This document shows positions 1-64,000 of a stretch of 64,000 nucleotides of DNA, in pieces. The position numbers and the translations under genes are program-made. Within the stretch, counting starts at the first letter, position 1, and each line of letters starts with the position of its first letter. The notes beneath the pieces are model-generated. The model ran no database searches and was not told the DNA's origin. It saw nothing but the letters and a program-made list of their open reading frames with translations. Origin of the DNA: Obrimoposthia wandeli (taxonomy: Eukaryota); the NCBI GenBank assembly GCA_977020255.1, contig CDROCS010001825.1, positions 310,001-374,000 on the forward strand, given 5' to 3'.

Positions 1-356
1 GTATTGAAAATTCAAACTATCAATCACTTGCTCGTCATACTTGCATTCAATCTAACTATAATTTATTCAACAAAATCTCTATTTTAATTTACTTATAGTC
101 TAAATTACACTTGCATTCAATCAAACTATCGACACTCTTATTTTTAAAATTACATTCACTTGCTAAACCCACTTACTTGTATTGAAATTCATACTATCAA
201 TCACTTGCTCGTCATACTTGCATTCAATCTAACTATAATTTATTCAACAAAATCTCTATTTTAATTTACTTATAGTCTAAATTACACTTGCATTCAATCA
301 AACTATCGACACTCTTATTTTTAAAATTACATTCACTTGCTAAACCCTCTTACTTG
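1..356. repeat. Tandem duplication, unit 178 bp x2
   Basis: gtattgaaa...acttactt recurs at 179 with few differences. Confidence 0.9.
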
Positions 357-1110
357 TAAATGACATTCATACTTGCATGCATAATTTTATTCATTTACAT
401 TCATTCTACCTCTCATTTATTCAAACTCTCATTCAAATATTCAAATAAATTAATATTTTTACTAATTTTCTATTAATACCGTTGTAACTTAGTCGTTGAA
501 ACGAAAAGAATGTATAAAGAATGGACTTTCTTACTTTGTAAATGTTATTCACTTAAGTTTGAAGATGATATTATGAAATTACATAATAAATGTGTTTAAT
601 TTTGTATTATTCTCTGACTTCTTTCTTATTTTATTTTTATTTTAATATATAATTGAAGTTATTTAAAGAAATTTTATCATAATTCTATAAATGTGAAAAC
701 CTAGGAAAATAATTTGATCTAAACTTTCACATAGAATAGTGTGTGTGTTAAAAACCACATTCCTTAACTGATAAGAGTGAACTTTAGCCTTGATTTTCAC
801 ATAGAATAGTGTGTGTATGATTACGTCATACATTCTTAATTGTTAAGTGTGAACTTTATCATAAATTTTCATTATGGACTAGATTACAAAAAAGAAGGGT
901 GGAGACTAAGCCACTTGATCCTTTGAATTAGTAGTTAGCCAAAAAGATGGGTGGAGACTAGATCACTAAAAGAAGGGTGGAGACTAGATCACTAAAAGAT
1001 GGGTGGAGACTAAGCCAATTGACCCTTTCATAGTGGTATATCTCAAAAAGAAGGGTGGAGACTAAGCCACTTGACCCTTTAAACTATTGATGACCATAGT
1101 AGTATATCAA

Positions 1111-1363
1111 GGAAGGATGGAGTCTAGATCACTTGACCCCTCTCCTCCCCTCCCCGCCTCCCGCCTCCCTCCTAAAGGGTGTCACTCCATAAGGGTGTCA
1201 CACCATAAAAGGTGTCTTGCCATACCATAAGGGTATATGTTGGGTCACCGAAGGTGAGGCAACATATACCCTTATGGTGTGGCAAGACACCTTTTATGGT
1301 GTGACATCCTTATGGAGTGACACCCTTTAGGGGGGGGTCAAGTGATCTAGACTCCATCCTTCC
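1111..1363. repeat. 253-nt nested palindrome/hairpin
   Basis: Outer 30-bp perfect arms 1111-1140/1334-1363; inner 72-bp arms 1171-1242/1260-1331 with 2 mismatches; apical tcacc-gaa-ggtga. Confidence 0.95.
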
Positions 1364-1876
1364 ACCTACTTGCATACTTTACTATTCACAAATATTTCGA
1401 AGAATAATGAAAAACTGAAAGAGCTTTCAGTAATACATCAAAGATTTATTAGATATTAGTGCTTTATTTAAAATACTATTGTTATTGTTGTAATAACCTA
1501 ACTAAATTAAACTTATCTGACAACCCATCTATCAGTTAGTTTAGGAACTAGAAATCCGATAAATGATTTTATTATTTTACATAACGCATCAATAATGTTT
1601 GATAACTTACCTGAAGCGTCCTTCAGTTTTGTAAAAACATTATCACAGTAAAAATAAAAAAGCGCTTTTATTTTAATTTCTTATTACATTTCTTACTTAA
1701 AATAAAGGGAAAATTGTTAAATATGGAAACTGATGGGAATATTAAAAGGCTATTTTGAAAATGTGACAAGCTTGTCTAAATAAGAAAAAATTCATAACAA
1801 ATGGGGAATAATGGGAATAAAACTATCTAGTAATTTAGTAGTGTTGTCTAGTGTAAATTGGTGCTCGTTTGTTAAG

Positions 1877-2059
1877 GGTACCTGTTTCCTTCAACGTACT
1901 GGTCCTGCTGTGTGCATACGCAGTTCAGTCTGAGGCCGGTGACTTCGATCCCATAGAACACGCAACCATTGAATATCTGAAACAGATTCCGTTTGCTCCC
2001 AAAGTGCAGCAGACCGACGAATTGCTTGTCAGGGTCCGAGATCTTCACCAGGCCGTCAG
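1877..2059 (+). CDS. Exon: FERM central (M) lobe
   Basis: VPVSFNVLVLLCAYAVQSEAGDFDPIEH...PFAPKVQQTDELLVRVRDLHQ resembles the 4.1 LPCSF..LGSYTVQSELGDYDP motif; ttaag acceptor, gtgag donor. Confidence 0.92.
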
Positions 2060-4903
2060 GTGAGACCATCTTTGCCTTTTTTCAAGAAGCTTATCGGTCT
2101 CAAAATTCGACATTTACATCTGCAATACAAGGTTACTTTATTCAAATTCGAGTGTAAATGTTCTGATAAATCTTTTCTCTATTACTCGACTATCGTTTTA
2201 TAAAATTTTCAAGTGGTTGTAAACAATTTGTTGTAACTATACTCCGTATCGAAATTATAAGTACTTCGCAATATTTTATGTATAGTAAGTTTTTATGGAT
2301 ACTAAACTTTAAATATTTTACTAGATATGCCTTGAGGAAATAACTTAAATGAATTTGAAAAAAATAGCTAAATTAAGGCGTACAAAGACAGAGCTTTAGG
2401 GCGAATGCTTAAAAGAATTAAGTATCAAAATCACTGAATTTATGTGTTCAAAACGAATTTAGCGTTGAAATATGGTTGTGTAATGAATAATCCTGCTTTA
2501 ACCGTAGTTCTTAAAGAAAATTGAACTTCGAAAGTATGATGATATTCCGTGATGTTGTTTTCGAAGTCTATATGCTTATTTTACGACATGGATTATTGTA
2601 ACAGTACCAAGAAATCTAATGTTATGAATTAAACATTGAAGTTGTTATTTAGCTACATCAAGATATTACAATATCTTGTTACTATTTCTACAAAGGAGAC
2701 CTAATCCTATGGATTTTCCTATACTTAGTCCTGATCGTTGAAGTTATTTCATAATCGAGATGATTTAGAATACGATATTAATAGATGCCATTGGATTTTT
2801 CAACAAAGCTTTAGATAAGTACAGTATCCATTGTGTATTTTGAGAAATTGATATGCAAATAATGTGTGTCTGCTTTTAACATTTTGAGTGCATTGTCAGA
2901 AACGTTTTCAGACAGTCTTTCAAATGACAGTTATTCTCAACAAGGTTTAAAAGGTGTGTCTAAATAAATGTCTAACATACCATAAAGCTACTAAAACTAA
3001 AAATTAGAAAAGAATGACTTACTGAAATCAAATCGTAAATGAAAATAAGTCAATGAATTATCTACATCCAATATCAGAGCATATGAAAAGTCTATTTCCA
3101 TGTTATTAACATAAAAACTCTCACCTTATAAAAACTTTATTCGTCCAATATAAAGTTCCATAATAAAATACTAAATTTTTCTCAACAAGAAACCTGTTAA
3201 TATTTAATTTAATTTAAATTATTTGACAATTTTAGCGAACAACGCTTGTGAAAATGTTTAATTATCAGTTTTCGTAAAAGTAATATCGAAGCAATTCTAT
3301 TACAATAATGAACATTGATTTTTTTCTTCGAATATAGAAATCAAAAGATTATAATTAAAATAAGATATTATTTCTGTAAAATATAATTGTGTAATTTATT
3401 TTTACTTTCATTATTTCCCGTGCACTTTTCAAAATATTCGTTAGTTATCGTGTTCATCGTTGAATGAATATGTAGTTTAACGTTGTAATGACCAAATCAA
3501 TTAATACTTAGATTACAAGTAGAACAATTGAAGCTAAAAATGATGACATATGCATTTCAATTCCTTTAGTTTGTAAAGATTCTCAATTATAAGGTATTTA
3601 CTTTAAAAAAATGCAAAAATGCAATCTAATAAGTTGGCAACAGGTACCTTTTTATTAGAAATTTGACATACAAAATTGTTACATAACGTTTGAACAATAT
3701 ACTAAAATGCTGCCGAATGTTCACATGAATTGTCGATATTGCAAAATTGCGATAAATTGCATGTAAAATTTTTGTACCACATATCAATTAATTGTGTAAT
3801 TAAATCCTTTTCAGCAAATTGCATTATTGTTATTGTTTTTATATATGAAACTTGAAATAATCGATAATTTTAATTGTTCAACAATGGTTCAACAGTTGTG
3901 TTTTGTATAAATTGTTTATCAATTAAAACTAATAAAATAATTTAATTGATATTCTATTTATCTATTTTTTGTGCAACATTATCTTTCAGCTGAAAAGTAT
4001 TTTAAACAGTGCATATTAAATATTTCATATAAAAAGGAATTTGACTTTTCTATAATTAATCAATGACCAATAAATGACGACACATGTCAAAGCTGAAAAT
4101 AAAGGTTCAGATTTTGTCACATGTATCCGGGTAATTTGAGACAAAAAAATAGATTTATTTTAAAATTCAGAATATTTTCACGAATTATTTTACAGCATTC
4201 ATCACATCATTCTATAATTATTAGAAATTAATTGAATATTGAAATCATTAAATAAAAATGGCCATTTTCCAGTATGGTGTTCAGTTTCTATTTATAATTA
4301 GGAATCTTCTTCTAGACTTTTAACCTGATTTTCATGATTTTACTATCTTATTACATGGTGGAAGATGAATTTTTTTACTCTAATGCAAATAAAATGCATT
4401 ATGATTACGGCAAAAAATTGTCTATAAAAGGCGATTTAATATTTTTATACTGTTTTGATAAAATCTTCATTGGGATTTGTAAAATTTATATATCGGAGGT
4501 AGATATTGAGGAGATTAATATGGAAAATTATGTTACGGTTACAAATTATGAAATGCTGAGGTCGATATATGTCAAATCGTTATTTGTTAACTAATATGTT
4601 TACTGGCCATGTTGATTCTGACGAGATGGAATTATTTAAAGAGAGTTTTTATTTGTTACGCAATGTTATTTAACAGTGATTGAAAAATGCATCTTTCTTA
4701 TTCTAAAGTTTGCGAATTTCATGTTTTCGTATGTATTTAAAGTGGTAAACTACGTGCTTTTTAAACACAGATCTATTAAAAAAATGCGTAGAATAAAATC
4801 CAAAATTAAAAATAACAGTCTTTGTCGCTATTAAAAATCATGAAACGATAGAGAATATAATATAGCGAAAACATGTTGAGTTTCACACAACCCCTGCATT
4901 CAG

Positions 4904-4991
4904 TTTTCTCACTCCGGAAGAAGCCGACAAGAGTTTCATGTGGAACGCAATGAAACTGGGAATGTACGGAGTCGATATGCACAAAGTCAAG
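4904..4991 (+). CDS. Exon: end of FERM M lobe
   Basis: FLTPEEADKSFMWNAMKLGMYGVDMHKVK (cf. GLTPAEAD..FLENAKKLSMYGVDLH); ttcag acceptor, gtcagt donor; absent from ORF track. Confidence 0.92.
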
Positions 4992-5159
4992 GTCAGTTCT
5001 CTATGAATTCAAAAAATAAATATTTCATATGATTGTTATTTTTTGAACAAGTTCATTGATTTATACTAATATTTTGTTCATTGAATAAAAAATGGTTGAA
5101 ATTTAGTTCAAAATTTTCACTGAAATCTTTTTTTTTTCAAAAATTTCACCCCTAATCAT

Positions 5160-6042
5160 TTGAAAATTGTGTCTGTTTAATTGATAATTTCGGTAAATCC
5201 CGACCACCTCAATTCAGAATATTTAAAAGTTTGTGCGAGGAAATGGATAGTCAGCACACAACACAACTTTTTAACACAGATCTGATGTGGTTATTCAGAG
5301 ACAAAGTGCTCATCAATGTTTTTGAACTTCGTAATGAACAAATATTTATTGATTCCAATTACTCTGAATGGAAATTTTAAAATATTTTGTCAAGTACTCA
5401 TATGACTCATGAAACTTGATAACGTCTTCATGATCTACCATCCAGTTTGAATATTTCCCCTCAGTTGCTGACAGTAACGGCTGGGTTCAAAATCCTTGTC
5501 GAATCACAGCAAATCCGGTTAATTTTACGTAAGAATATAAGATCTTAATTAATTTAATTTTTGATTCACAATTACAACGAAATTTTAAATATCTTTCCAT
5601 AAATAATTTTTGATGTAGCTTACGTGAATAGTACCCAAATTTGAGTGATTTTTCCTTTACTACAACATATTTCTGCGAGGGAGAATTTTCCTTTACACTG
5701 CTATATAAACCAAATTCCGAAACAAATTTGATGATGTGCCAGATTTGAGGACACATATATCAAATATTGCCCTAACATCCCCTGGATTATCGATTCTAAA
5801 TCCCAAACCCAATCATCCCACAAATTATTATTATAATAAAAATTTTTAGTAGGTTTTACCTTTATTTTGTTATTTTTTTAAACTTTGTGCAAATCCATAT
5901 TTTTATTAAATGAATTATACATTGGCGGATTAAAAATAGCATTCTATTACCAAACACCACATGTGTATATTTTAAATGTTCCGTACGAAATCACATAGTT
6001 ACAAAAAAATTATTTGACAAAAATATTTGGGAGGAACCCCTG
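5160..6042 (+). mobile_element. hAT (Buster/Charlie-like) transposase relic with probable right end
   Basis: KSRPPQFRIFKSLCEEMDSQHTTQLFNTDLMWLFRDKVLINVFELRNE; PFTTTYFCEGEFS; KFRNKFDDVPDLR; ends ...gggaggaacccctg. Confidence 0.75.
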
Positions 6043-6329
6043 CAGGTTTAACTACTCGGTTATTAGTTTTTGTAGCCAAAGTTTACATATCGTTTTATAA
6101 TCTTTTAAAACATTCTAACTATATTTTTATCCGTTTTTTTTCAATTGTCTCTTTTTTCTTTTAAATTTTGATTCATTCCCATCTTCAAAAACATAAATCT
6201 TATAAAATTATTTTAGAACTATTACTCAATGTACAGTTATATACAAATAACATGATAGTTATCAGCCAACAGATAGTAGGTATTACGGTGTATTATGCTT
6301 TATAAAATTTTCAAAATTGTTACAGGTTT

Positions 6330-6770
6330 ATATTCTTCGGTAAATGTTGTAAGTTTAGGAGCATACATTTAAAATATTTCTTAACCCAGTTATTTGAGAA
6401 TTTCTTGATCAATCTGCAGTAATTATCGTTGCTCCTAAAATGCATATACATTCTCTCTGCACTAGGCTCGAGAAGATGATATAAATATTTGGGCTTTTGT
6501 AAGAGAATACAATTATTGATAATAAGTAAGATATTAAATTCAATTCTGACATTGATCGGCATTCAATGGAGATTCATTAAATGTTCACTTGTAGTAGCAC
6601 TTTTCTTTAATTTGAATATAACTCTGACGGCTTTGTTGAATTTTTATTGTTGCAATTTATTGAATTGCTAAGCTGGAATATTAAACAGTAAAAAAATTAA
6701 AAATCAAGTTATGATGTAATAATCGCTTGCGTTTGTATTGTAGTTAACTCAGTAGTAAGGTATTCTTTTA
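6330..6770 (-). mobile_element. L2/CR1-group LINE 3' relic
   Basis: QAIITS*LDF and NKLQQ*KFNKAVRVIFKLKKSATTSEHLMNLH*MP resemble the L2 ORF2 tail LHWLP motif. Confidence 0.7.
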
Positions 6771-9044
6771 AAACAGCTGAAGCAGAAAAAAACATTTTCC
6801 GTGAAAGGGTTCAAGAAGGTATTTGTTACAGAAAGTAAACATCAAACTATAATCTTAACATTTAAAACATACATACCATTTAATTTTTCAAAAAACAGTT
6901 AGAAAAGTTCATAATATCAACATTTTTCTGTACTTTAATACTACAAAATATCAACAAAAATGTTTATTAATCTTCAAGATAAATTATAATAATGATCAAT
7001 ATTTTGTCACAAAGACTACTTAAGATAGTTGAAATGATTAATTACATAAAAAGATTCCAAATGGGTTTTGAATTCCCCCTAAAAACTGGGGAAAAGCATA
7101 ATATCTGTTTAAATGGTGGAAATGATGTGTAAAGGTTCACGTAGTTTCAGTTTCGATTCACCAAGCATCCAGACAAATAAGAAACTAACATTATTAATTA
7201 TAGTAATACATCAGCGATACGATGGGCCTTAATTGATATTAAGCAAAATTTGAATTGTCGATATTGTTTTTCAGCACAGAACAAACTGGACCGCTTGCCT
7301 AATATTTCATTTTTTAAACTTTTAAATAAAAGACAAATACGCATATAACCGGAGACACATTTAGCAAATTTTAAAGATAGAAATTTCTATGAAATTACGC
7401 AAAAAGTCTACGAAAATAAAACAACATTGAGTATTGATTTCCGACTAATTTGTTAATATATTGTTGCGTATCTGAGTATCAGTTTTGTGATTGACTGATG
7501 TAGCACCAACTCAGGACACACACCGAAACTCATGCACATAGAAGTTGTCGATATTTGATGTGAGAGAAGGTTTGTTATCTTACACACAATCATACATGAG
7601 CACGAGTTGTGGTTACAGAAAGGATACTTAAGCCTCTTCATCCACACAGTAAGACCCCTTTACCCTCCAGGTAGGTCAGTGCACCTTCACAGTGCAGCGC
7701 ACACAACCACTCGGTGGTTTATTAATTGATTTGTGTATTCTAGAATAATAGCGATGTTTCACTTTCTACTCATAAACTGAGTTTTGTCCTAACGTTTAAG
7801 AAATCATGTTTTATTCTTTTTTCATAACTCTCAAAATTTTCCCCATTAATTTAACAATTCTTTCCTTTTATATAGATAACAATAACTACTGATTGTTGTG
7901 AATATCTATAAAAAATTCCAAAATTAATGTCAGGAACAATGTTAAAATATAAGCCTCCAACACCATTATTAGAAATATAAATAAATCAAATTTTAAATAT
8001 TTACATACTAATTTGGTTTAAGTGTTACATTACGAAGGATTTCTTAACTTTATGTATTTAACAATATTTTAAAATCTTCCTAATGGTAAAATGTACTTTG
8101 CTGTGACGATGAAATAATTATCAAGAAATACTGATTGGATAAATAATAATATTAAAATTTTAAAATTGGGTCTACATTTGTTACAATTTAAACTTAAACA
8201 AACAAATAAATAAATATATAAATATATTTTTAAATCATGATAATAAGAAGTAAAAATTGTTTAAAAATAAATAAGTGAATTTTAAAATATTAATTAAATT
8301 TGAGATTTTCACCTTCGATAACTTCTAAGTTAAAGTTACATTTTTGAGATAAATTTTGAGCCTCAGAAGTACAGTGCAAAATTTTCTTTCGTAAAGGCTC
8401 CAGTTAAAGAAAAAAAGACATATTTACATATCTTAATACTGATAGGTAACTCACACCTCATATAAAACGCAAAAAATTGTATAGGTGCTGAAAATTTGCC
8501 CTTTCTTCAATCGGATTTAAATTATTTAAGCAAATATTTTGTACCAATATTTATAGCAAAAAAGTCAATGAATTATGTGATTCGGTTTTACATCGGTGGT
8601 TCTGAACACTTTTAAATAAAAATCAATTTTTTTGTCTCTATATTTGTTTTTATAATTTCATTATAAAAGCCTTAATAAAAGCATTAGCAGTGTACAAATG
8701 ATATAATTTGTTTAAAAAATCACTTAGATTAAAGTGAAGTGTTAATTTTGTTTCGCTTTTATCACATGGCCACAGAAAACAAATAAATCAGCTCTGGAGA
8801 TTTCTGCAAAATTACATTAATTTAAACATGAAAACGATATGTATATATTAAAATTTATACAAAGTTTATATTTCCCTAAATCTTTTTCATTGGATTTCTG
8901 ACATTATTTCACTAGAATTCCATTATCAAAAGAATCTTTTGACTAAACCACTTCTAATGGACTTTGAAATTCTTTTTATAACATGAATTAGAGAAGGCAA
9001 AGATTATGGTGATTATATTAAAAATAATTGAGCAAAAATGTCCA

Positions 9045-9214
9045 GAAACTTATTTTAGTTTTCGATGCTTACAACGGAAAAGTTTTATTACATCTAAAGT
9101 CTGTTAACTTTTCGATATTCATAACTTCGAAACTTATTTTAGTTTTCGATGCTTACAACGGAAAAGTTTTATTACATCTAAAGTCTGTTAACTTTTCGAT
9201 ATTCATAACTTCGA
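9045..9214. repeat. Perfect tandem duplication, 84 bp x2
   Basis: gaaacttattttag...cataacttc repeated at 9129. Confidence 0.95.
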
Positions 9215-10441
9215 TACTTTAATTTCGAATTTTCACCACAATCCAGAATAAAATTTCACGTTTTCAAAACATTGAGAATTTTAATTGATTTGGTGTTACA
9301 AAACCACCGAAGCTCTGAAATAGATGTTTTGGTAGATTTAAAATGTTCAACGGCTTTAGAAAACTGTACAATAAATGTACGACAACATCTGAATAATTTT
9401 AACATGAACTATAGCTCACAATAGTTTGATAAAGGTAGAGTACAAATAACTTATAATACGCTGTCTTATTAATTTAATGGAGATACGACGGTTTTAGGAA
9501 TCAATGACACTATGAAATAATTTATAATAGAGCAAACCAAATTATTTTTACTATTATTAAGTATAATTATGATTATTTTTATTTACTCTTTGTTTATTTA
9601 TTATATGAAAAATTGTTATAATTCCGGAGTTCTGAAAAGGTAAAAATAGAAAGACTAACATTTTAGCTATAATTGGTTCACAATTAAAATATGACTAATT
9701 TTAGATTTACAAATATTCATCATTTTAAGAAATTATTGTTGTAATTGTATTGTTAACATCGGCAAGATTTGAATTCCATCGTAAACAGTTTTCATTTTCA
9801 TCGCGGCTGTAAATCTTTTTTATTTCATTTTTAGACGCCAGTTGAGCTTGAATCCTGTATGCATCATAGAAGTCTGATTGATTGAAGTTACATTAATATT
9901 ACCGTCAACGGTCAGGATAGTTTCATTTTAACGTATTTTAATTCAATCTTGAAAATACTTTTCAAAATAAGACAATAATTTTTAGTTTATGAAACAAAAA
10001 ATTTAGTTGAAATGTAAATGTAAAAATATTCTGAATTATGACAAAAGTTAGAATTTAAGTAAATTGTTTTAAAGCAATAATTTCAAAATGGTGACCTACA
10101 ATGTGAATAATTCAAATAAACAGTAATGGAAGATGATAATTGGAGACATGCACACCGCAGAGTTCTATGTGAATTGTGAATGCATGGTAGAGTAGTCGTA
10201 ACTTATGTTTGTGAGTTGAATGACTAATGCTGAGTGTGCTGAACAAGATGGCTGCTTATTCACGTATTATCTACGTTATGACTCAAATTAACAGACGAAA
10301 TAGGCTCTGATAATCTATTTTTAACCAGCGTATATGTGTGATATGCCAAATTGTGCTGCTTTCAGTGATGTCTTATTACATTGGTTACAATGAGTGTATT
10401 TTAAGTAGTTTTGGCAATGTGCAATTTTGAATCACTGAGAC

Positions 10442-10500
10442 CAAGGGTTTCCAAAGTGGGTTACGTAGACGCATTCATGGGGTTCCGCTAGCCAAAATTT
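10442..10500 (+). mobile_element. Possible hAT left terminus fragment
   Basis: CAAGGGTTTCCAAAGTGGG...GGGGTTCCGC resembles Buster-type termini; no partner end identified. Confidence 0.35.
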
Positions 10501-10638
10501 AATAATAAATTGGCATTCACGTTACTCGCCTTTATTTTTATTTTTAAACTGATTTTAGAAATTGTTAAATATTATCAAATTGCGATTTGTTACTTAATAC
10601 TAAATTTCTTAATGTAGTATAAGTATATATGTAAAATA

Positions 10639-11150
10639 CTGTATTTACCGGTAAATAATCCGCACATATAGATGAAATTTTATAACAGATATACCATTAA
10701 CTGACAAAAATCTTTATCCTATAGTTTTACAGTTGGTATTTTAGTGAGAGTTTTTTATAGTAGTATTAGACATTATAACTAGAATAAGAAGTTTTCCAAC
10801 TACTTACAAGATTCAAGCCATAACGTATGCAGAGTAACGGTAACAAAAAATCAACAGAAGAATATAATATTGATGAAAAGATTTTAAGAAAATGGAAAAA
10901 GATGTAGACTATACTAATGAAAGTTCCCAAAACAAAAATAGCTATGAGGATTTAGAGTCAAAGATGGGTTTTGAAACTTTTAGAATTTCGACTATTCGAA
11001 TATTAATGCAAAGTAAAATATTTGCCGAAGAAACTTTTTTTTGATTATATCTCTTGCTACTTTATTGTTTTAGTTTCTTTTTGAATAATAAAATACCTTG
11101 GGCAATACCAAGTGCAATGATATGTCTGGAAACACAGTAATATTTCACTG
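10639..11150 (+). mobile_element. pogo-family transposon relic
   Basis: TA|CTGTATTTACCGGTAAATAATCCGCAC pogo-like TIR; SFPTTYKIQAITYA...EYNIDEKILRKWKKM HTH-like; LGNTKCN. Confidence 0.6.
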
Positions 11151-11814
11151 CACAAAGCTAGATGTTATTTCAGAAGTCGTTGATTCGTCAAAAGGTCAAG
11201 GTTATATGCTTCGAATCTGTTGGTGAATCAGGTCTCTGTACTGAATTATTTTTGCGAAGCCGTGAGCTAGTTGTCTGAGAACTGAACCACCGTGAGGCCG
11301 GGTCAATGTTTGCACAATATTGTATGGGCTTTGCGGTATCATCACACAAACTCGTAGAAACCCTATGACAGCTGTGTCGGTTGTAGTGCACACGTAAACG
11401 CTACTACAATGAAGCCACATTCAGTAACACGACTATGACAGCAGTAAGGTTAATTTTTTCAGAATTCCGTTATTTTATAAAATCAAATGCCTTTTTATCA
11501 AGTTACATTTCTAGTATATTATCTGCTTACCCGATATCAAAGGGTTGAGGAAGAATAAGAAAATGAAGCTAATAACACTTGAACAGATATTTTATCTAGA
11601 TTCTGTATTTTAAATAAATGTTTACGTTTATTCATCTTTTCTTAAATCAGAATTTACCTATAAAATAATGGGAAACGTAAAATGATCACAAATAAATGAT
11701 AACAAAACCATTTTTGAAATTATAATTTGTTATTGACTTTTAGTACTTTTTGTGATATTTTTTAAGAAAATCATTCCCTGATTGAACTTAAAAGAGTACT
11801 TGTTGTTCCTACAG

Positions 11815-12065
11815 ACGAGCACAAATGAGGAGGTGAGTGTGGGTGTCTTCCACAGTGGAGTGCTGGTGTATCGAGGCCGGATCCGCGTTGTGCGATACTC
11901 GTGGCCTAAGATCCTCAATCTCAGTTATAAAAACAAGAGCTTCTTCATGAAGATCCGTGCTACCGAGCTGGAGAAGAAGGAGCGAGTCATCGAGTTCAAG
12001 TGCACTTCACAGAAGCTCGCCAAGAGACTTTGGAATGCCTGCAAGGAACACCACGAGTTTTTCCG
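11815..12065 (+). CDS. Exon: FERM C (PTB/PH-like) lobe
   Basis: VSVGVFHSGVLVYRGRIRVVRYSWPKILNLSYKNKSFFMKIR...AKRLWNACKEHHEFFR; ctacag acceptor, gtgag donor. Confidence 0.95.
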
Positions 12066-12394
12066 GTGAGAATCAGTTTGGAATAGATCCAAGCGTGATT
12101 TTTCATTGGTGCTTTTCTGGTCAAATTTTTATTAATGAAAATTTCAAAGTTTGAAACCAATGAAAAATTAATGATTATAAACGGGTTGAAAAATCTGTTT
12201 ATATGATTGGTATTGATAAAAATTCGGACGTATACACAGCTAGTTTACTTTTTTACTAGGACTTTGACAATATTTTAAACTTTATTATGTAATAAGAAAA
12301 TAACTTGCTACTGAGATAATCACGATGCTAACACATGTTGTTTATTTGATTTCGAAAAAATAATAATCTAGCTTATCAATTAAATAGCTTACAA

Positions 12395-12540
12395 AAAATT
12401 AAACAAATCCGTCATAATTATATTCAAATTAAAGAAAATTCCCAGTACAAATGAACATTTAATGAAGTTCCATTGGCTGCCGATCAGTACCAGAATGGAA
12501 TTCAAGATCTGTCTTATTATATTCTCTCACAAAAGCATAA
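12395..12540 (+). mobile_element. L2/CR1-group LINE 3' relic
   Basis: TNEHLMKFHWLPISTRMEFKICLIIF. Confidence 0.7.
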
Positions 12541-13719
12541 ATAGTTATATGATGTTCTGGTACAGTGAACATGTATATGCATATTGGGAGCAACGATTAT
12601 GACTACAGATTGGTAAAGAAATTGTCAAATAACAAATAGACTGATGGAATATTTGAACTTTATGCTCTGAATCTTTACAATAAGCTACTAATGAATATAA
12701 GAAACTATAACAATGTTTAAAAATTTAGAAAGCAGCCACAAATTTTATTATCCAGAAAAAATTATGAAGAATAATGGAAAACTAGAAATGCTTTGAGTAA
12801 TAGTTAATATATAGAGTTTTGGAAATTATTACTATCGATATGGTTGATGTTCAAATTAGCTTTATTGTAATTGTAATAAAATTTATGGTGTAATTTATTA
12901 ATTCTGATATATTTGCACCATTGAATCGATTGGGTGATGTCTATTGGAATCCGATATCAGATTAATGAAACTTGAGGATGCATTTTTATAGTCTCGAGTC
13001 AGCGTTTTATCTTGTGCAAGTACCAAGCAGCTTCGTTCTGATGATGCAACTAGCTTCAATCTGGTGCTGTAAAGATTAGTACAGTGGTGACAAAATTATG
13101 AGCTTAATTGAATTAAAGCAAAGTTTACATTTGAACTAATGTACACATTGAAAATGTTTATCAGGTCGCTAGTTGCCTGACTTTTGGTAGCTTCACTCTG
13201 ATTAACTGTTCAGCCAAGATTGAGTTGTCTCGGTTGCGCAACAAACTCGCCTTTAGATATCGATCAAAGTCAGCAAAACAATCTATGGCGTTACACAAAA
13301 CAGTTTCAGTTACTTGCAGATAAGCAAGCTTGACTAATTTAACTCCTACAACTCGGGCCATGGTTAACTGTTGCCGAATGGGTACAACGTATTAGCTCTA
13401 TAGGGTGTACATCATAAGGATTTGCAGTCTTCCATCGCATTTGAGTGTAGTAATTATGCTTTTAATCTATGTTAATTTTGATGGATTTTCTCTATTTGTA
13501 TTCTACTTTACAACGACAGCTTAATATCTACAGTCTTTTGTTTGTAAGTTTGGGATGTTTACCACTTAGTAAACAAAAGCCGTTTAAAGGTTTAGAACGA
13601 GATTTTATTTTCATGTTTCTTAATGTACCAGTTTTAGTCATGAAACGATAAAATAAAATACTTTTCTAATATTATGCTGCCAAGGAAATATTAAATAATA
13701 TTGATCCGGGGTTCATATT

Positions 13720-14720
13720 GAAATATTCTAAAGACATCTGCTTGTTTCAATGAAGTGTGATGACGATGGTGTTGCTACAGACAGAGTTAAGTGCGACCAT
13801 GTGAAGAATTCCTGAAAGTCAGTGGTGGAAGCACTGGTGCCATACAAAACCACCTGAAAATGAAACATACCATCAAATTTGGAAACAGCCCTGTCAAGAC
13901 CTCCTACCATTAAATATTTTCAAACAGTCCGTCTTCGAAATAAATGCATAATGAATGTAAATCTCGTAGACATGATTACTGGCGAAGTTTATCACAACAT
14001 CCTCTTTCGAACTTTACGAAGGTTTTGAATAATAATGCAAAACTTCCTTCAAGGCGAACTTTATGACGTAGGGTGACTGATGCTCATGATTCGTAGAAGG
14101 CTTGTCTTTGTGTTCTAAAGGACTACTATGGATTTATATCACTTTCCAGTGATTCATGGACTCAAAAATGTTTCATTACTGCAATTACAGTTTACATGCA
14201 GTGTAACTCAGCAACAATTTGAAGCGACTAAACGATTTAGCAATCCGGAACAATATGGAATTTATTGTACAAACATTGGATATATTTAACAGCGCAACAA
14301 AGAAGCTTATAACCATCAATAATTCTCCAATCTTGCTTGTTTATTCTTCACTCATCATTATTAAGAACCGAATGATTTTTACTGATAACAATTGCAGCTC
14401 TAAGTTTAAGGAATTAAAGCAGAGTTTTCTAACTGCATTTAAGTACTACTTCAAAGAAGACACATTTGCTTCAAAGGAACTTATTTTGAGTGCCTGACAA
14501 AATAAAAGCCGAATCTTTTATTAAAGATCCATTTAGAGAGATACCGAATAAATCGATTTGTAATCTGGAGATCTAAAATCTTGTAAGCCTTACTTCATCT
14601 TAAAACACGATGTACCAACTATTATTGCGGCAAAAGTTTTTTTCGGCTAAAAATGAAAAAAGGTTAGGTTGAACCTTCACTGGTTGACAAACTAATTTTT
14701 ATTAATTCTATTAATTCAAT
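13720..14720 (+). mobile_element. hAT (BED-finger, Ac-like) transposase relic
   Basis: Frameshifted VKCDH/CEEFLKVSGGSTGAIQNHLKMKH BED finger; ORF 14219-14497 resembles hAT core; EPSLVDKLIFINS C-terminal motif. Confidence 0.7.
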
Positions 14721-14954
14721 TAATTCAATTAAGCATAATTAAATGTAATTTATGTTAAATATATTTTTTGGATGTTAAACTTTTTCCATCTGCTTAAACG
14801 CGGTTAACACGGATAGTATCGCTAAAAGGAGACAGTTTTATGTTTAGTGGTTTTGAAAGGAAAAAAAACTTTTTAATCTAATTGATCAAATTAAGAATAT
14901 TTTCAGATGAATAAAATGAAAACTGGGGCTATAATATTTGAATCTAATAATAAT

Positions 14955-15190
14955 ATAAACCGTATTAAAGAAAAGTGCCAGTCCGAGTGAAAATCTAATG
15001 AAGCTCCATTGGCTGCCGATCTATGCCCGAATTGAATTCATGATACAAGTTATTATCAAAAAAAGTATTTTTTCATATACGAAATATATGATGATATTCT
15101 CGAATTTGGTGCAAAGAACACGTATACATATTTCTCATTCTTTTGAAGCCTTATATTAAATTTAATTTTGTTATTGCTAATAGTGTAGCT
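14955..15190 (+). mobile_element. L2/CR1-group LINE 3' relic
   Basis: SENLMKLHWLPIYARIEFMIQVIIKK. Confidence 0.7.
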
Positions 15191-15274
15191 AAGACTGTTA
15201 TAGCACGGATTTGCACACCATTTTTCTAATACACACATTTATTGTTTTCATGCTTCTCCATTATTGTGATGCAG

Positions 15275-15468
15275 GATGATCGACGCGGAGAATCCCCGTA
15301 AGCCACAGTTGATGCCTGGATTCGGAACCCGCAAGTATAAGCTGAATGCAATGGGCAACAGCATGGACAGTACCAATGAACCGCAGGCGCCTACAACTCC
15401 CAACATCATCCTCAGCAGACCACAGCCTAAGGTCAGAAGAACTCAGACACAGCGACGAGAAAAAGATT
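15275..15468 (+). CDS. Exon: FERM-adjacent (FA) region
   Basis: MIDAENPRKPQLMPGFGTRKYKLN...IILSRPQPKVRRTQTQRREKD; phase 2 in, phase 1 out; gtgagt donor. Confidence 0.85.
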
Positions 15469-17039
15469 GTGAGTTCCTTCGGTAAATTTATAAGGGTAAC
15501 TATTCTCATTAATCCTTTAAGAAGTCTACCACAGCTTGCCACAGACTCACTAATATATTAAAACAAATTGCTTTTGATAGCCATCTTAAATATGTACGTA
15601 GTAGCAGATGTTTAAAATCTTCCTCTTCACAAAATTTGTGAAATTTCACGAAATAGCTTTTATAAAATTTATAGCTGATATAGCAGCATTAAGATTCTCC
15701 TTCATATTACCACCTAAATGTTTTAATGCCAAGTGTTGTCGGTGTATTATGCAGTACATTCATATTATATGTGGAGCAATAGTTCTCATTAACGATACTC
15801 ACTTTTCATCTGGCATTCTATGGGAGCCACACATCTGTACTGATATGGATTAAATTATTAAGGGAAAATTATTATTTTCATTATGAATTGTTAAAATATC
15901 TAAATCTAAAACAATATCCTCTGTATAAGTGTTTTCAGATAAATTTCTAATGAATAACAATTCTTCTCTGACATCGTTTTGATAAAGAAATCTAACATTT
16001 GAAAACCTTAAGGCCTGGTTAGGAATAGTGGTTTCATCAACTTGAATGTAAAACTTTGAATTTCTCAGAAGTTTTATTAATTTCTCCTCAACATTTCATC
16101 TTGTCTTGTAACTTTCATTCTTGAAAGAGGAACATTATTTAGAATTGATAAAGCATATTTTTCCATAAGTTCTTCAGTACAAGATAATAAAGTAGGCTTT
16201 ATCAATTTCTTTCCATATCCTTGAGAAGCTCCGACGTCTGGCTATGATGTCAGACACTAAACAACGAAGCTTTAATGATTCAATCTGTGACGTATTCGTT
16301 TTCTTGAATTTAATCTAATTTTGATGGCCCATTTGCTTTTATTTCAAAATATTTTAAATTTTTAGCTACAGGTAACGGATGTTTTGTTTCATGATAAATC
16401 TCCAACTTTACTTTAAGATTTCATCGTTAGGCATAATTATATGCGAGAAAATGTTAGAAAAATTAGGCCACATTAGATTCAAACTCGCTTATTAAAAAAA
16501 TTATAAAAACAAAAAGTTATTCTATTGTTTAATTTTTTTTTAAAACCAGGGTATCACTTTCCAGTTTGCTAAAATACAATTAAAAGTAATAATAAGTATA
16601 TTATTTTGTAAAAATTAAGTTGCTTTTTTCACAAAATGTATAATTAAAATTTAAACAAAATTTATATTAAATAAATTAATCATATTTTAATGACCTTTAT
16701 ATTTAAAATTAAATACATTGAGAAAGTTTTAAATTTTTATTAAAAAAATCGACATTCGAAGGTTGAACTTGGCAACTGTTTTTTAGTTATTTATGCCCTA
16801 AAAATTAGAAAATAGTAGTTTTAACCCAAATTCTATTTTTTATGTTACATGGTTAAATTGTTTATTAAAAATGATGATTTTAAACCACCTAATATTTGTT
16901 ATTTATACAAATTTCACTGATGTATTCTAGTTCTCCTTATAATATGTATTTACTAAATGACTTTCTAATTTTGTATCAATATACAGATTCGGTCTATATT
17001 AAAGACGCCGTATTTCTCCTCTGAAGCGTTCATGGGATA

Positions 17040-17420
17040 AATGTAGATTGACTTTATTGATGCACTAGAAGGAGGAGGGGGAAATACGGTATTTGCTTAT
17101 CCCAATTAGCAGAAATATATCTCCCGCAGCTGAGCTCATCACCGTAGTGTAAACACGTTGCATCCGCCATCAAATGGTCACAGATTTCCTGAGAAATTGG
17201 AGTTCTCTGTGTCTCAAGTGTTCTGCGGCGAAGTAAATTGGGACAATAACTTCAAAAATGATGTGTTGCATTTCTCTATGTGACAAGTTTCTGATAAATT
17301 TATGAGATTTGTTAAATATTTTCTTAACTGTTGGATCCATTGAGTAAATGATTTTCAAAATAACACAAGTAAAATATATGGTGAGCTCATTAAAATTTCG
17401 ATTCCACTTTATCAAATAAG
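17040..17420 (-). mobile_element. Possible Gypsy integrase relic
   Basis: Broken-frame pieces QEICDHL and WDKQIPYF resemble integrase motifs; very degenerate. Confidence 0.3.
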
Positions 17421-19119
17421 AAAAGTTTTACAACAGCTCCACTACTGAAGCACGCTAAACCTTACTCGAAATCCAGTTACAGTTACTCAATTTCATTTGT
17501 CCGATAATGAGTAACCCACACATGTAAAATACAAGTACAAACCTCACGAGTTTTGAATTAAATCCTACACCTTTGAAGTCGCGTAAATGGTACATGGGTT
17601 TCGGGTCAAGTATAAATTTGTATTTTTAAATTACGATAAAGTGCAATATTTTTGGAACTGTTTAAAAGCGTTTCTAATTATTTAAAAATAAAAATAATTT
17701 TAATTAATTTAAGTAATATTTAAAATAAAATGTTATAATAATTTAATTAAAATTATAAAATTTATATAAAACGCTTTCTCAAATAATATTTAATTACATT
17801 TTCTTAAGTTTAATTGAGCATATTTTCATTGCCACACATTCACTAATGTATCGAAAAAAATCCCCCAAAAAAAGAACTTTCCGCTAAAAAAAGTTTAAAA
17901 ATATTATATTAATATTACACTTTTTTGTTATACGGCGTAACTGTTACACGGACGTTTAAAGTTTACACGAACAATTGTTTGCATAAAAATTCGTGTAAAC
18001 GTTACGCATGGCTTTTATAGTCCTGCTTACATTTTTATAATAAGGTATTTCTCTGTACAAAACGTTTTCAAGTTGTGCGAAAAATTCGTAACCGTGTAAA
18101 TTTGTAGTTTTAATTACTGTATATTTGTGGTAAAAGCCACATCTTCGTAAGCAAGATTGAAAATGTAAGAAAACATATAAACCTGGATATAGTATGCCAT
18201 AAAATAAGATGCTAATTTTTGATTTTTTGCTTAGAAAGTTAATTATTATCTACTTGTCAAAAGTAAACGTTTATTTAAACTACAAAAATCATTATCATAT
18301 GTAGTAAGTGGAATACATAACTAATACAAAGTATATGCGAATATTGATTGAGTAAGAAAAAATGGATTATGATCTGAATACTGTATGACGAAATTAAAAT
18401 CTATTTATGGATTAATTGTGAACAAAACCACGTACTTATGATTGTACTCCAAAACGTCACCGGTTCTGCACTCTGAAATCAGAGAAATCAGCTTGCACAT
18501 TTTTGTCGTGTCTGGATGGTTTTCGTTAGTCACTACTTTATAATTTGCATGCCTAATGCAGGTAGGCACACTTTGTTAGCATTGAAAATACTTTAGTTGT
18601 TCCAGCTGAAATCGATGAATTTTCATGAATAATCAGATATGAAAAATTTGTTGTAAACTTTGACTTTTAAGCTCAGATTAATTCATTATAAAACAAACAA
18701 TAAAAAATTGAATAAAATTTATGAATATTTTTTAGTAATTTTACCAGATCATCGACAGTCTCTTTATGGCAGACGATACAGTTCTCAGTTAATTTGCCAA
18801 AGGCTCAAAAAGAGGCGACTGTATCTGAGGTAAAACTGGCCTCTAAATTAAGGAGTTGAAGTATATTTCAAATATATTAAATTACTTTAATATTAAATAT
18901 GCATCAAAAAAATTTGGATGATATAAGTTTTTAAGCATATTAATAAAACGTCATTTAATAACAATAAAATATATTTAATATAGCACTAATCTATGATTTA
19001 CTAGTAGAAAACACTTCCTGTTTTCGATTATTTGTCGTAATATTTTCTGAATAGTAAAGCCTTCAGCTGCTTTATAGTTTCTTATATCCATCGAAAGATT
19101 GTTGTTTGTTTGTTATTTG

Positions 19120-19490
19120 AGAATTTTAAACTCATTTCTAGATAAGATAAGAATTATCGTTGCCCCTAAGATGTATATACATGCTCACTACACCAGGCTC
19201 GAGAAGAGCATATAAATATTTTGGCTTTTGTCAGATAATACTTTTTTGATAACAATTTGGATCTCGAATTCAATTCTGGCATCGATTAGCAGTCAATGGA
19301 GCTTCATTAAATGTTCATTTGTACTGGAACTTTTCTTTAGTTTGAATATAATTCTGAGTGTTTTGTTTAAATTTTTTGCAAGTGATTTAATTGATAAATT
19401 GGTATGTTAAAAAAGTATTCCGTTGAAATTCAAGTCTTGATGTAATAAACGCAAGTGTTAGCATTGTAGTTCTCTCAGTAGTAAGGTATT
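19120..19490 (-). mobile_element. L2/CR1-group LINE 3' relic
   Basis: Colinear DNA similarity to 6400-6770 (aggctcgagaag...aatattt, gcagtcaatggagcttcattaaatgttca). Confidence 0.7.
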
Positions 19491-20178
19491 TTCTTTTTCG
19501 GTAAATATTTTTTATATGACTATAAAATATTATTTATTTTATTTTTTAAATTAATAAGTTTTTCACCGATATGTAAGAAACTTATTTTTCTTTAATACGG
19601 TTTATATTATTCTTAGATCCAAATAATTTAAACTGAGTTTTATTTTCACTTTTCTCTAATTGTCTGGATTTCATCCATATATCTATTTGATTAATAATAT
19701 TTTCCATTTCAGAAAATGTGATTGTGATGTCACCCGAATCACAATTAACTTATTGTAGTGTTAACTTATCTTAAACGTGAAAATGAATACCATAATTTTT
19801 TCTTCTTAATAATCGATATGATTGACGAAGTATAAAGAAAATAGGATAATACTAATAATTAAACGTGAAAGATTACTGCATTTTAGGTATTCAATATCTC
19901 AGATATTATTATAAACAGATTGTTTGCGCAAAAGTAAATAACTTTCAAACCCATTCAACTCCTTTCCATTGAATCAAATATTTTCCAAAGTTTTAAAAAA
20001 AATCATGATTAACAGTGTCGAATGTTACGGTTAGATCTAAAATTACTTTAAACACATATTTTTATAACAAATATTAATTTATTGTAAACCAGTATCCAGT
20101 CACATTAGCTACTCATGGGCGCTGAATGAATTCGTCAATTTTCATAGAACTGTAGTTTGAAAATATTTCGGGAATTTC

Positions 20179-20338
20179 TTATGCTGAATAGCAATTTATT
20201 GTACAATTTTGCACATCATATATTGAAGTCGATTTTCTTGAACTTTTATTGATACGAGAACTTTCAATCCAAGTTTAAGAAAATCGGCTTTCAAGATATA
20301 ATATGCACAATTGTACAATTAATTTCCATTCAGCATAA
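20179..20338. repeat. Degenerate palindrome (MITE-like)
   Basis: ttatgctgaat...gattttctt inverted as aagaaaatc...attcagcataa. Confidence 0.75.
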
Positions 20339-20342
20339 TACA

Positions 20343-20553
20343 TGTATTTTTATAATAAACCACTTAATTAAAAGATATATTGCATCTACAATAACCAAAT
20401 ACATCGGAATGGCTTCAAAAATGACGATTTTTTAGATTGAATGTTCGAGTATCAATCTAAAACATTGTCATTTTTTCGATGTTTTTTCGATGTATTTTGT
20501 TATTGTAGATGCAACATATCTTTTAAATAAGTGTTTTATTATAAAAAAATACA
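20343..20553. repeat. Near-complete palindrome (MITE-like)
   Basis: tttttataataaaccactt...ttagattga / tcaatctaa...ttattataaaaa with about 11-nt loop. Confidence 0.8.
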
Positions 20554-20989
20554 GTTTTAAACCAGTAATAATATTTTGAAATGGATTTTCATCTTTAACC
20601 CAATTAATTTCATTAAATGTGGAGTAACATTCTTCCTTCTTCCTATCAGGAAGCTAAAGGAGACAGCTTTATTCAAAATGTTCTGCAATTCATTCAATCA
20701 TTTATTTGATACGTTAGTTAGCAATGTATTATGTAATTATGGTTTTAAAGCCTGACTTTTAAATTTCAATAATCTGATAGTGTTAAAAAATACAAATTCC
20801 AATTTGAAAAGAGTTATGTAATCAGATACCAGAAATATTCTACTTGTAATAATTTGTTAATGAAAAAGTTCTCCTCGAAAGAAAGAACAGATAAAACATG
20901 TAATTCTATAAAATGCGATAGTGACTAAATTCTAGGACATTATATTGAGGAATTTGGGAAAATATTGATGTGTTCTAAGTTTAATTTAG

Positions 20990-22340
20990 GATATACCAAA
21001 ATTGTCTCAATAAATTGAGACTATCGCCGATTCAATTTGTCAAAATCCTAGACTACAAGCAATACATTTAGAAAACGAAGTTAATGAAATGATTGAAAAT
21101 TTCCTCAAAGTGCACGTAATTAGGCGTTATGAAAGTATTTGGAACTCGCCATTAATTATTGTGTAGAAGCCCGACAATACAATTCGAATGTGTTTTAACT
21201 ACAGACAATTGAATGCTTTAACCAATAAGTTTACATTTCCAATACCGGATGCACAACTCTTGTTCGAATGTCTAGGTGATGCTAAAATATTTACGACATT
21301 AGATATTGGACAAGCTTATTACCAGGTAGATCTAGAGAATGAGTATCAGACAAAAACTGCCTTCAGTACAAATTTAGGGCAATTTAGTTTCAAATGGTTT
21401 CCACTTGGGTTGGCTACAGCACCTGCAATATTCCAGAATCTGGTGCATAAAATATTGGATGGTTTGCTATTCAAAGGAACAATGGCATACCTGGATGATA
21501 TCCTTGTTTATAGTAACAACCAATATGAACATTATAAATTATTAAGGGAAGCATTCAAAAGAATTGAAGCTGCAGGACTCAAAATAAGCCTTAATAAATG
21601 CTACATTTGACGGAAACAGTTAAAATTTGTAAGTCATACCATAACAGCAAGCGGAATACATACAAATCAGTCAAAAGTCAATGAAATTTTAAATTTTAAA
21701 GAACCAAATTGTAGCGAAAAGCTAAAATCATTCTTAGAAAAGACAAACTATTATCGACGATTTATTAAAGATTATGCCAATATTGTAACTCCACTATATG
21801 TGGCGGGTTCCGGAGATAAGAAGTCAATATAATGGTCACCGGATTGTTAAACAAGTTTTGCACTCCCCAAAGAAAAATTAACAGCCCCCATATTAGACTT
21901 TCCCAAGTGAATTATAAAATTTATAAGTGATACAGACGCAAGCTTTGGTGCGAATGGGGCAGTATTAAGCCAACTGCATGAAATGAGAAACAAAAAAGTG
22001 ATTGCATTCACTTCAAGACATTTGACTTCTCATGAGAAAGGATATTGTGTTACCAGAAAAGAACTTTTAGCAATATAAGAATTTATTATGCATTTCAAAC
22101 AATATTTTTATGGAACATATTTGTTGTCAAGAACAGATCATAAAGCAATAGCGTTTATAATGATGACGAAAAAACCAATCAGTCCTTAATTTCAAACATG
22201 GCTGGTAAATTTCTCAAAATTTAATTTTAAGTTAGAACATCGCTAAGATATTGACCATGGTAATGCCGATGGCCTGTCAAGATTGAATGAGACAGTCTGT
22301 ACTCAGTGTGAAACTAGAGATATAGATGCACAAGAGAAGA
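20990..22340 (+). mobile_element. Ty3/Gypsy pol relic (RT + RNase H), multiple stops/frameshifts
   Basis: WNSPLIIV*KPDNTIRMCFNYRQLN, FTTLDIGQAYYQV, FPLGLATAPAIFQ, AYLDDILVYS, TDASFGANGAVLSQ, HGNADGLSRL. Confidence 0.92.
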
Positions 22341-23499
22341 GATCTAAAATATGATATATTCCCTCACTAAAAAAAGACAACTTCTTGAGTAAGATAAGAA
22401 AAATACATCAGGAAAATATACGATATATTCACTCACTAAATGAAGACGAAGTTGTAAGATAAGAAAATACAACAGGAAGATATTCACGTGAAAGAATTGA
22501 AAGTTTTCCATCTAAAAATTAAGGATTTATCAGAAGAATGCAGAAGAAGTTGAATCAAGAATGGAATGGCTGAAGAAGTGCAAGCTTGAATATTGAAGGG
22601 AGAGTTATGTAATCAGAAATATCCTACTTGCAATAATTTATTTATGAATACGTATTTAACATATATAATATAAATTGTGTTGTAGAATCTGACTCTTGAA
22701 TAATGTATACTATAGAAAACGTAACTAAAATCATTTCAACTTTGAATACATTGTTTTATTGTTGACATTTTGACTTTAGTTGATTTGCTTTTAGTAAAGC
22801 TGAGCAAATTGATATCATCATAGAATCATTTTCATTTATCATTCCGGCTTATTCTACAATAGTTTTCTATTGATTTAACGGTGTTAGAGATTCTGAAATT
22901 CACAAGCTTCAGATAACGCTGACAACGTATGCACGTGTGTGCTTATTTGTCACGATAAAATTAATGTGGGTGGTCATAAATTGTTAGAGCAATTTAAAGT
23001 AGCTTTATGCTGATTTTGAATGTCATATGCTAAATCAAATTTAAAATAAACATGGATCAGGTTGAATTCAGCATTATATTCAGCATTATATTCAGCATTA
23101 TTGCAAACCAAAATATGAAAAAAGATTTAAACTGTATATAATAAATTCTTATAAGTTTTATTTTAAAGCTATTCTTGTAAAATTACAAAAACTCTTTAAA
23201 TTCACGAAGTTCATATAGTGTAACCAACACTTATAGATTTGTTTCATAAATGTGAAATTTTTATTTATTTTATTTTTTGTAGCATAATAGCATTTAACAA
23301 TCTTTAAAATATTTTTTAATGAAAAATACAATAAGTTGGCCTCCATACAAAGGACTAAACAGTCACGCCAAAAAACGACTGTATAGTTTTCATGTGACTT
23401 GTGAGATGTTTGATGGATACTGTGAAGAAAACCATCTTGACAGTAAAGCAATGAAACAGCAAAAATCTTGAAAATCTTGAAATGGATTATCCATTGATG

Positions 23500-23950
23500 G
23501 ATTGCCCCTGATCAAGTCATTGGCGGTGTTTTCGTATCGATTATGTGTGCTAAATCATTTTCAGTTTACCAACGTATTACTCAGTCTCAATTCATTGGTC
23601 TTGAACATGATATGGTGTTGCCTTGTCTCTAAATTATACTGAGTTTAATGAAAAAATTGTGAAGCAGAACTTCTGAAAAAAGTTGTTGAATTGACCGATG
23701 GTGCATTCAAGGGCCTACATATCAGGGAATTTGGATAACAGTTTGGACGAGCTGGAGTTGGTGATCCAAATATTTTAGGTAATAGTATCATCTGACTTCA
23801 TGGAGATTGTAAATGTTTGTTTAATGTAGAGTGTCACTATCATCTGGACATTGTTTCAGAAAACTCTTGGGGTGACTGAGAGACGTAGTGGAAAAAGACA
23901 TCTTGACATCGGAGTAACGACACAGCAATAATTGGGATTTTTGTCGTTTT
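23500..23950 (-). mobile_element. Possible RT relic (LTR/DIRS type)
   Basis: LFPLRLSVTPRVF and SDDTIT echo LPFGL..APRVF and YLDDIL; highly decayed. Confidence 0.3.
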
Positions 23951-24335
23951 CGTTGGATAATCTAGTATGCAGTACAAACGACAATCTAAATCAAAAGTTC
24001 ATTTAGCCAATAAATAAATAGTGAACTATTTTACTGATTGTAGTATTAATTATCTAGACAATGCATATAATCATGTAATCTTTATGATTATGAAATTAAG
24101 GATTTTCATAATTACTTTATTATGGATATCCTTATTCAGAATTACCTCATCGTATCCACACTAGGCATTTATGTCTCCCCAAATGTTAGGGGTATTTGGT
24201 TAAAATTCATAATACGTATCAAAGGCATCCATAACGATTAGATTGTAAATTTCCAACTAAGTCTGAAATTTATTTTATTGAATTGCTGCTGGAATAAATG
24301 AGGTTGAACATTGACACTTACGGAAATCGTGACAG

Positions 24336-24526
24336 CACTTGTGACTCCGAGCGGGATCGCGCCAGTCGCCAACAACGATGAGATATTTGAAATCGACGAC
24401 TCCGATATACAGCGACCCGACCTCATCGACGAGTACTGGAAGATGACAGTCCACGACGCGAGTCCCGAGATGGGAATAGATACTGACGGACTGGATGTGG
24501 CAGCCAAGGAAGGCTCAGGCTGGCAG
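24336..24526 (+). CDS. Exon: linker and start of SPRY domain 1
   Basis: YWKMTVHDASPEMGIDTDGLDVAAKEGSGWQ aligns with DDX1 SPRY start as recalled (WQMNPYDR..FAIGSDGL.CQSRE.KEWH); phase 1 in, 0 out. Confidence 0.85.
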
Positions 24527-24711
24527 GTGAGTGATGTTGACTGGTTTAATATCCACCTGTAACTGGGATTTCATTCATAATTTGGCAGTTATGTTAATGT
24601 CGTAATTTATTACGGCTGTTATCAAATTAATATAATATTTTATTCATAATTCAGCTACTGACTATTGTGAATAGTCTAAATTAAACTAATATTGGCTGCC
24701 ACTTACAACAG

Positions 24712-25072
24712 GGTTGTAGAGCCAACCGTGGAGTGAAGGGCCCAGGCATGTACTACTACGAGGGTAAGGTAGTTGAGGACGGTCTTGTGCGTCTGGGATG
24801 GGCTACAAATGAGGCCAGTCTGGATCTTGGTCGGGACAATCTAGGATTCGGCTATGGAGACAGTGTTGCCGGCGATCGAATGAAGGATAGAAATGGCAGG
24901 AAGCGACACGCAGACAAAGAAGAGCCGTATGGAGAGCCGGTACATGAGGGTGATGTGATCGGCTGCAGCATCGACTTCGATAATGACCGTATCTTGTGGA
25001 ATAAGAACGGCATAAACTTTGGACCGGCATATACGATACCACAGGAGCTGCAAAATGAGGCATTCTTTCCCA
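24712..25072 (+). CDS. Exon: core of SPRY domain 1 (DDX1-type)
   Basis: GCRANRGVKGPGMYYYEGKVVEDGLVRLGWATNEASLDLGRDNLGFGYG...GDVIGCSIDFDNDRILWNKNGINFGPAYTIP...AFFP; caacag acceptor, gtgagt donor. Confidence 0.93.
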
Positions 25073-26689
25073 GTGAGTACATTTGCTTGGCTGTCGGAGT
25101 TATACAGACTGGATTCTTAGGACTGTCATTGTAAGAACAATCCAATAGGAATAAAAGCAAAATGTGATATAATAATTTCCATATTTCGATTTATATCCTT
25201 ATAAACTTATCATATTCACGGCTTATAATAATTTAATATACTTTAACTAGAACGCGACTCTCTTCAATCAGTCAATTTTGAACTGTTTGCAAATTTCTAC
25301 AGGGATGTTTTTGTACCTACCAAAGTTAATTTAATAGTAATATTTTAAAAATCATACCACATCGTTGTTTTAACATTGAAAATGCTGTTTTATCTGTAAG
25401 GAGATAATGAAAAATACGCTCATTTGTATAATTCAACAAGGTATCTTTGAACTGTGGTTTCATTCTAGGGAAATTTACTTCAAAATGTTGGGTTAACTAA
25501 ACTCGTTCTGATTACTCAACATTTTCTTTGTCAACTAGCTACTTAATTTGTGAAATGAATACCAATAAAGTAAATCAGAAAAGGAAGTAACTGGGTAGGT
25601 ATTGTTGACATTGACCTTTTTATTTAATATCTGATTTCAGTGTTTGCTTCTTTGGCTTCTAAAAACCCAGTCTTGCTGACAATTTTATTTGTGGGTCTTA
25701 AGCCCTATAAAACTTACTTATGAAATCAGAAACCGGAAATATCATACCTAGAATATTTGTCAATAAATATCCTGTGTACATGAATTAATCTTGTTTTTTG
25801 TAGAATCTGACTCTTGAATCTTGTCTTCAATTGAAGTCAATGAAACCAATGTTGTTAAACATAGAAAGTTTCCAGTGAAATATATCATTGAAATAACATT
25901 GAAACATGTACATACTTCTTTAAGTGTTTGTAGAGGGTAACGTTCACCCGTTTGCTTTCGGACATCACATTATAAATATTGATGCAGTCCTATTAAACTC
26001 ATCAACAGGCTTTTATAATTTTCAGTACACTCGATCGCGCCTAACGTTTTCCAGGTCTTAAGACGTTTGAATGTTGATGTAGCCATAACAAGTCTTTTAG
26101 TACTGCATCTAAATGTCTAAATTTACAAAACATTAACTTTTACATGAAAAAGCTTACTCGTTACATCTTCTTCCCGTTGTTAAGTAGGTGTATATTCTAA
26201 CCGTTCGACACATCTCGTAAGAAATTCAATGTAAAAATAATTTTCTTGAACATTGTAGTAAGTCGATAGTCACGTGATTTTCATAACGCTATTGAGTATT
26301 GAAAGACAATATTCTATTTCTTCGCAATACAGGAATATTTAAAATAAATCTGACTCGTTCATTCTGTCAATTCAATGTCTTAAATTTGGCTATTATCATA
26401 TACAATGTGCAGATAAAAAGCATTCGGACAAATAAACAGAAAAAATGTTTGAAAACAAAACTACACATTATTAATTTTAAAAGTAAAATAAATAACATTA
26501 GTTGCATCGATTGTCAAATTAATAAAGTTATCAGAACATGCAACAGTCATATCAAAAATATATACCTAATAAGAAAATAGCTTACCACTAATATATTTAT
26601 ATATATATATTTTGTTATACATAGCATCACAACTGTTTTACATAACTTAATCATTTTTAGATTCCATTTTTGACGAATTTCTAAGTTTT

Positions 26690-26886
26690 TCCAGATTTCT
26701 AATGAGCTACTGAGAGATCAGAAATAGTAAGTGAATTATGCTCTGTAAATCGAGTGGATGCCCCAAGCAAGACAATAATATATTCATGGATTAAAGAATT
26801 TAAAACAATGTACCAATCCATACAACAAATCTCACAACAACAGCAAAACCGTCAAGTTCATTTATGACATTAAAGAAACCTCTATA
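26690..26886 (+). mobile_element. mariner transposase N-terminal relic abutting the maT element
   Basis: SELCSVNRVDAPSKTIIYSWIKEFK resembles the mariner HTH. Confidence 0.6.
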
Positions 26887-26888
26887 TA

Positions 26889-28180
26889 CAAGGTGTCCCA
26901 TAACGAATTACCCATGTTAAAAATATTATAAAACGATTATAAATTCGATCAAAATCTTCAAGATTTTTAACTTTGCATGGAGTATATATTTGCTACACAT
27001 CCTTATTGTTTCGTTTTACTATATCAATTTTATCAATAAGATATGGCGCCAGAAACAAAACGTGCTTAAATTGTTGCATGTTGGAATTTCTAACAGTGAT
27101 ATAGTAAAGCAGCTGGGTGTGTGTCGCAAAACTGTTTTCAACGTCTGGAAACGACATAATGAGGAGGCTACAACATTTGAGAAAACTAATCTAGGACGAA
27201 AAAGGTCAATCCGTACAAAACGAGTTACTGAAGCTGTGATGAAACGAATCAAGAGGGATCCCCATAGGAGTATGAGAAAAACTGCAAAAGCTATGAATAT
27301 CTCAAAATCCTCAATGCATAGGATATTTAAAAAGGATTTACTGATGACTGCATACAAAAAGCAATCTAGGCAGTTAATTTCAGGTGCTTCCAAGAAGAAA
27401 CGGCTCAACAGGGGCATAATTATGTTAGTAAAAATGAAGCGCGCCGGCGAAAAAAAATGTATCTGGTCTGATGAGAAGATCTTTACCGTGGAGGCAGTTG
27501 CTAATAAGCAAAATGATAGAATTTACGCACATCATTCTACAGATCTTCCCGAAGGTAGCAGAACACATTTCAAGTGACAGAAACCAGCTGGAGTCATGGT
27601 ATGGGCTGCAGTTGCTTCTGATGGGTCTAAGTCCCCTCTGATATTCGTCGATGAAGGTGTTAAGGTGAACACTAATGTATACATCAAAATTTTGGATGAA
27701 AACGTGTTACCCTGGATCACTAGCACATTTGGAGAGCATTATGTATTTACTCAAGATGGTGCACCGGCTCACACGTCTAATTTGACTCAAAAATGGTGTA
27801 AAGATCATTTTTCTGAATTCTGGGACAAGGACGTATGGCCTCCCTCAAGTCCAGACATTAACCCAATGGACTTTTCTATTTGGTCTATCTTAGAGAGCAA
27901 TGTTTCCTCTAAATCATACTCAAATGTAGCTGCTCTAAAAGAAGCCCTTCTTAACACATGGTCCAAGTTTGATGAGGAGGTGGTGCGGCGATCTTGTCAA
28001 TCAGTGACCACTTGTTTACAGGCTATGGTGAAAGCAAAAGCCGGCCATTTTGAGATTTGACTATTTTAAAATATTGGTAAAATATATGTAAACGTATGGT
28101 CCGAGATTTATTATTCTATCTTAAGTTAACATTGAATAATTTTTAAAAAAACCATGGGTAAGTCATTATGGGACACCCTG
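26889..28180 (+). mobile_element. Tc1/mariner DD37D (maT/Bmmar1-like) transposon, 1292 bp
   Basis: TIRs CAAGGTGTCCCATAACGAATTACCCATG and CATGGGTAAGTCATTATGGGACACCCTG (3 mismatches in 28), TA on both sides. Confidence 0.95.
27043..28060 (+). pseudogene. DD37D transposase, disrupted
   Basis: WSDEK, TQDGAPAH, SPDINPMDF with 37 residues between the last two Asp; in-frame TGA at 27575-27577; ATG at 27043 is out of frame with the body. Confidence 0.9.
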
Positions 28181-28299
28181 TACAGTTAAGATGAGTTCAT
28201 TAATTTCAAGTGTTTTACTGATTTTGAGAATGACATGCTATTTCAGGGCTGTACAACTCAAAATCGATGAGAGCCATTAAAAATAAAAGAAAGTAATGT

Positions 28300-28720
28300 G
28301 AGGGTCCTAGGATTATATATCAAAATATCTTTGAAGGGGCCGTTAGTCAGACAAGGTGAATACTTCTTTTTTCAAATTGAAATTTATGATGGAGGATGTC
28401 TGCTCACATATGTAAGTGCTGCCAAAAACACAAAACATTTTCAATGCGAGATCTATAAAAAATTTGTACTTTTTAAAATCCATATTTTTAGTAGAAATAC
28501 TTCAAGCTACTTTCTCTGTGTTTAATTCGGTACACTATCGAACATTGTAGTTCAATAACTTCCAACTGTAACTCAAATGGTAGGTACTCTGGATCAACAG
28601 GAAAATAATCTTCAGTTAGTTTTAATTGAGCTAGTCTTTCGTTAGGTAAAGTAAATCTTTTACTAAATTCTTCAATCAATAAATCAATACTTTTCACCTA
28701 ACCCAGTGCTTTTCGCTGAG
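28300..28720 (-). mobile_element. hAT (SPIN/GTF2IRD2-like) transposase C-terminal relic
   Basis: PFELQLEVIELQCS and LALKMFCVFGSTYICEQTSS. Confidence 0.8.
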
Positions 28721-29312
28721 GAATATGCAAAGCACAAATAGGAGTGAGATATTTCGCGTTTCAACAACTGATATAACGGATATAACGTACATTTTTAGTC
28801 CTTAGAAAATATTATCATTTTTACAAAATATAATTTTATCTTTATGTTTTATTTTTTAATATTGGTACAGTTAACATTATTTTTTAGACATTAAGTAAAA
28901 TATATTAAACTACAGAAACCTGTGTCTGGCATTAAAAAAAATCGAATCAATTTAAATTATATTGATTTGACATAACAAATGAAAGACTGCCTTAAAAATT
29001 GAATATTCAATTTTTACTTTTATTAAATTAATTTGTTTGTAGAAATATAAAGTTGGCTATTATGGAAAACTATTTTAGTCCATTGATTGTCTGTTAAAAT
29101 GGGATTACACTGTGTTTAATTTTCAATTTTTCTAGTATAATTTTGAAACATCTAAAGAAAAACTGTAGATAAGGAGATCTTTTTGAGAGATCTAACACTC
29201 GGGCATCATTTTAAGTTATTTTGATACAGTACATAAAGTTTAAAGTGAAAACTTAATATTTGTATACTTTTCAATATACAATGCTAACGCTATCGCTCTG
29301 TGCTTCAATTAG

Positions 29313-29551
29313 CGTCTAGTATCAAAGACGGTCGAGTAGTATTTAACTACGGTGACGAGCCGTTGGAGTGTGTTCCCAAGGGTGACTGGGTACCACTGAG
29401 CAAGGCGCCCGCGGATAATGTGGTGCCCAATTTCAACTGTGGCTGGCGTATAAACCCCTTCGATAGTACCAAGGGCACTGATGTAGCGGGCAACGGTATG
29501 GAGGTGCAGTCAGCCATGGACGGCCAATGGAATGGCTGCAGGTCCAACAAG
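29313..29551 (+). CDS. Exon: end of SPRY 1 and start of SPRY 2
   Basis: VVFNYGDEP...WVPLSKAPADNVVPN then WRINPFD...GNGMEVQSAMDGQWNGCRSNK; phase 1 in, 0 out; gtaact donor. Confidence 0.9.
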
Positions 29552-29637
29552 GTAACTGAATCCAGTTTGCAATTAACTTGAGCCAACCTTCATTGGATTG
29601 CAGATACATGACCTGATGAATGCTACCCTATTTACAG

Positions 29638-29844
29638 GGCGTATTCGATGCTGGCAAGTATTATTTCGAAGCGATACCGATGGAGGACGGGCTTGCTCGA
29701 TTGGGTTGGGCTACAGACAATGGCAGTCTGAATCTAGGTAGTGATCCACTCGGTTTCGGCTATGGTGCAGATGAGGAAGGATTCGGAATCAGTGGGAATC
29801 AAAGCAAGAAGATGCACAAGGGCGAGATCGACAATTACGGCCGG
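29638..29844 (+). CDS. Exon: SPRY domain 2 core
   Basis: GVFDAGKYYFEAIPMEDGLARLGWATDNGSLNLGSDPLGFGYG...KKMHKGEIDNYGR; tttacag acceptor, gtaagc donor. Confidence 0.93.
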
Positions 29845-29881
29845 GTAAGCGGGTTACATGTGGTTATATTTTATCAGGACT

Positions 29882-30178
29882 GTCATACTGAGGTTGTGTC
29901 ATACCAAGGTTGAGTCATATCGAGGTTATGTCATACCAAGGTTGAGTCATCTCGAGGTTATGTCATAACAAGGTTGAGTCATATCGATGTTATGTCATAC
30001 CAAGGTTGTATCATATCGAGGTTATGTCATACCAAGGTTGAGTCATATCGAGGTTATGTCATAACAAGGGTGAGTCATATCGAGGTTATGTCATACCAAG
30101 GTTGTATCATATCTATGTTATGTCGTACCAAGGTTGTGTCATATCAAGGCTGTGTCATATCGAGGTTCGGTCATATGC
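29882..30178. repeat. Minisatellite, 16-bp monomer organised as 32-bp dimer, about 18 monomers
   Basis: Alternating tgtcataccaaggttg / agtcatatcgaggtta. Confidence 0.92.
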
Positions 30179-32187
30179 AGGAATCTATTCATATGATTTA
30201 GATTATTTAAATTGAATTCCGATTTTAAATTAAAATATGTAAAAGTAATGTGTATAAATTTATCGGAATATGTGACAAAGTGTTTCTAATTCTCGGTTAA
30301 ATCCTGTCCAAATGAACGTCTCGGAATTGGAACTATCTTCTCTCTCGCACCAACCTAGTTATCTACCATAGAACAGCACATAACTGTCCCCACGCGATTT
30401 GCCAACTGTCTGTCTTTCTTTTGCGTGGGCTTGGGGCTTGTAGTCTATTGTGATATATCATCAACTGGCAGCAATTAGAGTCTCAACATAAGTTTCTGAC
30501 GCTTAGTTTCAGTTGGAGATTTGGGCAGATTTGTGAAACTGATTCTCTTTAGTTGAATCAATAGTTATTTTTGAATCAATAGTTGAATAAAATAACACAC
30601 AAATTTATTTTAATACCATGGCCTGCTTTAGCATTTAATTGTACATCATTAGAAGAAGAAAAAAATTATAAATTTTTAAAATTCCATTTCCAATAATCTT
30701 AAAATGCTTAAATTATTTCCATATAAATTACTATAATATTCCAAAACATCACTTATTTTGGATACTTCTAGTTTATTTGTAAGTTTTAATCATTTTGCTT
30801 GCTTTTATGATGGGTATATCTTAATTTATTCTCTTTTTATTTCTTTCTGTAAGTGTATTTTTGTTATCTTTAGTCATTTTTATTTGTAACATTATTGCAG
30901 GAAAGTGGATTTCAAAATGTGTAAGTACTGTTTCATAATGACAAATATTACGCTCAGCAAAATCAACACAGTAGCATAATCAATAAAACTAGTAATATTA
31001 TTAGTTAAACTTTTAATCAGACCTTCACGCAGTAGAATATATTATAGCAGAGTACGTCAAAAGTGCCATACTAAAAGTTAGTGAACGTATGTTTTAGATA
31101 AACTATCCATTCATGTAACATTATTAAAGATTATAGAGGAACGTAACAAGCAGGTTGTTTCTTCACGACTACAGAAACCAACCGAAAATAAGTTGTTCAC
31201 ACCAAGGGTTTAGCCAAGCGACTGTTACTCCCAGATTGGTAGCCATGACTAGTAGATTTGGCCATCGGCGTTGGGATTGAGAAAGTTTAAATATTTACCA
31301 ACTAAAATTCGCAATGCTATTAAAATTTTCTTTGGAAAACGTAATTTATTTTCCTCAATAGGTAAATCATTTTGAAATATATTTATTGCTAAAATTATAA
31401 ATTGAAATAAATTTATTTAACTTTCTATAATACTCACTAAGGGAAGTAGTATATCTCCAATTATTTTCATAGTTACAAAATACTGTCAAAAATAATTGTC
31501 AGAAGCAATGTTAAAATATTTACTCCCTAAAAACATTATATAGATATAAATACGTTACTAAGGGGTTCATAAATGTGTGAGTTTATTCGATGTTTACTAA
31601 AGTTGAAAATATATTTTAAACCTAAAAAATACATAAGGCGAAATAATTATCAATATTTTCTCATTAAATAATTCAAAATAATTATTATTTTCAATTTTAA
31701 TAACAAATAAATATGTATAACAATATATTTTAAAATAATGAGTATCGTGAGATTTTTTTTGTTAACTAAGTTGTTTTCAGAATCAATCAATAAATTTAAA
31801 ACTTATATTAAAACTTTGATTTTCACATTTAATAACTTTTCTTGGTTTAATAAAAAAAATGTAGCAAAATTCTGGAAAATTTTAAAGTTGATAATATTAG
31901 AATTATTCGATAAATTAGTATAAAAAATTAGAATTCATTAAGTTTTCTTAATTTATTAAATATAGGTTGTCAAAGATTTTTCACAGATGATAAATATTTT
32001 AATTCAAATTGCAAAAATTTACATTTTTGGACAACTTATGTTTAATAACTAGTCGTACAGACAAACCAACATCATAGAAGAGAAAAGCAACAAACATCAT
32101 TATGTAGAATGACTTTCAAATTCAAACACTTCAAAAGAATACTGTGATAACGTTAAGATGAAAACGTTATTAGTTTGTTTCTTGCAG

Positions 32188-32394
32188 CCATTCGAGAAAG
32201 GAGATGTCGTGGGTTGCTATATCGATCTGGACAACAAGTTTGTGAAATGGTCTAAGAACGGCGAAGTATTTGGTCCCGCCTACAATCTCCCTGATGATCT
32301 GGTAGAGACCCGGGCCTTTTATCCCACGGCGAGTTTGCTGAATAACACTCTGGACTTCAACTTCGGAGACAGGCCCTTCCAGTTCTATCCCGGG
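32188..32394 (+). CDS. Exon: SPRY domain 2 C-terminal part
   Basis: PFEKGDVVGCYIDLDNKFVKWSKNGEVFGPAYNLP...FYPTASLLNNTLDFNFGDRPFQFYPG; ttgcag acceptor, gtacgc donor. Confidence 0.92.
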
Positions 32395-32679
32395 GTACGC
32401 TTTCATCCTGGTTTATCAAAACAGTGACATCAACATCGACCTTTTATAATAAAATTTTCAACTGTTAAATTTCGTAGTAAATATTCTTATTATGTAAATC
32501 TGTACTATTAAAAGTACAGCAATATTTATTTACCACAAATATTCAAGAAATAATACTCTTATTTCCCCCTTAAATTAGGTCGCTAATCAAGGTGCGTATT
32601 ATATATGGTACCGTATTATAATTTGATTTTACAGGGAATCATATACTCATTAATAATATTGGTCTCCAAACAGACATTA

Positions 32680-32930
32680 CGTGGTGAAAGACTAATTGAA
32701 CCTTCTAGTACTTGGTTCCCTTGGAAGTTTCCCTAATGATAGCTGGCATTTGATGCGTAGTTGTATATGGAAAAGTGAATTACTAGAAGTACTTGGTTTA
32801 TAGCGTCCTCAACTTATTCTGAGACTTAAAATGGGTACCAAATGTGGCTTTCTTTATTGATGTTGCACGATTTTATATGAATGACTACTTGGGGAATTTT
32901 TAGTGAGCAGAATTGCAGATGTATGATGAG
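32680..32930 (+). pseudogene. Degenerate 28S rRNA fragment
   Basis: ggtgaaagactaattgaaccttctagtacttggttcccttggaagtttccctaatgatagctggca ~ GGCGAAAGACTAATCGAACCATCTAGTAGCTGGTTCC...GAAGTTTCCCTCAGGATAGCTGG; later ctcaacttattct...aaatggg and gagcagaattgcagatgtatgatgagc. Confidence 0.82.
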
Positions 32931-33539
32931 CTATAAAATATACGTAGAAGATTTTGAACTTTATTATTATTTAAGATAGCATCAGTTGTACAGTAATTTT
33001 GTGGCAATTTATAAAAATTAAATTTTTTAAGAAATTACATTTTAACTTTTATCGAAAAATATCTCTAATAAAACTAAAATGTTTATTATTAAGGGCTTAG
33101 CTGAAGGTCTTTTTGCTTCGAATATAACAATAAATTTGAAGAGAAATCGTGACACTTTGAAAAGTTTATAAATCGTCAGTACCTATTGTCTGTTAACGTG
33201 AAAATAAGAATGATTACAAATGTTGGGACTAAATTAATGTCAACAAAGAAGGCGGCCCGAAGTTCAGCAATGCCCGAGAGTCACATGGAAGTATGGCAAA
33301 ATATTCAAACGGCTGTTTAAATATATATCGAAAAAGAAAGCCTCAACTTTGATTATCAATATAATGAAAAATAGATTGTTTTGAAGATTATAGATAATTT
33401 TTCAATTTCATCCTGTTTTTTTTCTGTTACAATTTTATTCGCTATTACAATTATTATTTTTTGAGGTTGCAGTGAGCATTTTAAAACACAGTATTGGGAA
33501 AGTTATAAGACACTATTGTGCCTCCTTTTGAGGGGTGGG

Positions 33540-33800
33540 ACCCTGGGAAAAGAAAGTGCTTGACAGTTTTGAAGAGTTGCATGAAAACAATATTTCATTC
33601 ATGATCGATTTCTTTACCATACACATATATGGTGTCGAATAAAATCATCAGAAAATCATAATTCTGCGAAACTGTCGCCCTTCAATCGAACGATTTCTGG
33701 AAACGCATGACACAATATCTCAGGAGTTGGAGTATGATTACTTTGCCGAATCGATCACATTTCTGCTGAGTACTATCAAACAAGTTTGTATATTCACAAG
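33540..33800 (-). mobile_element. Possible Gypsy RT relic
   Basis: LLRYCVMRF and FLMILFDTIYVYGKEIDHE resemble RT motifs. Confidence 0.4.
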
Positions 33801-34418
33801 CATTTCTGTGACCTTTCACATACATTAGTTGTGGCGAGAAATATCGGCTAGGGGCACAACAATAATGCTATTATGTCCACTCTGAAGTATACAACCACAG
33901 GCACACATACTAGTAAGAAATGTCCCTCGGGACTAACTCTATTTGAAGATCTCAATTAAGAACTTGACGTGACGAGAAATATAAATTAAGTTGAAATTAA
34001 AAGTTTAGATATTAGAATTTTATATACAGACCAACTTTGAAAGTGTCGAATATTTTGTCCACTATAAAGTAAAGTCAGGAGAAGATTGATTATCTAATTT
34101 AGTATATTACATTTTATTTTCCAGTATATTAATTTACATTGCACTACTTTTATGATGAAATATCACGCCATTTACTATGTATCTCTGATTACCTCCCATG
34201 AACAGTCGCTCCGTGTGGACTTATATTGTTGATATATGCGTATATAGGCTTGTTTCATAAATTTACAACTATTCCATGTATTGAGCATATTGAATTTTCA
34301 AGCGCTCTTCCTATTGAATGAATGAATATTGGTTTAGATTTCTATCCTTAGCTGATATATAGCATTATGTGGAATGATTTTTTCTTGGAAAATTTAATTG
34401 ATTCGAGAAAGTAGCCAC

Positions 34419-35550
34419 TACCACAGAGAATAGTGTATTATTATGAAAGAAAATATGCAAGAAAAAGTAAATTTCAAAATAAATTGTATTAAAAATTGAT
34501 AAAAATTGTTAAGCACAATTTGCTGCCAATGGAAATACAGAGAAGAGTAAAAAGATTGATCCAGCGGTGAGTGTTGTTGTTTATTTTCTCTTAAGTTTAT
34601 ATAACTTCAAAGTTACTGAGATTTAGCGATCCTTTAATTTAGGTGTATTCCATGAGCTTTGGGGCTTTAGTTCCATTTTTAAAGCTCATTATTTGAAGAA
34701 AAAAAATCTAATATTATTCATTTATCTGCCTAAAAATGACTAAATACACCATTAGGAAAATATTTTAAGATTTCATTACATTTCAATAGTTTTGATATCA
34801 ATATTTTAAAATATGATGAATTTTCAACAAAATATAATATGACTATATCCTATTTGTATTCATCAATAAATGTAGATAATTAAAATAATATCGTCAGAAT
34901 ATGTCAGAATATGTCAATATACCACAGAGAATAGTGTATTATTATGAAAGAAAATATGCAAGAAAAAGTAAATTTCAAAATAAATTGTATTAAAAATTGA
35001 TAAAAATTGTTAAGCACAAAGCTCATTATTTGAAGAAAAAAAATCTAATATTATCCATTTATCTGCCTAAAAATGACTAAATACAGCATTAGGAAAATAT
35101 TTTAATATTTCATTACATTTCAATAGTTTTGATATCAATATTTTAAAATATGATGAATTTTCAACAAAATATAATATGACTATATCCTATTTGTATTCAT
35201 CAATAAATGTAGATAATTAAAATAATATCGTCAGAATATGTCAGAATATGTCAATATACCACAGAGAATAGTGTATTATTATGAAAGAAAATATGCAAGA
35301 AAAAGTAAATTTCAAAATAAATTGTATTAAAAATTGATAAAAATTGTTAAGCACAAAGCTCATTATTTGAAGAAAAAAAATCTAATATTATCCATTTATC
35401 TGCCTAAAAATGACTAAATACAGCATTAGGAAAATATTTTAATATTTCATTACATTTCAATAGTTTTGATATCAATATTTTAAAATATGATGAATTTTCA
35501 ACAAAATATAATAAATGTAGATAATTAAAATAATATCGTCAGAATATGTC
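34419..35550. repeat. Tandem array, unit about 337 bp x3, first unit interrupted by a 162-bp insert
   Basis: taccacagagaatag recurs at 34419, 34920, 35257; third unit has an internal deletion. Confidence 0.92.
34519..34680 (+). repeat. Partial copy of exon 35825-35893 plus donor and intron start
   Basis: Near-identical to 35846-36007 (1 difference seen). Confidence 0.92.
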
Positions 35551-35824
35551 ACTTTTTTGCGTGAATATTTTAAAGTTATGCTGAGAGGCTACTTTTAATT
35601 ACATATTAAAGTCGTTTTTTATTATAATTGAACGAGTTTTTTATTTAGTAAAGATGTGTTTTTAAATAAAAGTCGCTTTTGTGTGACCATTTTTTTTTAT
35701 ATTTGTTTTTCATTAACTTCATGTATTTTTAATTTCGAAATATGTTTTATAAAATGATCAAAAGTGATTAACAGGATTAGCAAACCACATATGCCATTTC
35801 AATGATTTAAATTATCGTTTCCAG

Positions 35825-35893
35825 ACAGAATGGATTCCAGTCTGCTTTGCTGCCAATGGAAATACAGAGAAGAGTAAAAAGATTGATCCAGCG
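35825..35893 (+). CDS. Short exon: SPRY 2 tail
   Basis: TEWIPVCFAANGNTEKSKKIDPA parallels GDWVPLSKAPADNV of SPRY 1; tttccag acceptor, gtgagt donor, 69 nt phase 0-0. Confidence 0.8.
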
Positions 35894-36539
35894 GTGAGTG
35901 TTGTTGTTTATTTTCTCTTAAGTTTATATAACTTCAAAGTTACTAAGATTTAGCGATCCTTTAATTTAGGTGTATTCCATGAGCTTTGGGGCTTTAGTTC
36001 CATTTTTATGATAAAGCATTTTTTTAAATATTATCAATTGAAACAACACTTTAGAAGTTTTCAATTCATATTGTTAATTAAATTAATTCATATTGCTCTA
36101 TTAAAACTCTATTTGCTCCGGTTTTCCGATAAATTTCTCTGTACCCCAAGTACGTATGTTATTTGCAATTCATTATTTTAAAATGTACAGAGATGTGTTT
36201 TTGTAATTGGTATTTATGCCGTGGTTACTGCTGTGCATAAATTTTAACACATTTACTTTCAAATTTTAATTTGAAGATTAATTATAAATCCGTTTTAAAA
36301 TATAATTAAATTGAATGCGTATTAACATTTATTATCGAACAAAATACATATCTTCATTATTTTTTCGACAATATTATTAAATATCATTAACTTTTAAAAC
36401 TTTCATAAGTTTTAACAAGCCTTTCTAAAAAATAGTCTTGTGTAAGTATTTTTATATACTTTTGAAAATATTAAGTACATATATTTTAATTTATAAGAAA
36501 ACTTATAAAACGATCAAAAGATTTTTATTACTAATATAG

Positions 36540-37370
36540 CTACGGAGTGATGAAAAATCTTATGGTGAAATTGGAGAACACTTAGGAATATTAAGGCAGT
36601 CAGAAATCTCTACGTATTTCAAAATATATGAAGATCAAATCTAAAAATTCCTAAAGAAAAATTTCCAAAAAAACAAACAATATTCATCGAGCACTTTTGA
36701 ATTATTGATGTTTGAATGTTTCTCAAACAACATGCTGAAGAACATTTTATAGATTAGGATATAAATATAGAATCTGTAAGAAAAGAAACTTGCAAATATG
36801 TAAAATATTGCAAACCCGATACAAGAAAATTTATAAACATTGATGGTACAGCTTGTTTGTGTACATATACAACTGATCCTGGAAATATAACAAAGGAGTC
36901 CAGGTAGTTGGATGGATAAGTGTTTGATTAACTGGATTAAGTTCTTCGATATGGACTCATTTATCATGGAAAATAAAATCAACACATAAATGAGATAATT
37001 ACTTGAATTCACTCAAGAAACCGCTGTTCCAATTATGAAACTTAATTATGGTGAAACATTGGCTTATCATGAAGCTCCTGTTCGTAAGGCAAGAATTTTC
37101 ATAATTTTTGAAAATAGATATATCAAAGTTTTAAAATGGCCAGCAAAGTCACGAGATATGAATGTTGCTGAAGATATTTGGAAAATGATTTCCAAAATCG
37201 TTTATAATGGGCTACAATATCAAAATTAAATGAATTTGATGGATTCAATTAATAAAGCCATTTTGAAAATAAATCAAAATCAAAGAAAAAAGTTACCGAA
37301 ACTAAATGACAATATCATTGCAAATTGATAAAAGTTGTAGCTAAAAAGAGCAATTTGTATAAGAAATAAG
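36540..37370 (+). mobile_element. Tc1-type transposase relic
   Basis: SYGEIGEHLGI HTH-like; HEAPVRKAR...IKVLKWPAKSRDMNVAEDIW. Confidence 0.7.
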
Positions 37371-37700
37371 TTTGTTGTGTGTTAAAATTTTTGTGTATTT
37401 TTTTTACAAAAACTATAAACTAAGTTAATAAAAATTAATATTATTATAAAATGTTGAGATATATTAAGTTTTTAAAAAATGTGATTGTGGTTTCACATTA
37501 TAGTTTAAACTCTAAATATAATGTGTAACCAAATAAAATGTTCTGTTTTAAAAATTAGACAAAGTTGTATAAGTGATATATACGAGAACCTACCATACTC
37601 GTATTATTACAGTAATTAAATAGTTAAAATGCAATAAATCGATTACAATTTTAAAATTCTGGTTAAAGGGCTCTCCGATAATAGTATTTATGTCTTTCAG

Positions 37701-38060
37701 TGGCTGAATCGACCACAAACGGATCGGAAAGAAGACATTCTGGAACTTCGTCGTCAGGAGCGCGACAAGCTGAAGCGGTCTCAGCTAGATAGACATCAAC
37801 AGGAACAGCAGGACCGTGAAAGGCGGCAGTTGCTGCTGCAGAAGCAGAAAGAGGAGGAAGAGTCGCGGCGTCAACGTGAGCGGGACCGCGACGAGGCAGA
37901 TCGGCAGGCTAAGAGAATGCAGGAGATGCGGGACAAAAATGAGCAAGAGCAGAGAAGATTGATGGAGATACAGGAGAGGGAGAGACAGATGCGCGAGGAG
38001 GAAGAAAGACAAAGACTAATGAGGGAGAATGAGACCACTGAAACGGAGGAGAGCTATCAG
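37701..38060 (+). CDS. Exon: E/R/Q/K-rich charged helical segment
   Basis: WLNRPQTDRKEDILELRRQERDKLKR...EEEESRRQRERDRDEADRQAKRMQEMRD...ETTETEESYQ; ctttcag acceptor, gtgag donor, 360 nt phase 0-0. Confidence 0.88.
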
Positions 38061-39829
38061 GTGAGACATTGCAGTAGCAACCTTTAGGAATCGAGAAAAA
38101 AAATTAAAATATTTATTTATAGAAACAAATTAAAATGTAGTGTAAGTACAAATTTTCATTTACTACAATGTATATTTTATAAATTAACACTCTTTTATTA
38201 AGAATATTATTTTGGAATTAATTTACTGTAATTCAATTAATAAATATTTCAAGCTTTCTTGCAATCAAATTTATTTTATATGAATCAATATTATAATTCA
38301 TTTATTTCCTAACCTATTTTCAAAACGTCCAAAAGTCCAAAATTGTCCAAATCAGAAAAACAAAATTTCCAAAATTATGGGGTCTAAAATGGAATTTATT
38401 TAAAAAATAATCATACATATATAACTTTTGAAAGAAAGGTCTACAAATAATGAAAAGTATGCACCATAGTAAACGTAAAAAATTATCAGAAAATAAGAAA
38501 TATGGCTTAAAAATATGGCCCCTTTACCAAAAAGTTTCCTTTTTCTAACATATAAACCATAAAAACTCCCTAAACAAGAAGGAAAAAATGGGTAAACAAA
38601 AACCCCATTAAGGTTTAAGAAAAAAGAGAAAACCAACCTCCCCGGGTTATATGAATAAATTCACTAAATGTAACTTATGAGAAATAAAAGATCCTTAAGT
38701 ATGAGTCCTTGAACATCTTCCACACTCACCAAATCTGGCATTTTTCATCTTTTCAAACATTTATTGTCATTTTGGGGTGGGAAAAATTTATAACATAAAA
38801 AGTTTAAATTCGAAGGTATGCAACTTCTTAGAGCTTAGAAATAAAAAAATCAAGTAAGTTTAAATTCTCTTACAAAATGCTAAAAAAGTATAGAATCAGA
38901 AGGGGCTTTTTTGATTAATTTTTGTTTTTATATGTGTTTAATATATATCTTGTTTTTAAAAAAAAAACTTAATTATGCAACAAAATGGCATATGGAACCT
39001 TTTTCTAGTCTAAAGCGGTTGAATAAAGCTGCGGAATCAAACAATCTACATCTCGATGGTTGAATTGCATAAATAATGATGGTTTTTATTTAAACAATAA
39101 AGTTCCATTTTACCTTAATTATGTTTTTAAAACTAACAAAAATCATTGATTTATTAAATTTTAGTGATATATGAAATACATTATTTTTATTATTTAATAG
39201 CATTGTTATAAATTTCTCTCAACGTATCCGTTGCTATTTCATTCATTAACGAACAGATTTTAACTAAGTAAATATGCTAAATTATCGATTGTTGCAAAAA
39301 AGACTAATCGTTCGACTAAGTACCATTCACTTGTCTCGACTTTGTTGAAGCGTCGTTATCTTGTGTCCACTTCAAATTCGAGTGATTAGAAATCGAATTC
39401 ATATCTCAAATCAACAGGGATTTCAGTCTCTTAATTGAAATTGCAGTTTCATCCCATTGGATTTTTTATCCACGATTTTAAATTAAAGTTGTACCAGACA
39501 TTTTTCAATTGACAATTGTCGACCCTTTCACTCAATTAATGGTATTTATTCCGTTAATATTATTTGCCATTTCTATAAAATATTGAAACGTTAAACTTTA
39601 ATTATATATAAATATATTACTGATAAATAAACGTAGTAAAGTAGTAAACAATAAATATATATATTTTTTATTTACCGAGATATTTCTTGCGGTTCCAACT
39701 CTAATCCAAATAAGTTTCAATTAACACAACATAATTTGGACAAAGTTGAATGTTAGTACTGAATGTATTTCTCAGTAATTCAGCGCAGTTCAATTGCTGT
39801 CGCTCATTTTAGGTTATGCAATGCATACA

Positions 39830-40050
39830 TCTAGATGTTCCTGTTCCTTCCAATTTGAAATGCTTCTCATGATTCACAATACAATTCATGTCAGGAGGTC
39901 AATCGAGTGTAACAATTTGATATTCATTGCACCAATTTCTTGTGTTGTGAACAGTATGTATGGAGGCGTTGTCTTGATGATAGTATCTGATAGGAAGAAC
40001 TTCGTTGAAGATAGGTACTAAATTTGCATCCATCGCACGTTTTTTAATTA
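39830..40050 (-). mobile_element. Tc1-type transposase relic
   Basis: NLVPIFNEVLPIRYYHQDNASIHTVHNTRNW...TLD*PPDMNCI. Confidence 0.65.
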
Positions 40051-40416
40051 AATAGACAATTTTTATAAATTATTTCTAATGCAAATTTGAAAAAAAAGTC
40101 AATCAAAAATGATAAGAAAGAGTATTAATTATGCATCTTGGTTAAGTTCTGAATCCTAAATAAGTTCATAGTACAAACAGTTATTCACACAAAAAACTAC
40201 ACGTCAAATTAAATTACATTTTTAAACTATCAGATCAATGGAGAACTGTTCCGATTTTAGTCTTAACTCATTTTTAGTTTTTCAACTCTAAAATAAAACC
40301 GAAAGTTAATAAGTGTGGTGTATTAAAGATTGTGCAACGTAGTATTTATTCTGCAACTCTAGCACTTCATCTTCATCATTGTGAATTGGTACTGCATAAT
40401 CGATATAATCCAACAG

Positions 40417-40560
40417 ACGGTGGAGAAGAGTGATCCAACAGTCACCACCGAGACCTTCGTCGATGAGCAAGGCAGAACAGTAATGCGTACTGTCAAAAAG
40501 ACCAAAGTGAAGACCACTACAAATGTACAGCGAAACGTCATCGAACGAACTGAGGATGAG
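40417..40560 (+). CDS. Exon: start of 4.1 C-terminal domain-like region
   Basis: TVEKSDPTVTTETFVDEQGRTVMRTVKKTKVKTTTNVQRNVIERTEDE, Thr-rich like the start of 4.1 CTDs; caacag acceptor, gtaatt donor. Confidence 0.82.
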
Positions 40561-40680
40561 GTAATTTGAGTTACTGATACAAACCTAAGAAAAGTTTGGC
40601 TAATAAACCTTTCAATTAATTTCAATTAGCTTTGAAAAATAAATCTTTGAATAACATGAAGAGTTTATTTTGTTTTTCAG

Positions 40681-40737
40681 ACAAATCGCTCCAGCATTAT
40701 GAGAATTAAAGGAAACTCCTTCTACGATGATGATGAG
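40681..40737 (+). CDS. Short exon within 4.1 CTD
   Basis: TNRSSIMRIKGNSFYDDDE (cf. ETRIEKRI.I.GD.DIDHDQ); tttttcag acceptor, gtactt donor. Confidence 0.78.
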
Positions 40738-42155
40738 GTACTTTTCTATTACAGTTTCTCGCTAATCCGGAGATTTATGTGCTTACAACTTGATTATTAA
40801 GGGTAAAATTATAAATTTCCTTACTCATAGTCAAATATTCACAAATTTATAATCAATGAGTCTTTATTTGGGTTTGAAATAAAAAGTGTGTTTACAAGTT
40901 GATTTCTAGATTGGTTTTCTAATAATCAAGTAATCTCCCATATGTGTTTTAATATATAATCTCCTTTATTTGTCAGTGTATAGTGTAAGAAAACAGGCTG
41001 GTTAACTTTCTTTCGAGTCAGAACATTCATTTCAAAAGTATTTTTATTCTGATAGATTCATTTATTGAGCAAATCACTCTTGGAATAGCTTTTTTATTAT
41101 TGCAATCCAAATAATCTTAATTAATCAAATAATCTTACTCTTCAGCTTCATTTGGGATGTTGAAAAAAATATTCGTGTGAGATGATTTAAACTCAGAAGC
41201 AGGAAATGTAAAATAACAAGACATATATTTCTGAAAATGAAGAATGAACGAGACTGTCACTCGGTACTCGATACTCAGTCAAATAAGCTGAGTAGTCGAA
41301 ACTTGGGAAACGCTACTAAATATCACGTACTCAACCTTGGATTTTCTAATCCTAATTAGTGAAGATGCTTAGCATAAATTTACCAAGAAATTCGATATTA
41401 TCTCATCTTTAATCGGGACAGCTGGACAATCTAGACAGATTTTGACATTCCAATTCTCGTAATACATAAATCTCTAATTTGTGCATTATAATTTGGACAA
41501 CTTTCTTTCATTACTTATTGTTAAAGGATAAAATTCACTTTTTGCCAAATAATGTTTCAACGGTGCATTTAAATAGAATACAATAATGAGTATTACTGAT
41601 ATAAATGGTGATAACAAATGAATTTATGAGTACAGGAAGGCACGGCCTGTAAACAATAAGATAGCATTTTGAGATGTCTAAAAGTTTTTAAAATATCAGT
41701 TAAATAGATTTTTTTAAATGTTCCAGAAATTCTTTCTATTTCAAGATTTTTATAATTTTGATTTTAAATATTAAAGGAATATATCGGTAAAGAAATATTT
41801 TATGTAAATCTAAAACAAGAAGATAATTTTAACAAGTTTTAAGAAATGTTAAATGTAATGTGAATTTTCTAATGACATATTGCAATTAAATTGCAATAAA
41901 TAAACGTAGTAAAGTAGTAAACAATAAATACTATAGAAATTTAAAACTTTATTAAAATAATCATAAAATAAAACTTGATATTTTGTTTGCTTCATTCTAA
42001 AATTACTTGTTATTTTATTCAATTTCTGCCTTTTATTATATTTTTTTTGCATTAATATATTTTTAGTCGCCAAATTTCCAAAGTAGTACTCGATTTTTGA
42101 TTTTCTTATCTGTTTTCCCCTTAAGTATGCATCTTTAACCCAATTCCCGACACAG

Positions 42156-42248
42156 GCTCTTCTATTGGCCATACTAGAGGTGACACAGTTCAATCCCAGC
42201 GTCACTGTCATGGAAGGCGTCAATGATTTATCAATGACATCGGCCTGA
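42156..42248 (+). CDS. Terminal exon: 4.1 CTD end
   Basis: ALLLAILEVTQFNPSVTVMEGVNDLSMTSA* matches coracle/4.1 ALAEAIQEAT.MNPDMTV as recalled; an in-frame upstream acceptor would start the exon at 42126. Confidence 0.8.
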   Translation, partial: ALLLAILEVTQFNPSVTVMEGVNDLSMTSA

Positions 42249-43549
42249 ATAACGCTTATCTGTGTCTTTGAATTGTGTTGATAGAATATAATATAACTAA
42301 TTTTCTGAATACAAACTATTTACGACTGTGAGTAGTTGCGATCTGACTAAAAGTTAAAGATTTTGTAAACAACAATTAGTATCCTACATCGCCCCACCTC
42401 TACTGCCATTACTTCTGCTACTTTTTCTACAACTACTGCACGATTACCTGCGATATCATGACTTGTCTTCGAATACTGCATCTGAGCCGTGTAGACCGGG
42501 AATTTCATCAACTGTTAATTTTATCATTTAATATCCGTATTTTTCTATTTTCTTGAATATTCTATATGATTTTCTTTTACTGTGCGTTTTTAGTGATTTG
42601 AGTAACTTGTGAAGCTTCTTACAATTTGTCTTTTAACATTTATTAGCTTGTGCCATTCCCCGATTGTCTGACTAGTGAATTTGTATCATTCTTGAGCATC
42701 TTGAACGATATATTCGACTTTTTTTGCTCATATCTTATATACTGTTTATTTAGAATTTGCTTTCTAACAAATAAAAGTGATTTTGCGGCCTTAACTCGCT
42801 ATTGTGGTACTATTTCAGTTTAATTCCAATTGACACAAATTAGCCTGGACAATTTTAATTTTTGTCGTGATAATTATTTTCCAACTCCATTAAAATAAAC
42901 AAAGATTTAGTTAGAAAAAGAAACTGCAATTAAATATTTTGTCGTTTATCGAATCATATTATAAATTTCCAAATCCCACTTTCAATAGCACAGCGAAGAC
43001 ACATAATAAATTGTGAAATGAATTGTATTTCATAATTCGAAGATTTACCCACGAAATAAATTGACCTTCAGATTGCGAATTCCTAGGATATGTCTAATCA
43101 CGCAAGTTCTATGTTAAGAGCTCACGAACTAGAAACAAAGTAACTCTAGTCCAACCAAAAATCAAACAATTTTTATCTCGTGTACAGCCATTCTCAATAA
43201 CAATTTTCCGTACAATTAATGATTACTTACCAAGAAATTGTTTGACCTATAATATCAGATTTTGCGTACTAAATAACCATTGATCATATCGATACAGCCC
43301 TTCTTTCTCTAATGGATGGTCTACAATTGAAGTTGGAATCAGGCGGGGATCATATCAAATAAAATGCCAAACCCCATTTAATTCACATTCATTGGTCAGT
43401 TAGTTTAGTTGAATGAGCCGTTTTAAAAAAGGAAGACAAAAATAGACAAATTCAATATTTTATTACTTTCACAAAGATGCATTTATAAACAGAACGCAGT
43501 TTCATTTGTTTTATATTACAGCAAACATTCAAAACAAATATTTTCTTTT

Positions 43550-44050
43550 TAGAATGTTATATCAGTTACTTCAGGTAATCACTACTCACACTGTTGAAAC
43601 CTTTCTTGTGTTGAAATTCGAATTTGTATTCCTGCAGAAGTAAGTTTGATAGCACCTTGAAAGCTTGTTTCTTTTAATTTATACAGGTTTTAACAAAGTT
43701 AAAGGTTTGTGGTCAGTCTGATTCCAAAAACTGCATACAATTCCTTCTCAATTGTAGACTAATTTAACTGAGCGTCTGCTCTTTTTTTATGTTTTGTGAC
43801 AACATGGCTCCCATTGCTCTATCTGAATTATCATTGGATGTATAACTTATTGGAATGTCTTTTGCTCGAAAGCTTTGATGTTACAGCCATATATTTTGGA
43901 AAATAATTAGAAATAATTAAGTTTACAAGATTATGATTAATGATTTTTTAAATTGCTTGTGCCAAAAATGTTCTTGTCATCCCTATATCAGATTTATTAA
44001 AGTAAGCGGTACGACACATTGTTTTTTTTATTGAGAAATGTGAGTATCCA
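43550..44050 (-). mobile_element. Gypsy RNase H relic
   Basis: DNSDRAMGAMLSQ, AQLN*STIEKELYAV, TDHKP, LLLQEYKFEFQHKKG. Confidence 0.75.
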
Positions 44051-44185
44051 ACCAATGGCTTGTTACAGAATGGAACCGACCAAGAAAAATAAACAAAAAC
44101 CTTCTTTGAACATTCTATTTGAACATTCATTATTTGGAGACGATCAGATACCGTTCTAGCTCTGACCATTTGAGAGATAAATTAA

Positions 44186-44420
44186 AAAACTCTTGGTTCG
44201 CACCATACCGTCAGTTATTCTTACCAATAATGGTTCATCAGGTAATTTTTATTAAATCATGCGACTTCAATGAAGAAAGCCACACATTGTACCCATTTAA
44301 GGTTCGTGAATAACTTAAGGACGTCATTGCCAGCTATCCTGAGAGAAACTTCGACGAGAACCGGCTACCAGATGATTCTATTAGTCTGTATCTAAACTTT
44401 CAGCCGTTATATGCCTAATC
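44186..44420 (-). pseudogene. Degenerate 28S rRNA fragment, same segment as 32680-32930
   Basis: ccagctatcctgagagaaacttcgacgagaaccggctaccagatgattctattagtct is the reverse complement of the same 28S motif; also shares aaatgggtac..tgtggctttct segment; internal deletion of about 45 nt. Confidence 0.8.
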
Positions 44421-47400
44421 TGTAAGTATAACTTAAGTACATGAACCTGATCGTTTGAGGTAAACACAACTAAATTGTCCATGACTATAATCGTCGTTTT
44501 ATAATAAAAGGTTGTAAGAAAGGTGTCATGTAATGAATTCGAATATAGAACGACCTATTTTGATTTCAAATCTCATTGACTCATTTTCAAAATAAAAAGC
44601 AAGTGACAGAAAAATCCTTTATGTTAATTTTTTAATCTCGCAAATATTGCCAGGAAAGTTTTTATCATTAGCTTAGCAGGTACAATCAAAAATGAAATAA
44701 AAATATATGTGAGCTAGATATAATCAATTCACAATTAAAATTGAAAGAAACATTTATCAAAATTATTAACTAAATAAAAATTCATTAATAATTTTAACTT
44801 TTTGTAACTAAATTTATAATATAAAAAATATTGAAAAATTTAATTTCAGTGATATCTAATTTTTTAAAATTATAATTATAAGTAGTTAATTAATTAAATG
44901 TGATATTTCCAAAATTATCAACCTTACAGTTTGATCATTTTTAATTAATTATTAAGCTTACAAATATATTTAGAATGAATGTTGACATTAACTTCGATTT
45001 ATTAACTCACAAGGAAACGTACTTTAGGTGTCATAAAAATTAGGAGTTCGCAATTTGTATAAAATTTATGAAATGAATTCTACATATAAAAGTAATTTCA
45101 TTATCAGTTTTCAGTATATAAAAAGTTATCGAAAGAAATATTTATATGATAAATTTATAAATGTGTTTAAATATATTAAATTATAGAAACACTAACGTGA
45201 TTATATAAATAAATACCAATTGAAAATTAATTTAATGAATATTAAATTGTTATTGGTTTATAATAAAACCTTGCCAAATTCCTATTGGATTTTAAAATTC
45301 GCAACAGTATTTCAACTAGTGCGCTTACATTTTTGGATTTAAATTATTTCAATTAAACCAAATCATAAAAGTTATTTTATAAAAATTTAATACATATAAC
45401 TTTTTTATTATAAATAAATAGCAGCTAAAACTACATTTTTAATATCCCAATATATTATGTTTATCATATACTAAAATTTCACTGTGTTCTTTTTATGACC
45501 GTGCGAAACGTTTCCTTGTAATTGGTAATTTGTGAACTTCTTTATTTTATCATATTATTACATAACTTATATTTTGAAAATGTGGGTTCAAAAGAATCCA
45601 ATTAGTTTCTAGGCGTGCAGATAGGAATTTTAAAGTAGAGTTTCTAAATTTCAGAAAAGAGTGCCGTTTAATCTGAATAAACAAAAAGACTGATGTATAC
45701 AGTTAACTATAATTGTAAAACATTTTTATTTCTATACAAACTTATCCAATCATTTAATATTAAATCGGTAAAATGTTGATCAAAAAAGTATACAGTGAAA
45801 TATTTTCTGGTTTGTATTTATAATTTCTAGCTCAATACACCTTCTATTCACCTTCACAAAACTATTGATGATATGATAAACATCTATGTCCATTTAACGG
45901 TGGATACTAAACAAAGTCAATCCATTATATGTAAGGAAATGTTTAGGAGTTTTAGGTAACTAAATTAACATTCTGTTGAGCAATAAGTAACAGATATAAG
46001 TAGAAAGTTGCAGTTGACTTAATACTGATGAAACCAACTTGAGTCCTTTGTACCGATATTGTGATTCTGCAAATTGAAAAAATAATTCAGTAATCAGAAT
46101 GTCAAAGAAAGAGTTAGCACCTTGGGCACCTTGGAAACCCTTCTATCTGTGCGCTGGTTGCTATAACATTTTCAGGTTATAAAATGTTTAATTATTTTAC
46201 AAGTTGATATTTAATAATTACATCGTATTCATTATAACACCAGACTCTTTAAATTAATAAAATTAACTAAATATTTACAATTTTTTTTATTTAGAATATG
46301 AATTATTTTCAGACAAAAAATAAGTATTCAATGAGTTTTGAGTCTAATTTAGAGGTGACAATAACATTCATTAACATGGAAGGGTTTATTTTAATCAAAA
46401 ATTATTATTGTACGTATTCTTCTTATTTGGAAGCTGCTACTTTCAACAATATTTTATCTTGAGAATTTATATTCCGTTTCTTATCGAATGATGATTAATG
46501 AGATCTTTTCTCTCGTTGCTATTCTAGTTTTTGACAAATACATTTTTACAGAATAGTTATGAATAATAATATATATGTATATAATGTTCAAACAATCTAT
46601 GTGTATATTGTGCGAATAAAATGATAGTGTGGTAGACAAAGTCAAACACAACGTTAACTAAGCAGTGGTTTGTTTCTCGTTGACGTGGAGTTGTATATAC
46701 GACTTGGATCTGTATCATGATGACCCCATTGAGGGATTGCTAGACTGTATATAATGATGCCAGTCGTCTATGTAATTGTTAATACGATGAATAACTTTTA
46801 ATAATTAATGAACACGCTACTTTTTGAATTCCCATTTTAAGTGGCGGTAAATTTAAAAATCCAAACCAGTTCAAAAATCTAAGCCAATTATGATTATAAA
46901 CTATTGCTAATTGATTCTATTAAATTACTCAAATTAAAGCAAATAAAAGCGTGTATGTAAGTTATTAATTATCGCTGATATCGGGGAAAATGTCGATTTG
47001 CACCGATATTTACGTTTAAGTCAATTCTGTACCATTTGAGTGTTACTGAATATGTATTCGAAAATCTTGTTTTGAAACTAAACTAATCATATACAGTCAT
47101 ATATTTAAAAATGGAAATTATTATGCCAGTGTGTTACTTTCAAATTAATAGTAGTAGCATTAGTAGTACTAGTGTGCTTGGTAGAAAGTTTGTAGAATCA
47201 ATTAGGTGTTTGTGTTTATGTGTTTCTGATTTCTCTAAAATTAAATCACGAAATGATTTAGGGTGATTCATTGAATCACACACACATACTAAATCTGTCT
47301 TGGCCGAAGAAAATCAGCTGTGTCGTGGTGTGTCAAGATCGTCTACTGTGACTGTGTGTGCAATATGTACAAAATCAGATTTGATATTTTCTCTCTCAAC

Positions 47401-48381
47401 TTTAGAGTATGGATTTGGCCTCTAAAAAATCTCTGTTATATATGCTGTCACTGTAATTTCACTAAAGTACTGACTTTCTCCTTTTCGTGTATGCTTTAAC
47501 ACAAACGAAGTAGCAATAGAAGAAGAAAGAAGAAGGAAAAGGAAAATAACCCACAGTATACTTATTTAAGATATAGGCTTGGTTGTTTGTAGAATTGATG
47601 TGTACAATTATACTGTGTTGTGTACTATGTATGAAACTAACCGTATAGTTGCGTTGTGTTTTTGGGCAACAATTTATGTTTGAATAATACTTTGGTGCTG
47701 CAGTTTTCTCTAACTTTATATCAGCCATCAAATCGTTGTACTTGTCTCTATCATTTTCTCTCTATCTCTTTCGCAACACTGTGTCGCTCGTTTACGCTTT
47801 TCCCGTATTACGCTATATTAGTTATCGAAGCTGTTGTCAGCCAGCCACATGCCGTCCGAGATGAAATTGGAAAGATGTGGCTGCAGGATCAGATTGAATT
47901 TTCTGTTCTGGACGATTTCGATATGGCACTTGTGACTGGCCAACCATAGATGGGCATATTATTATTATTATCATCATTATCGTGGAATATCACCTCATTA
48001 AGCATGCCTGATTGCTGCTATTTTAGCTTCTGTTGCTAGCTGCATTAATAGTTGTGAGAAATATATATTTAATGACTCCATTATTACGACTGTCTTCATT
48101 ATTACTACGATTGTATTCGGTCGTCTGACGCGAATTTCTCTTCGAGATAGAAACAGAGAGAGAGATTGAGTGACACTTGACTGATTTGTCACTTCAGCTC
48201 AATCTGCTTCAATTCGAACTACATTAGAAGAAAAGAAAACTACTCCATTGCCCTTTCTCTTTCTCCTTTTGGGTACATATATCACCGCGAGGATTATTTT
48301 CCATTTCAGCTGTCACTAAACGTTCCTCAGAAGTTCAAAGAATTTCCTACAGGTTCCTCAACTTGGATTTCCGGTTCCTAA

Positions 48382-48457
48382 ATGCTACGGGTGATTCTGT
48401 CAATTATTGTGTTGACGTGTTTCATCAACTATGCTAATTCGAAGAAATTCTACATTG
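48382..48457 (+). CDS. First coding exon of probable ionotropic glutamate receptor (signal peptide)
   Basis: MLRVILSIIVLTCFINYANSKKFYIG then strong G|gtaaga phase-1 donor; joins in frame to 59424 to give the typical I-G-A-x-F start of iGluR N-terminal domains. Confidence 0.78.
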
Positions 48458-50679
48458 GTAAGAGCCAATTTTTCAAACCAGAAAATAATTATCCTTTGAA
48501 AAAGTCCATTCAACTCTCTTAGTATGTAAAATCTGTTATCATATTCGACAAATTAAACATTTTTTCAAAACATATATTTAAAATGAAGATTGTAAAAACT
48601 CTACAACAATAACCACATATTCCTTTAGTAAACGATATATGTATTGCAACTGATGAGTAATGACTAATAATAAAATTAAAATAATATTTAGAAAATACAT
48701 GTTCGAATAAAGTAAAACGTTTTTAACTGATTCAAAATGGTTTAATTTTAAAGTCACCTCAATATTTGCAAAAACTTCTAGAAATTGAAATACCAACTAT
48801 AATCAATTCCAAAAGAAGACTGGTAATTCAAAATTCAAAATCAGTATTTGTCAACGACGGGGACAGTCATTTAGTCATGATTTATCATAGTGCATGTATT
48901 TATTTTTTGCGTTTTTAGCATATTTCTTACTTGTTTTTTAAATATTCAATGACTTACGCATATCAGGTCTTTAAATCAAAGTCTAAATCTAAGAGAGCAG
49001 ACCATGTTTTTCGAATGTATGTATTGCTAGATTTACAATGATTTAACGCTGGTATAACAGTATAATAAGATCGAAGAATTCAGAAGACACGCCAAGACGT
49101 TTCTCCTCAGAAAAAACTTTAGTTAACTACTCAAAGTTACTGATTTATAAAGTTCCTTTGAAAAACAATTCCTACAGTTTTAAGAATTTAGATGCTATAA
49201 TAATTTAATCTTTAAAGCACAATAAACATTAATATGTGTGGGCGTTGCTTTAACAACAAAATTTTCCGTGATAGTGATAAATATTCTGCAATAAAAATAA
49301 AAATTAAAAATATTAAAGATTTTTACTTTTATTTTATTCCAAAATTGTACATTTTAATAGCTGGTTTCAATTTCTTTCCATTTGAAAATTTTAAAAAATG
49401 CTCGCTAATAATAGAAATACAATCGTAATTCTAAATTGACATTGATGTGGCAAGTTTTAAATGATCTTTATCGGACTAAATAATGCTATGAATGTTGGTG
49501 AGATTAGCTTCTAGCATTCCCGGGAAATTGTACATCACACCATAGACTGTTCTGCCAGTGTTTGCTTGTTTGAAAATTCGATTCTTAATCAATATTCGAA
49601 TATTAGCATTTTGTATTATTCTGTTTCTCATCATTATCGCAATAATCATAAAAGAAAAAAAATACATCAGCACAGTAAAGATAGGATAAAAAGATTTCTT
49701 ATCAATTATTTAGTAACATAAAGATCTAAAGATCACACATTATTGAAAGGTACATCAAAATACTGTCTGTCATTATCTCAATTTATTGAGACTCAAACTA
49801 GTTGTCACATGACTAGTCTTCACACTCTTCTTAGATAGGAAAGTATTCAACATTATTTTATTTTAAAACACTCTCGATAACACTTTGAATATCTTTTGAA
49901 AATTGCATCGAAATTGTGCAGATACTTTGAACAACTTCCGACCAGTTGCTTATGCAGATTCTTGTGCACACTTACACCACTACATACAGTCACAGCAGGC
50001 TAATGCAATCATTGCATCCAGTGCGGAGGGGGCTGTGTTATCACACTGATTACCCTCCCGGGAATGGCAGCTTCACATATACGTATATATCTCTCACATA
50101 GAGGGCATATTGCTCTGACAGACTCACTCAACTGGAACTGCAGTAGCGCCATTGCAATTACTAAAGATTGGTCAGACAGCCAACAGATCTAACTTTCCAC
50201 TCCGTAAACATGCCAAAAGGGAGCTAGCGTCTATTTTGTTCGATCTCTGTGTAATCCAATAGCATACTAGTTCTACTTCAAACCACTCTGAATGTGAAAA
50301 GGTGTTAACATCAATAATTCACAGAGACTTTCTTTTTGTCGTCTGTCACATTGGGAATCCTCCATATCAAGCCTATGTCAGGACAACACAAAAGCCAACG
50401 ACCTCAGAGACCATTATCAATGGCGCGTTTACTCCATCACATCATTATTCGGCGGACAAAAAACAATTTGTAACTCATTTAACCTGTGTAACTTTGAAAT
50501 TTAGGCTAAATATGATATTTAAAAAAACTATCTACAGAGCGATGTTCATTTAATTAGTACCGTCATGAATGAAATAAAGACAATTGAAGATGAACGACAA
50601 TAAAATCGAGGATATATTATTTAAATCTAAGTGTAAAATAAAATATTATTCATTTAAAAAGGAAATTAAAGAAAAAAAT

Positions 50680-50990
50680 GATTTACTGTTTGATATTCAG
50701 ACTTATCAATTAAATCGCTAGCAAACTAACTTTAAACAAAGCAATCAGATTTAAATTCAAATTAAAGAGAAGTGCTAAAACAAGTGAACATCTAATGAAG
50801 CTCCATTGATTGCCGACCAATGCCAGATTAGAATTCAAGATACTACATAATATTAAAAAATTCTCTCTCAAGAGCTCAAATATTTATCTGAACTTCTCGA
50901 GCCTGATGCTGTGAGCATGTATATATATATATTAAAAGTAATGATGACGACTGCAGTTTGGATTAGTAATTCTCAAATAACAAACAAACG
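50680..50990 (+). mobile_element. L2/CR1-group LINE 3' relic
   Basis: TSEHLMKLH*LPTNARLEFKIL. Confidence 0.7.
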
Positions 50991-52958
50991 ACAATCTATT
51001 ACTGAAAATAAGAAACTGTAACAATATTGAAAAATTCAAGAAACAGCTGAAGACATTCCAATTCTGAAAATATTGCGAAAAATAATGAAAAATAGGAAGG
51101 GCTTTTAAGTAATACATCATAGATGTATTAGATATTAACGCTATATTAAATATATATTAAACATAATTTCTTTAAATCATCTAAAACGATTTTAGATAAT
51201 CTAATTTTCAAAAGCGTTCTGATATTTTCATCCGAATTTTTAAAGGAAATTTAAAAATGTAATGCATAATTTATCTATAAATCTGTCCAAAATTAAATGG
51301 CTCATGTGACTGTAGCCAAAATATCCTAGAATCAGTGGTGATTTTCCCAATTGAAGTCTGTTCAGTGTTTGCCCTCGCATAAAAGTTCACATTTGCTTTG
51401 CTAAAGTACCTCAATAATACCGTCCCCAAAACCCATGTAGAACATCAGTCACTATGTCTGCAGGAAATTGCACATATGTCGAATTTGCCATAGACGTGCA
51501 CTGACGCGTATGGGAGATAAATCTAGATTTCCGCTCCTCCACCTCTTTCTCCTAGTCAGTCAGTTAGGCAATCGTTATCGACACCGGGAAATTCGATCGG
51601 GAAGACCAATTGCTGGAGCCAATGCAAGTTTCTGCCATACTACTCGATATGTTCTGTCAAGTTTATTACTTCTTTAAATTTATTTGATTTTGATGAAGGA
51701 AAAACTACAGTGAATAGCTATTTCATTTAGATTTCATACAATTTTATCTAATTTTATCCAAATCGAGAATTGGATTTGTAGACAAACGAAATAGTAAGAC
51801 AGTTCAGAATTTGAGTTCATAAATTGGGTCGATATTGGACCAAAATTACTAGCTCATCATTTTTGTTTTGTCCGATTTCTAAGGGCCTCCCAGGACATTT
51901 CATGCATTTATATCCCAATATTTAAAAATAGAACTCAATGAGATAAAATCTAAATCATAAAAATAACAATAATTACATAATACGTATTGAACAATACAAA
52001 TATTTAAAGCACAAAAATAACCAAAATGACATGAATATTTAGTAATATTTCTTTATTAACTATTCGTTTAATGTTGATTGATTTAGTCTCTTTATTTTTT
52101 CACAACAAATAGTTTTTCGGAAATTACTAAGAATGTTGAAGAGGTTGATATACATAATTTCATTTGTTAGTAACAAAAAATCTGATTGTAACAATAGCTG
52201 AGTCTAATTCAGCAAAACATGGTTTAGTTGGACCTTCAACATTATCATCATCATACTCATCAGTATCAAATATTCAATTACAATATGGCCTATGTCATGC
52301 TGTTCAAACAGTAAACCCTCATCTACTTCTATTATTTCATTAAACTTTGAATTTATATTAAAATATTTCATAATCATTATCAATATCATCAGATTCCAAA
52401 ATTATCATATATAGATTAAATGAATGACTACAGCCATTGTTAATTGTAGTTACCATATTTTAAGAGTTAAAACAAATATTTATGCATTTTAGAGTTGTAT
52501 AACATAATAAATTTGTGATTAGTTGTTATAAAATGGCGAAAAAATAGTAATATGTGAATAATTATCATAAGAGGAAAAATTGTTATAAATGGAATGTTTG
52601 TTGCCTTATTATTAAAATTTCGTAATTTCTATTTAGAACTTGTTATGGTTATAATCGGGAAGTCACTGTATTTCTAATTAATTTTTATTTATTTAGTTTC
52701 CGCTTTATAAATTATGATGAAGTATACCAAACAGAAATAATAATTTATGTGCTTTAAAATAATTCATGATAAAAAAATTATATACGTTTGCAAAAATTAT
52801 TAAATAATATTTATCAAATTCCAAGTCATTTGTTTAGTATTACACTTTCTAAATTTAACTTTGATTTTAAATTACAGAAATAGAATTAGCTCCATAAATC
52901 GGTTGATAATATTTATTTTACATTATTAACTTCGTGTTAATTACTGAAATTATAAATA

Positions 52959-55900
52959 GTAGGTAGAATGATGGAGTCTAGATCACTTGAGTCCCCCCAC
53001 GAAAAGGGTCGGACTCAGTTTTGAGTTGTCTCACCATAAGGGGCGCGAGGGGTCAAGTGATCTAGACTCCATCCTTCTAATGGTCGGCCAACATACCCAA
53101 GGGGTTGTGGTCGTCCATAGATGAAAGGGTTGGGCTTAGTTTTGACTTGAAGGTTTGAAGGTATAATTGAGGTCAACTATGGTTGGCCATCACATCTAAA
53201 GGGTTGTGGTCGTCCATAAATCAAATGGTCGGGCTAAAGACAAAATCAAGTTTAAAATATCAAGGTTTTAGTACATGGGTGGAATCATCTTTAGAAGACG
53301 AATTCATCCATAAAGGTATGGTCGTCCATAGATGAAGGGTTAACAAAACGTTTTTAAAATTTTAAAAATATATATATTTTGTGAGGATTATTATCTTTAT
53401 TAATGTCACCAGTTACACTTTCAGCCATACTCTCTAACTTAGTTCATTTACATATACATTCGATATTACTAACTTTTAAAAAAAAACTTACTCTTGTTAT
53501 CACTTAGCATTATTTTCAACCATATGCACTATCTCATTTATTTACATTGGGATTTACATTTACATTCATTCATACCTTTCTAACGACTTACTTGTCTATA
53601 GTTTCTTCTTACATTTAGTACTATTTTCATTCATACCATCAAACATAGTATTGTTTTCTATTAATCTTGTCGTAACTTAGTCATTCTTACTTTTAACATA
53701 ACTCAGTATCACAGCTTCTTACAGTTGCTTACTTCTTATTAATCTAACTGTAACTTAACATAACTTTTATTTATACGAATACTCTATTTTAATTTATTTA
53801 TAGTCTAAATTATACTCACATTCAATCATACTCTCGATACTCTTTATTTTCTTTAAAATTACATTCACTTGCTTAGATTCTCACTTGTCTTTGCATTCAC
53901 TTGAATTCATACTTGCATTCATTTACATTCATTCTAACTCTCATTTATTTAAACTAGCATTCAATTCATTAATATTTTTACTAATTTTCATTCATACTTG
54001 TACTTGACATTCGTACTTGCAATCGTATTCTTTCTTACTTGTACTTGTAGCTACATTCATAGTTGCATTCATTTACATTCATTTACATTCATTGTTAATT
54101 GTACTTTCTTTATTTATATTTACACTTGTATTAATTCATACAATCGATAATTCATTTTATTTGTTGTCACAAGAGATTTTTAATATTTTAGAAAGTTGAA
54201 AAATAAATAGAAATACTAAGTTGTTAATCGAATATGTACATAATTTGATTTATTTACATATAAAACATTATAATTAAAGATTTGGTATTCTAATTTATAA
54301 ACAGAACTTCAGTAACTTTCAGTAACTTTGAATAACAAGTGTTTGCAAATTAAGTTACAATATTCGATACAAATAGAAAATATGTATAAATTAATTTTTG
54401 CAGTTTTAAAAATAAAATATATTTTTTAATATATTTTCGAATATATAAAGTGGCAATTAGATAATATTAATACTCAAATTATATAAATATATTTTTAGCC
54501 CTGTTCTTTGAAAATAAAGAATTCAAATTTATCACATTTAAAAAAAAATCTATTAAGGAATGTTATCAAATGAGATAAGGAATTTTTAATGATTTATGTG
54601 TATATGTGAATGAATTTTTGATCTTTATATCATATGAAAATAACAATATGTGAAAATAAAATTAACATGTGAAAATTCACATCTTAATTATTATAATTTC
54701 ATCAGATTGTTACATCAATTTCATTGATTGATAGTATTAATTTAATAATTAGCTAGCTAGTAAATCTTTTTTTTTCACATGATCCTTAATTTTATTCATC
54801 AAATTCCTTATTTATATTAAGAAAATTAATAAAACATTTGCCTAAATTTAAATATTTATCATAAATAGTAAAGTATTTTGAGGTTATTAAAATAATTTTG
54901 CCTAACATTTATTTTAAATAATGATAATTTAATATTTTATTGTTTTAATATTTTATTTTAACAAAAAACTAACAAAATAATTCGGCACAAATTTAAATCA
55001 AAATATATTATTATTTTTGAAATTACAAGTATTTTTATTCATTTTTCATCAGGACTCCATAATTTTATTAAACACAATTGTTTAATTACATTATTAACAT
55101 TAATAAAAATTTTGCGTAAATTTAAATATTTATTTAAAAATATATATTAGTAAAGTATTTTAAGTATATTTAATTTTTTTAAATATTTATTTAAAAAACC
55201 TGTAAATTAAAATTTGTTTAAATTTTTCAAAAACTAACAAATTAAATTGGCCCAAATTTAAAAATAAATTATTATTTTGAAAAAATTACAAGTATTTTTG
55301 TTTTCCACAATTATTTCTTAATTTTATTAAATAAAATTGTTTAATTACATTAATAAAATAAATAAAAAATTGCGTAAATTTAAATATTTATGAAACGAAA
55401 TGATAGTAAAGTATTTTGAGTTTATTAGGAATTTTTCTTAATATTTATTTTAAATAATGATACTTTAATATTTTATTTTAAAAATTCGTTAAATTAAAAA
55501 TTGATTAACTTTAACAAAAATAACAAAATAATTTGGCAAAAAATTTAAATTTAAAAATATTTTTATTTTTGAAATTACAAGTATTTTTATTTTTCATCAG
55601 GATCCCTTAACGTATGCTTAAATAAAAATTTGTTTAACTTTAACAAAAATAACAAAAATAATTTGGCACAAATTTAAAATAATTATTATTTTTAAAATTA
55701 CAAGTATTTTTAAAAAAAAAATTTATCAGGACCTTTTAATTTTATTAAACAAAATTGTTTTCACATAGCGTAATACATTCCTTAACTGATAAGAGTGAAC
55801 TTTGATTACATTTTCACATATAATAATTGATTGATTACTATAGGATTCCTTAACTTATGCAAATCTGAACCTTAACTTGTGGATGACCATAAATTTTTTA

Positions 55901-56692
55901 CCATGTACTTAAAACTATGAAATTCCAACTTTTTTTAACCCTTCATCTATGCTTCACTTGCTTTTGTCTATAGCCAGACCCCTTGATTTATGGACGACCA
56001 TACTTTTATGGATGAATTTGCCTTCTAAAGATGATTCAAACCATGTACTAAAACATTGACTTTGTCTTTAATACGACCCTTTGATTTATGGACGTCCATG
56101 ACCATTTAGATGTGATGGACAACCATAGTAGACCTCAATTATACCTTCAAGTCTTCAAGTCAAAACTGAGTCCGACCCTTTCATATATGGACGACCACAA
56201 CCCTTTGGGTATCTTGGCCGTCCATAGATGATCATGACCATACCTTCAAACCTTCAAGTCAAAACTAAGCCAAACCCTTTCATCTATGGATGACCACAAC
56301 CCCTTGGATATGTTGGTCGACCATAAGAAGAATGGAGACTAGATCACTTGACCCCTCCCCCTCCCCCTCTCCCTCCCCTATATCATAACCTTTCTGAGCC
56401 AGACCCTTTCATCTATGGACGACCATTCCTTTATGGATGAATTTGGTTTCTAAAGATGATTCCAACCATGTACTAAAACCTTGATATTTTAAACTTGATT
56501 TTGTTTTTAGCCCGACCCTTTGATTTATGGACGACCATGACCATTTAGATGTGATGGCCAACCATAGTATATCTCAATTATACCTTCAAACCTTCAAGTC
56601 AAAATTGAGCCCAACCATTTCCTCTATGGACAACCAAAACCCCTTGGGTATGTTGGTTGACCATTAGAAGGATGGAGTCTAAATCACTTGCT

Positions 56693-56738
<46 letters not shown>

Positions 56739-57196
56739 ATCAGCGCAAGCTAATGACTTGCACTTACTAGGGATTCCTCGTTCATGTGGAAAAATTGCAA
56801 TCCACAATTCCTGATACGACAGTGTTTCAGCAGGTTACCCGGCCATTTCTAGCTAGGATTGAATACTCGCTGATACTGCCATTGTAGCGCGCGTGCGGCC
56901 CCGGACATCTAAGGGCATCACAGACCTGTTATTGCTCCATCTCATTTGGCTAAAAGCAATTGATTCCTCTAAGAAGTCAATTTGTGCTACTTATCACACA
57001 AATACTCGTTCGTTATCGGAATTAACCAGACAAATCACTCCACCAACTAAGAACGGCCATGCACCACCACCCACTGAATCAAGAAAGAGCTATTAATCTG
57101 TCAATCCTCACAGTGTCCGGACCCTTATGGTGAGACAACTCAAAACTGAGTCCGACCTTTTTCAGGGGGAGTCATGTGATCTAGACTCCATCCTAC
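52959..57196. mobile_element. Non-autonomous foldback/MULE-like DNA element, 4238 bp, in iGluR intron 1
   Basis: Termini GTAGG...CCTAC flanked by 8-bp direct repeat TATAAATA (52951-52958, 57197-57204); left arm 52959-53340 is inverted relative to 56403-57196 (minus rDNA insert); a second degenerate arm copy at about 55935-56380; AT-rich internally repeated core; no transposase ORF. Superfamily assignment is inference. Confidence 0.85.
56691..57123 (-). pseudogene. 18S rRNA gene fragment (3' major domain) embedded in the TIR
   Basis: Contains GACGGGCGGTGTGTAC (56707-56722), AAGGGCATCACAGACCTGTTATTGC and CCACCAACTAAGAACGGCCATGCACCAC, all reverse-complement universal 18S motifs; 433 bp, no flanking rDNA. 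Confidence 0.95.
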
Positions 57197-57499
57197 TATA
57201 AATAATCGCTAAAAAATAAACAAAATATTTTCAAAGTTAAACGTATTTTTCATTTTATATTTATAAAAATATGTATTAATATTTATTTTTAAAATTGTAA
57301 GTTATACTGTAAAACTAAATATAAGATTTTATTACTAATTTATTTCGTTATAAATTAATCATTAGAACCTACCATTTTTAAAGTCGATTTGGAAAGCTTT
57401 CGTATAGCGGTTGATGCCCGTTTCTATAGGATCGTACCAATCTTTTAAAATCGAGTTTTCAGCTCTTTTAAGTAATTTTATCGAACTTTATTCATATAA

Positions 57500-58000
57500 A
57501 TTAGTTGAAATAGAACTCCTCAGACATTTTCAATTATATTAAAATACGTGGATAATGCTGGCCACTCGATATTAGAACGAATGACATGTGGACGGGCATT
57601 ATCTTGTTGAAAATAAGACGAACTTTGGTTGGCTTTATTTAACAACCTATCAGTTAATATCTGAACATTGAAAAATTGTTTAATATTACTTCCAACAAAT
57701 ACAAGTTGTCGAAAACTATCCTTCAATATTATTGCCATACCACTCTACCAGAAAGTTTTGTGGCTTCCAAAAATGGTTCTTTGGCTCTGAGGATGTACCA
57801 AAAGTTATTATATTCATCAGACCTATTCAAACAAAGTCATTTTTGTCTCAAAATAGAATTGGTTGCCAAAATCTGGAACTTCAAGAAGAGTACTTACAGC
57901 AAAATTATTTTGGTTTACTTTGTGATGGTTTTTCCGTATTTTGCCAAATTGTTTTCTTTTTACTCTACAATATGGACTTATTAATGACCCTACAAACTGT
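57500..58000 (-). mobile_element. Tc1/Tc3-type transposase relic
   Basis: FQQDNARPHV...IEWPALSTYFNIIENV; upstream FWYILRAKEPF...GRVVW. Confidence 0.75.
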
Positions 58001-59277
58001 CATGAGACTTTATTACTCGAGGGTTACGAGAAGCTTGTCTAGTTAGATATTATGGACTTTGGCATCTCGAATAATTTGACGACGCTCTCTTTCTCCATCT
58101 TTCACATTTCTCTCTCATCTTTAAACTTCACTCCATAATTATTCGGGGATTTAAGAAAATTTCAAATAGTGACATGACTTCTGTTCGATATTTGATAAGG
58201 ATTTTCTTTAAAGATGTTCTTTAATCCAGCTATTGATAAATGTTATAAAATTATGAATTCTACTGCATAACGTATAGATCATAATAATTCCTAAATTATT
58301 ATTTCTTATCAGAACCAAATTCATAATATCAACCAGTTTCCTACCATAAATTCACAATATCACCACAAAGCATTCATAAACCTTCATAAACTTTATTTTC
58401 CGCATATATTCCCTAATCTTTATCGCTATATTTACTAAATAATCAAAATCCTGACCCTTTCTCTAATTCTTTCTGTATCTATTTCATTTAATTCATCCAT
58501 TATTGTTCTATTTTTATTCACTATCAATTACACTCACCTCTATGTTTTCCTGTTAATATCCCACTTATGTCCTAAAATTTCCAGCTTTTTCAGGATCTTC
58601 GTTATTTGCCTCTTATGACCCTTTGTTGTTAACAATTTTATTACTAACTCCCTTTAAACATCAAACTCTCTTATTTATTTAAGTTCTTCTAATTTTCTTC
58701 AAAATGCTTTCCTTATCAAATTACCTTCTGTCACAAACCTTTTCCACTCTCATGACCATATTTTTGTTAGCCTTCTTATCAAAGCTCTTTTATCACTGTC
58801 GTTTTTTGTCACACTGACTCGCATCTCCAGTCGAGACCCCGAATCCAACTGGCGTTGCCACGGTCGTCAAACATTCATCACCACTTTCCAAACAATCATC
58901 ACTCAAATGCCTATTGAAATCTCCTCATCCAGTTGCAAAATATTATTCAATTGTATCACAAACCCCAGGAGCGCAACATACATTGGACGAAATTGAAGGA
59001 GATTAGCTACATAAATTTCTAATTAGGAGATTATTTGGCAAATCCAGCTTGTGTTGGAGATTTTATCGGGTTTTATATGAATTCATTATTGAATTTGATT
59101 TGTTTCGAGATTTGTCTAAACAAATTTCAACTACATATAAAAATGTATCATTTCTCACAACAATAAAATGATTCTAATAATTATTAATTATACTTTTTCC
59201 TAAAATCAGGATGAAAAATCTGAAAATTTATATTGCATTTAAACTTAGTATATAGGTAAACTGATAAATAGTTCACC

Positions 59278-59370
59278 CACACTGACACACACCACAGTAA
59301 ATCACAACTCCCTTCACACTGACACACACCACAGTAAATCACAATGCTCTCTACACTGACACACACCACA
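59278..59370. repeat. Short tandem repeat, about 37 bp x2.6, about 50 nt upstream of the iGluR exon 2 acceptor
   Basis: cacactgacacacaccacagtaaatcacaa repeated. Confidence 0.85.
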
Positions 59371-59423
59371 TCTTGATCTCTTACATATTCTATCTCATAA
59401 TCCCAATTATATTCTCCATCCAG

Positions 59424-59603
59424 GAGCTGTCTTCAGCTCCTTTCAAAGCCAGGAAGAGCTGGCCTTCAGAGCCGGCATCAAGGAGGCCAACCGTATGTTG
59501 CAAAATCATCAGTCTGATTTCATGGATAAGCAGATCAGATACGAGTTTGTGGCAAATGTCACAAGTGTCGAAGAATTTGACAGCTTCATTGCTTCTCAGA
59601 AAA
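59424..59603 (+). CDS. Second coding exon: LIVBP-like amino-terminal domain of probable iGluR
   Basis: (G)AVFSSFQSQEELAFRAGIKEANRMLQNH...FDSFIASQK; EELAFR and DSF.AS.K resemble kainate-like ATD; ctccatccag acceptor, A|gtaag donor; subfamily not resolvable. Confidence 0.78.
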
Positions 59604-62019
59604 GTAAGATAGTTTATTTAGTTTTTCTTAGAAATAGGTAAAAACGGGTTTTTAAGGGCCTGTATATGATTTCAATAAATTTATGTTCAATTTTTAGATC
59701 AAAATATGTATCAAAGACTGCATTGAATGTTTATATTGTTGATTCACTGCAGAAATGTCAATAATAACTGAGCAGATAAATGATAAAATAAAAATTCCTG
59801 ATCAATATCGGATAACTATAATGAAGATTTGTTAGAGCTTAGGATAAAACGCCAATCTTATTCAAAATAAAGCTACAAGATTAGTGTTCTAAATAAAAAT
59901 TAGATACAGTATAACACAGTATCTTATAAAATGTATTTATATTCGTCAGATGGCTGATATGAAAAGAATATGTAACATATATTTCAAATACTATTTATAC
60001 TATTAACAAAGGTAGAATTCCAACTGCGTATCTTTGAATATTAAAATAAATCAAATTTAAATAAAAAATAGGTATTTGTAAGATTTGTAAGCGCTGCTTA
60101 AGATATGTTTATCAGCCGACTTTTTAGGAAGGCCTTTGGACCAGTATAAAGACTTATCCATTATAAATTCAGGTTTGTCTGTCGCCCAAGGGATGCCTTA
60201 ATAGCTGCGCTATAAGGTACTTGTAAAAATAGATTTTTTTTGCTGAAATAAACGATCAAATTAATTGTGTTTAAATACTCCTAAATTGTCAAAATTTCAA
60301 ACGAAACAGGATTTGACTTTTTTATAATTTTGTATGTAAGTTATACTATGTTTTTAATATAGATAATATAAATGCGTTTGAATTAATTTTTGTAAGATTT
60401 AAAAAAATATATTTAACCTTATTAAAATCACATTTTTAAATAACTTTAAAAAGCATATAATTTGAAATATTATAAACCTAAAATATAACCTTTTATTGTT
60501 TTCATTACCTATTTTCTATTTTACTCGATATATTTAGCAAATATTAAGTATGGATTTACTGTCAATTTAATATTAATAGAATAAAATTAAAACAAGTATG
60601 ATTGATGAAGACTGCTTCATTATAATATTTAAATGACTAATTGTAACATATTTCTTCAATCAGATATATATCTGAAAATTATACCTTAAAAATATTAATC
60701 TTTTATTATATAGTTTTAAAGAATAAATTATTTAATTTATGTACAGCATAGGGAAAGAAAATATTGAAGTTTTTGAGAATATTATTTTTATACTCATTGA
60801 AATTGCTCAATAAATTTTCCAAAAATAAAACATTTGTCAAAACTTTATTTTTTGTTGTTAATTGTTAAGAAATTTTATTCCAATCTTTGAAAATTTTAAA
60901 ACAAAATTACTAAAACATTATCTCAAAATTAGTACACATGTTTTATGTCATTTTACTATAAGCTTTTTGCATTCATTTAGTTATTCAGTTCAAAGTTTCA
61001 TTTTAAATGTTGAAAAGGGCTTCATTCTGGCTTCCAAGTATCGAAGTACATTTTTTTTTGTATAAATTATTTTATCTACACAAAGAACAGTAGATACTGA
61101 ATTAAAAATTTAATTGACGAATGGATTCGTGTCTTTCAGCCCTATCAAAATGACAAATTTAATTAAAATGAGCAACTGGATAGTTGAATGATTAATATGA
61201 TATTGAACAGTAGAAGTACATGGTTTTCTTCCCAAACATTTCCAAGTAATTTTGTCTAGACGGTTTTTGGAACTTAAATATCAAAATCTCAAATTCATAT
61301 GGATTAAAATAAATGTTTTTAAATGAATTTTTTTAGATAAATGTCATACAATCTTCTGTAGATAATCGATTCATCTTTTACAACAGGGAATAAAAATACA
61401 ACCAAACGTTATCTAAATTTACTCTTCAGCATAATTACTGGATTTCAAACAATTACTCTCAATTTTATGAAAGATATTTCATACGGGAATTTTGCTTTAA
61501 ACATATAGGCATCTTCAAAAAAACTCCAATATGGTGGTAAAGTTCTTTCAGTGCACAAAATTCAGGACGTGTCACTTTTTGCGACTAATCAGTTCAAAAT
61601 TTAGGATCAAGGATTTATATATTAATAAAAAGATTACATTAAGCCTAAAACTTTACAGAAGGTTTATAGTTTTAAAAAAAAAACCTTTCACGACCCCAAC
61701 TTGTGTTTTAAAGAAAAAAGTATTTTTTGGAAAGGTTTGAAGGTAAAAAGTAAAAGAATTTTAATAAACAATGTTAGGTATTTTCATTTGTCTATACGAA
61801 TATACACTTTATACCACTTTAACAGATGTCGGTTCTATATTGTAAATGCGCTAACTTGACAGAACTAAGATTTTTACAATTTAGACAGGAACATTTGACT
61901 CAGATATACAAATTTAACCAAGCCCCGTATTATAAAATATTAAAAATGTAATAAACTGATTACACCATTAGTGGTTTGCCATCCTAAGTTCATTGGGATC
62001 AAAATGACAGTATGTTTGG

Positions 62020-62240
62020 AATTTTGATGAGCTTTAAAAGTTGAAGCTTCTAAGCAGACATTTAAATGAGATCATGGACGGTTTAATGGATCTTATGTTA
62101 AGCGGTCTGGTATAACTATGTTTCCCAGTTTATGGAATTGGTTTAAATGGTTCGTCAGATCAAATGCTTTCTTGTCTAATCCTAATGAACTGTCGGACAT
62201 ACTGAGGTCGACCTCTTATATAACGAATGCCACTTTTTAT
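62020..62240 (-). mobile_element. Possible LINE RT relic
   Basis: LDKKAFDLTNH...HKL resembles D..KAFD.V.H..LL.KL. Confidence 0.45.
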
Positions 62241-62329
62241 CTGATCTAACCATGCCGTTTCTATTTTTAATGACATCCTAAAGCACAAAAGATTTGCTCA
62301 CGACTGAAATAGTAGTAGGCAGACAGGAG

Positions 62330-62760
62330 AGGGACGTGACCAGTCCCAAAGAAGGAACGACTAAGACATACCACATTAAGCTTCTCTACTGTTGATGACG
62401 TCTTCGTGTCTTGTTGGTGCATCGGCCGGATTTTGATGAGTCGCAATGAACTGTGTGTTTGTGCTTAGAACCCGAATTGCTATTAATATCCACCAGTCAT
62501 TAATTCTTGCTGGGATCTTCTTTAATTTCACACTCCACAAATCGCACAAAATAGTGTCTCTTTCAGATGCCAACCATAACACCGATGACAAGGCCTTGTT
62601 CCCTTGAATGTATATCTGCTCTTCTTCTTGGTCTGCATTACCGCAATGGTATTTCTAGTTAAGTCAATGGCCCAAGTCTGCTGCACTCATACAGTCCATG
62701 ACCAGGTTGGTGCATGTTTCTTGAGCACATTAGAACTCTGAAGGTAATTAACGACATACG
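62330..62760 (-). mobile_element. LTR-retrotransposon RNase H-like relic
   Basis: KIPARINDW...TQFIATHQNPADAPTR resembles PARI.RW...N.ADALSR. Confidence 0.45.
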
Positions 62761-62859
62761 GCCATTTCGGATGGATGCTGTGTAGTTTGTGATGTCATCG
62801 TTAGTGTGACAATTTTTCCTTTACATGATGATCTTTTGTGCAATAAGATCAATGGATAT

Positions 62860-63310
62860 TCCGTAATATTCGATAATGGGTACAGGTCTCATTTGTGACT
62901 TCGTTTCGTTGATTTTTAGTCGCCAAAATTTGAAAAACTTTGGGATATGATGCTACAGTTTGTGGTTGGGCTCTGCTATTATCAAAATATTTTCTATAAT
63001 GGCGATGTGACGCCAGCTAGCTATATCGAGATGGTCCGTGACAATTTGGTTCCAGCTTTTGAAGATAATGGATACACTTTTCCTCCAAATTTCAACAATT
63101 TGCAGCTGCCCACCCAGCATGACTACAAGGTGATGCCTGACGGAGATCTTCCAGGACCTGTGTGTAGGAAAGTTTGACTCTGACTTGACGTCGTGTGAGA
63201 CATTTTGAAATTACTTCCCATAAGACCCTGAATGTCAACAAATTGATGCCCATTGTCACACAAGAATTCCGTCAGCTTCCCCAAAATTGCTTCAAACTAT
63301 TAATCAAAAC
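62860..63310 (+). mobile_element. Tc1/mariner transposase relic
   Basis: NGDVTPASYIEMVRDNLVP, frameshifted FQQFAAAH, SDLTSCETF. Confidence 0.6.
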
Positions 63311-64000
63311 ACCCACTGACTTTATTTAGTATTGAAAAGATGGGTTAGCATGTATATCCTTATGCGAAATGAACATTCCTGTATTGTAATTATAAACTCT
63401 TAATTTTTACCCATTTCTATGTGGTAGTGACTGATGGAACACTGAAATTGTCCACGTTATAGAAAATTCATTAGACATTATCCACTCATAAACTCCTAGC
63501 TCTAGAGGGAGAGTTCGGACATCATGCTACGTAGATAATTAAAAACATTCACTTGAGGCTATACTTTATAAGATAGCCAAAGACCACACAGAATAGCAGA
63601 CGACTTTGAATTGATTTGATTATCGGTTTGTGCAATTTCCTCGGGACAGAGTATAACCATACAAAATTTGAAGATAATTCGAATATTCAGAGACTATTTT
63701 TCGTGATGTACCGATAGTTACAGAAAAAATGTGTTATATTTTGAATTCGATTTTATTGTGTAACGAACACCTGCATATAATTTTACTATTGCGCATCAAA
63801 TTAGGACTTCTTTAATGGCTGACTATAGGGGAGGATACGTTTTTGTCTCGAAACTGTATCTGGATATTTGAGGCTTCCACTTTCCTTATTACCAGAAATG
63901 TGATTACGAGTGAATTGATTTTTTGCTTTATGCCGTTTTTACTGCAAAAACAGAATCTTTATTCTAAATCCTTTTAAAGCAGAATTTTTCATCTAAAATT

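Follow-up and report, generated by a model that had tools for sequence, protein, structure and literature searches.

The window, a 64,000-nucleotide stretch of a contig from Obrimoposthia wandeli, by its relatives a free-living flatworm, carries 13 exons of what is in all likelihood a single gene of ~65 kb, encoding a FERM protein of the 4.1 branch in which two DDX1-type SPRY domains, probably derived from DDX1, replace the spectrin-actin-binding region; the protein may act as a cortical scaffold. One gene with a 4.1-type FERM and two DDX1-type SPRY domains spliced into the middle of the protein is also what an earlier, sequence-only reading had proposed, and this core is borne out by a transcript contig, by the ORFs of relatives and by about 40 database clusters. 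The domains are ordered as a 4.1-type FERM, a divergent FA-like stretch, two SPRY domains, a 120-aa E/R/Q-rich segment and a tail resembling the 4.1 CTD.

Gene model and transcript contig

The gene model comprises 17 exons with an ORF of 1054 aa. Exons 1-4 lie upstream of the window (window positions -22519 to -9969; G000:C1825:287481-300031) and supply the N-terminus and FERM_N, whereas exons 5-17 are inside. Every border of the in-window exons is AG/GT (canonical GT-AG) and their phases are compatible, as had been claimed, though for 14 exons instead of the 13 present in the window. The exon start at 1877, the end of the stop codon at 42248 and the junctions 15468/24336 and 35893/37701 all proved correct. 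The phase 2 entry of exon 5 fits the upstream exon ending at -9969, and tblastn with orthologs gives 50-58% identity over this exon. Exon 14 carries TEWIPVCFAANG..., the counterpart of GDWVPLSKAPADN that follows SPRY1, and a homologous 'DWxPxxxAP' segment is found in orthologs. Exons 14, 16 and 17 are supported by phase, homology and contig-length arithmetic only.

Table 1. In-window exons of the FERM-SPRY gene, with the protein region encoded and the supporting evidence
Exon	Position	Strand	Region	Residues (aa)	Evidence
5 of 17 (first in window)	1877..2059	+	FERM central lobe	193-254	AG/GT; Pfam FERM_M weak
6	4904..4991	+	FERM central lobe end	254-283	splice sites, phase; orthologs 55-65% identity
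7	11815..12065	+	FERM C-terminal PH-like lobe	284-367	Pfam FERM_C E=8.1e-25; splice sites
8	15275..15468	+	divergent FA-like region	367-432	splice sites; hhalign; 3' 30 nt = transcript overhang
9	24336..24526	+	linker and SPRY1 N-terminal flank	432-495	X3 transcript contig from exactly 24336
10	24712..25072	+	SPRY1 core	496-616	Pfam SPRY 8e-14; 4XW3 E=4.3e-22; transcript contig
11	29313..29551	+	SPRY1 last strands and SPRY2 N-terminal flank	616-695	transcript contig; orthologs
12	29638..29844	+	SPRY2 core, first half	696-764	Pfam SPRY 5e-5; transcript contig
13	32188..32394	+	SPRY2 core, second half	765-833	Pfam SPRY 1.3e-9; 5' 30 nt = transcript overhang
14	35825..35893	+	SPRY2 C-terminal flank	834-856	splice sites, phase 0 both sides; orthologs
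15	37701..38060	+	120-aa E/R/Q-rich segment	857-976	splice sites; composition; run X3 words
16	40417..40560	+	first conserved tail motif	977-1024	splice sites; kept in flatworm orthologs; weak tblastn to P0180
17	42156..42248	+	terminal 4.1-CTD-like motif EDEALLLAILEVTQFNPSVTV and TGA stop	1025-1054	hhalign; alignment

An intron-less contig of 3,629 nt from run X3, the assembly's own sample, falls exactly on the SPRY exons. It covers exons 9-12 with borders identical to those of the gene model, and the introns missing from it, of 185 (24527-24711), 4240 (25072/29313) and 86 nt (29551/29638), are all of the GT..AG type. Its overhang before 24336 is the last 30 nt of the FA-like exon, and its overhang past 29844 is the first 30 nt of exon 13. 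The 1358 nt of the contig upstream of 24336 are accounted for by the FERM and FA exons together with a leader of 64 nt, and the total length agrees with the full gene model (3629 nt = 64 + 3165 + 400 nt). Furthermore, every sampled word of exon 15 was found in this transcript-like run. Run X3 carries no RNA record, and its transcript nature was deduced from the spliced contig and the 50 Mb size. The gene is real and transcribed, with its SPRY exons spliced to the FA-like exon on one side and to exon 13 on the other.

Could the SPRY exons instead be a separate gene, complete with start and stop, that lies inside a long intron of a 4.1-like gene? They are flanked by large introns with transposons, reading through the donor at 32394 meets a stop after 11 codons, and an old Schistosoma mansoni annotation holds a separate 624-aa 'SPRY domain containing protein'. 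However, the X3 overhangs belong to the FA-like exon on one side and to exon 13 on the other, so the SPRY exons do not make up a nested gene: the contig, with its FERM and FA portion upstream, joins 15468 directly to 24336. This contradicts the nested arrangement that the sequence-only reading had listed against itself. In orthologs, moreover, the gene is one ORF on intron-less contigs and the sequence aligns continuously across the joint, and a nested gene appears scarcely conceivable. It is also very improbable that the fusion results from a chimeric assembly or from reading through two neighbouring genes, and is not the main product. A contig across two genes does not by itself prove a single transcript, and the evidence in this organism comes from one contig of one sample, but the joint has canonical splice sites in the correct phase and skipping all SPRY exons would break the frame. 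More than 20 flatworm species show the same fusion in independent predictions or assemblies, several of them with two paralogs each, and contig C879 of this genome holds another paralog in which the exons follow in the same order.

FERM, FA-like region and tail

By its sequence, the encoded protein belongs to the protein 4.1 branch among FERM proteins. It shares with the protein 4.1 family (EPB41, EPB41L1-3, Drosophila Coracle, mollusc band 4.1-like) a three-lobed FERM of the 4.1 subtype, followed by HHxFFRL and an FA-like stretch. The N, M and C lobes are all found in orthologs, and the nearest non-flatworm relatives are band 4.1 proteins, the closest FERM being that of a mollusc band 4.1 (Patella, 42% identity). 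In a FERM tree whose sampling left out FRMD3/5 and EPB41L4/5, all FERM-SPRY proteins form one clade (100/99), which, with PTPN4 as outgroup, falls within the 4.1 group (100/100).

Among the domains anticipated from sequence, FERM_M, FERM_C and SPRY (on three exons) are recognised by Pfam on single exons (Table 1), whereas the FA and CTD regions, unlike those of protein 4.1, are too divergent for Pfam and are linked only by profile-profile comparison. Pfam FA (PF08736) has no match on exon 8, in orthologs or at the locus in the genome scan; hhalign matches the FA-like stretch to the canonical 4.1/PTPN4 FA (98%, E 1.7e-13) over 58 columns, including the HHxFFRL anchor at the FERM_C end. Similarly, 4_1_CTD (PF05902) scores neither on the exons nor on the locus in the genome scan, and ortholog tails give no match even at E<=1, while hhalign of the family tail with the canonical 4.1 CTD gives 93% and E 3.3e-7, in the last 23 columns only. 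The terminal motif, D-x-D-x-ALxxAIxxxTxxxPxxSV, is like that of the protein 4.1 CTD. The motif of exon 16, PxVxxETFVDEQGRTVMRTVKKTKVxTT, is kept in flatworm orthologs and resembles the 4.1 CTD region by eye only. The segment encoded by exon 15 (22% R, 22% E and 16% Q over 120 aa) has no Pfam match and is probably a long charged helix; the tail alignment shows that it is not conserved in flatworm orthologs and is specific to this species.

In vertebrate 4.1 proteins, a spectrin-actin-binding region is located between FA and CTD. The middle of the present protein differs in holding two SPRY domains and no such domain; indeed, SAB (PF04382) has no match in any member of the flatworm FERM-SPRY family. 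SAB is not known to be recognised in invertebrate 4.1 proteins such as Coracle either, so its presence does not strictly define the family.

Affinity and origin of the SPRY pair

DDX1 is a DEAD-box protein with a RecA1/RecA2 helicase core and a SPRY domain inserted in RecA1. The DDX1-like flank motifs named in the sequence-only reading are all present in the translation (W..NP.D, GCR, LGWAT..SL.LG.D.LGFGYG, NFG and PLSKAP), and its statement that helicase motifs are lacking holds across the 104 kb examined, where tblastn with the helicase part of DDX1 finds nothing. DEAD and Helicase_C are likewise absent from the orthologs. The true DDX1 of this genome is located on a separate contig, C3999.

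Both SPRY domains are of the DDX1 type; RyR, RanBP9 and ASH2L are far more distant from them than DDX1 is. In the phmmer ranking, the best matches after the FERM-SPRY family itself are genuine DDX1 proteins, and the PDB search gives E 4e-22 for DDX1 (4XW3, 82 bits) versus 1e-8 for RyR (39 bits), 9e-6 for RanBP9 and 5e-4 for ASH2L. 4XW3 is the best match in both sequence and fold for the two domains, flanks included, with ~40% identity; ryanodine receptors, the Dictyostelium SplA kinase and hnRNP-U-like proteins have the SPRY beta-sandwich fold in common, with much weaker similarity. The twin SPRY of an ortholog was modelled with a pLDDT of 90.6 and a pTM of 0.82, and the top PDB match of this model in Foldseek is the DDX1 SPRY (TM 0.90-0.92, rmsd 1.6 A). 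The whole tandem is matched only by family members among 2.3 M AFDB fold clusters, other multi-SPRY proteins reaching a TM by query of 0.45 or less versus 0.86-0.96 for family members. Unlike DDX1, the locus has two SPRY copies in tandem without RecA motifs, and the family SPRYs carry an insert of 10-12 residues in the GFG...KK loop.

In the SPRY tree, whose outgroup sampling is thin, SPRY1 and SPRY2 form a clade (95/88) that is sister to DDX1. The FERM-SPRY clade stands outside the DDX1 clade (94/86), which includes this genome's own DDX1, and placing all 40 domains in a single clade is not rejected (p-AU 0.38). The SPRY pair goes back to an internal duplication that predates the radiation of the flatworms sampled. 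A grouping of the SPRYs away from DDX1, which would have counted against the earlier proposal, is not seen, since sequence, tree and fold are all nearest DDX1. Its term 'helicase-derived' fits this affinity but not a nesting within the DDX1 clade. Since the tree puts the twin SPRYs beside DDX1 and not inside it, their descent from the DDX1 helicase is likely but unproven. Most probably the module was taken in the flatworm stem lineage from the ancestral DDX1 gene, or from a copy of the part encoding its SPRY, and the captured SPRY would then have been duplicated in tandem.

The position outside DDX1 could also be explained by an older, independent lineage of DDX1-like SPRYs, or by another carrier, later lost elsewhere. 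The insert absent from DDX1 is in line with such a source, as are the DDX1-like SPRYs of other architectures (the La/zinc-finger protein P0064 and the hnRNP-U-like P0139). Furthermore, an exon of this genome's DDX1 spans the whole SPRY in one open frame (P0195 query residues 84-321), whereas the SPRYs of the window gene are split by introns. On the other hand, an exhaustive search of 1.8 billion representatives revealed no donor nearer than DDX1, stand-alone or other, and DDX1 is the only widespread carrier. The likeness reaches the flanks of the DDX1 SPRY, and a captured domain that diverges rapidly can come to lie outside the clade from which it was taken. We hold a source other than DDX1 to be rather unlikely.

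Flatworm orthologs and a putative function

About 40 database clusters with this architecture come from trematodes, cestodes, monogeneans and Macrostomum; it is present in all major flatworm groups, parasites included. Their members carry FERM_N/M/C and two SPRYs, and three are uninterrupted ORFs on contigs of 3.5-4.0 kb. FERM, FA-like stretch, both SPRYs and tail motifs follow in the same order in, for example, Clonorchis sinensis 'Band 4.1-like protein 3', Schistosoma mansoni 'putative 4.1 G protein' (XP_018653822.1), Echinococcus multilocularis 'SPRY domain containing protein' (CDS37228.1) and Macrostomum lignano PAA52686.1. Orthologs are 45-53% identical to the window protein in FERM and SPRY, while linkers differ. 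The spliced ORF, the transcript contig, the clades in both trees and the tail alignment place the window gene in this family. Two paralog groups, A and B, divide the Neodermata sequences; SPRY2 puts the window gene closest to A, and FERM and SPRY1 do not resolve A versus B. The database search found no non-flatworm protein with FERM and twin SPRY. The novelty that had been considered possible thus does not extend to the databases, which already hold the architecture; in the literature that could be searched, no paper discussing it was found, and there it is apparently undescribed.

In the protein 4.1 adaptors, a textbook family, the middle region determines to what the membrane is tethered. 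The present protein may be a scaffold of the cell cortex in which the twin SPRY serves as a rigid binding module. Like those of other 4.1 proteins, its FERM lobes would attach at the cortex to phosphoinositides and to the cytoplasmic tails of membrane proteins, and the two SPRYs would act as one rigid unit binding putative partners; the charged helix could serve as a spacer, and the conserved C-terminal motif may retain a CTD-type contact. The septate-junction role and the RNP partners put forward in the sequence-only reading are conjectural. The function of the DDX1 SPRY is itself unknown (PMC8668186; PMC4555926), and the FERM-SPRY family could offer a second, independent setting for finding what this SPRY type binds. 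A broader proposal, that the pair is a synapomorphy of Platyhelminthes which replaced the 4.1 spectrin-actin link and brings DDX1-SPRY ligands, which might be components of RNA processing or of RNPs, to the membrane skeleton in epidermis or tegument, seems to us distinctly unlikely. If it is true, every parasitic flatworm would possess a phylum-specific wiring of cortex to cytoplasm.

Throughout a whole phylum, with schistosomes, liver flukes and tapeworms among its members, the 4.1 middle has been exchanged for a rigid pair of a SPRY type otherwise typical of an RNA helicase, a clean, datable example of domain capture with later tandem duplication. It also singles out a cytoskeletal protein that is specific to flatworms. 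A practical use is annotation repair: the gene is split in two in older annotations, and the inconsistent database names of orthologs include several 'DDX1', a name that is wrong for proteins with neither DEAD nor Helicase_C.

Gene model and domain content

Exons were searched for by a stop-to-stop scan of the forward strand, with inspection of splice sites and correction of borders by eye. The start at 1877, the end at 42248 and the junctions 15468/24336 and 35893/37701 proposed by the sequence-only reading were all exact; the in-window exons number 13, where it gave 14. Inspection of the spliced model showed compatible phases throughout. The window is G000:C1825:310001-374000, and the start of the gene precedes it: a search of the preceding 40 kb revealed four extra exons coding for the N-terminus and FERM_N, and the 17 exons joined give an ORF of 3165 nt (1054 aa). 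Judged by phase, a splice from 15468 to 29313 would be the sole way of skipping SPRY sequence in frame.

Exons of the FERM and twin-SPRY gene, in window coordinates (negative positions precede the window)
Exon	Position	Strand	Basis or content
Upstream	-22519..-22214		N-terminus/FERM_N part
Upstream	-20189..-20082		N-terminus/FERM_N part
Upstream	-10182..-10140		N-terminus/FERM_N part
Upstream	-10089..-9969		N-terminus/FERM_N part
In window	1877-2059	+	AG acceptor/GT donor, phase
In window	4904-4991	+	AG acceptor/GT donor, phase
FERM_C	11815-12065	+	AG acceptor/GT donor, phase
FA-like, directly after FERM_C	15275-15468	+	AG acceptor/GT donor, phase
In window	24336-24526	+	AG acceptor/GT donor, phase, X3 contig
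In window	24712-25072	+	AG acceptor/GT donor, phase, X3 contig
In window	29313-29551	+	AG acceptor/GT donor, phase, X3 contig
In window	29638-29844	+	AG acceptor/GT donor, phase, X3 contig
In window	32188-32394	+	AG acceptor/GT donor, phase
In window	35825-35893	+	AG acceptor/GT donor, phase
Charged	37701-38060	+	AG acceptor/GT donor, phase
Tail	40417-40560	+	AG acceptor/GT donor, phase
Last (tail), TGA stop	42156-42248	+	AG acceptor, phase

Exon by exon, Pfam detected FERM_M weakly, FERM_C (8.1e-25) and SPRY in three exons (8e-14, 5.4e-5 and 1.3e-9). It matched neither the exon that follows FERM_C nor the charged exon nor either tail exon. The FA and 4_1_CTD models, which had also been expected to match, were silent on the exons, on the ortholog tails and on this locus in whole-genome scans, and the corresponding parts are thus named FA-like and CTD-like. 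Profile-profile comparison is the sole basis of these putative labels: the post-FERM region matches the canonical FA region (98%, E 1.7e-13), in part through the HHxFFRL anchor, and the terminal tail motif matches the end of the canonical CTD over 23 columns (93% probability, E 3.3e-7). Alignment of the tails showed two conserved family motifs and no conservation of the charged exon in orthologs. This exon, of 120 aa (22% R, 22% E and 16% Q), would most simply be a charged helical spacer.

The DDX1-like motifs listed in the sequence-only reading were all found in the translation, and the reported absence of helicase motifs was borne out by tblastn: the N-terminal part and the helicase part of a DDX1 query gave zero matches in 104 kb, and its SPRY part was the only one to match. 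The same search rules out a remnant of a helicase within the introns.

Transcript evidence and surrounding repeats

None of the runs on record as RNA contains the locus. X3, a run on the sample that also yielded the assembly, consists of only 50 Mb of contigs and contained 61% of the words from a stretch that is itself 61% exon; it is transcript-like, as judged from the contig alignment at the locus. When X3 contigs were aligned to 24250-29900, a single contig of 3,629 nt matched the four exons so marked in the table, jumping GT..AG introns of 185, 4240 and 86 nt. The three DNA runs from this sample lack all of these splice joints over the same stretch. The contig overhang before 24336, GAACTCAGACACAGCGACGAGAAAAAGATT, is identical to the final 30 nt of the exon whose last position is 15468, and the overhang after 29844, CCATTCGAGAAAGGAGATGTCGTGGGTTGC, is the opening 30 nt of the exon starting at 32188. 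Joint 15468/24336, across which the one-gene model was to be checked, is thereby shown by the letters of the contig itself.

Genomic position 24336 corresponds to position 1359 of the contig and 1295 of the CDS, which leaves room for every FERM/FA exon plus a leader of 64 nt and, at the other end, for the last 873 nt of CDS plus a trailer of 400 nt. All sampled words of the charged exon were found in X3. Joint 35893/37701 rests on phase, homology, the charged exon in X3 and the contig-length arithmetic, and the two tail exons on phase, homology and the same arithmetic. The possibility that the SPRY exons belong to a separate nested gene is contradicted by the joints, the overhangs into the flanking exons on both sides, the contig-length fit and the charged exon in X3, and was rejected. 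Origin of the fused form as a chimera or by read-through was also rejected.

Several repeats surround these exons. A high-copy dispersed repeat at 1-1370, with internal inverted pieces around 1111-1363, has more than 40 copies of 87-99% identity on other contigs of this genome. Intron 8 carries a degenerate retroelement (21014-22400, +), with an RVT_1 ORF (E 1.7e-26) followed by stop-broken open frames. A Tc1/mariner-like transposase (HTH + DDE_3; 26921-28057, +) lies in the 4.2-kb intron dividing SPRY1, the first SPRY of the tandem, and reaches a word depth of 1e4-1e5 in DNA runs versus tens in its flanks; since an X3 contig of 1,489 nt spans 27382-28870, copies of this element appear to be transcribed. 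A 32-bp minisatellite (29882-30176; 9.2 copies, 87% matches) begins 38 nt past the donor of exon 29638-29844 and produces spurious long frames in all three forward frames. The 3' end of exon 35825-35893 (48 nt), with the donor and 115 nt of intron (35846-36008), is duplicated at 34519-34681 (99.4%), directly followed by a tandem repeat with a unit of 337 bp (2.5 copies, 99%), the combined stretch being 34519-35513. Having a donor and no acceptor, this copy is a decoy half-exon within the intron.

Flatworm relatives and paralogs

An exhaustive phmmer search of 1.84 billion representatives, with the SPRY1 exon as query, was led by 12 proteins (E 3e-90 to 3e-34). Pfam analysis of ten of these showed FERM lobes and two SPRY stretches in nine, and SPRY only in one, a fragment; the remaining pair are short fragments with SPRY. 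The leading proteins with a name belong to Echinostoma, Dicrocoelium, Clonorchis, Paragonimus, Mesocestoides, Schistocephalus and Cichlidogyrus. Querying word indexes with a full-length member added Schistosoma, Trichobilharzia, Fasciola, Opisthorchis, Calicophoron, Echinococcus, Taenia, Hymenolepis, Spirometra and Macrostomum lignano. Among the matches of these searches, no FERM+SPRY protein was found outside flatworms, and all those ranked beneath the family were true DDX1 or had another architecture. Three members are unbroken ORFs of about 1100-1200 aa on transcript-sized, intron-less Logan contigs of 3.5-4.0 kb (SRR28338163/4, SRR13259298 and P0189).

Names on family records include 'Band 4.1-like protein 2/3', 'putative 4.1 G protein', 'erythrocyte membrane protein band 4.1', 'SPRY domain containing protein' and, wrongly, 'DEAD box helicase 1'. 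Orthologs devoid of a helicase domain and misnamed 'ATP-dependent RNA helicase DDX1' or 'DEAD box helicase 1' include GAA30691.2 (Clonorchis), KAL3319268.1 (Cichlidogyrus), XP_051072071.1 (S. haematobium) and XP_024353847.1 (E. granulosus). The 624-aa 'SPRY domain containing protein' of S. mansoni looks like a detached piece of the gene.

The window gene belongs, as a new member, to a family visible in databases and apparently uncharacterised. A literature search for the FERM and twin-SPRY architecture found gene lists only and no discussion. Three cercaria-enriched '4.1 G proteins' of S. mansoni resemble the family in name (PMC3166049), as do a 'SPRY domain containing protein' and a 'Band 4.1-like protein' in an extracellular-vesicle proteome (PMC5818524). 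The finding is solid, spans the phylum and makes a neat example of domain capture, in a family that sequence databases already contain.

The same genome carries a second family paralog with the same exon order (G000:C879:764500-793700, -; loci L018-L021). It is more compact (~30 kb); between its SPRY exons and those of the window gene identity is 55-60%, and its tail motif resembles that of the Clonorchis member P0180. A third 4.1-like gene (G000:C734:322000-326900, +; loci L015-L016) has FERM and a canonical FA motif, is devoid of SPRY and is orthologous to the Trichobilharzia FERM protein P0225 (FERM 69% identical); its identity to mollusc 4.1 (46-50%) exceeds that of the window gene. A separate DDX1 is located on contig C3999.

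Origin of the FERM and SPRY domains

The closest non-flatworm FERM domains are those of mollusc band 4.1 proteins (42% identity), with PTPN4 behind. When the FERM tree is rooted with PTPN4, all FERM-SPRY proteins form a single clade (100/99) inside the invertebrate part of the 4.1 group. Set beside characterised systems, the window gene is a variant of the 4.1 family; its protein has no SAB domain, divergent FA-like and CTD-like parts and a twin SPRY as its middle. The FERM lobes of 4.1 proteins anchor to membrane-protein tails and phosphoinositides. By analogy, those of the window protein would tie it to the same partners, and the central module, here the twin SPRY, would set what gets tethered. 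For the SPRY of DDX1, a role as putative protein-interaction platform has been described, and it bears a conserved positive patch (PMC4555926); it is dispensable for tRNA ligase complex assembly and its molecular function is unknown (PMC8668186), so that a ligand is not transferable to the twin SPRY by homology.

After the family itself, the next-best phmmer matches are DDX1. In the SPRY tree, the second SPRYs of the tandem form one clade (99/94) and 18 of the 20 first SPRYs another (100/99); together they constitute a clade (95/88) sister to that of DDX1 (94/86), which includes the DDX1 of this genome. Two Macrostomum-type SPRY1 sit just outside the twin-SPRY clade, and a tree constraining all 40 SPRY domains together was not rejected by the AU test (p-AU 0.38). 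This topology and the unrejected constraint indicate that the tandem arose by an internal duplication predating the sampled flatworm radiation. As to the suggested derivation from a helicase, DDX1 is indeed closest in sequence, tree and fold, but the twin SPRYs are sister to the DDX1 clade and not nested in it; descent from DDX1 would be the simplest reading.

A search of PDB sequences retrieved the DDX1 SPRY 4XW3 (E 4.3e-22, 82 bits) ahead of RyR1 (1e-8), RanBP9 (9e-6) and ASH2L (5e-4). For the Clonorchis ortholog, AlphaFold gives a confident twin-SPRY model (pLDDT 90.6, pTM 0.82), whose best PDB match is again 4XW3 (TM by target 0.90-0.92, rmsd 1.6 Å, 40% identity). Sequence, tree and predicted fold all agree on SPRYs of the DDX1 type. 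Of the 2.3 million AFDB fold clusters, only five align over the entire tandem (TM by query 0.86-0.96), and all five look like family members; the matches ranked after them cover a single SPRY. This restriction of whole-tandem matches suggests that the twin SPRY is a fixed two-domain unit.

What the first reader, a model, noticed from the sequence alone, without database searches (positions are those of the whole stretch)
52959..57196. 18S rDNA fragment captured inside the TIR of a 4.2-kb foldback element
Seen: the right TIR is continuous with the inverted left TIR except that about 11 nt (acccctcgcgc) are replaced by 433 bp of 18S (56691-57123), with 2-nt cc microhomology at the right junction; GTAGG/CCTAC ends and 8-bp TSD TATAAATA are intact. 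Established: Pack-MULEs capture host fragments, mostly described in plants and normally between the TIRs. Inference: templated insertion at a break in the TIR, creating a potentially mobile rDNA-carrying DNA element in an animal.
Basis: partly seen in the sequence, partly recalled or inferred. Interest (0 to 1): 0.78.

Follow-up and report, generated by a model that had tools for sequence, protein, structure and literature searches.

The report
18S rRNA retrocopy inside transposon hairpin
The 18S piece in this foldback transposon's terminal repeat is real, but it is one of many hundreds of reverse-transcribed 18S rRNA fragments scattered through this genome that landed in the repeat's hairpin, not gene cargo picked up and carried by the transposon.

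Summary
Observation confirmed. A 4.2-kb non-coding foldback element (52959-57196) has GTAGG/CCTAC ends and an 8-bp TSD (TATAAATA). Its right terminal repeat is interrupted by 432 nt of 18S rRNA (56692-57123, minus strand = 18S 1212-1662), replacing about 11-12 nt.

Interpretation changed. The same 18S block has about 840-1,120 candidate places genome-wide. In 60 places chosen only by a 21-mer, 56 of 62 hits stop at 18S 1662-1670 next to unrelated DNA. Their 5' ends are variable: none stop in 1283-1344, 18 of 35 stop in 1269-1282, and the rest run out by 1191/1192. In yeast these positions are Um1269/Gm1271/ac4C1280 and the reverse-transcriptase-blocking m1acp3-pseudouridine 1191. Older copies carry an older 18S allele (1399T), so copies were made continuously from the working rRNA.

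The window's piece has 3 private substitutions, against 8% divergence between the repeat arms. Its junctions occur nowhere else, and 29 other family copies lack it. So it is most likely an in-situ insertion of an rRNA cDNA at the loop/stem boundary of the terminal hairpin, not Pack-MULE-like capture or mobilised cargo.

First-stage notes on other pieces of this genome also report rRNA pieces in transposons (unchecked).

The parts
52951..52958 (.). Left target-site duplication TATAAATA
   Evidence: identical 8-mer at 57197-57204. A second family copy (L020/L015) has the 8-bp TSD TTTGGCAA.
52959..53345 (+). Left terminal inverted repeat, intact, starting GTAGGTAGAATGATGGAG, with ~99-bp subterminal repeats
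   Evidence: 2,480 candidate family matches in the genome; the 40 scored are 86-94% identical. The terminus is conserved in 29 copies at unrelated sites.
52964..53079 (+). Terminal hairpin of the intact left TIR: 27-nt outer arm, ~62-nt loop ending in a G-run, inner arm TCAAGTGATCTAGACTCCATCC. It shows the pre-insertion state of the right end.
   Evidence: I16, 27 nt, 96%. DNA fold -32.2 kcal/mol, z = -6.9, 0 of 200 shuffles as good. The hairpin is present in all family copies examined.
53346..55955 (.). Internal AT-rich non-coding region with 258-bp and 129-bp repeats; no transposase
   Evidence: one 60-aa ORF only; tandem repeats; GC 0.23.
55956..56690 (-). Inner part of the right TIR: subterminal repeats (extra copies relative to the left end) up to the inner hairpin arm CAAGTGATTTAGACTCC (read on the minus strand)
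   Evidence: (I1-I5, D1, D2).
56691..56691 (-). One extra base at the junction between the 18S 3' end and the TIR inner arm (G on the 18S-sense strand; the 18S gene has A here)
56692..57123 (-). 18S rRNA-derived insert = 18S positions 1212-1662; 4 substitutions (one of them the shared old allele 1399T) and a 19-nt internal deletion
57124..57196 (-). Outer part of the right TIR (hairpin loop and outer arm) ending in CCTAC
   Evidence: (I7, I12).
57197..57204 (.). Right target-site duplication TATAAATA

Best explanation
The insert is a tail-less, 5'-truncated retrocopy of mature 18S rRNA. It entered an already resident, non-autonomous foldback transposon in place, at the loop/stem boundary of the element's terminal hairpin. 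The likely sequence of events is as follows. (1) A cellular reverse transcriptase, of unknown source, starts copying 18S rRNA at A1662/A1663 in helix 44; this start point is shared by hundreds of copies. (2) The cDNA grows towards the rRNA 5' end and stops at obstacles. Genome-wide these are a block at 1269-1282 and a final limit at 1191/1192. This particular cDNA stopped at G1212. (3) The cDNA was joined into a chromosomal break in the G-rich loop next to the inner hairpin arm, with loss of about 11 nt, 2-3 nt of microhomology at one junction and one extra base at the other, and no target duplication. (4) It then decayed slightly (3 private substitutions and a 19-nt deletion). Shown here: the common 3' end, the non-random 5' ends, the time series of copies, the uniqueness of the junctions, and the relative youth of the insert. 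Inferred: that the template was RNA, which enzyme did it, why 1662 is the start, and whether the break came from hairpin fragility (favoured, about 60:40) or from a retrotransposon endonuclease (target-primed reverse transcription).
For: Copy number:
- 1,123 candidate places for the insert sequence.
- 233 exact copies of the 21-mer ending at 1662.
- 841 candidates for 18S 1563-1803, most ending at 1662-1670.

Fixed 3' end: in 60 places taken in contig order, 56 of 62 hits end at 1662-1670 next to unrelated DNA.

No 'other half': 18S 1663-1803 has only 62 candidates. About 17 run through the site and only 1 starts at 1663.

5' ends:
- 0 of 35 copies end in 1283-1344.
- 18 of 35 end in 1269-1282 (P about 1e-12 against a uniform spread).
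- 15 of the remaining 17 end by 1192, and none is left by 1180.
- 11 of 13 copies that reach 1212 stop within 1191-1212.

Match to known modifications: the U of GAC-U-CAAC is position 1191 in this 18S, and the GGGTGGTGGTGCATGGCCG motif puts the yeast Um1269/Gm1271/ac4C1280 equivalents at the same numbers. In yeast the acp group on Psi1191 blocks reverse transcriptase with a strong stop at 1192 and is added in the cytoplasm (PMC4872110). The modification list is in PMC5699541.

Continuous production from the gene: copies with 1399T have a median of 2.7% other substitutions, against 0.3% for 1399C copies (p = 6e-9).

Flanking repeats: flanking direct repeats of at least 8 nt occur in 10 of 57 copies against 2.5% of controls; L103 has at least 36 bp.

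This copy:
- Both junctions are unique.
- 29 other family copies lack the insert.
- There are 3 private substitutions in about 431 nt, against 23 of 286 differences between the arms.
- The insertion point is at the base of a -32 kcal/mol hairpin.

Independent second hit: a younger 18S piece (1507-1661, 98.7%) is joined at the same point of a roughly 22%-diverged relative of the TIR (L114).
Against: - The rRNA modifications of this species are unmapped. The link to modified sites rests on yeast data and conserved sequence.
- The 1191/1192 limit is statistically modest on its own. At least two fixed-3'-end copies cross it (L050 at 1010, L068 at 1181). At least 40 other places cross 1191, mostly a different, older repeat class.
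- Nothing explains why copying starts at 1662.
- Most copies, including this one, have no clear target duplication, so classic endonuclease-driven retrotransposition is not shown.
- No reverse transcriptase is linked to the process.
- The junctions could not be checked with reads.
- If the two arms were already different when the element inserted, the age argument weakens.
Confidence: 0.78

Rival explanations
1. DNA-level capture. While the transposon, or the gap left by its excision, was being repaired, synthesis switched template to rDNA and copied 433 bp into the TIR, as in Pack-MULE-type transduplication. This would produce a transposon that can carry rDNA around.
For: The junctions look like repair junctions: a small deletion, 2-3 nt of microhomology and one filler base. 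Termini and TSD are intact. 18S pieces also sit at an internal deletion junction and at truncated edges of other family members (L073, L077, L114), which is where abortive gap repair would leave filler DNA.
Against: The same block, with the same 3' end, lies at hundreds of sites unrelated to this family. A DNA template gives no reason for ends to pile up at 1269-1282 and 1191/1192 or for one end to be fixed and the other variable. No other copy shares the junctions. The piece lies inside the TIR, not between the TIRs.
Confidence: 0.08
2. The 18S block is itself a SINE-like mobile element. A master copy of 18S 1192-1662 is transcribed and retrotransposed, and one copy happened to land in the TIR.
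For: High copy number, a uniform 3' end and 5' truncation are what a SINE/LINE partnership produces. A shared variant (1399T) is present in 21 of 55 copies.
Against: Many copies are 100% identical to the functional 18S over more than 400 nt. The only widely shared variant sorts by age, as expected for a substitution in the rRNA gene itself. There is no tail, no LINE-derived 3' part, no promoter-bearing head and no common flank. No copy shares the window piece's private changes, since the best non-self hits are the pristine ones.
Confidence: 0.07
3. Assembly or library artefact: an rDNA- or rRNA-derived read was wrongly joined into the TIR.
For: The junctions could not be checked with reads. 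The only runs found come from one sample and study, probably the source of the assembly. rDNA is high-copy and prone to chimeras.
Against: The piece differs from the gene by 4 substitutions and a 19-nt deletion, and it carries the old 1399T allele. The flanking TIR halves fit each other exactly around it. Hundreds of analogous copies of all ages (74-100% identity), some with target duplications, exist on large contigs.
Confidence: 0.03

Closest known systems
Tailless retropseudogenes (Schmitz et al. 2004; Noll et al. 2015, PMC5322556)
   Same: They are cDNA copies of abundant non-coding RNAs without an A-tail, 3'-truncated at defined positions shared by many independent copies. For long RNAs they are also 5'-truncated. 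They are generated continuously from the functional RNA.
   Different: In human only two 18S and ten 28S cases were found, whereas here there are hundreds to about a thousand from a single 18S block. The mammalian ones were selected for clear TSDs and show A-rich priming complementarity typical of L1. Here most copies lack an obvious TSD, the start site (…GAUUGA|AUGA) is not A-rich, and the partner enzyme is unknown. The 5' ends tracking rRNA modification sites are not mentioned in the passages of that paper that I read.
Pack-MULEs / transduplication by DNA transposons (Jiang et al. 2004; cited in PMC10946416)
   Same: A host-derived fragment lies within a TIR-bounded, TSD-flanked non-autonomous DNA transposon.
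   Different: Pack-MULE cargo is genomic DNA placed between the TIRs, and the cargo-bearing element amplifies. Here the piece is inside a TIR hairpin loop, has RNA-type boundaries, is single-copy, and belongs to a genome-wide class unrelated to the transposon.
Endonuclease-independent retro-insertion and cDNA capture at double-strand breaks (L1 in repair-deficient cells; Ty1 cDNA capture in yeast) - from my own knowledge, not checked in the library
   Same: No target duplication, a small target deletion, junction microhomology, 3'-truncated template, and insertion at pre-existing lesions.
   Different: Those events are rare and involve retrotransposon RNA. Here the template is rRNA with one preferred start, and the recurrent target is a transposon hairpin.
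Foldback (FB-type) transposons
   Same: Long TIRs built from subterminal tandem repeats, hairpin-forming ends, a non-coding body, and many dispersed copies with TSDs.
   Different: The TSD is 8 bp (Drosophila FB has 9 bp, from memory). The superfamily is not established because no transposase partner was found.
rRNA-derived SINEs (SINE28, 5S-derived SINE3; mentioned in PMC10946416)
   Same: Dispersed rRNA-derived repeats.
   Different: Those are composite elements with a LINE-type tail and master-copy evolution. These copies track the functional gene and have no added parts.

Membership tests
Pack-MULE-type cargo-carrying DNA transposon | Non-autonomous element with family-typical TIRs and TSD | tested here: met
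   The TIR family is confirmed in 29 or more copies. 8-bp TSDs are seen in two copies. Membership of the MULE superfamily itself is not shown: no transposase was found, and an 8-bp TSD also fits hAT, P and Merlin.
Pack-MULE-type cargo-carrying DNA transposon | Cargo copied from genomic DNA and lying between the TIRs | tested here: not met
   The piece lies inside the right TIR's hairpin loop. Its ends match those of a genome-wide class with a fixed 3' end and RT-stop-like 5' ends.
Pack-MULE-type cargo-carrying DNA transposon | The cargo-bearing element has been transposed or amplified | tested here: not met
   Both junctions are unique in the 1.35-Gb assembly. No copy shares the private mutations.
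Tailless retropseudogene | Copy of a cellular RNA without an A-tail | tested here: met
   18S 1212-1662 is followed directly by TIR sequence. There is no A-run here or in the 65 sampled 3' flanks.
Tailless retropseudogene | Defined 3' truncation point shared by independent copies | tested here: met
   56 of 62 sampled hits end at 1662-1670, 49 of them at 1662-1664. The window copy ends at 1662.
Tailless retropseudogene | Flanking target-site duplication from target-primed reverse transcription | tested here: not met
   In this copy about 11 nt were deleted and there is no duplication. Genome-wide only about 10 of 57 copies have flanking repeats of at least 8 nt.
Tailless retropseudogene | Made by a LINE enzyme through internal priming (complementarity between the nicked target and the RNA at the 3' junction) | tested here: inconclusive
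   There is an excess of 1-3 nt identity with the 18S continuation at the 3' junction: 35 of 65 flanks start with A against 34% background, and the run-length excess is. No A-rich motif and no identified LINE partner.
Foldback transposon | Long TIRs of subterminal tandem repeats, non-coding body, TSD | tested here: met

The most novel reading that the evidence does not exclude
This animal genome carries a large, continuously produced population (hundreds to about 1,000 copies) of cDNA copies of one block of mature, fully modified cytoplasmic 18S rRNA. Their 5' ends are a genomic fossil record of reverse-transcriptase stops at rRNA modifications (m1acp3-Psi1191, Um1269/Gm1271). Their single start point in helix 44 reveals a specific, so far undescribed way of priming on the small ribosomal subunit RNA. 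Candidates are an rRNA fragment cut at 1662, or a retroelement polymerase with a fixed acceptor site. RLE-type LINEs and hepadnavirus-like elements without an integrase are reported in this genome by other, unchecked scan notes. Hairpins of foldback transposons would be preferred capture sites.
Probability: 0.3. Interest if true: 0.75.

Novelty: new variant of a known kind. Interest (0 to 1): 0.55.

Why it matters
The insert itself is not a new way for DNA transposons to mobilise rDNA. The broader pattern is more useful.

- rRNA retrocopies are rare in mammals, but here one 18S block has been copied into the genome hundreds of times over a long period.
- The copy ends appear to record where a reverse transcriptase starts and stalls on mature ribosomal RNA inside cells. 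This gives a sequence-only readout of rRNA modification sites.
- Because the copies preserve old alleles of the rRNA gene (1399T to C), they also give an internal time series of 18S evolution.
- They give a handle on which retroelement enzyme reaches ribosomes.
- For annotation, 18S-like hits inside transposons in this genome should be read as retro-insertions, not as captured genes or rDNA loci.

Tried and rejected
- More loci. The census therefore covers 60 of 233 exact-motif places, and several interesting places (C1787, C4887, C3245) could not be read.
- A site-specific element or break at 18S 1662/1663. I looked for recurrent junctions. Places with 18S 1663-1803 almost all run through the site, and the 3' flanks of the fragments share nothing. 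This is not supported, but rDNA arrays are barely assembled.
- Self-priming by the 18S 3' end (AUCAUU pairs with AAUGAU at 1662-1667). Rejected, because it would exclude G1661/A1662 from the copy or leave 18S 3'-end sequence at the junction, and neither is seen.
- Priming through the similarity between the TIR inner arm (AAGTGATyTAG) and 18S 1662-1671 (AATGATTTAG). The registers do not fit the observed junction, so I treat it as coincidence.
- Shared ancestry of the window insert and L114. Rejected: the TIR parts differ by about 22% while the 18S parts differ by about 1%.
- Enrichment of 18S pieces in this transposon family (3 of 60 sampled places). Not claimed, because family fragments are common (a second copy lies in this window) and the background is uncertain.
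- A sharper test of the 1191/1192 limit was saturated by at least 40 copies that cross 1191, mostly an older repeat class. It was uninformative.
- Other motif-ended 18S fragment classes: too few cases to draw conclusions.
Full report
THE OBSERVATION

- The element spans 52959-57196. It starts GTAGG and ends CCTAC.
- It is flanked by TATAAATA on both sides (52951-52958 and 57197-57204).
- The left end (52959 to about 53345) is collinear with the reverse complement of the right end: 286-nt arms at 92% and 48-nt arms at 94%.
- One block interrupts the right end. Rfam calls that block eukaryotic SSU rRNA on the minus strand (322 bits).
- Against this genome's own full-length 18S (L043, 1803 nt) the block is 18S 1212-1662 (window 57123-56692). 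It carries four substitutions and one 19-nt deletion.
- One extra base (56691) lies at the 18S-3' junction. A GG at the other junction could belong to either partner.
- About 11-12 nt of a G-rich run are missing compared with the left TIR.

THE HOST ELEMENT

It is a genuine, old, non-autonomous foldback family.
- The TIR query has 2,480 candidate matches, and the 40 scored are 86-94% identical.
- Twenty-nine copies at unrelated sites share the terminus GTAGGTAGAAGGATGGAG.
- Two loci (L020/L015) are the two ends of one copy and show a second 8-bp TSD, TTTGGCAA.
- The body has no ORF above 60 aa and consists of AT-rich repeats.
- The outermost ~115 nt of each end form a strong hairpin: 27-nt arms, -32.2 kcal/mol, z = -6.9.
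- The 18S block sits at the 3' edge of that hairpin's loop, directly against the inner arm.
- None of the 29 other copies has anything inserted there.

WHAT CHANGED THE READING

The 18S block is not special to this element.
- It has 1,123 candidate places in the 1.35-Gb genome.
- The best non-self matches are 435-475-bp fragments on different contigs. They are nearly identical to each other and to the functional 18S, and their flanks are unrelated.
- All of them stop at the same 18S position, …CGCTACTACCGATTGA, as the window's piece does.
- The 21-mer ending there occurs 233 times.

I fetched the first 60 places in contig order, so the choice did not depend on any fragment property.
- 56 of 62 hits end at 1662-1670, and 49 of them at 1662-1664.
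- By contrast, 18S 1663-1803 has only 62 candidates.
- With a query spanning the site, about 17 places run through it and only one starts at 1663.
- So there is one fixed end, no matching 'other half', and no recurrent element junction at that site.

THE 5' ENDS

The 5' ends are variable but far from random. Of 55 independent sampled copies:
- None ends in the 62 nt from 1283 to 1344.
- 18 of the 35 that get that far end within 1269-1282 (P about 1e-12 against a uniform spread).
- 15 of the remaining 17 end before 1192, and none remains by 1180.
- Adding the longest copies from the first search, 11 of 13 copies that reach 1212 stop within 1191-1212. Two end exactly at 1191/1192.

These positions match known rRNA modifications.
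- In this 18S, the U of the universal GAC-U-CAAC motif is position 1191.
- The GGGTGGTGGTGCATGGCCG motif places the equivalents of yeast U1269, G1271 and C1280 at the same numbers.
- In yeast these are m1acp3-pseudouridine 1191, Um1269, Gm1271 and ac4C1280 (PMC5699541).
- The acp group at 1191 blocks reverse transcriptase with a strong stop at 1192, and it is added only in the cytoplasm, late in 40S maturation (PMC4872110).

A fixed 3' start, 5' truncation and stops at modified bases together are what cDNA synthesis on mature rRNA would give. Copying of rDNA would not give this pattern.

Caveats:
- The modifications of this species are not mapped.
- The 1191/1192 limit is only moderately significant by itself.
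- Two fixed-end copies pass it (1010 and 1181).
- At least 40 other places cross 1191, mostly an older, different class.

THE COPIES SPAN A LONG TIME AND FOLLOW THE GENE

- Identity to the present 18S ranges from 74% to 100%.
- One difference, 1399 C>T, is shared by 21 of 55 copies.
- The T copies have a median of 2.7% substitutions elsewhere, against 0.3% for the C copies (p = 6e-9).
- So T is the older allele of the rRNA gene, and the fragments were produced continuously from the working gene product, not from a master copy.
- This also shows that they are real, ageing genomic insertions.
- A minority carry flanking direct repeats: at least 8 nt in 10 of 57 against 2.5% of mismatched-pair controls, and at least 36 bp in L103. 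Most do not.
- At the 3' junction there is a modest excess of 1-3 nt identity with the 18S continuation.

THIS COPY IN PARTICULAR

- It has 1399T and three private substitutions in about 431 nt (0.7%). The two TIR arms differ at 23 of 286 positions (8%).
- Searches with 101-nt and 171-nt probes across each junction found no other place with the 18S-5'/outer-TIR junction.
- For the other junction they found only one related place, L114.
- L114 is an independent event. It is a different piece (18S 1507-1661, 98.7% identical to the gene), joined within 1-2 nt of the same point of a TIR relative that differs by about 22%, and it lacks the outer arm and loop.
- Other sampled 18S pieces lie at an internal deletion junction of a family member (L073) and at the edge of a truncated one (L077).
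- The family is common, however: a second copy ends at about window 1369. I therefore do not claim statistical enrichment.
- Two independent hits at the same loop/stem boundary suggest that this hairpin is a preferred break or capture site. By rough estimate, chance would give this in about 3-12% of cases.

CONCLUSION

The insert is best explained as an in-situ insertion of an 18S rRNA cDNA into a break at the foldback hairpin, long after the element arrived. It is not Pack-MULE-like capture, and there is no sign that the rDNA-bearing element ever moved.

The closest described class is the tailless retropseudogene (PMC5322556).
- Those share the lack of an A-tail and the defined 3' truncation points.
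- In human, 18S contributes only two cases and 28S ten.
- 28S/L1 chimeras number 18 in a recent survey (bioRxiv 10.1101/2025.02.02.635956).
- What differs here: the abundance, the single start in helix 44, the scarcity of target duplications, and the apparent imprint of rRNA modifications.

What starts the copying at 1662, and which enzyme does it, remain open. I rejected self-priming by the 18S 3' end and priming through TIR/18S similarity because the registers do not fit the junctions.

LIMITS

- The only runs found come from one sample and study.
- That the host is an animal rests on other notes of the scan and on its transposon content. I did not test it.
- First-stage notes on other pieces of this genome (an 18S piece in a DD37E transposon, a 5.8S piece in a MULE repeat with a 12-bp duplication, and 28S pieces in a Polinton and dispersed) fit a genome-wide process, but they are unchecked.

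Noticed in passing
L047:1047-1570 and L048:1076-1567 (upstream of their 18S parts); places listed: A separate, older class of about 20 or more 18S copies (18S 638 to 1803, with a shared internal deletion around 1454-1507, 93-94% identical to the gene). Copies share about 527 bp of upstream flank at 85%, so this 18S piece appears to be embedded in a larger repeat. It may be a true transposon-carried or segmentally amplified rDNA fragment.
   Followed up: partly
L114:1374-1620 (G000:C324): A second, independent 18S piece (1507-1661, plus a 43-nt piece 1580-1622 and a T7 run) is joined to a diverged foldback TIR at the same loop/stem boundary as in the window. The outer arm and loop are missing.
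   Followed up: yes
L067 (G000:C161:263740-265587): Two 18S retro-fragments (1371-1662 and 1271-1662) lie in inverted orientation about 200 bp apart. An 18S 5' piece (8-218) directly abuts the 1662 end of one of them, making a composite that suggests template switching or twin priming.
   Followed up: no
L103 (G000:C695), flanks of the 18S piece 1258-1662: This fragment is flanked by a direct repeat of at least 36 bp (atccccctacttgatgtgtgtctttcaggacaaagg). That is an unusually long target duplication. L071, L104 and L108 have repeats of 13-25 bp.
   Followed up: partly
18S position 1399 across L002-L112: The dispersed fragments preserve an old allele of the rRNA gene: 1399T in older copies and C in younger copies and in the present gene. 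A second recurrent difference is 1431 C>A (8 of 59). The fragments therefore act as a dated archive of 18S evolution.
   Followed up: yes
window:50-1369: The right-hand end of a second, degraded copy of the same foldback family lies here (internal region at about 53-486, terminal hairpin at about 1294-1369). Its hairpin has no insert.
   Followed up: partly
window:26990-27577 (+): The only ORF above 180 aa in the window (195 aa). It matches helix-turn-helix domains of Tc1/IS630-type transposases (HTH_7 2e-7, HTH_Tnp_IS630 2.5e-4), so it is a Tc1/mariner remnant.
   Followed up: partly
L050 (G000:C38) and L004/L051/L052 (G000:C2989): Longer pristine 18S pieces start at 1010 or 1013, close to the yeast Cm1007 equivalent. 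They end at 1660 or 1683. These are rare copies that read through position 1191.
   Followed up: no
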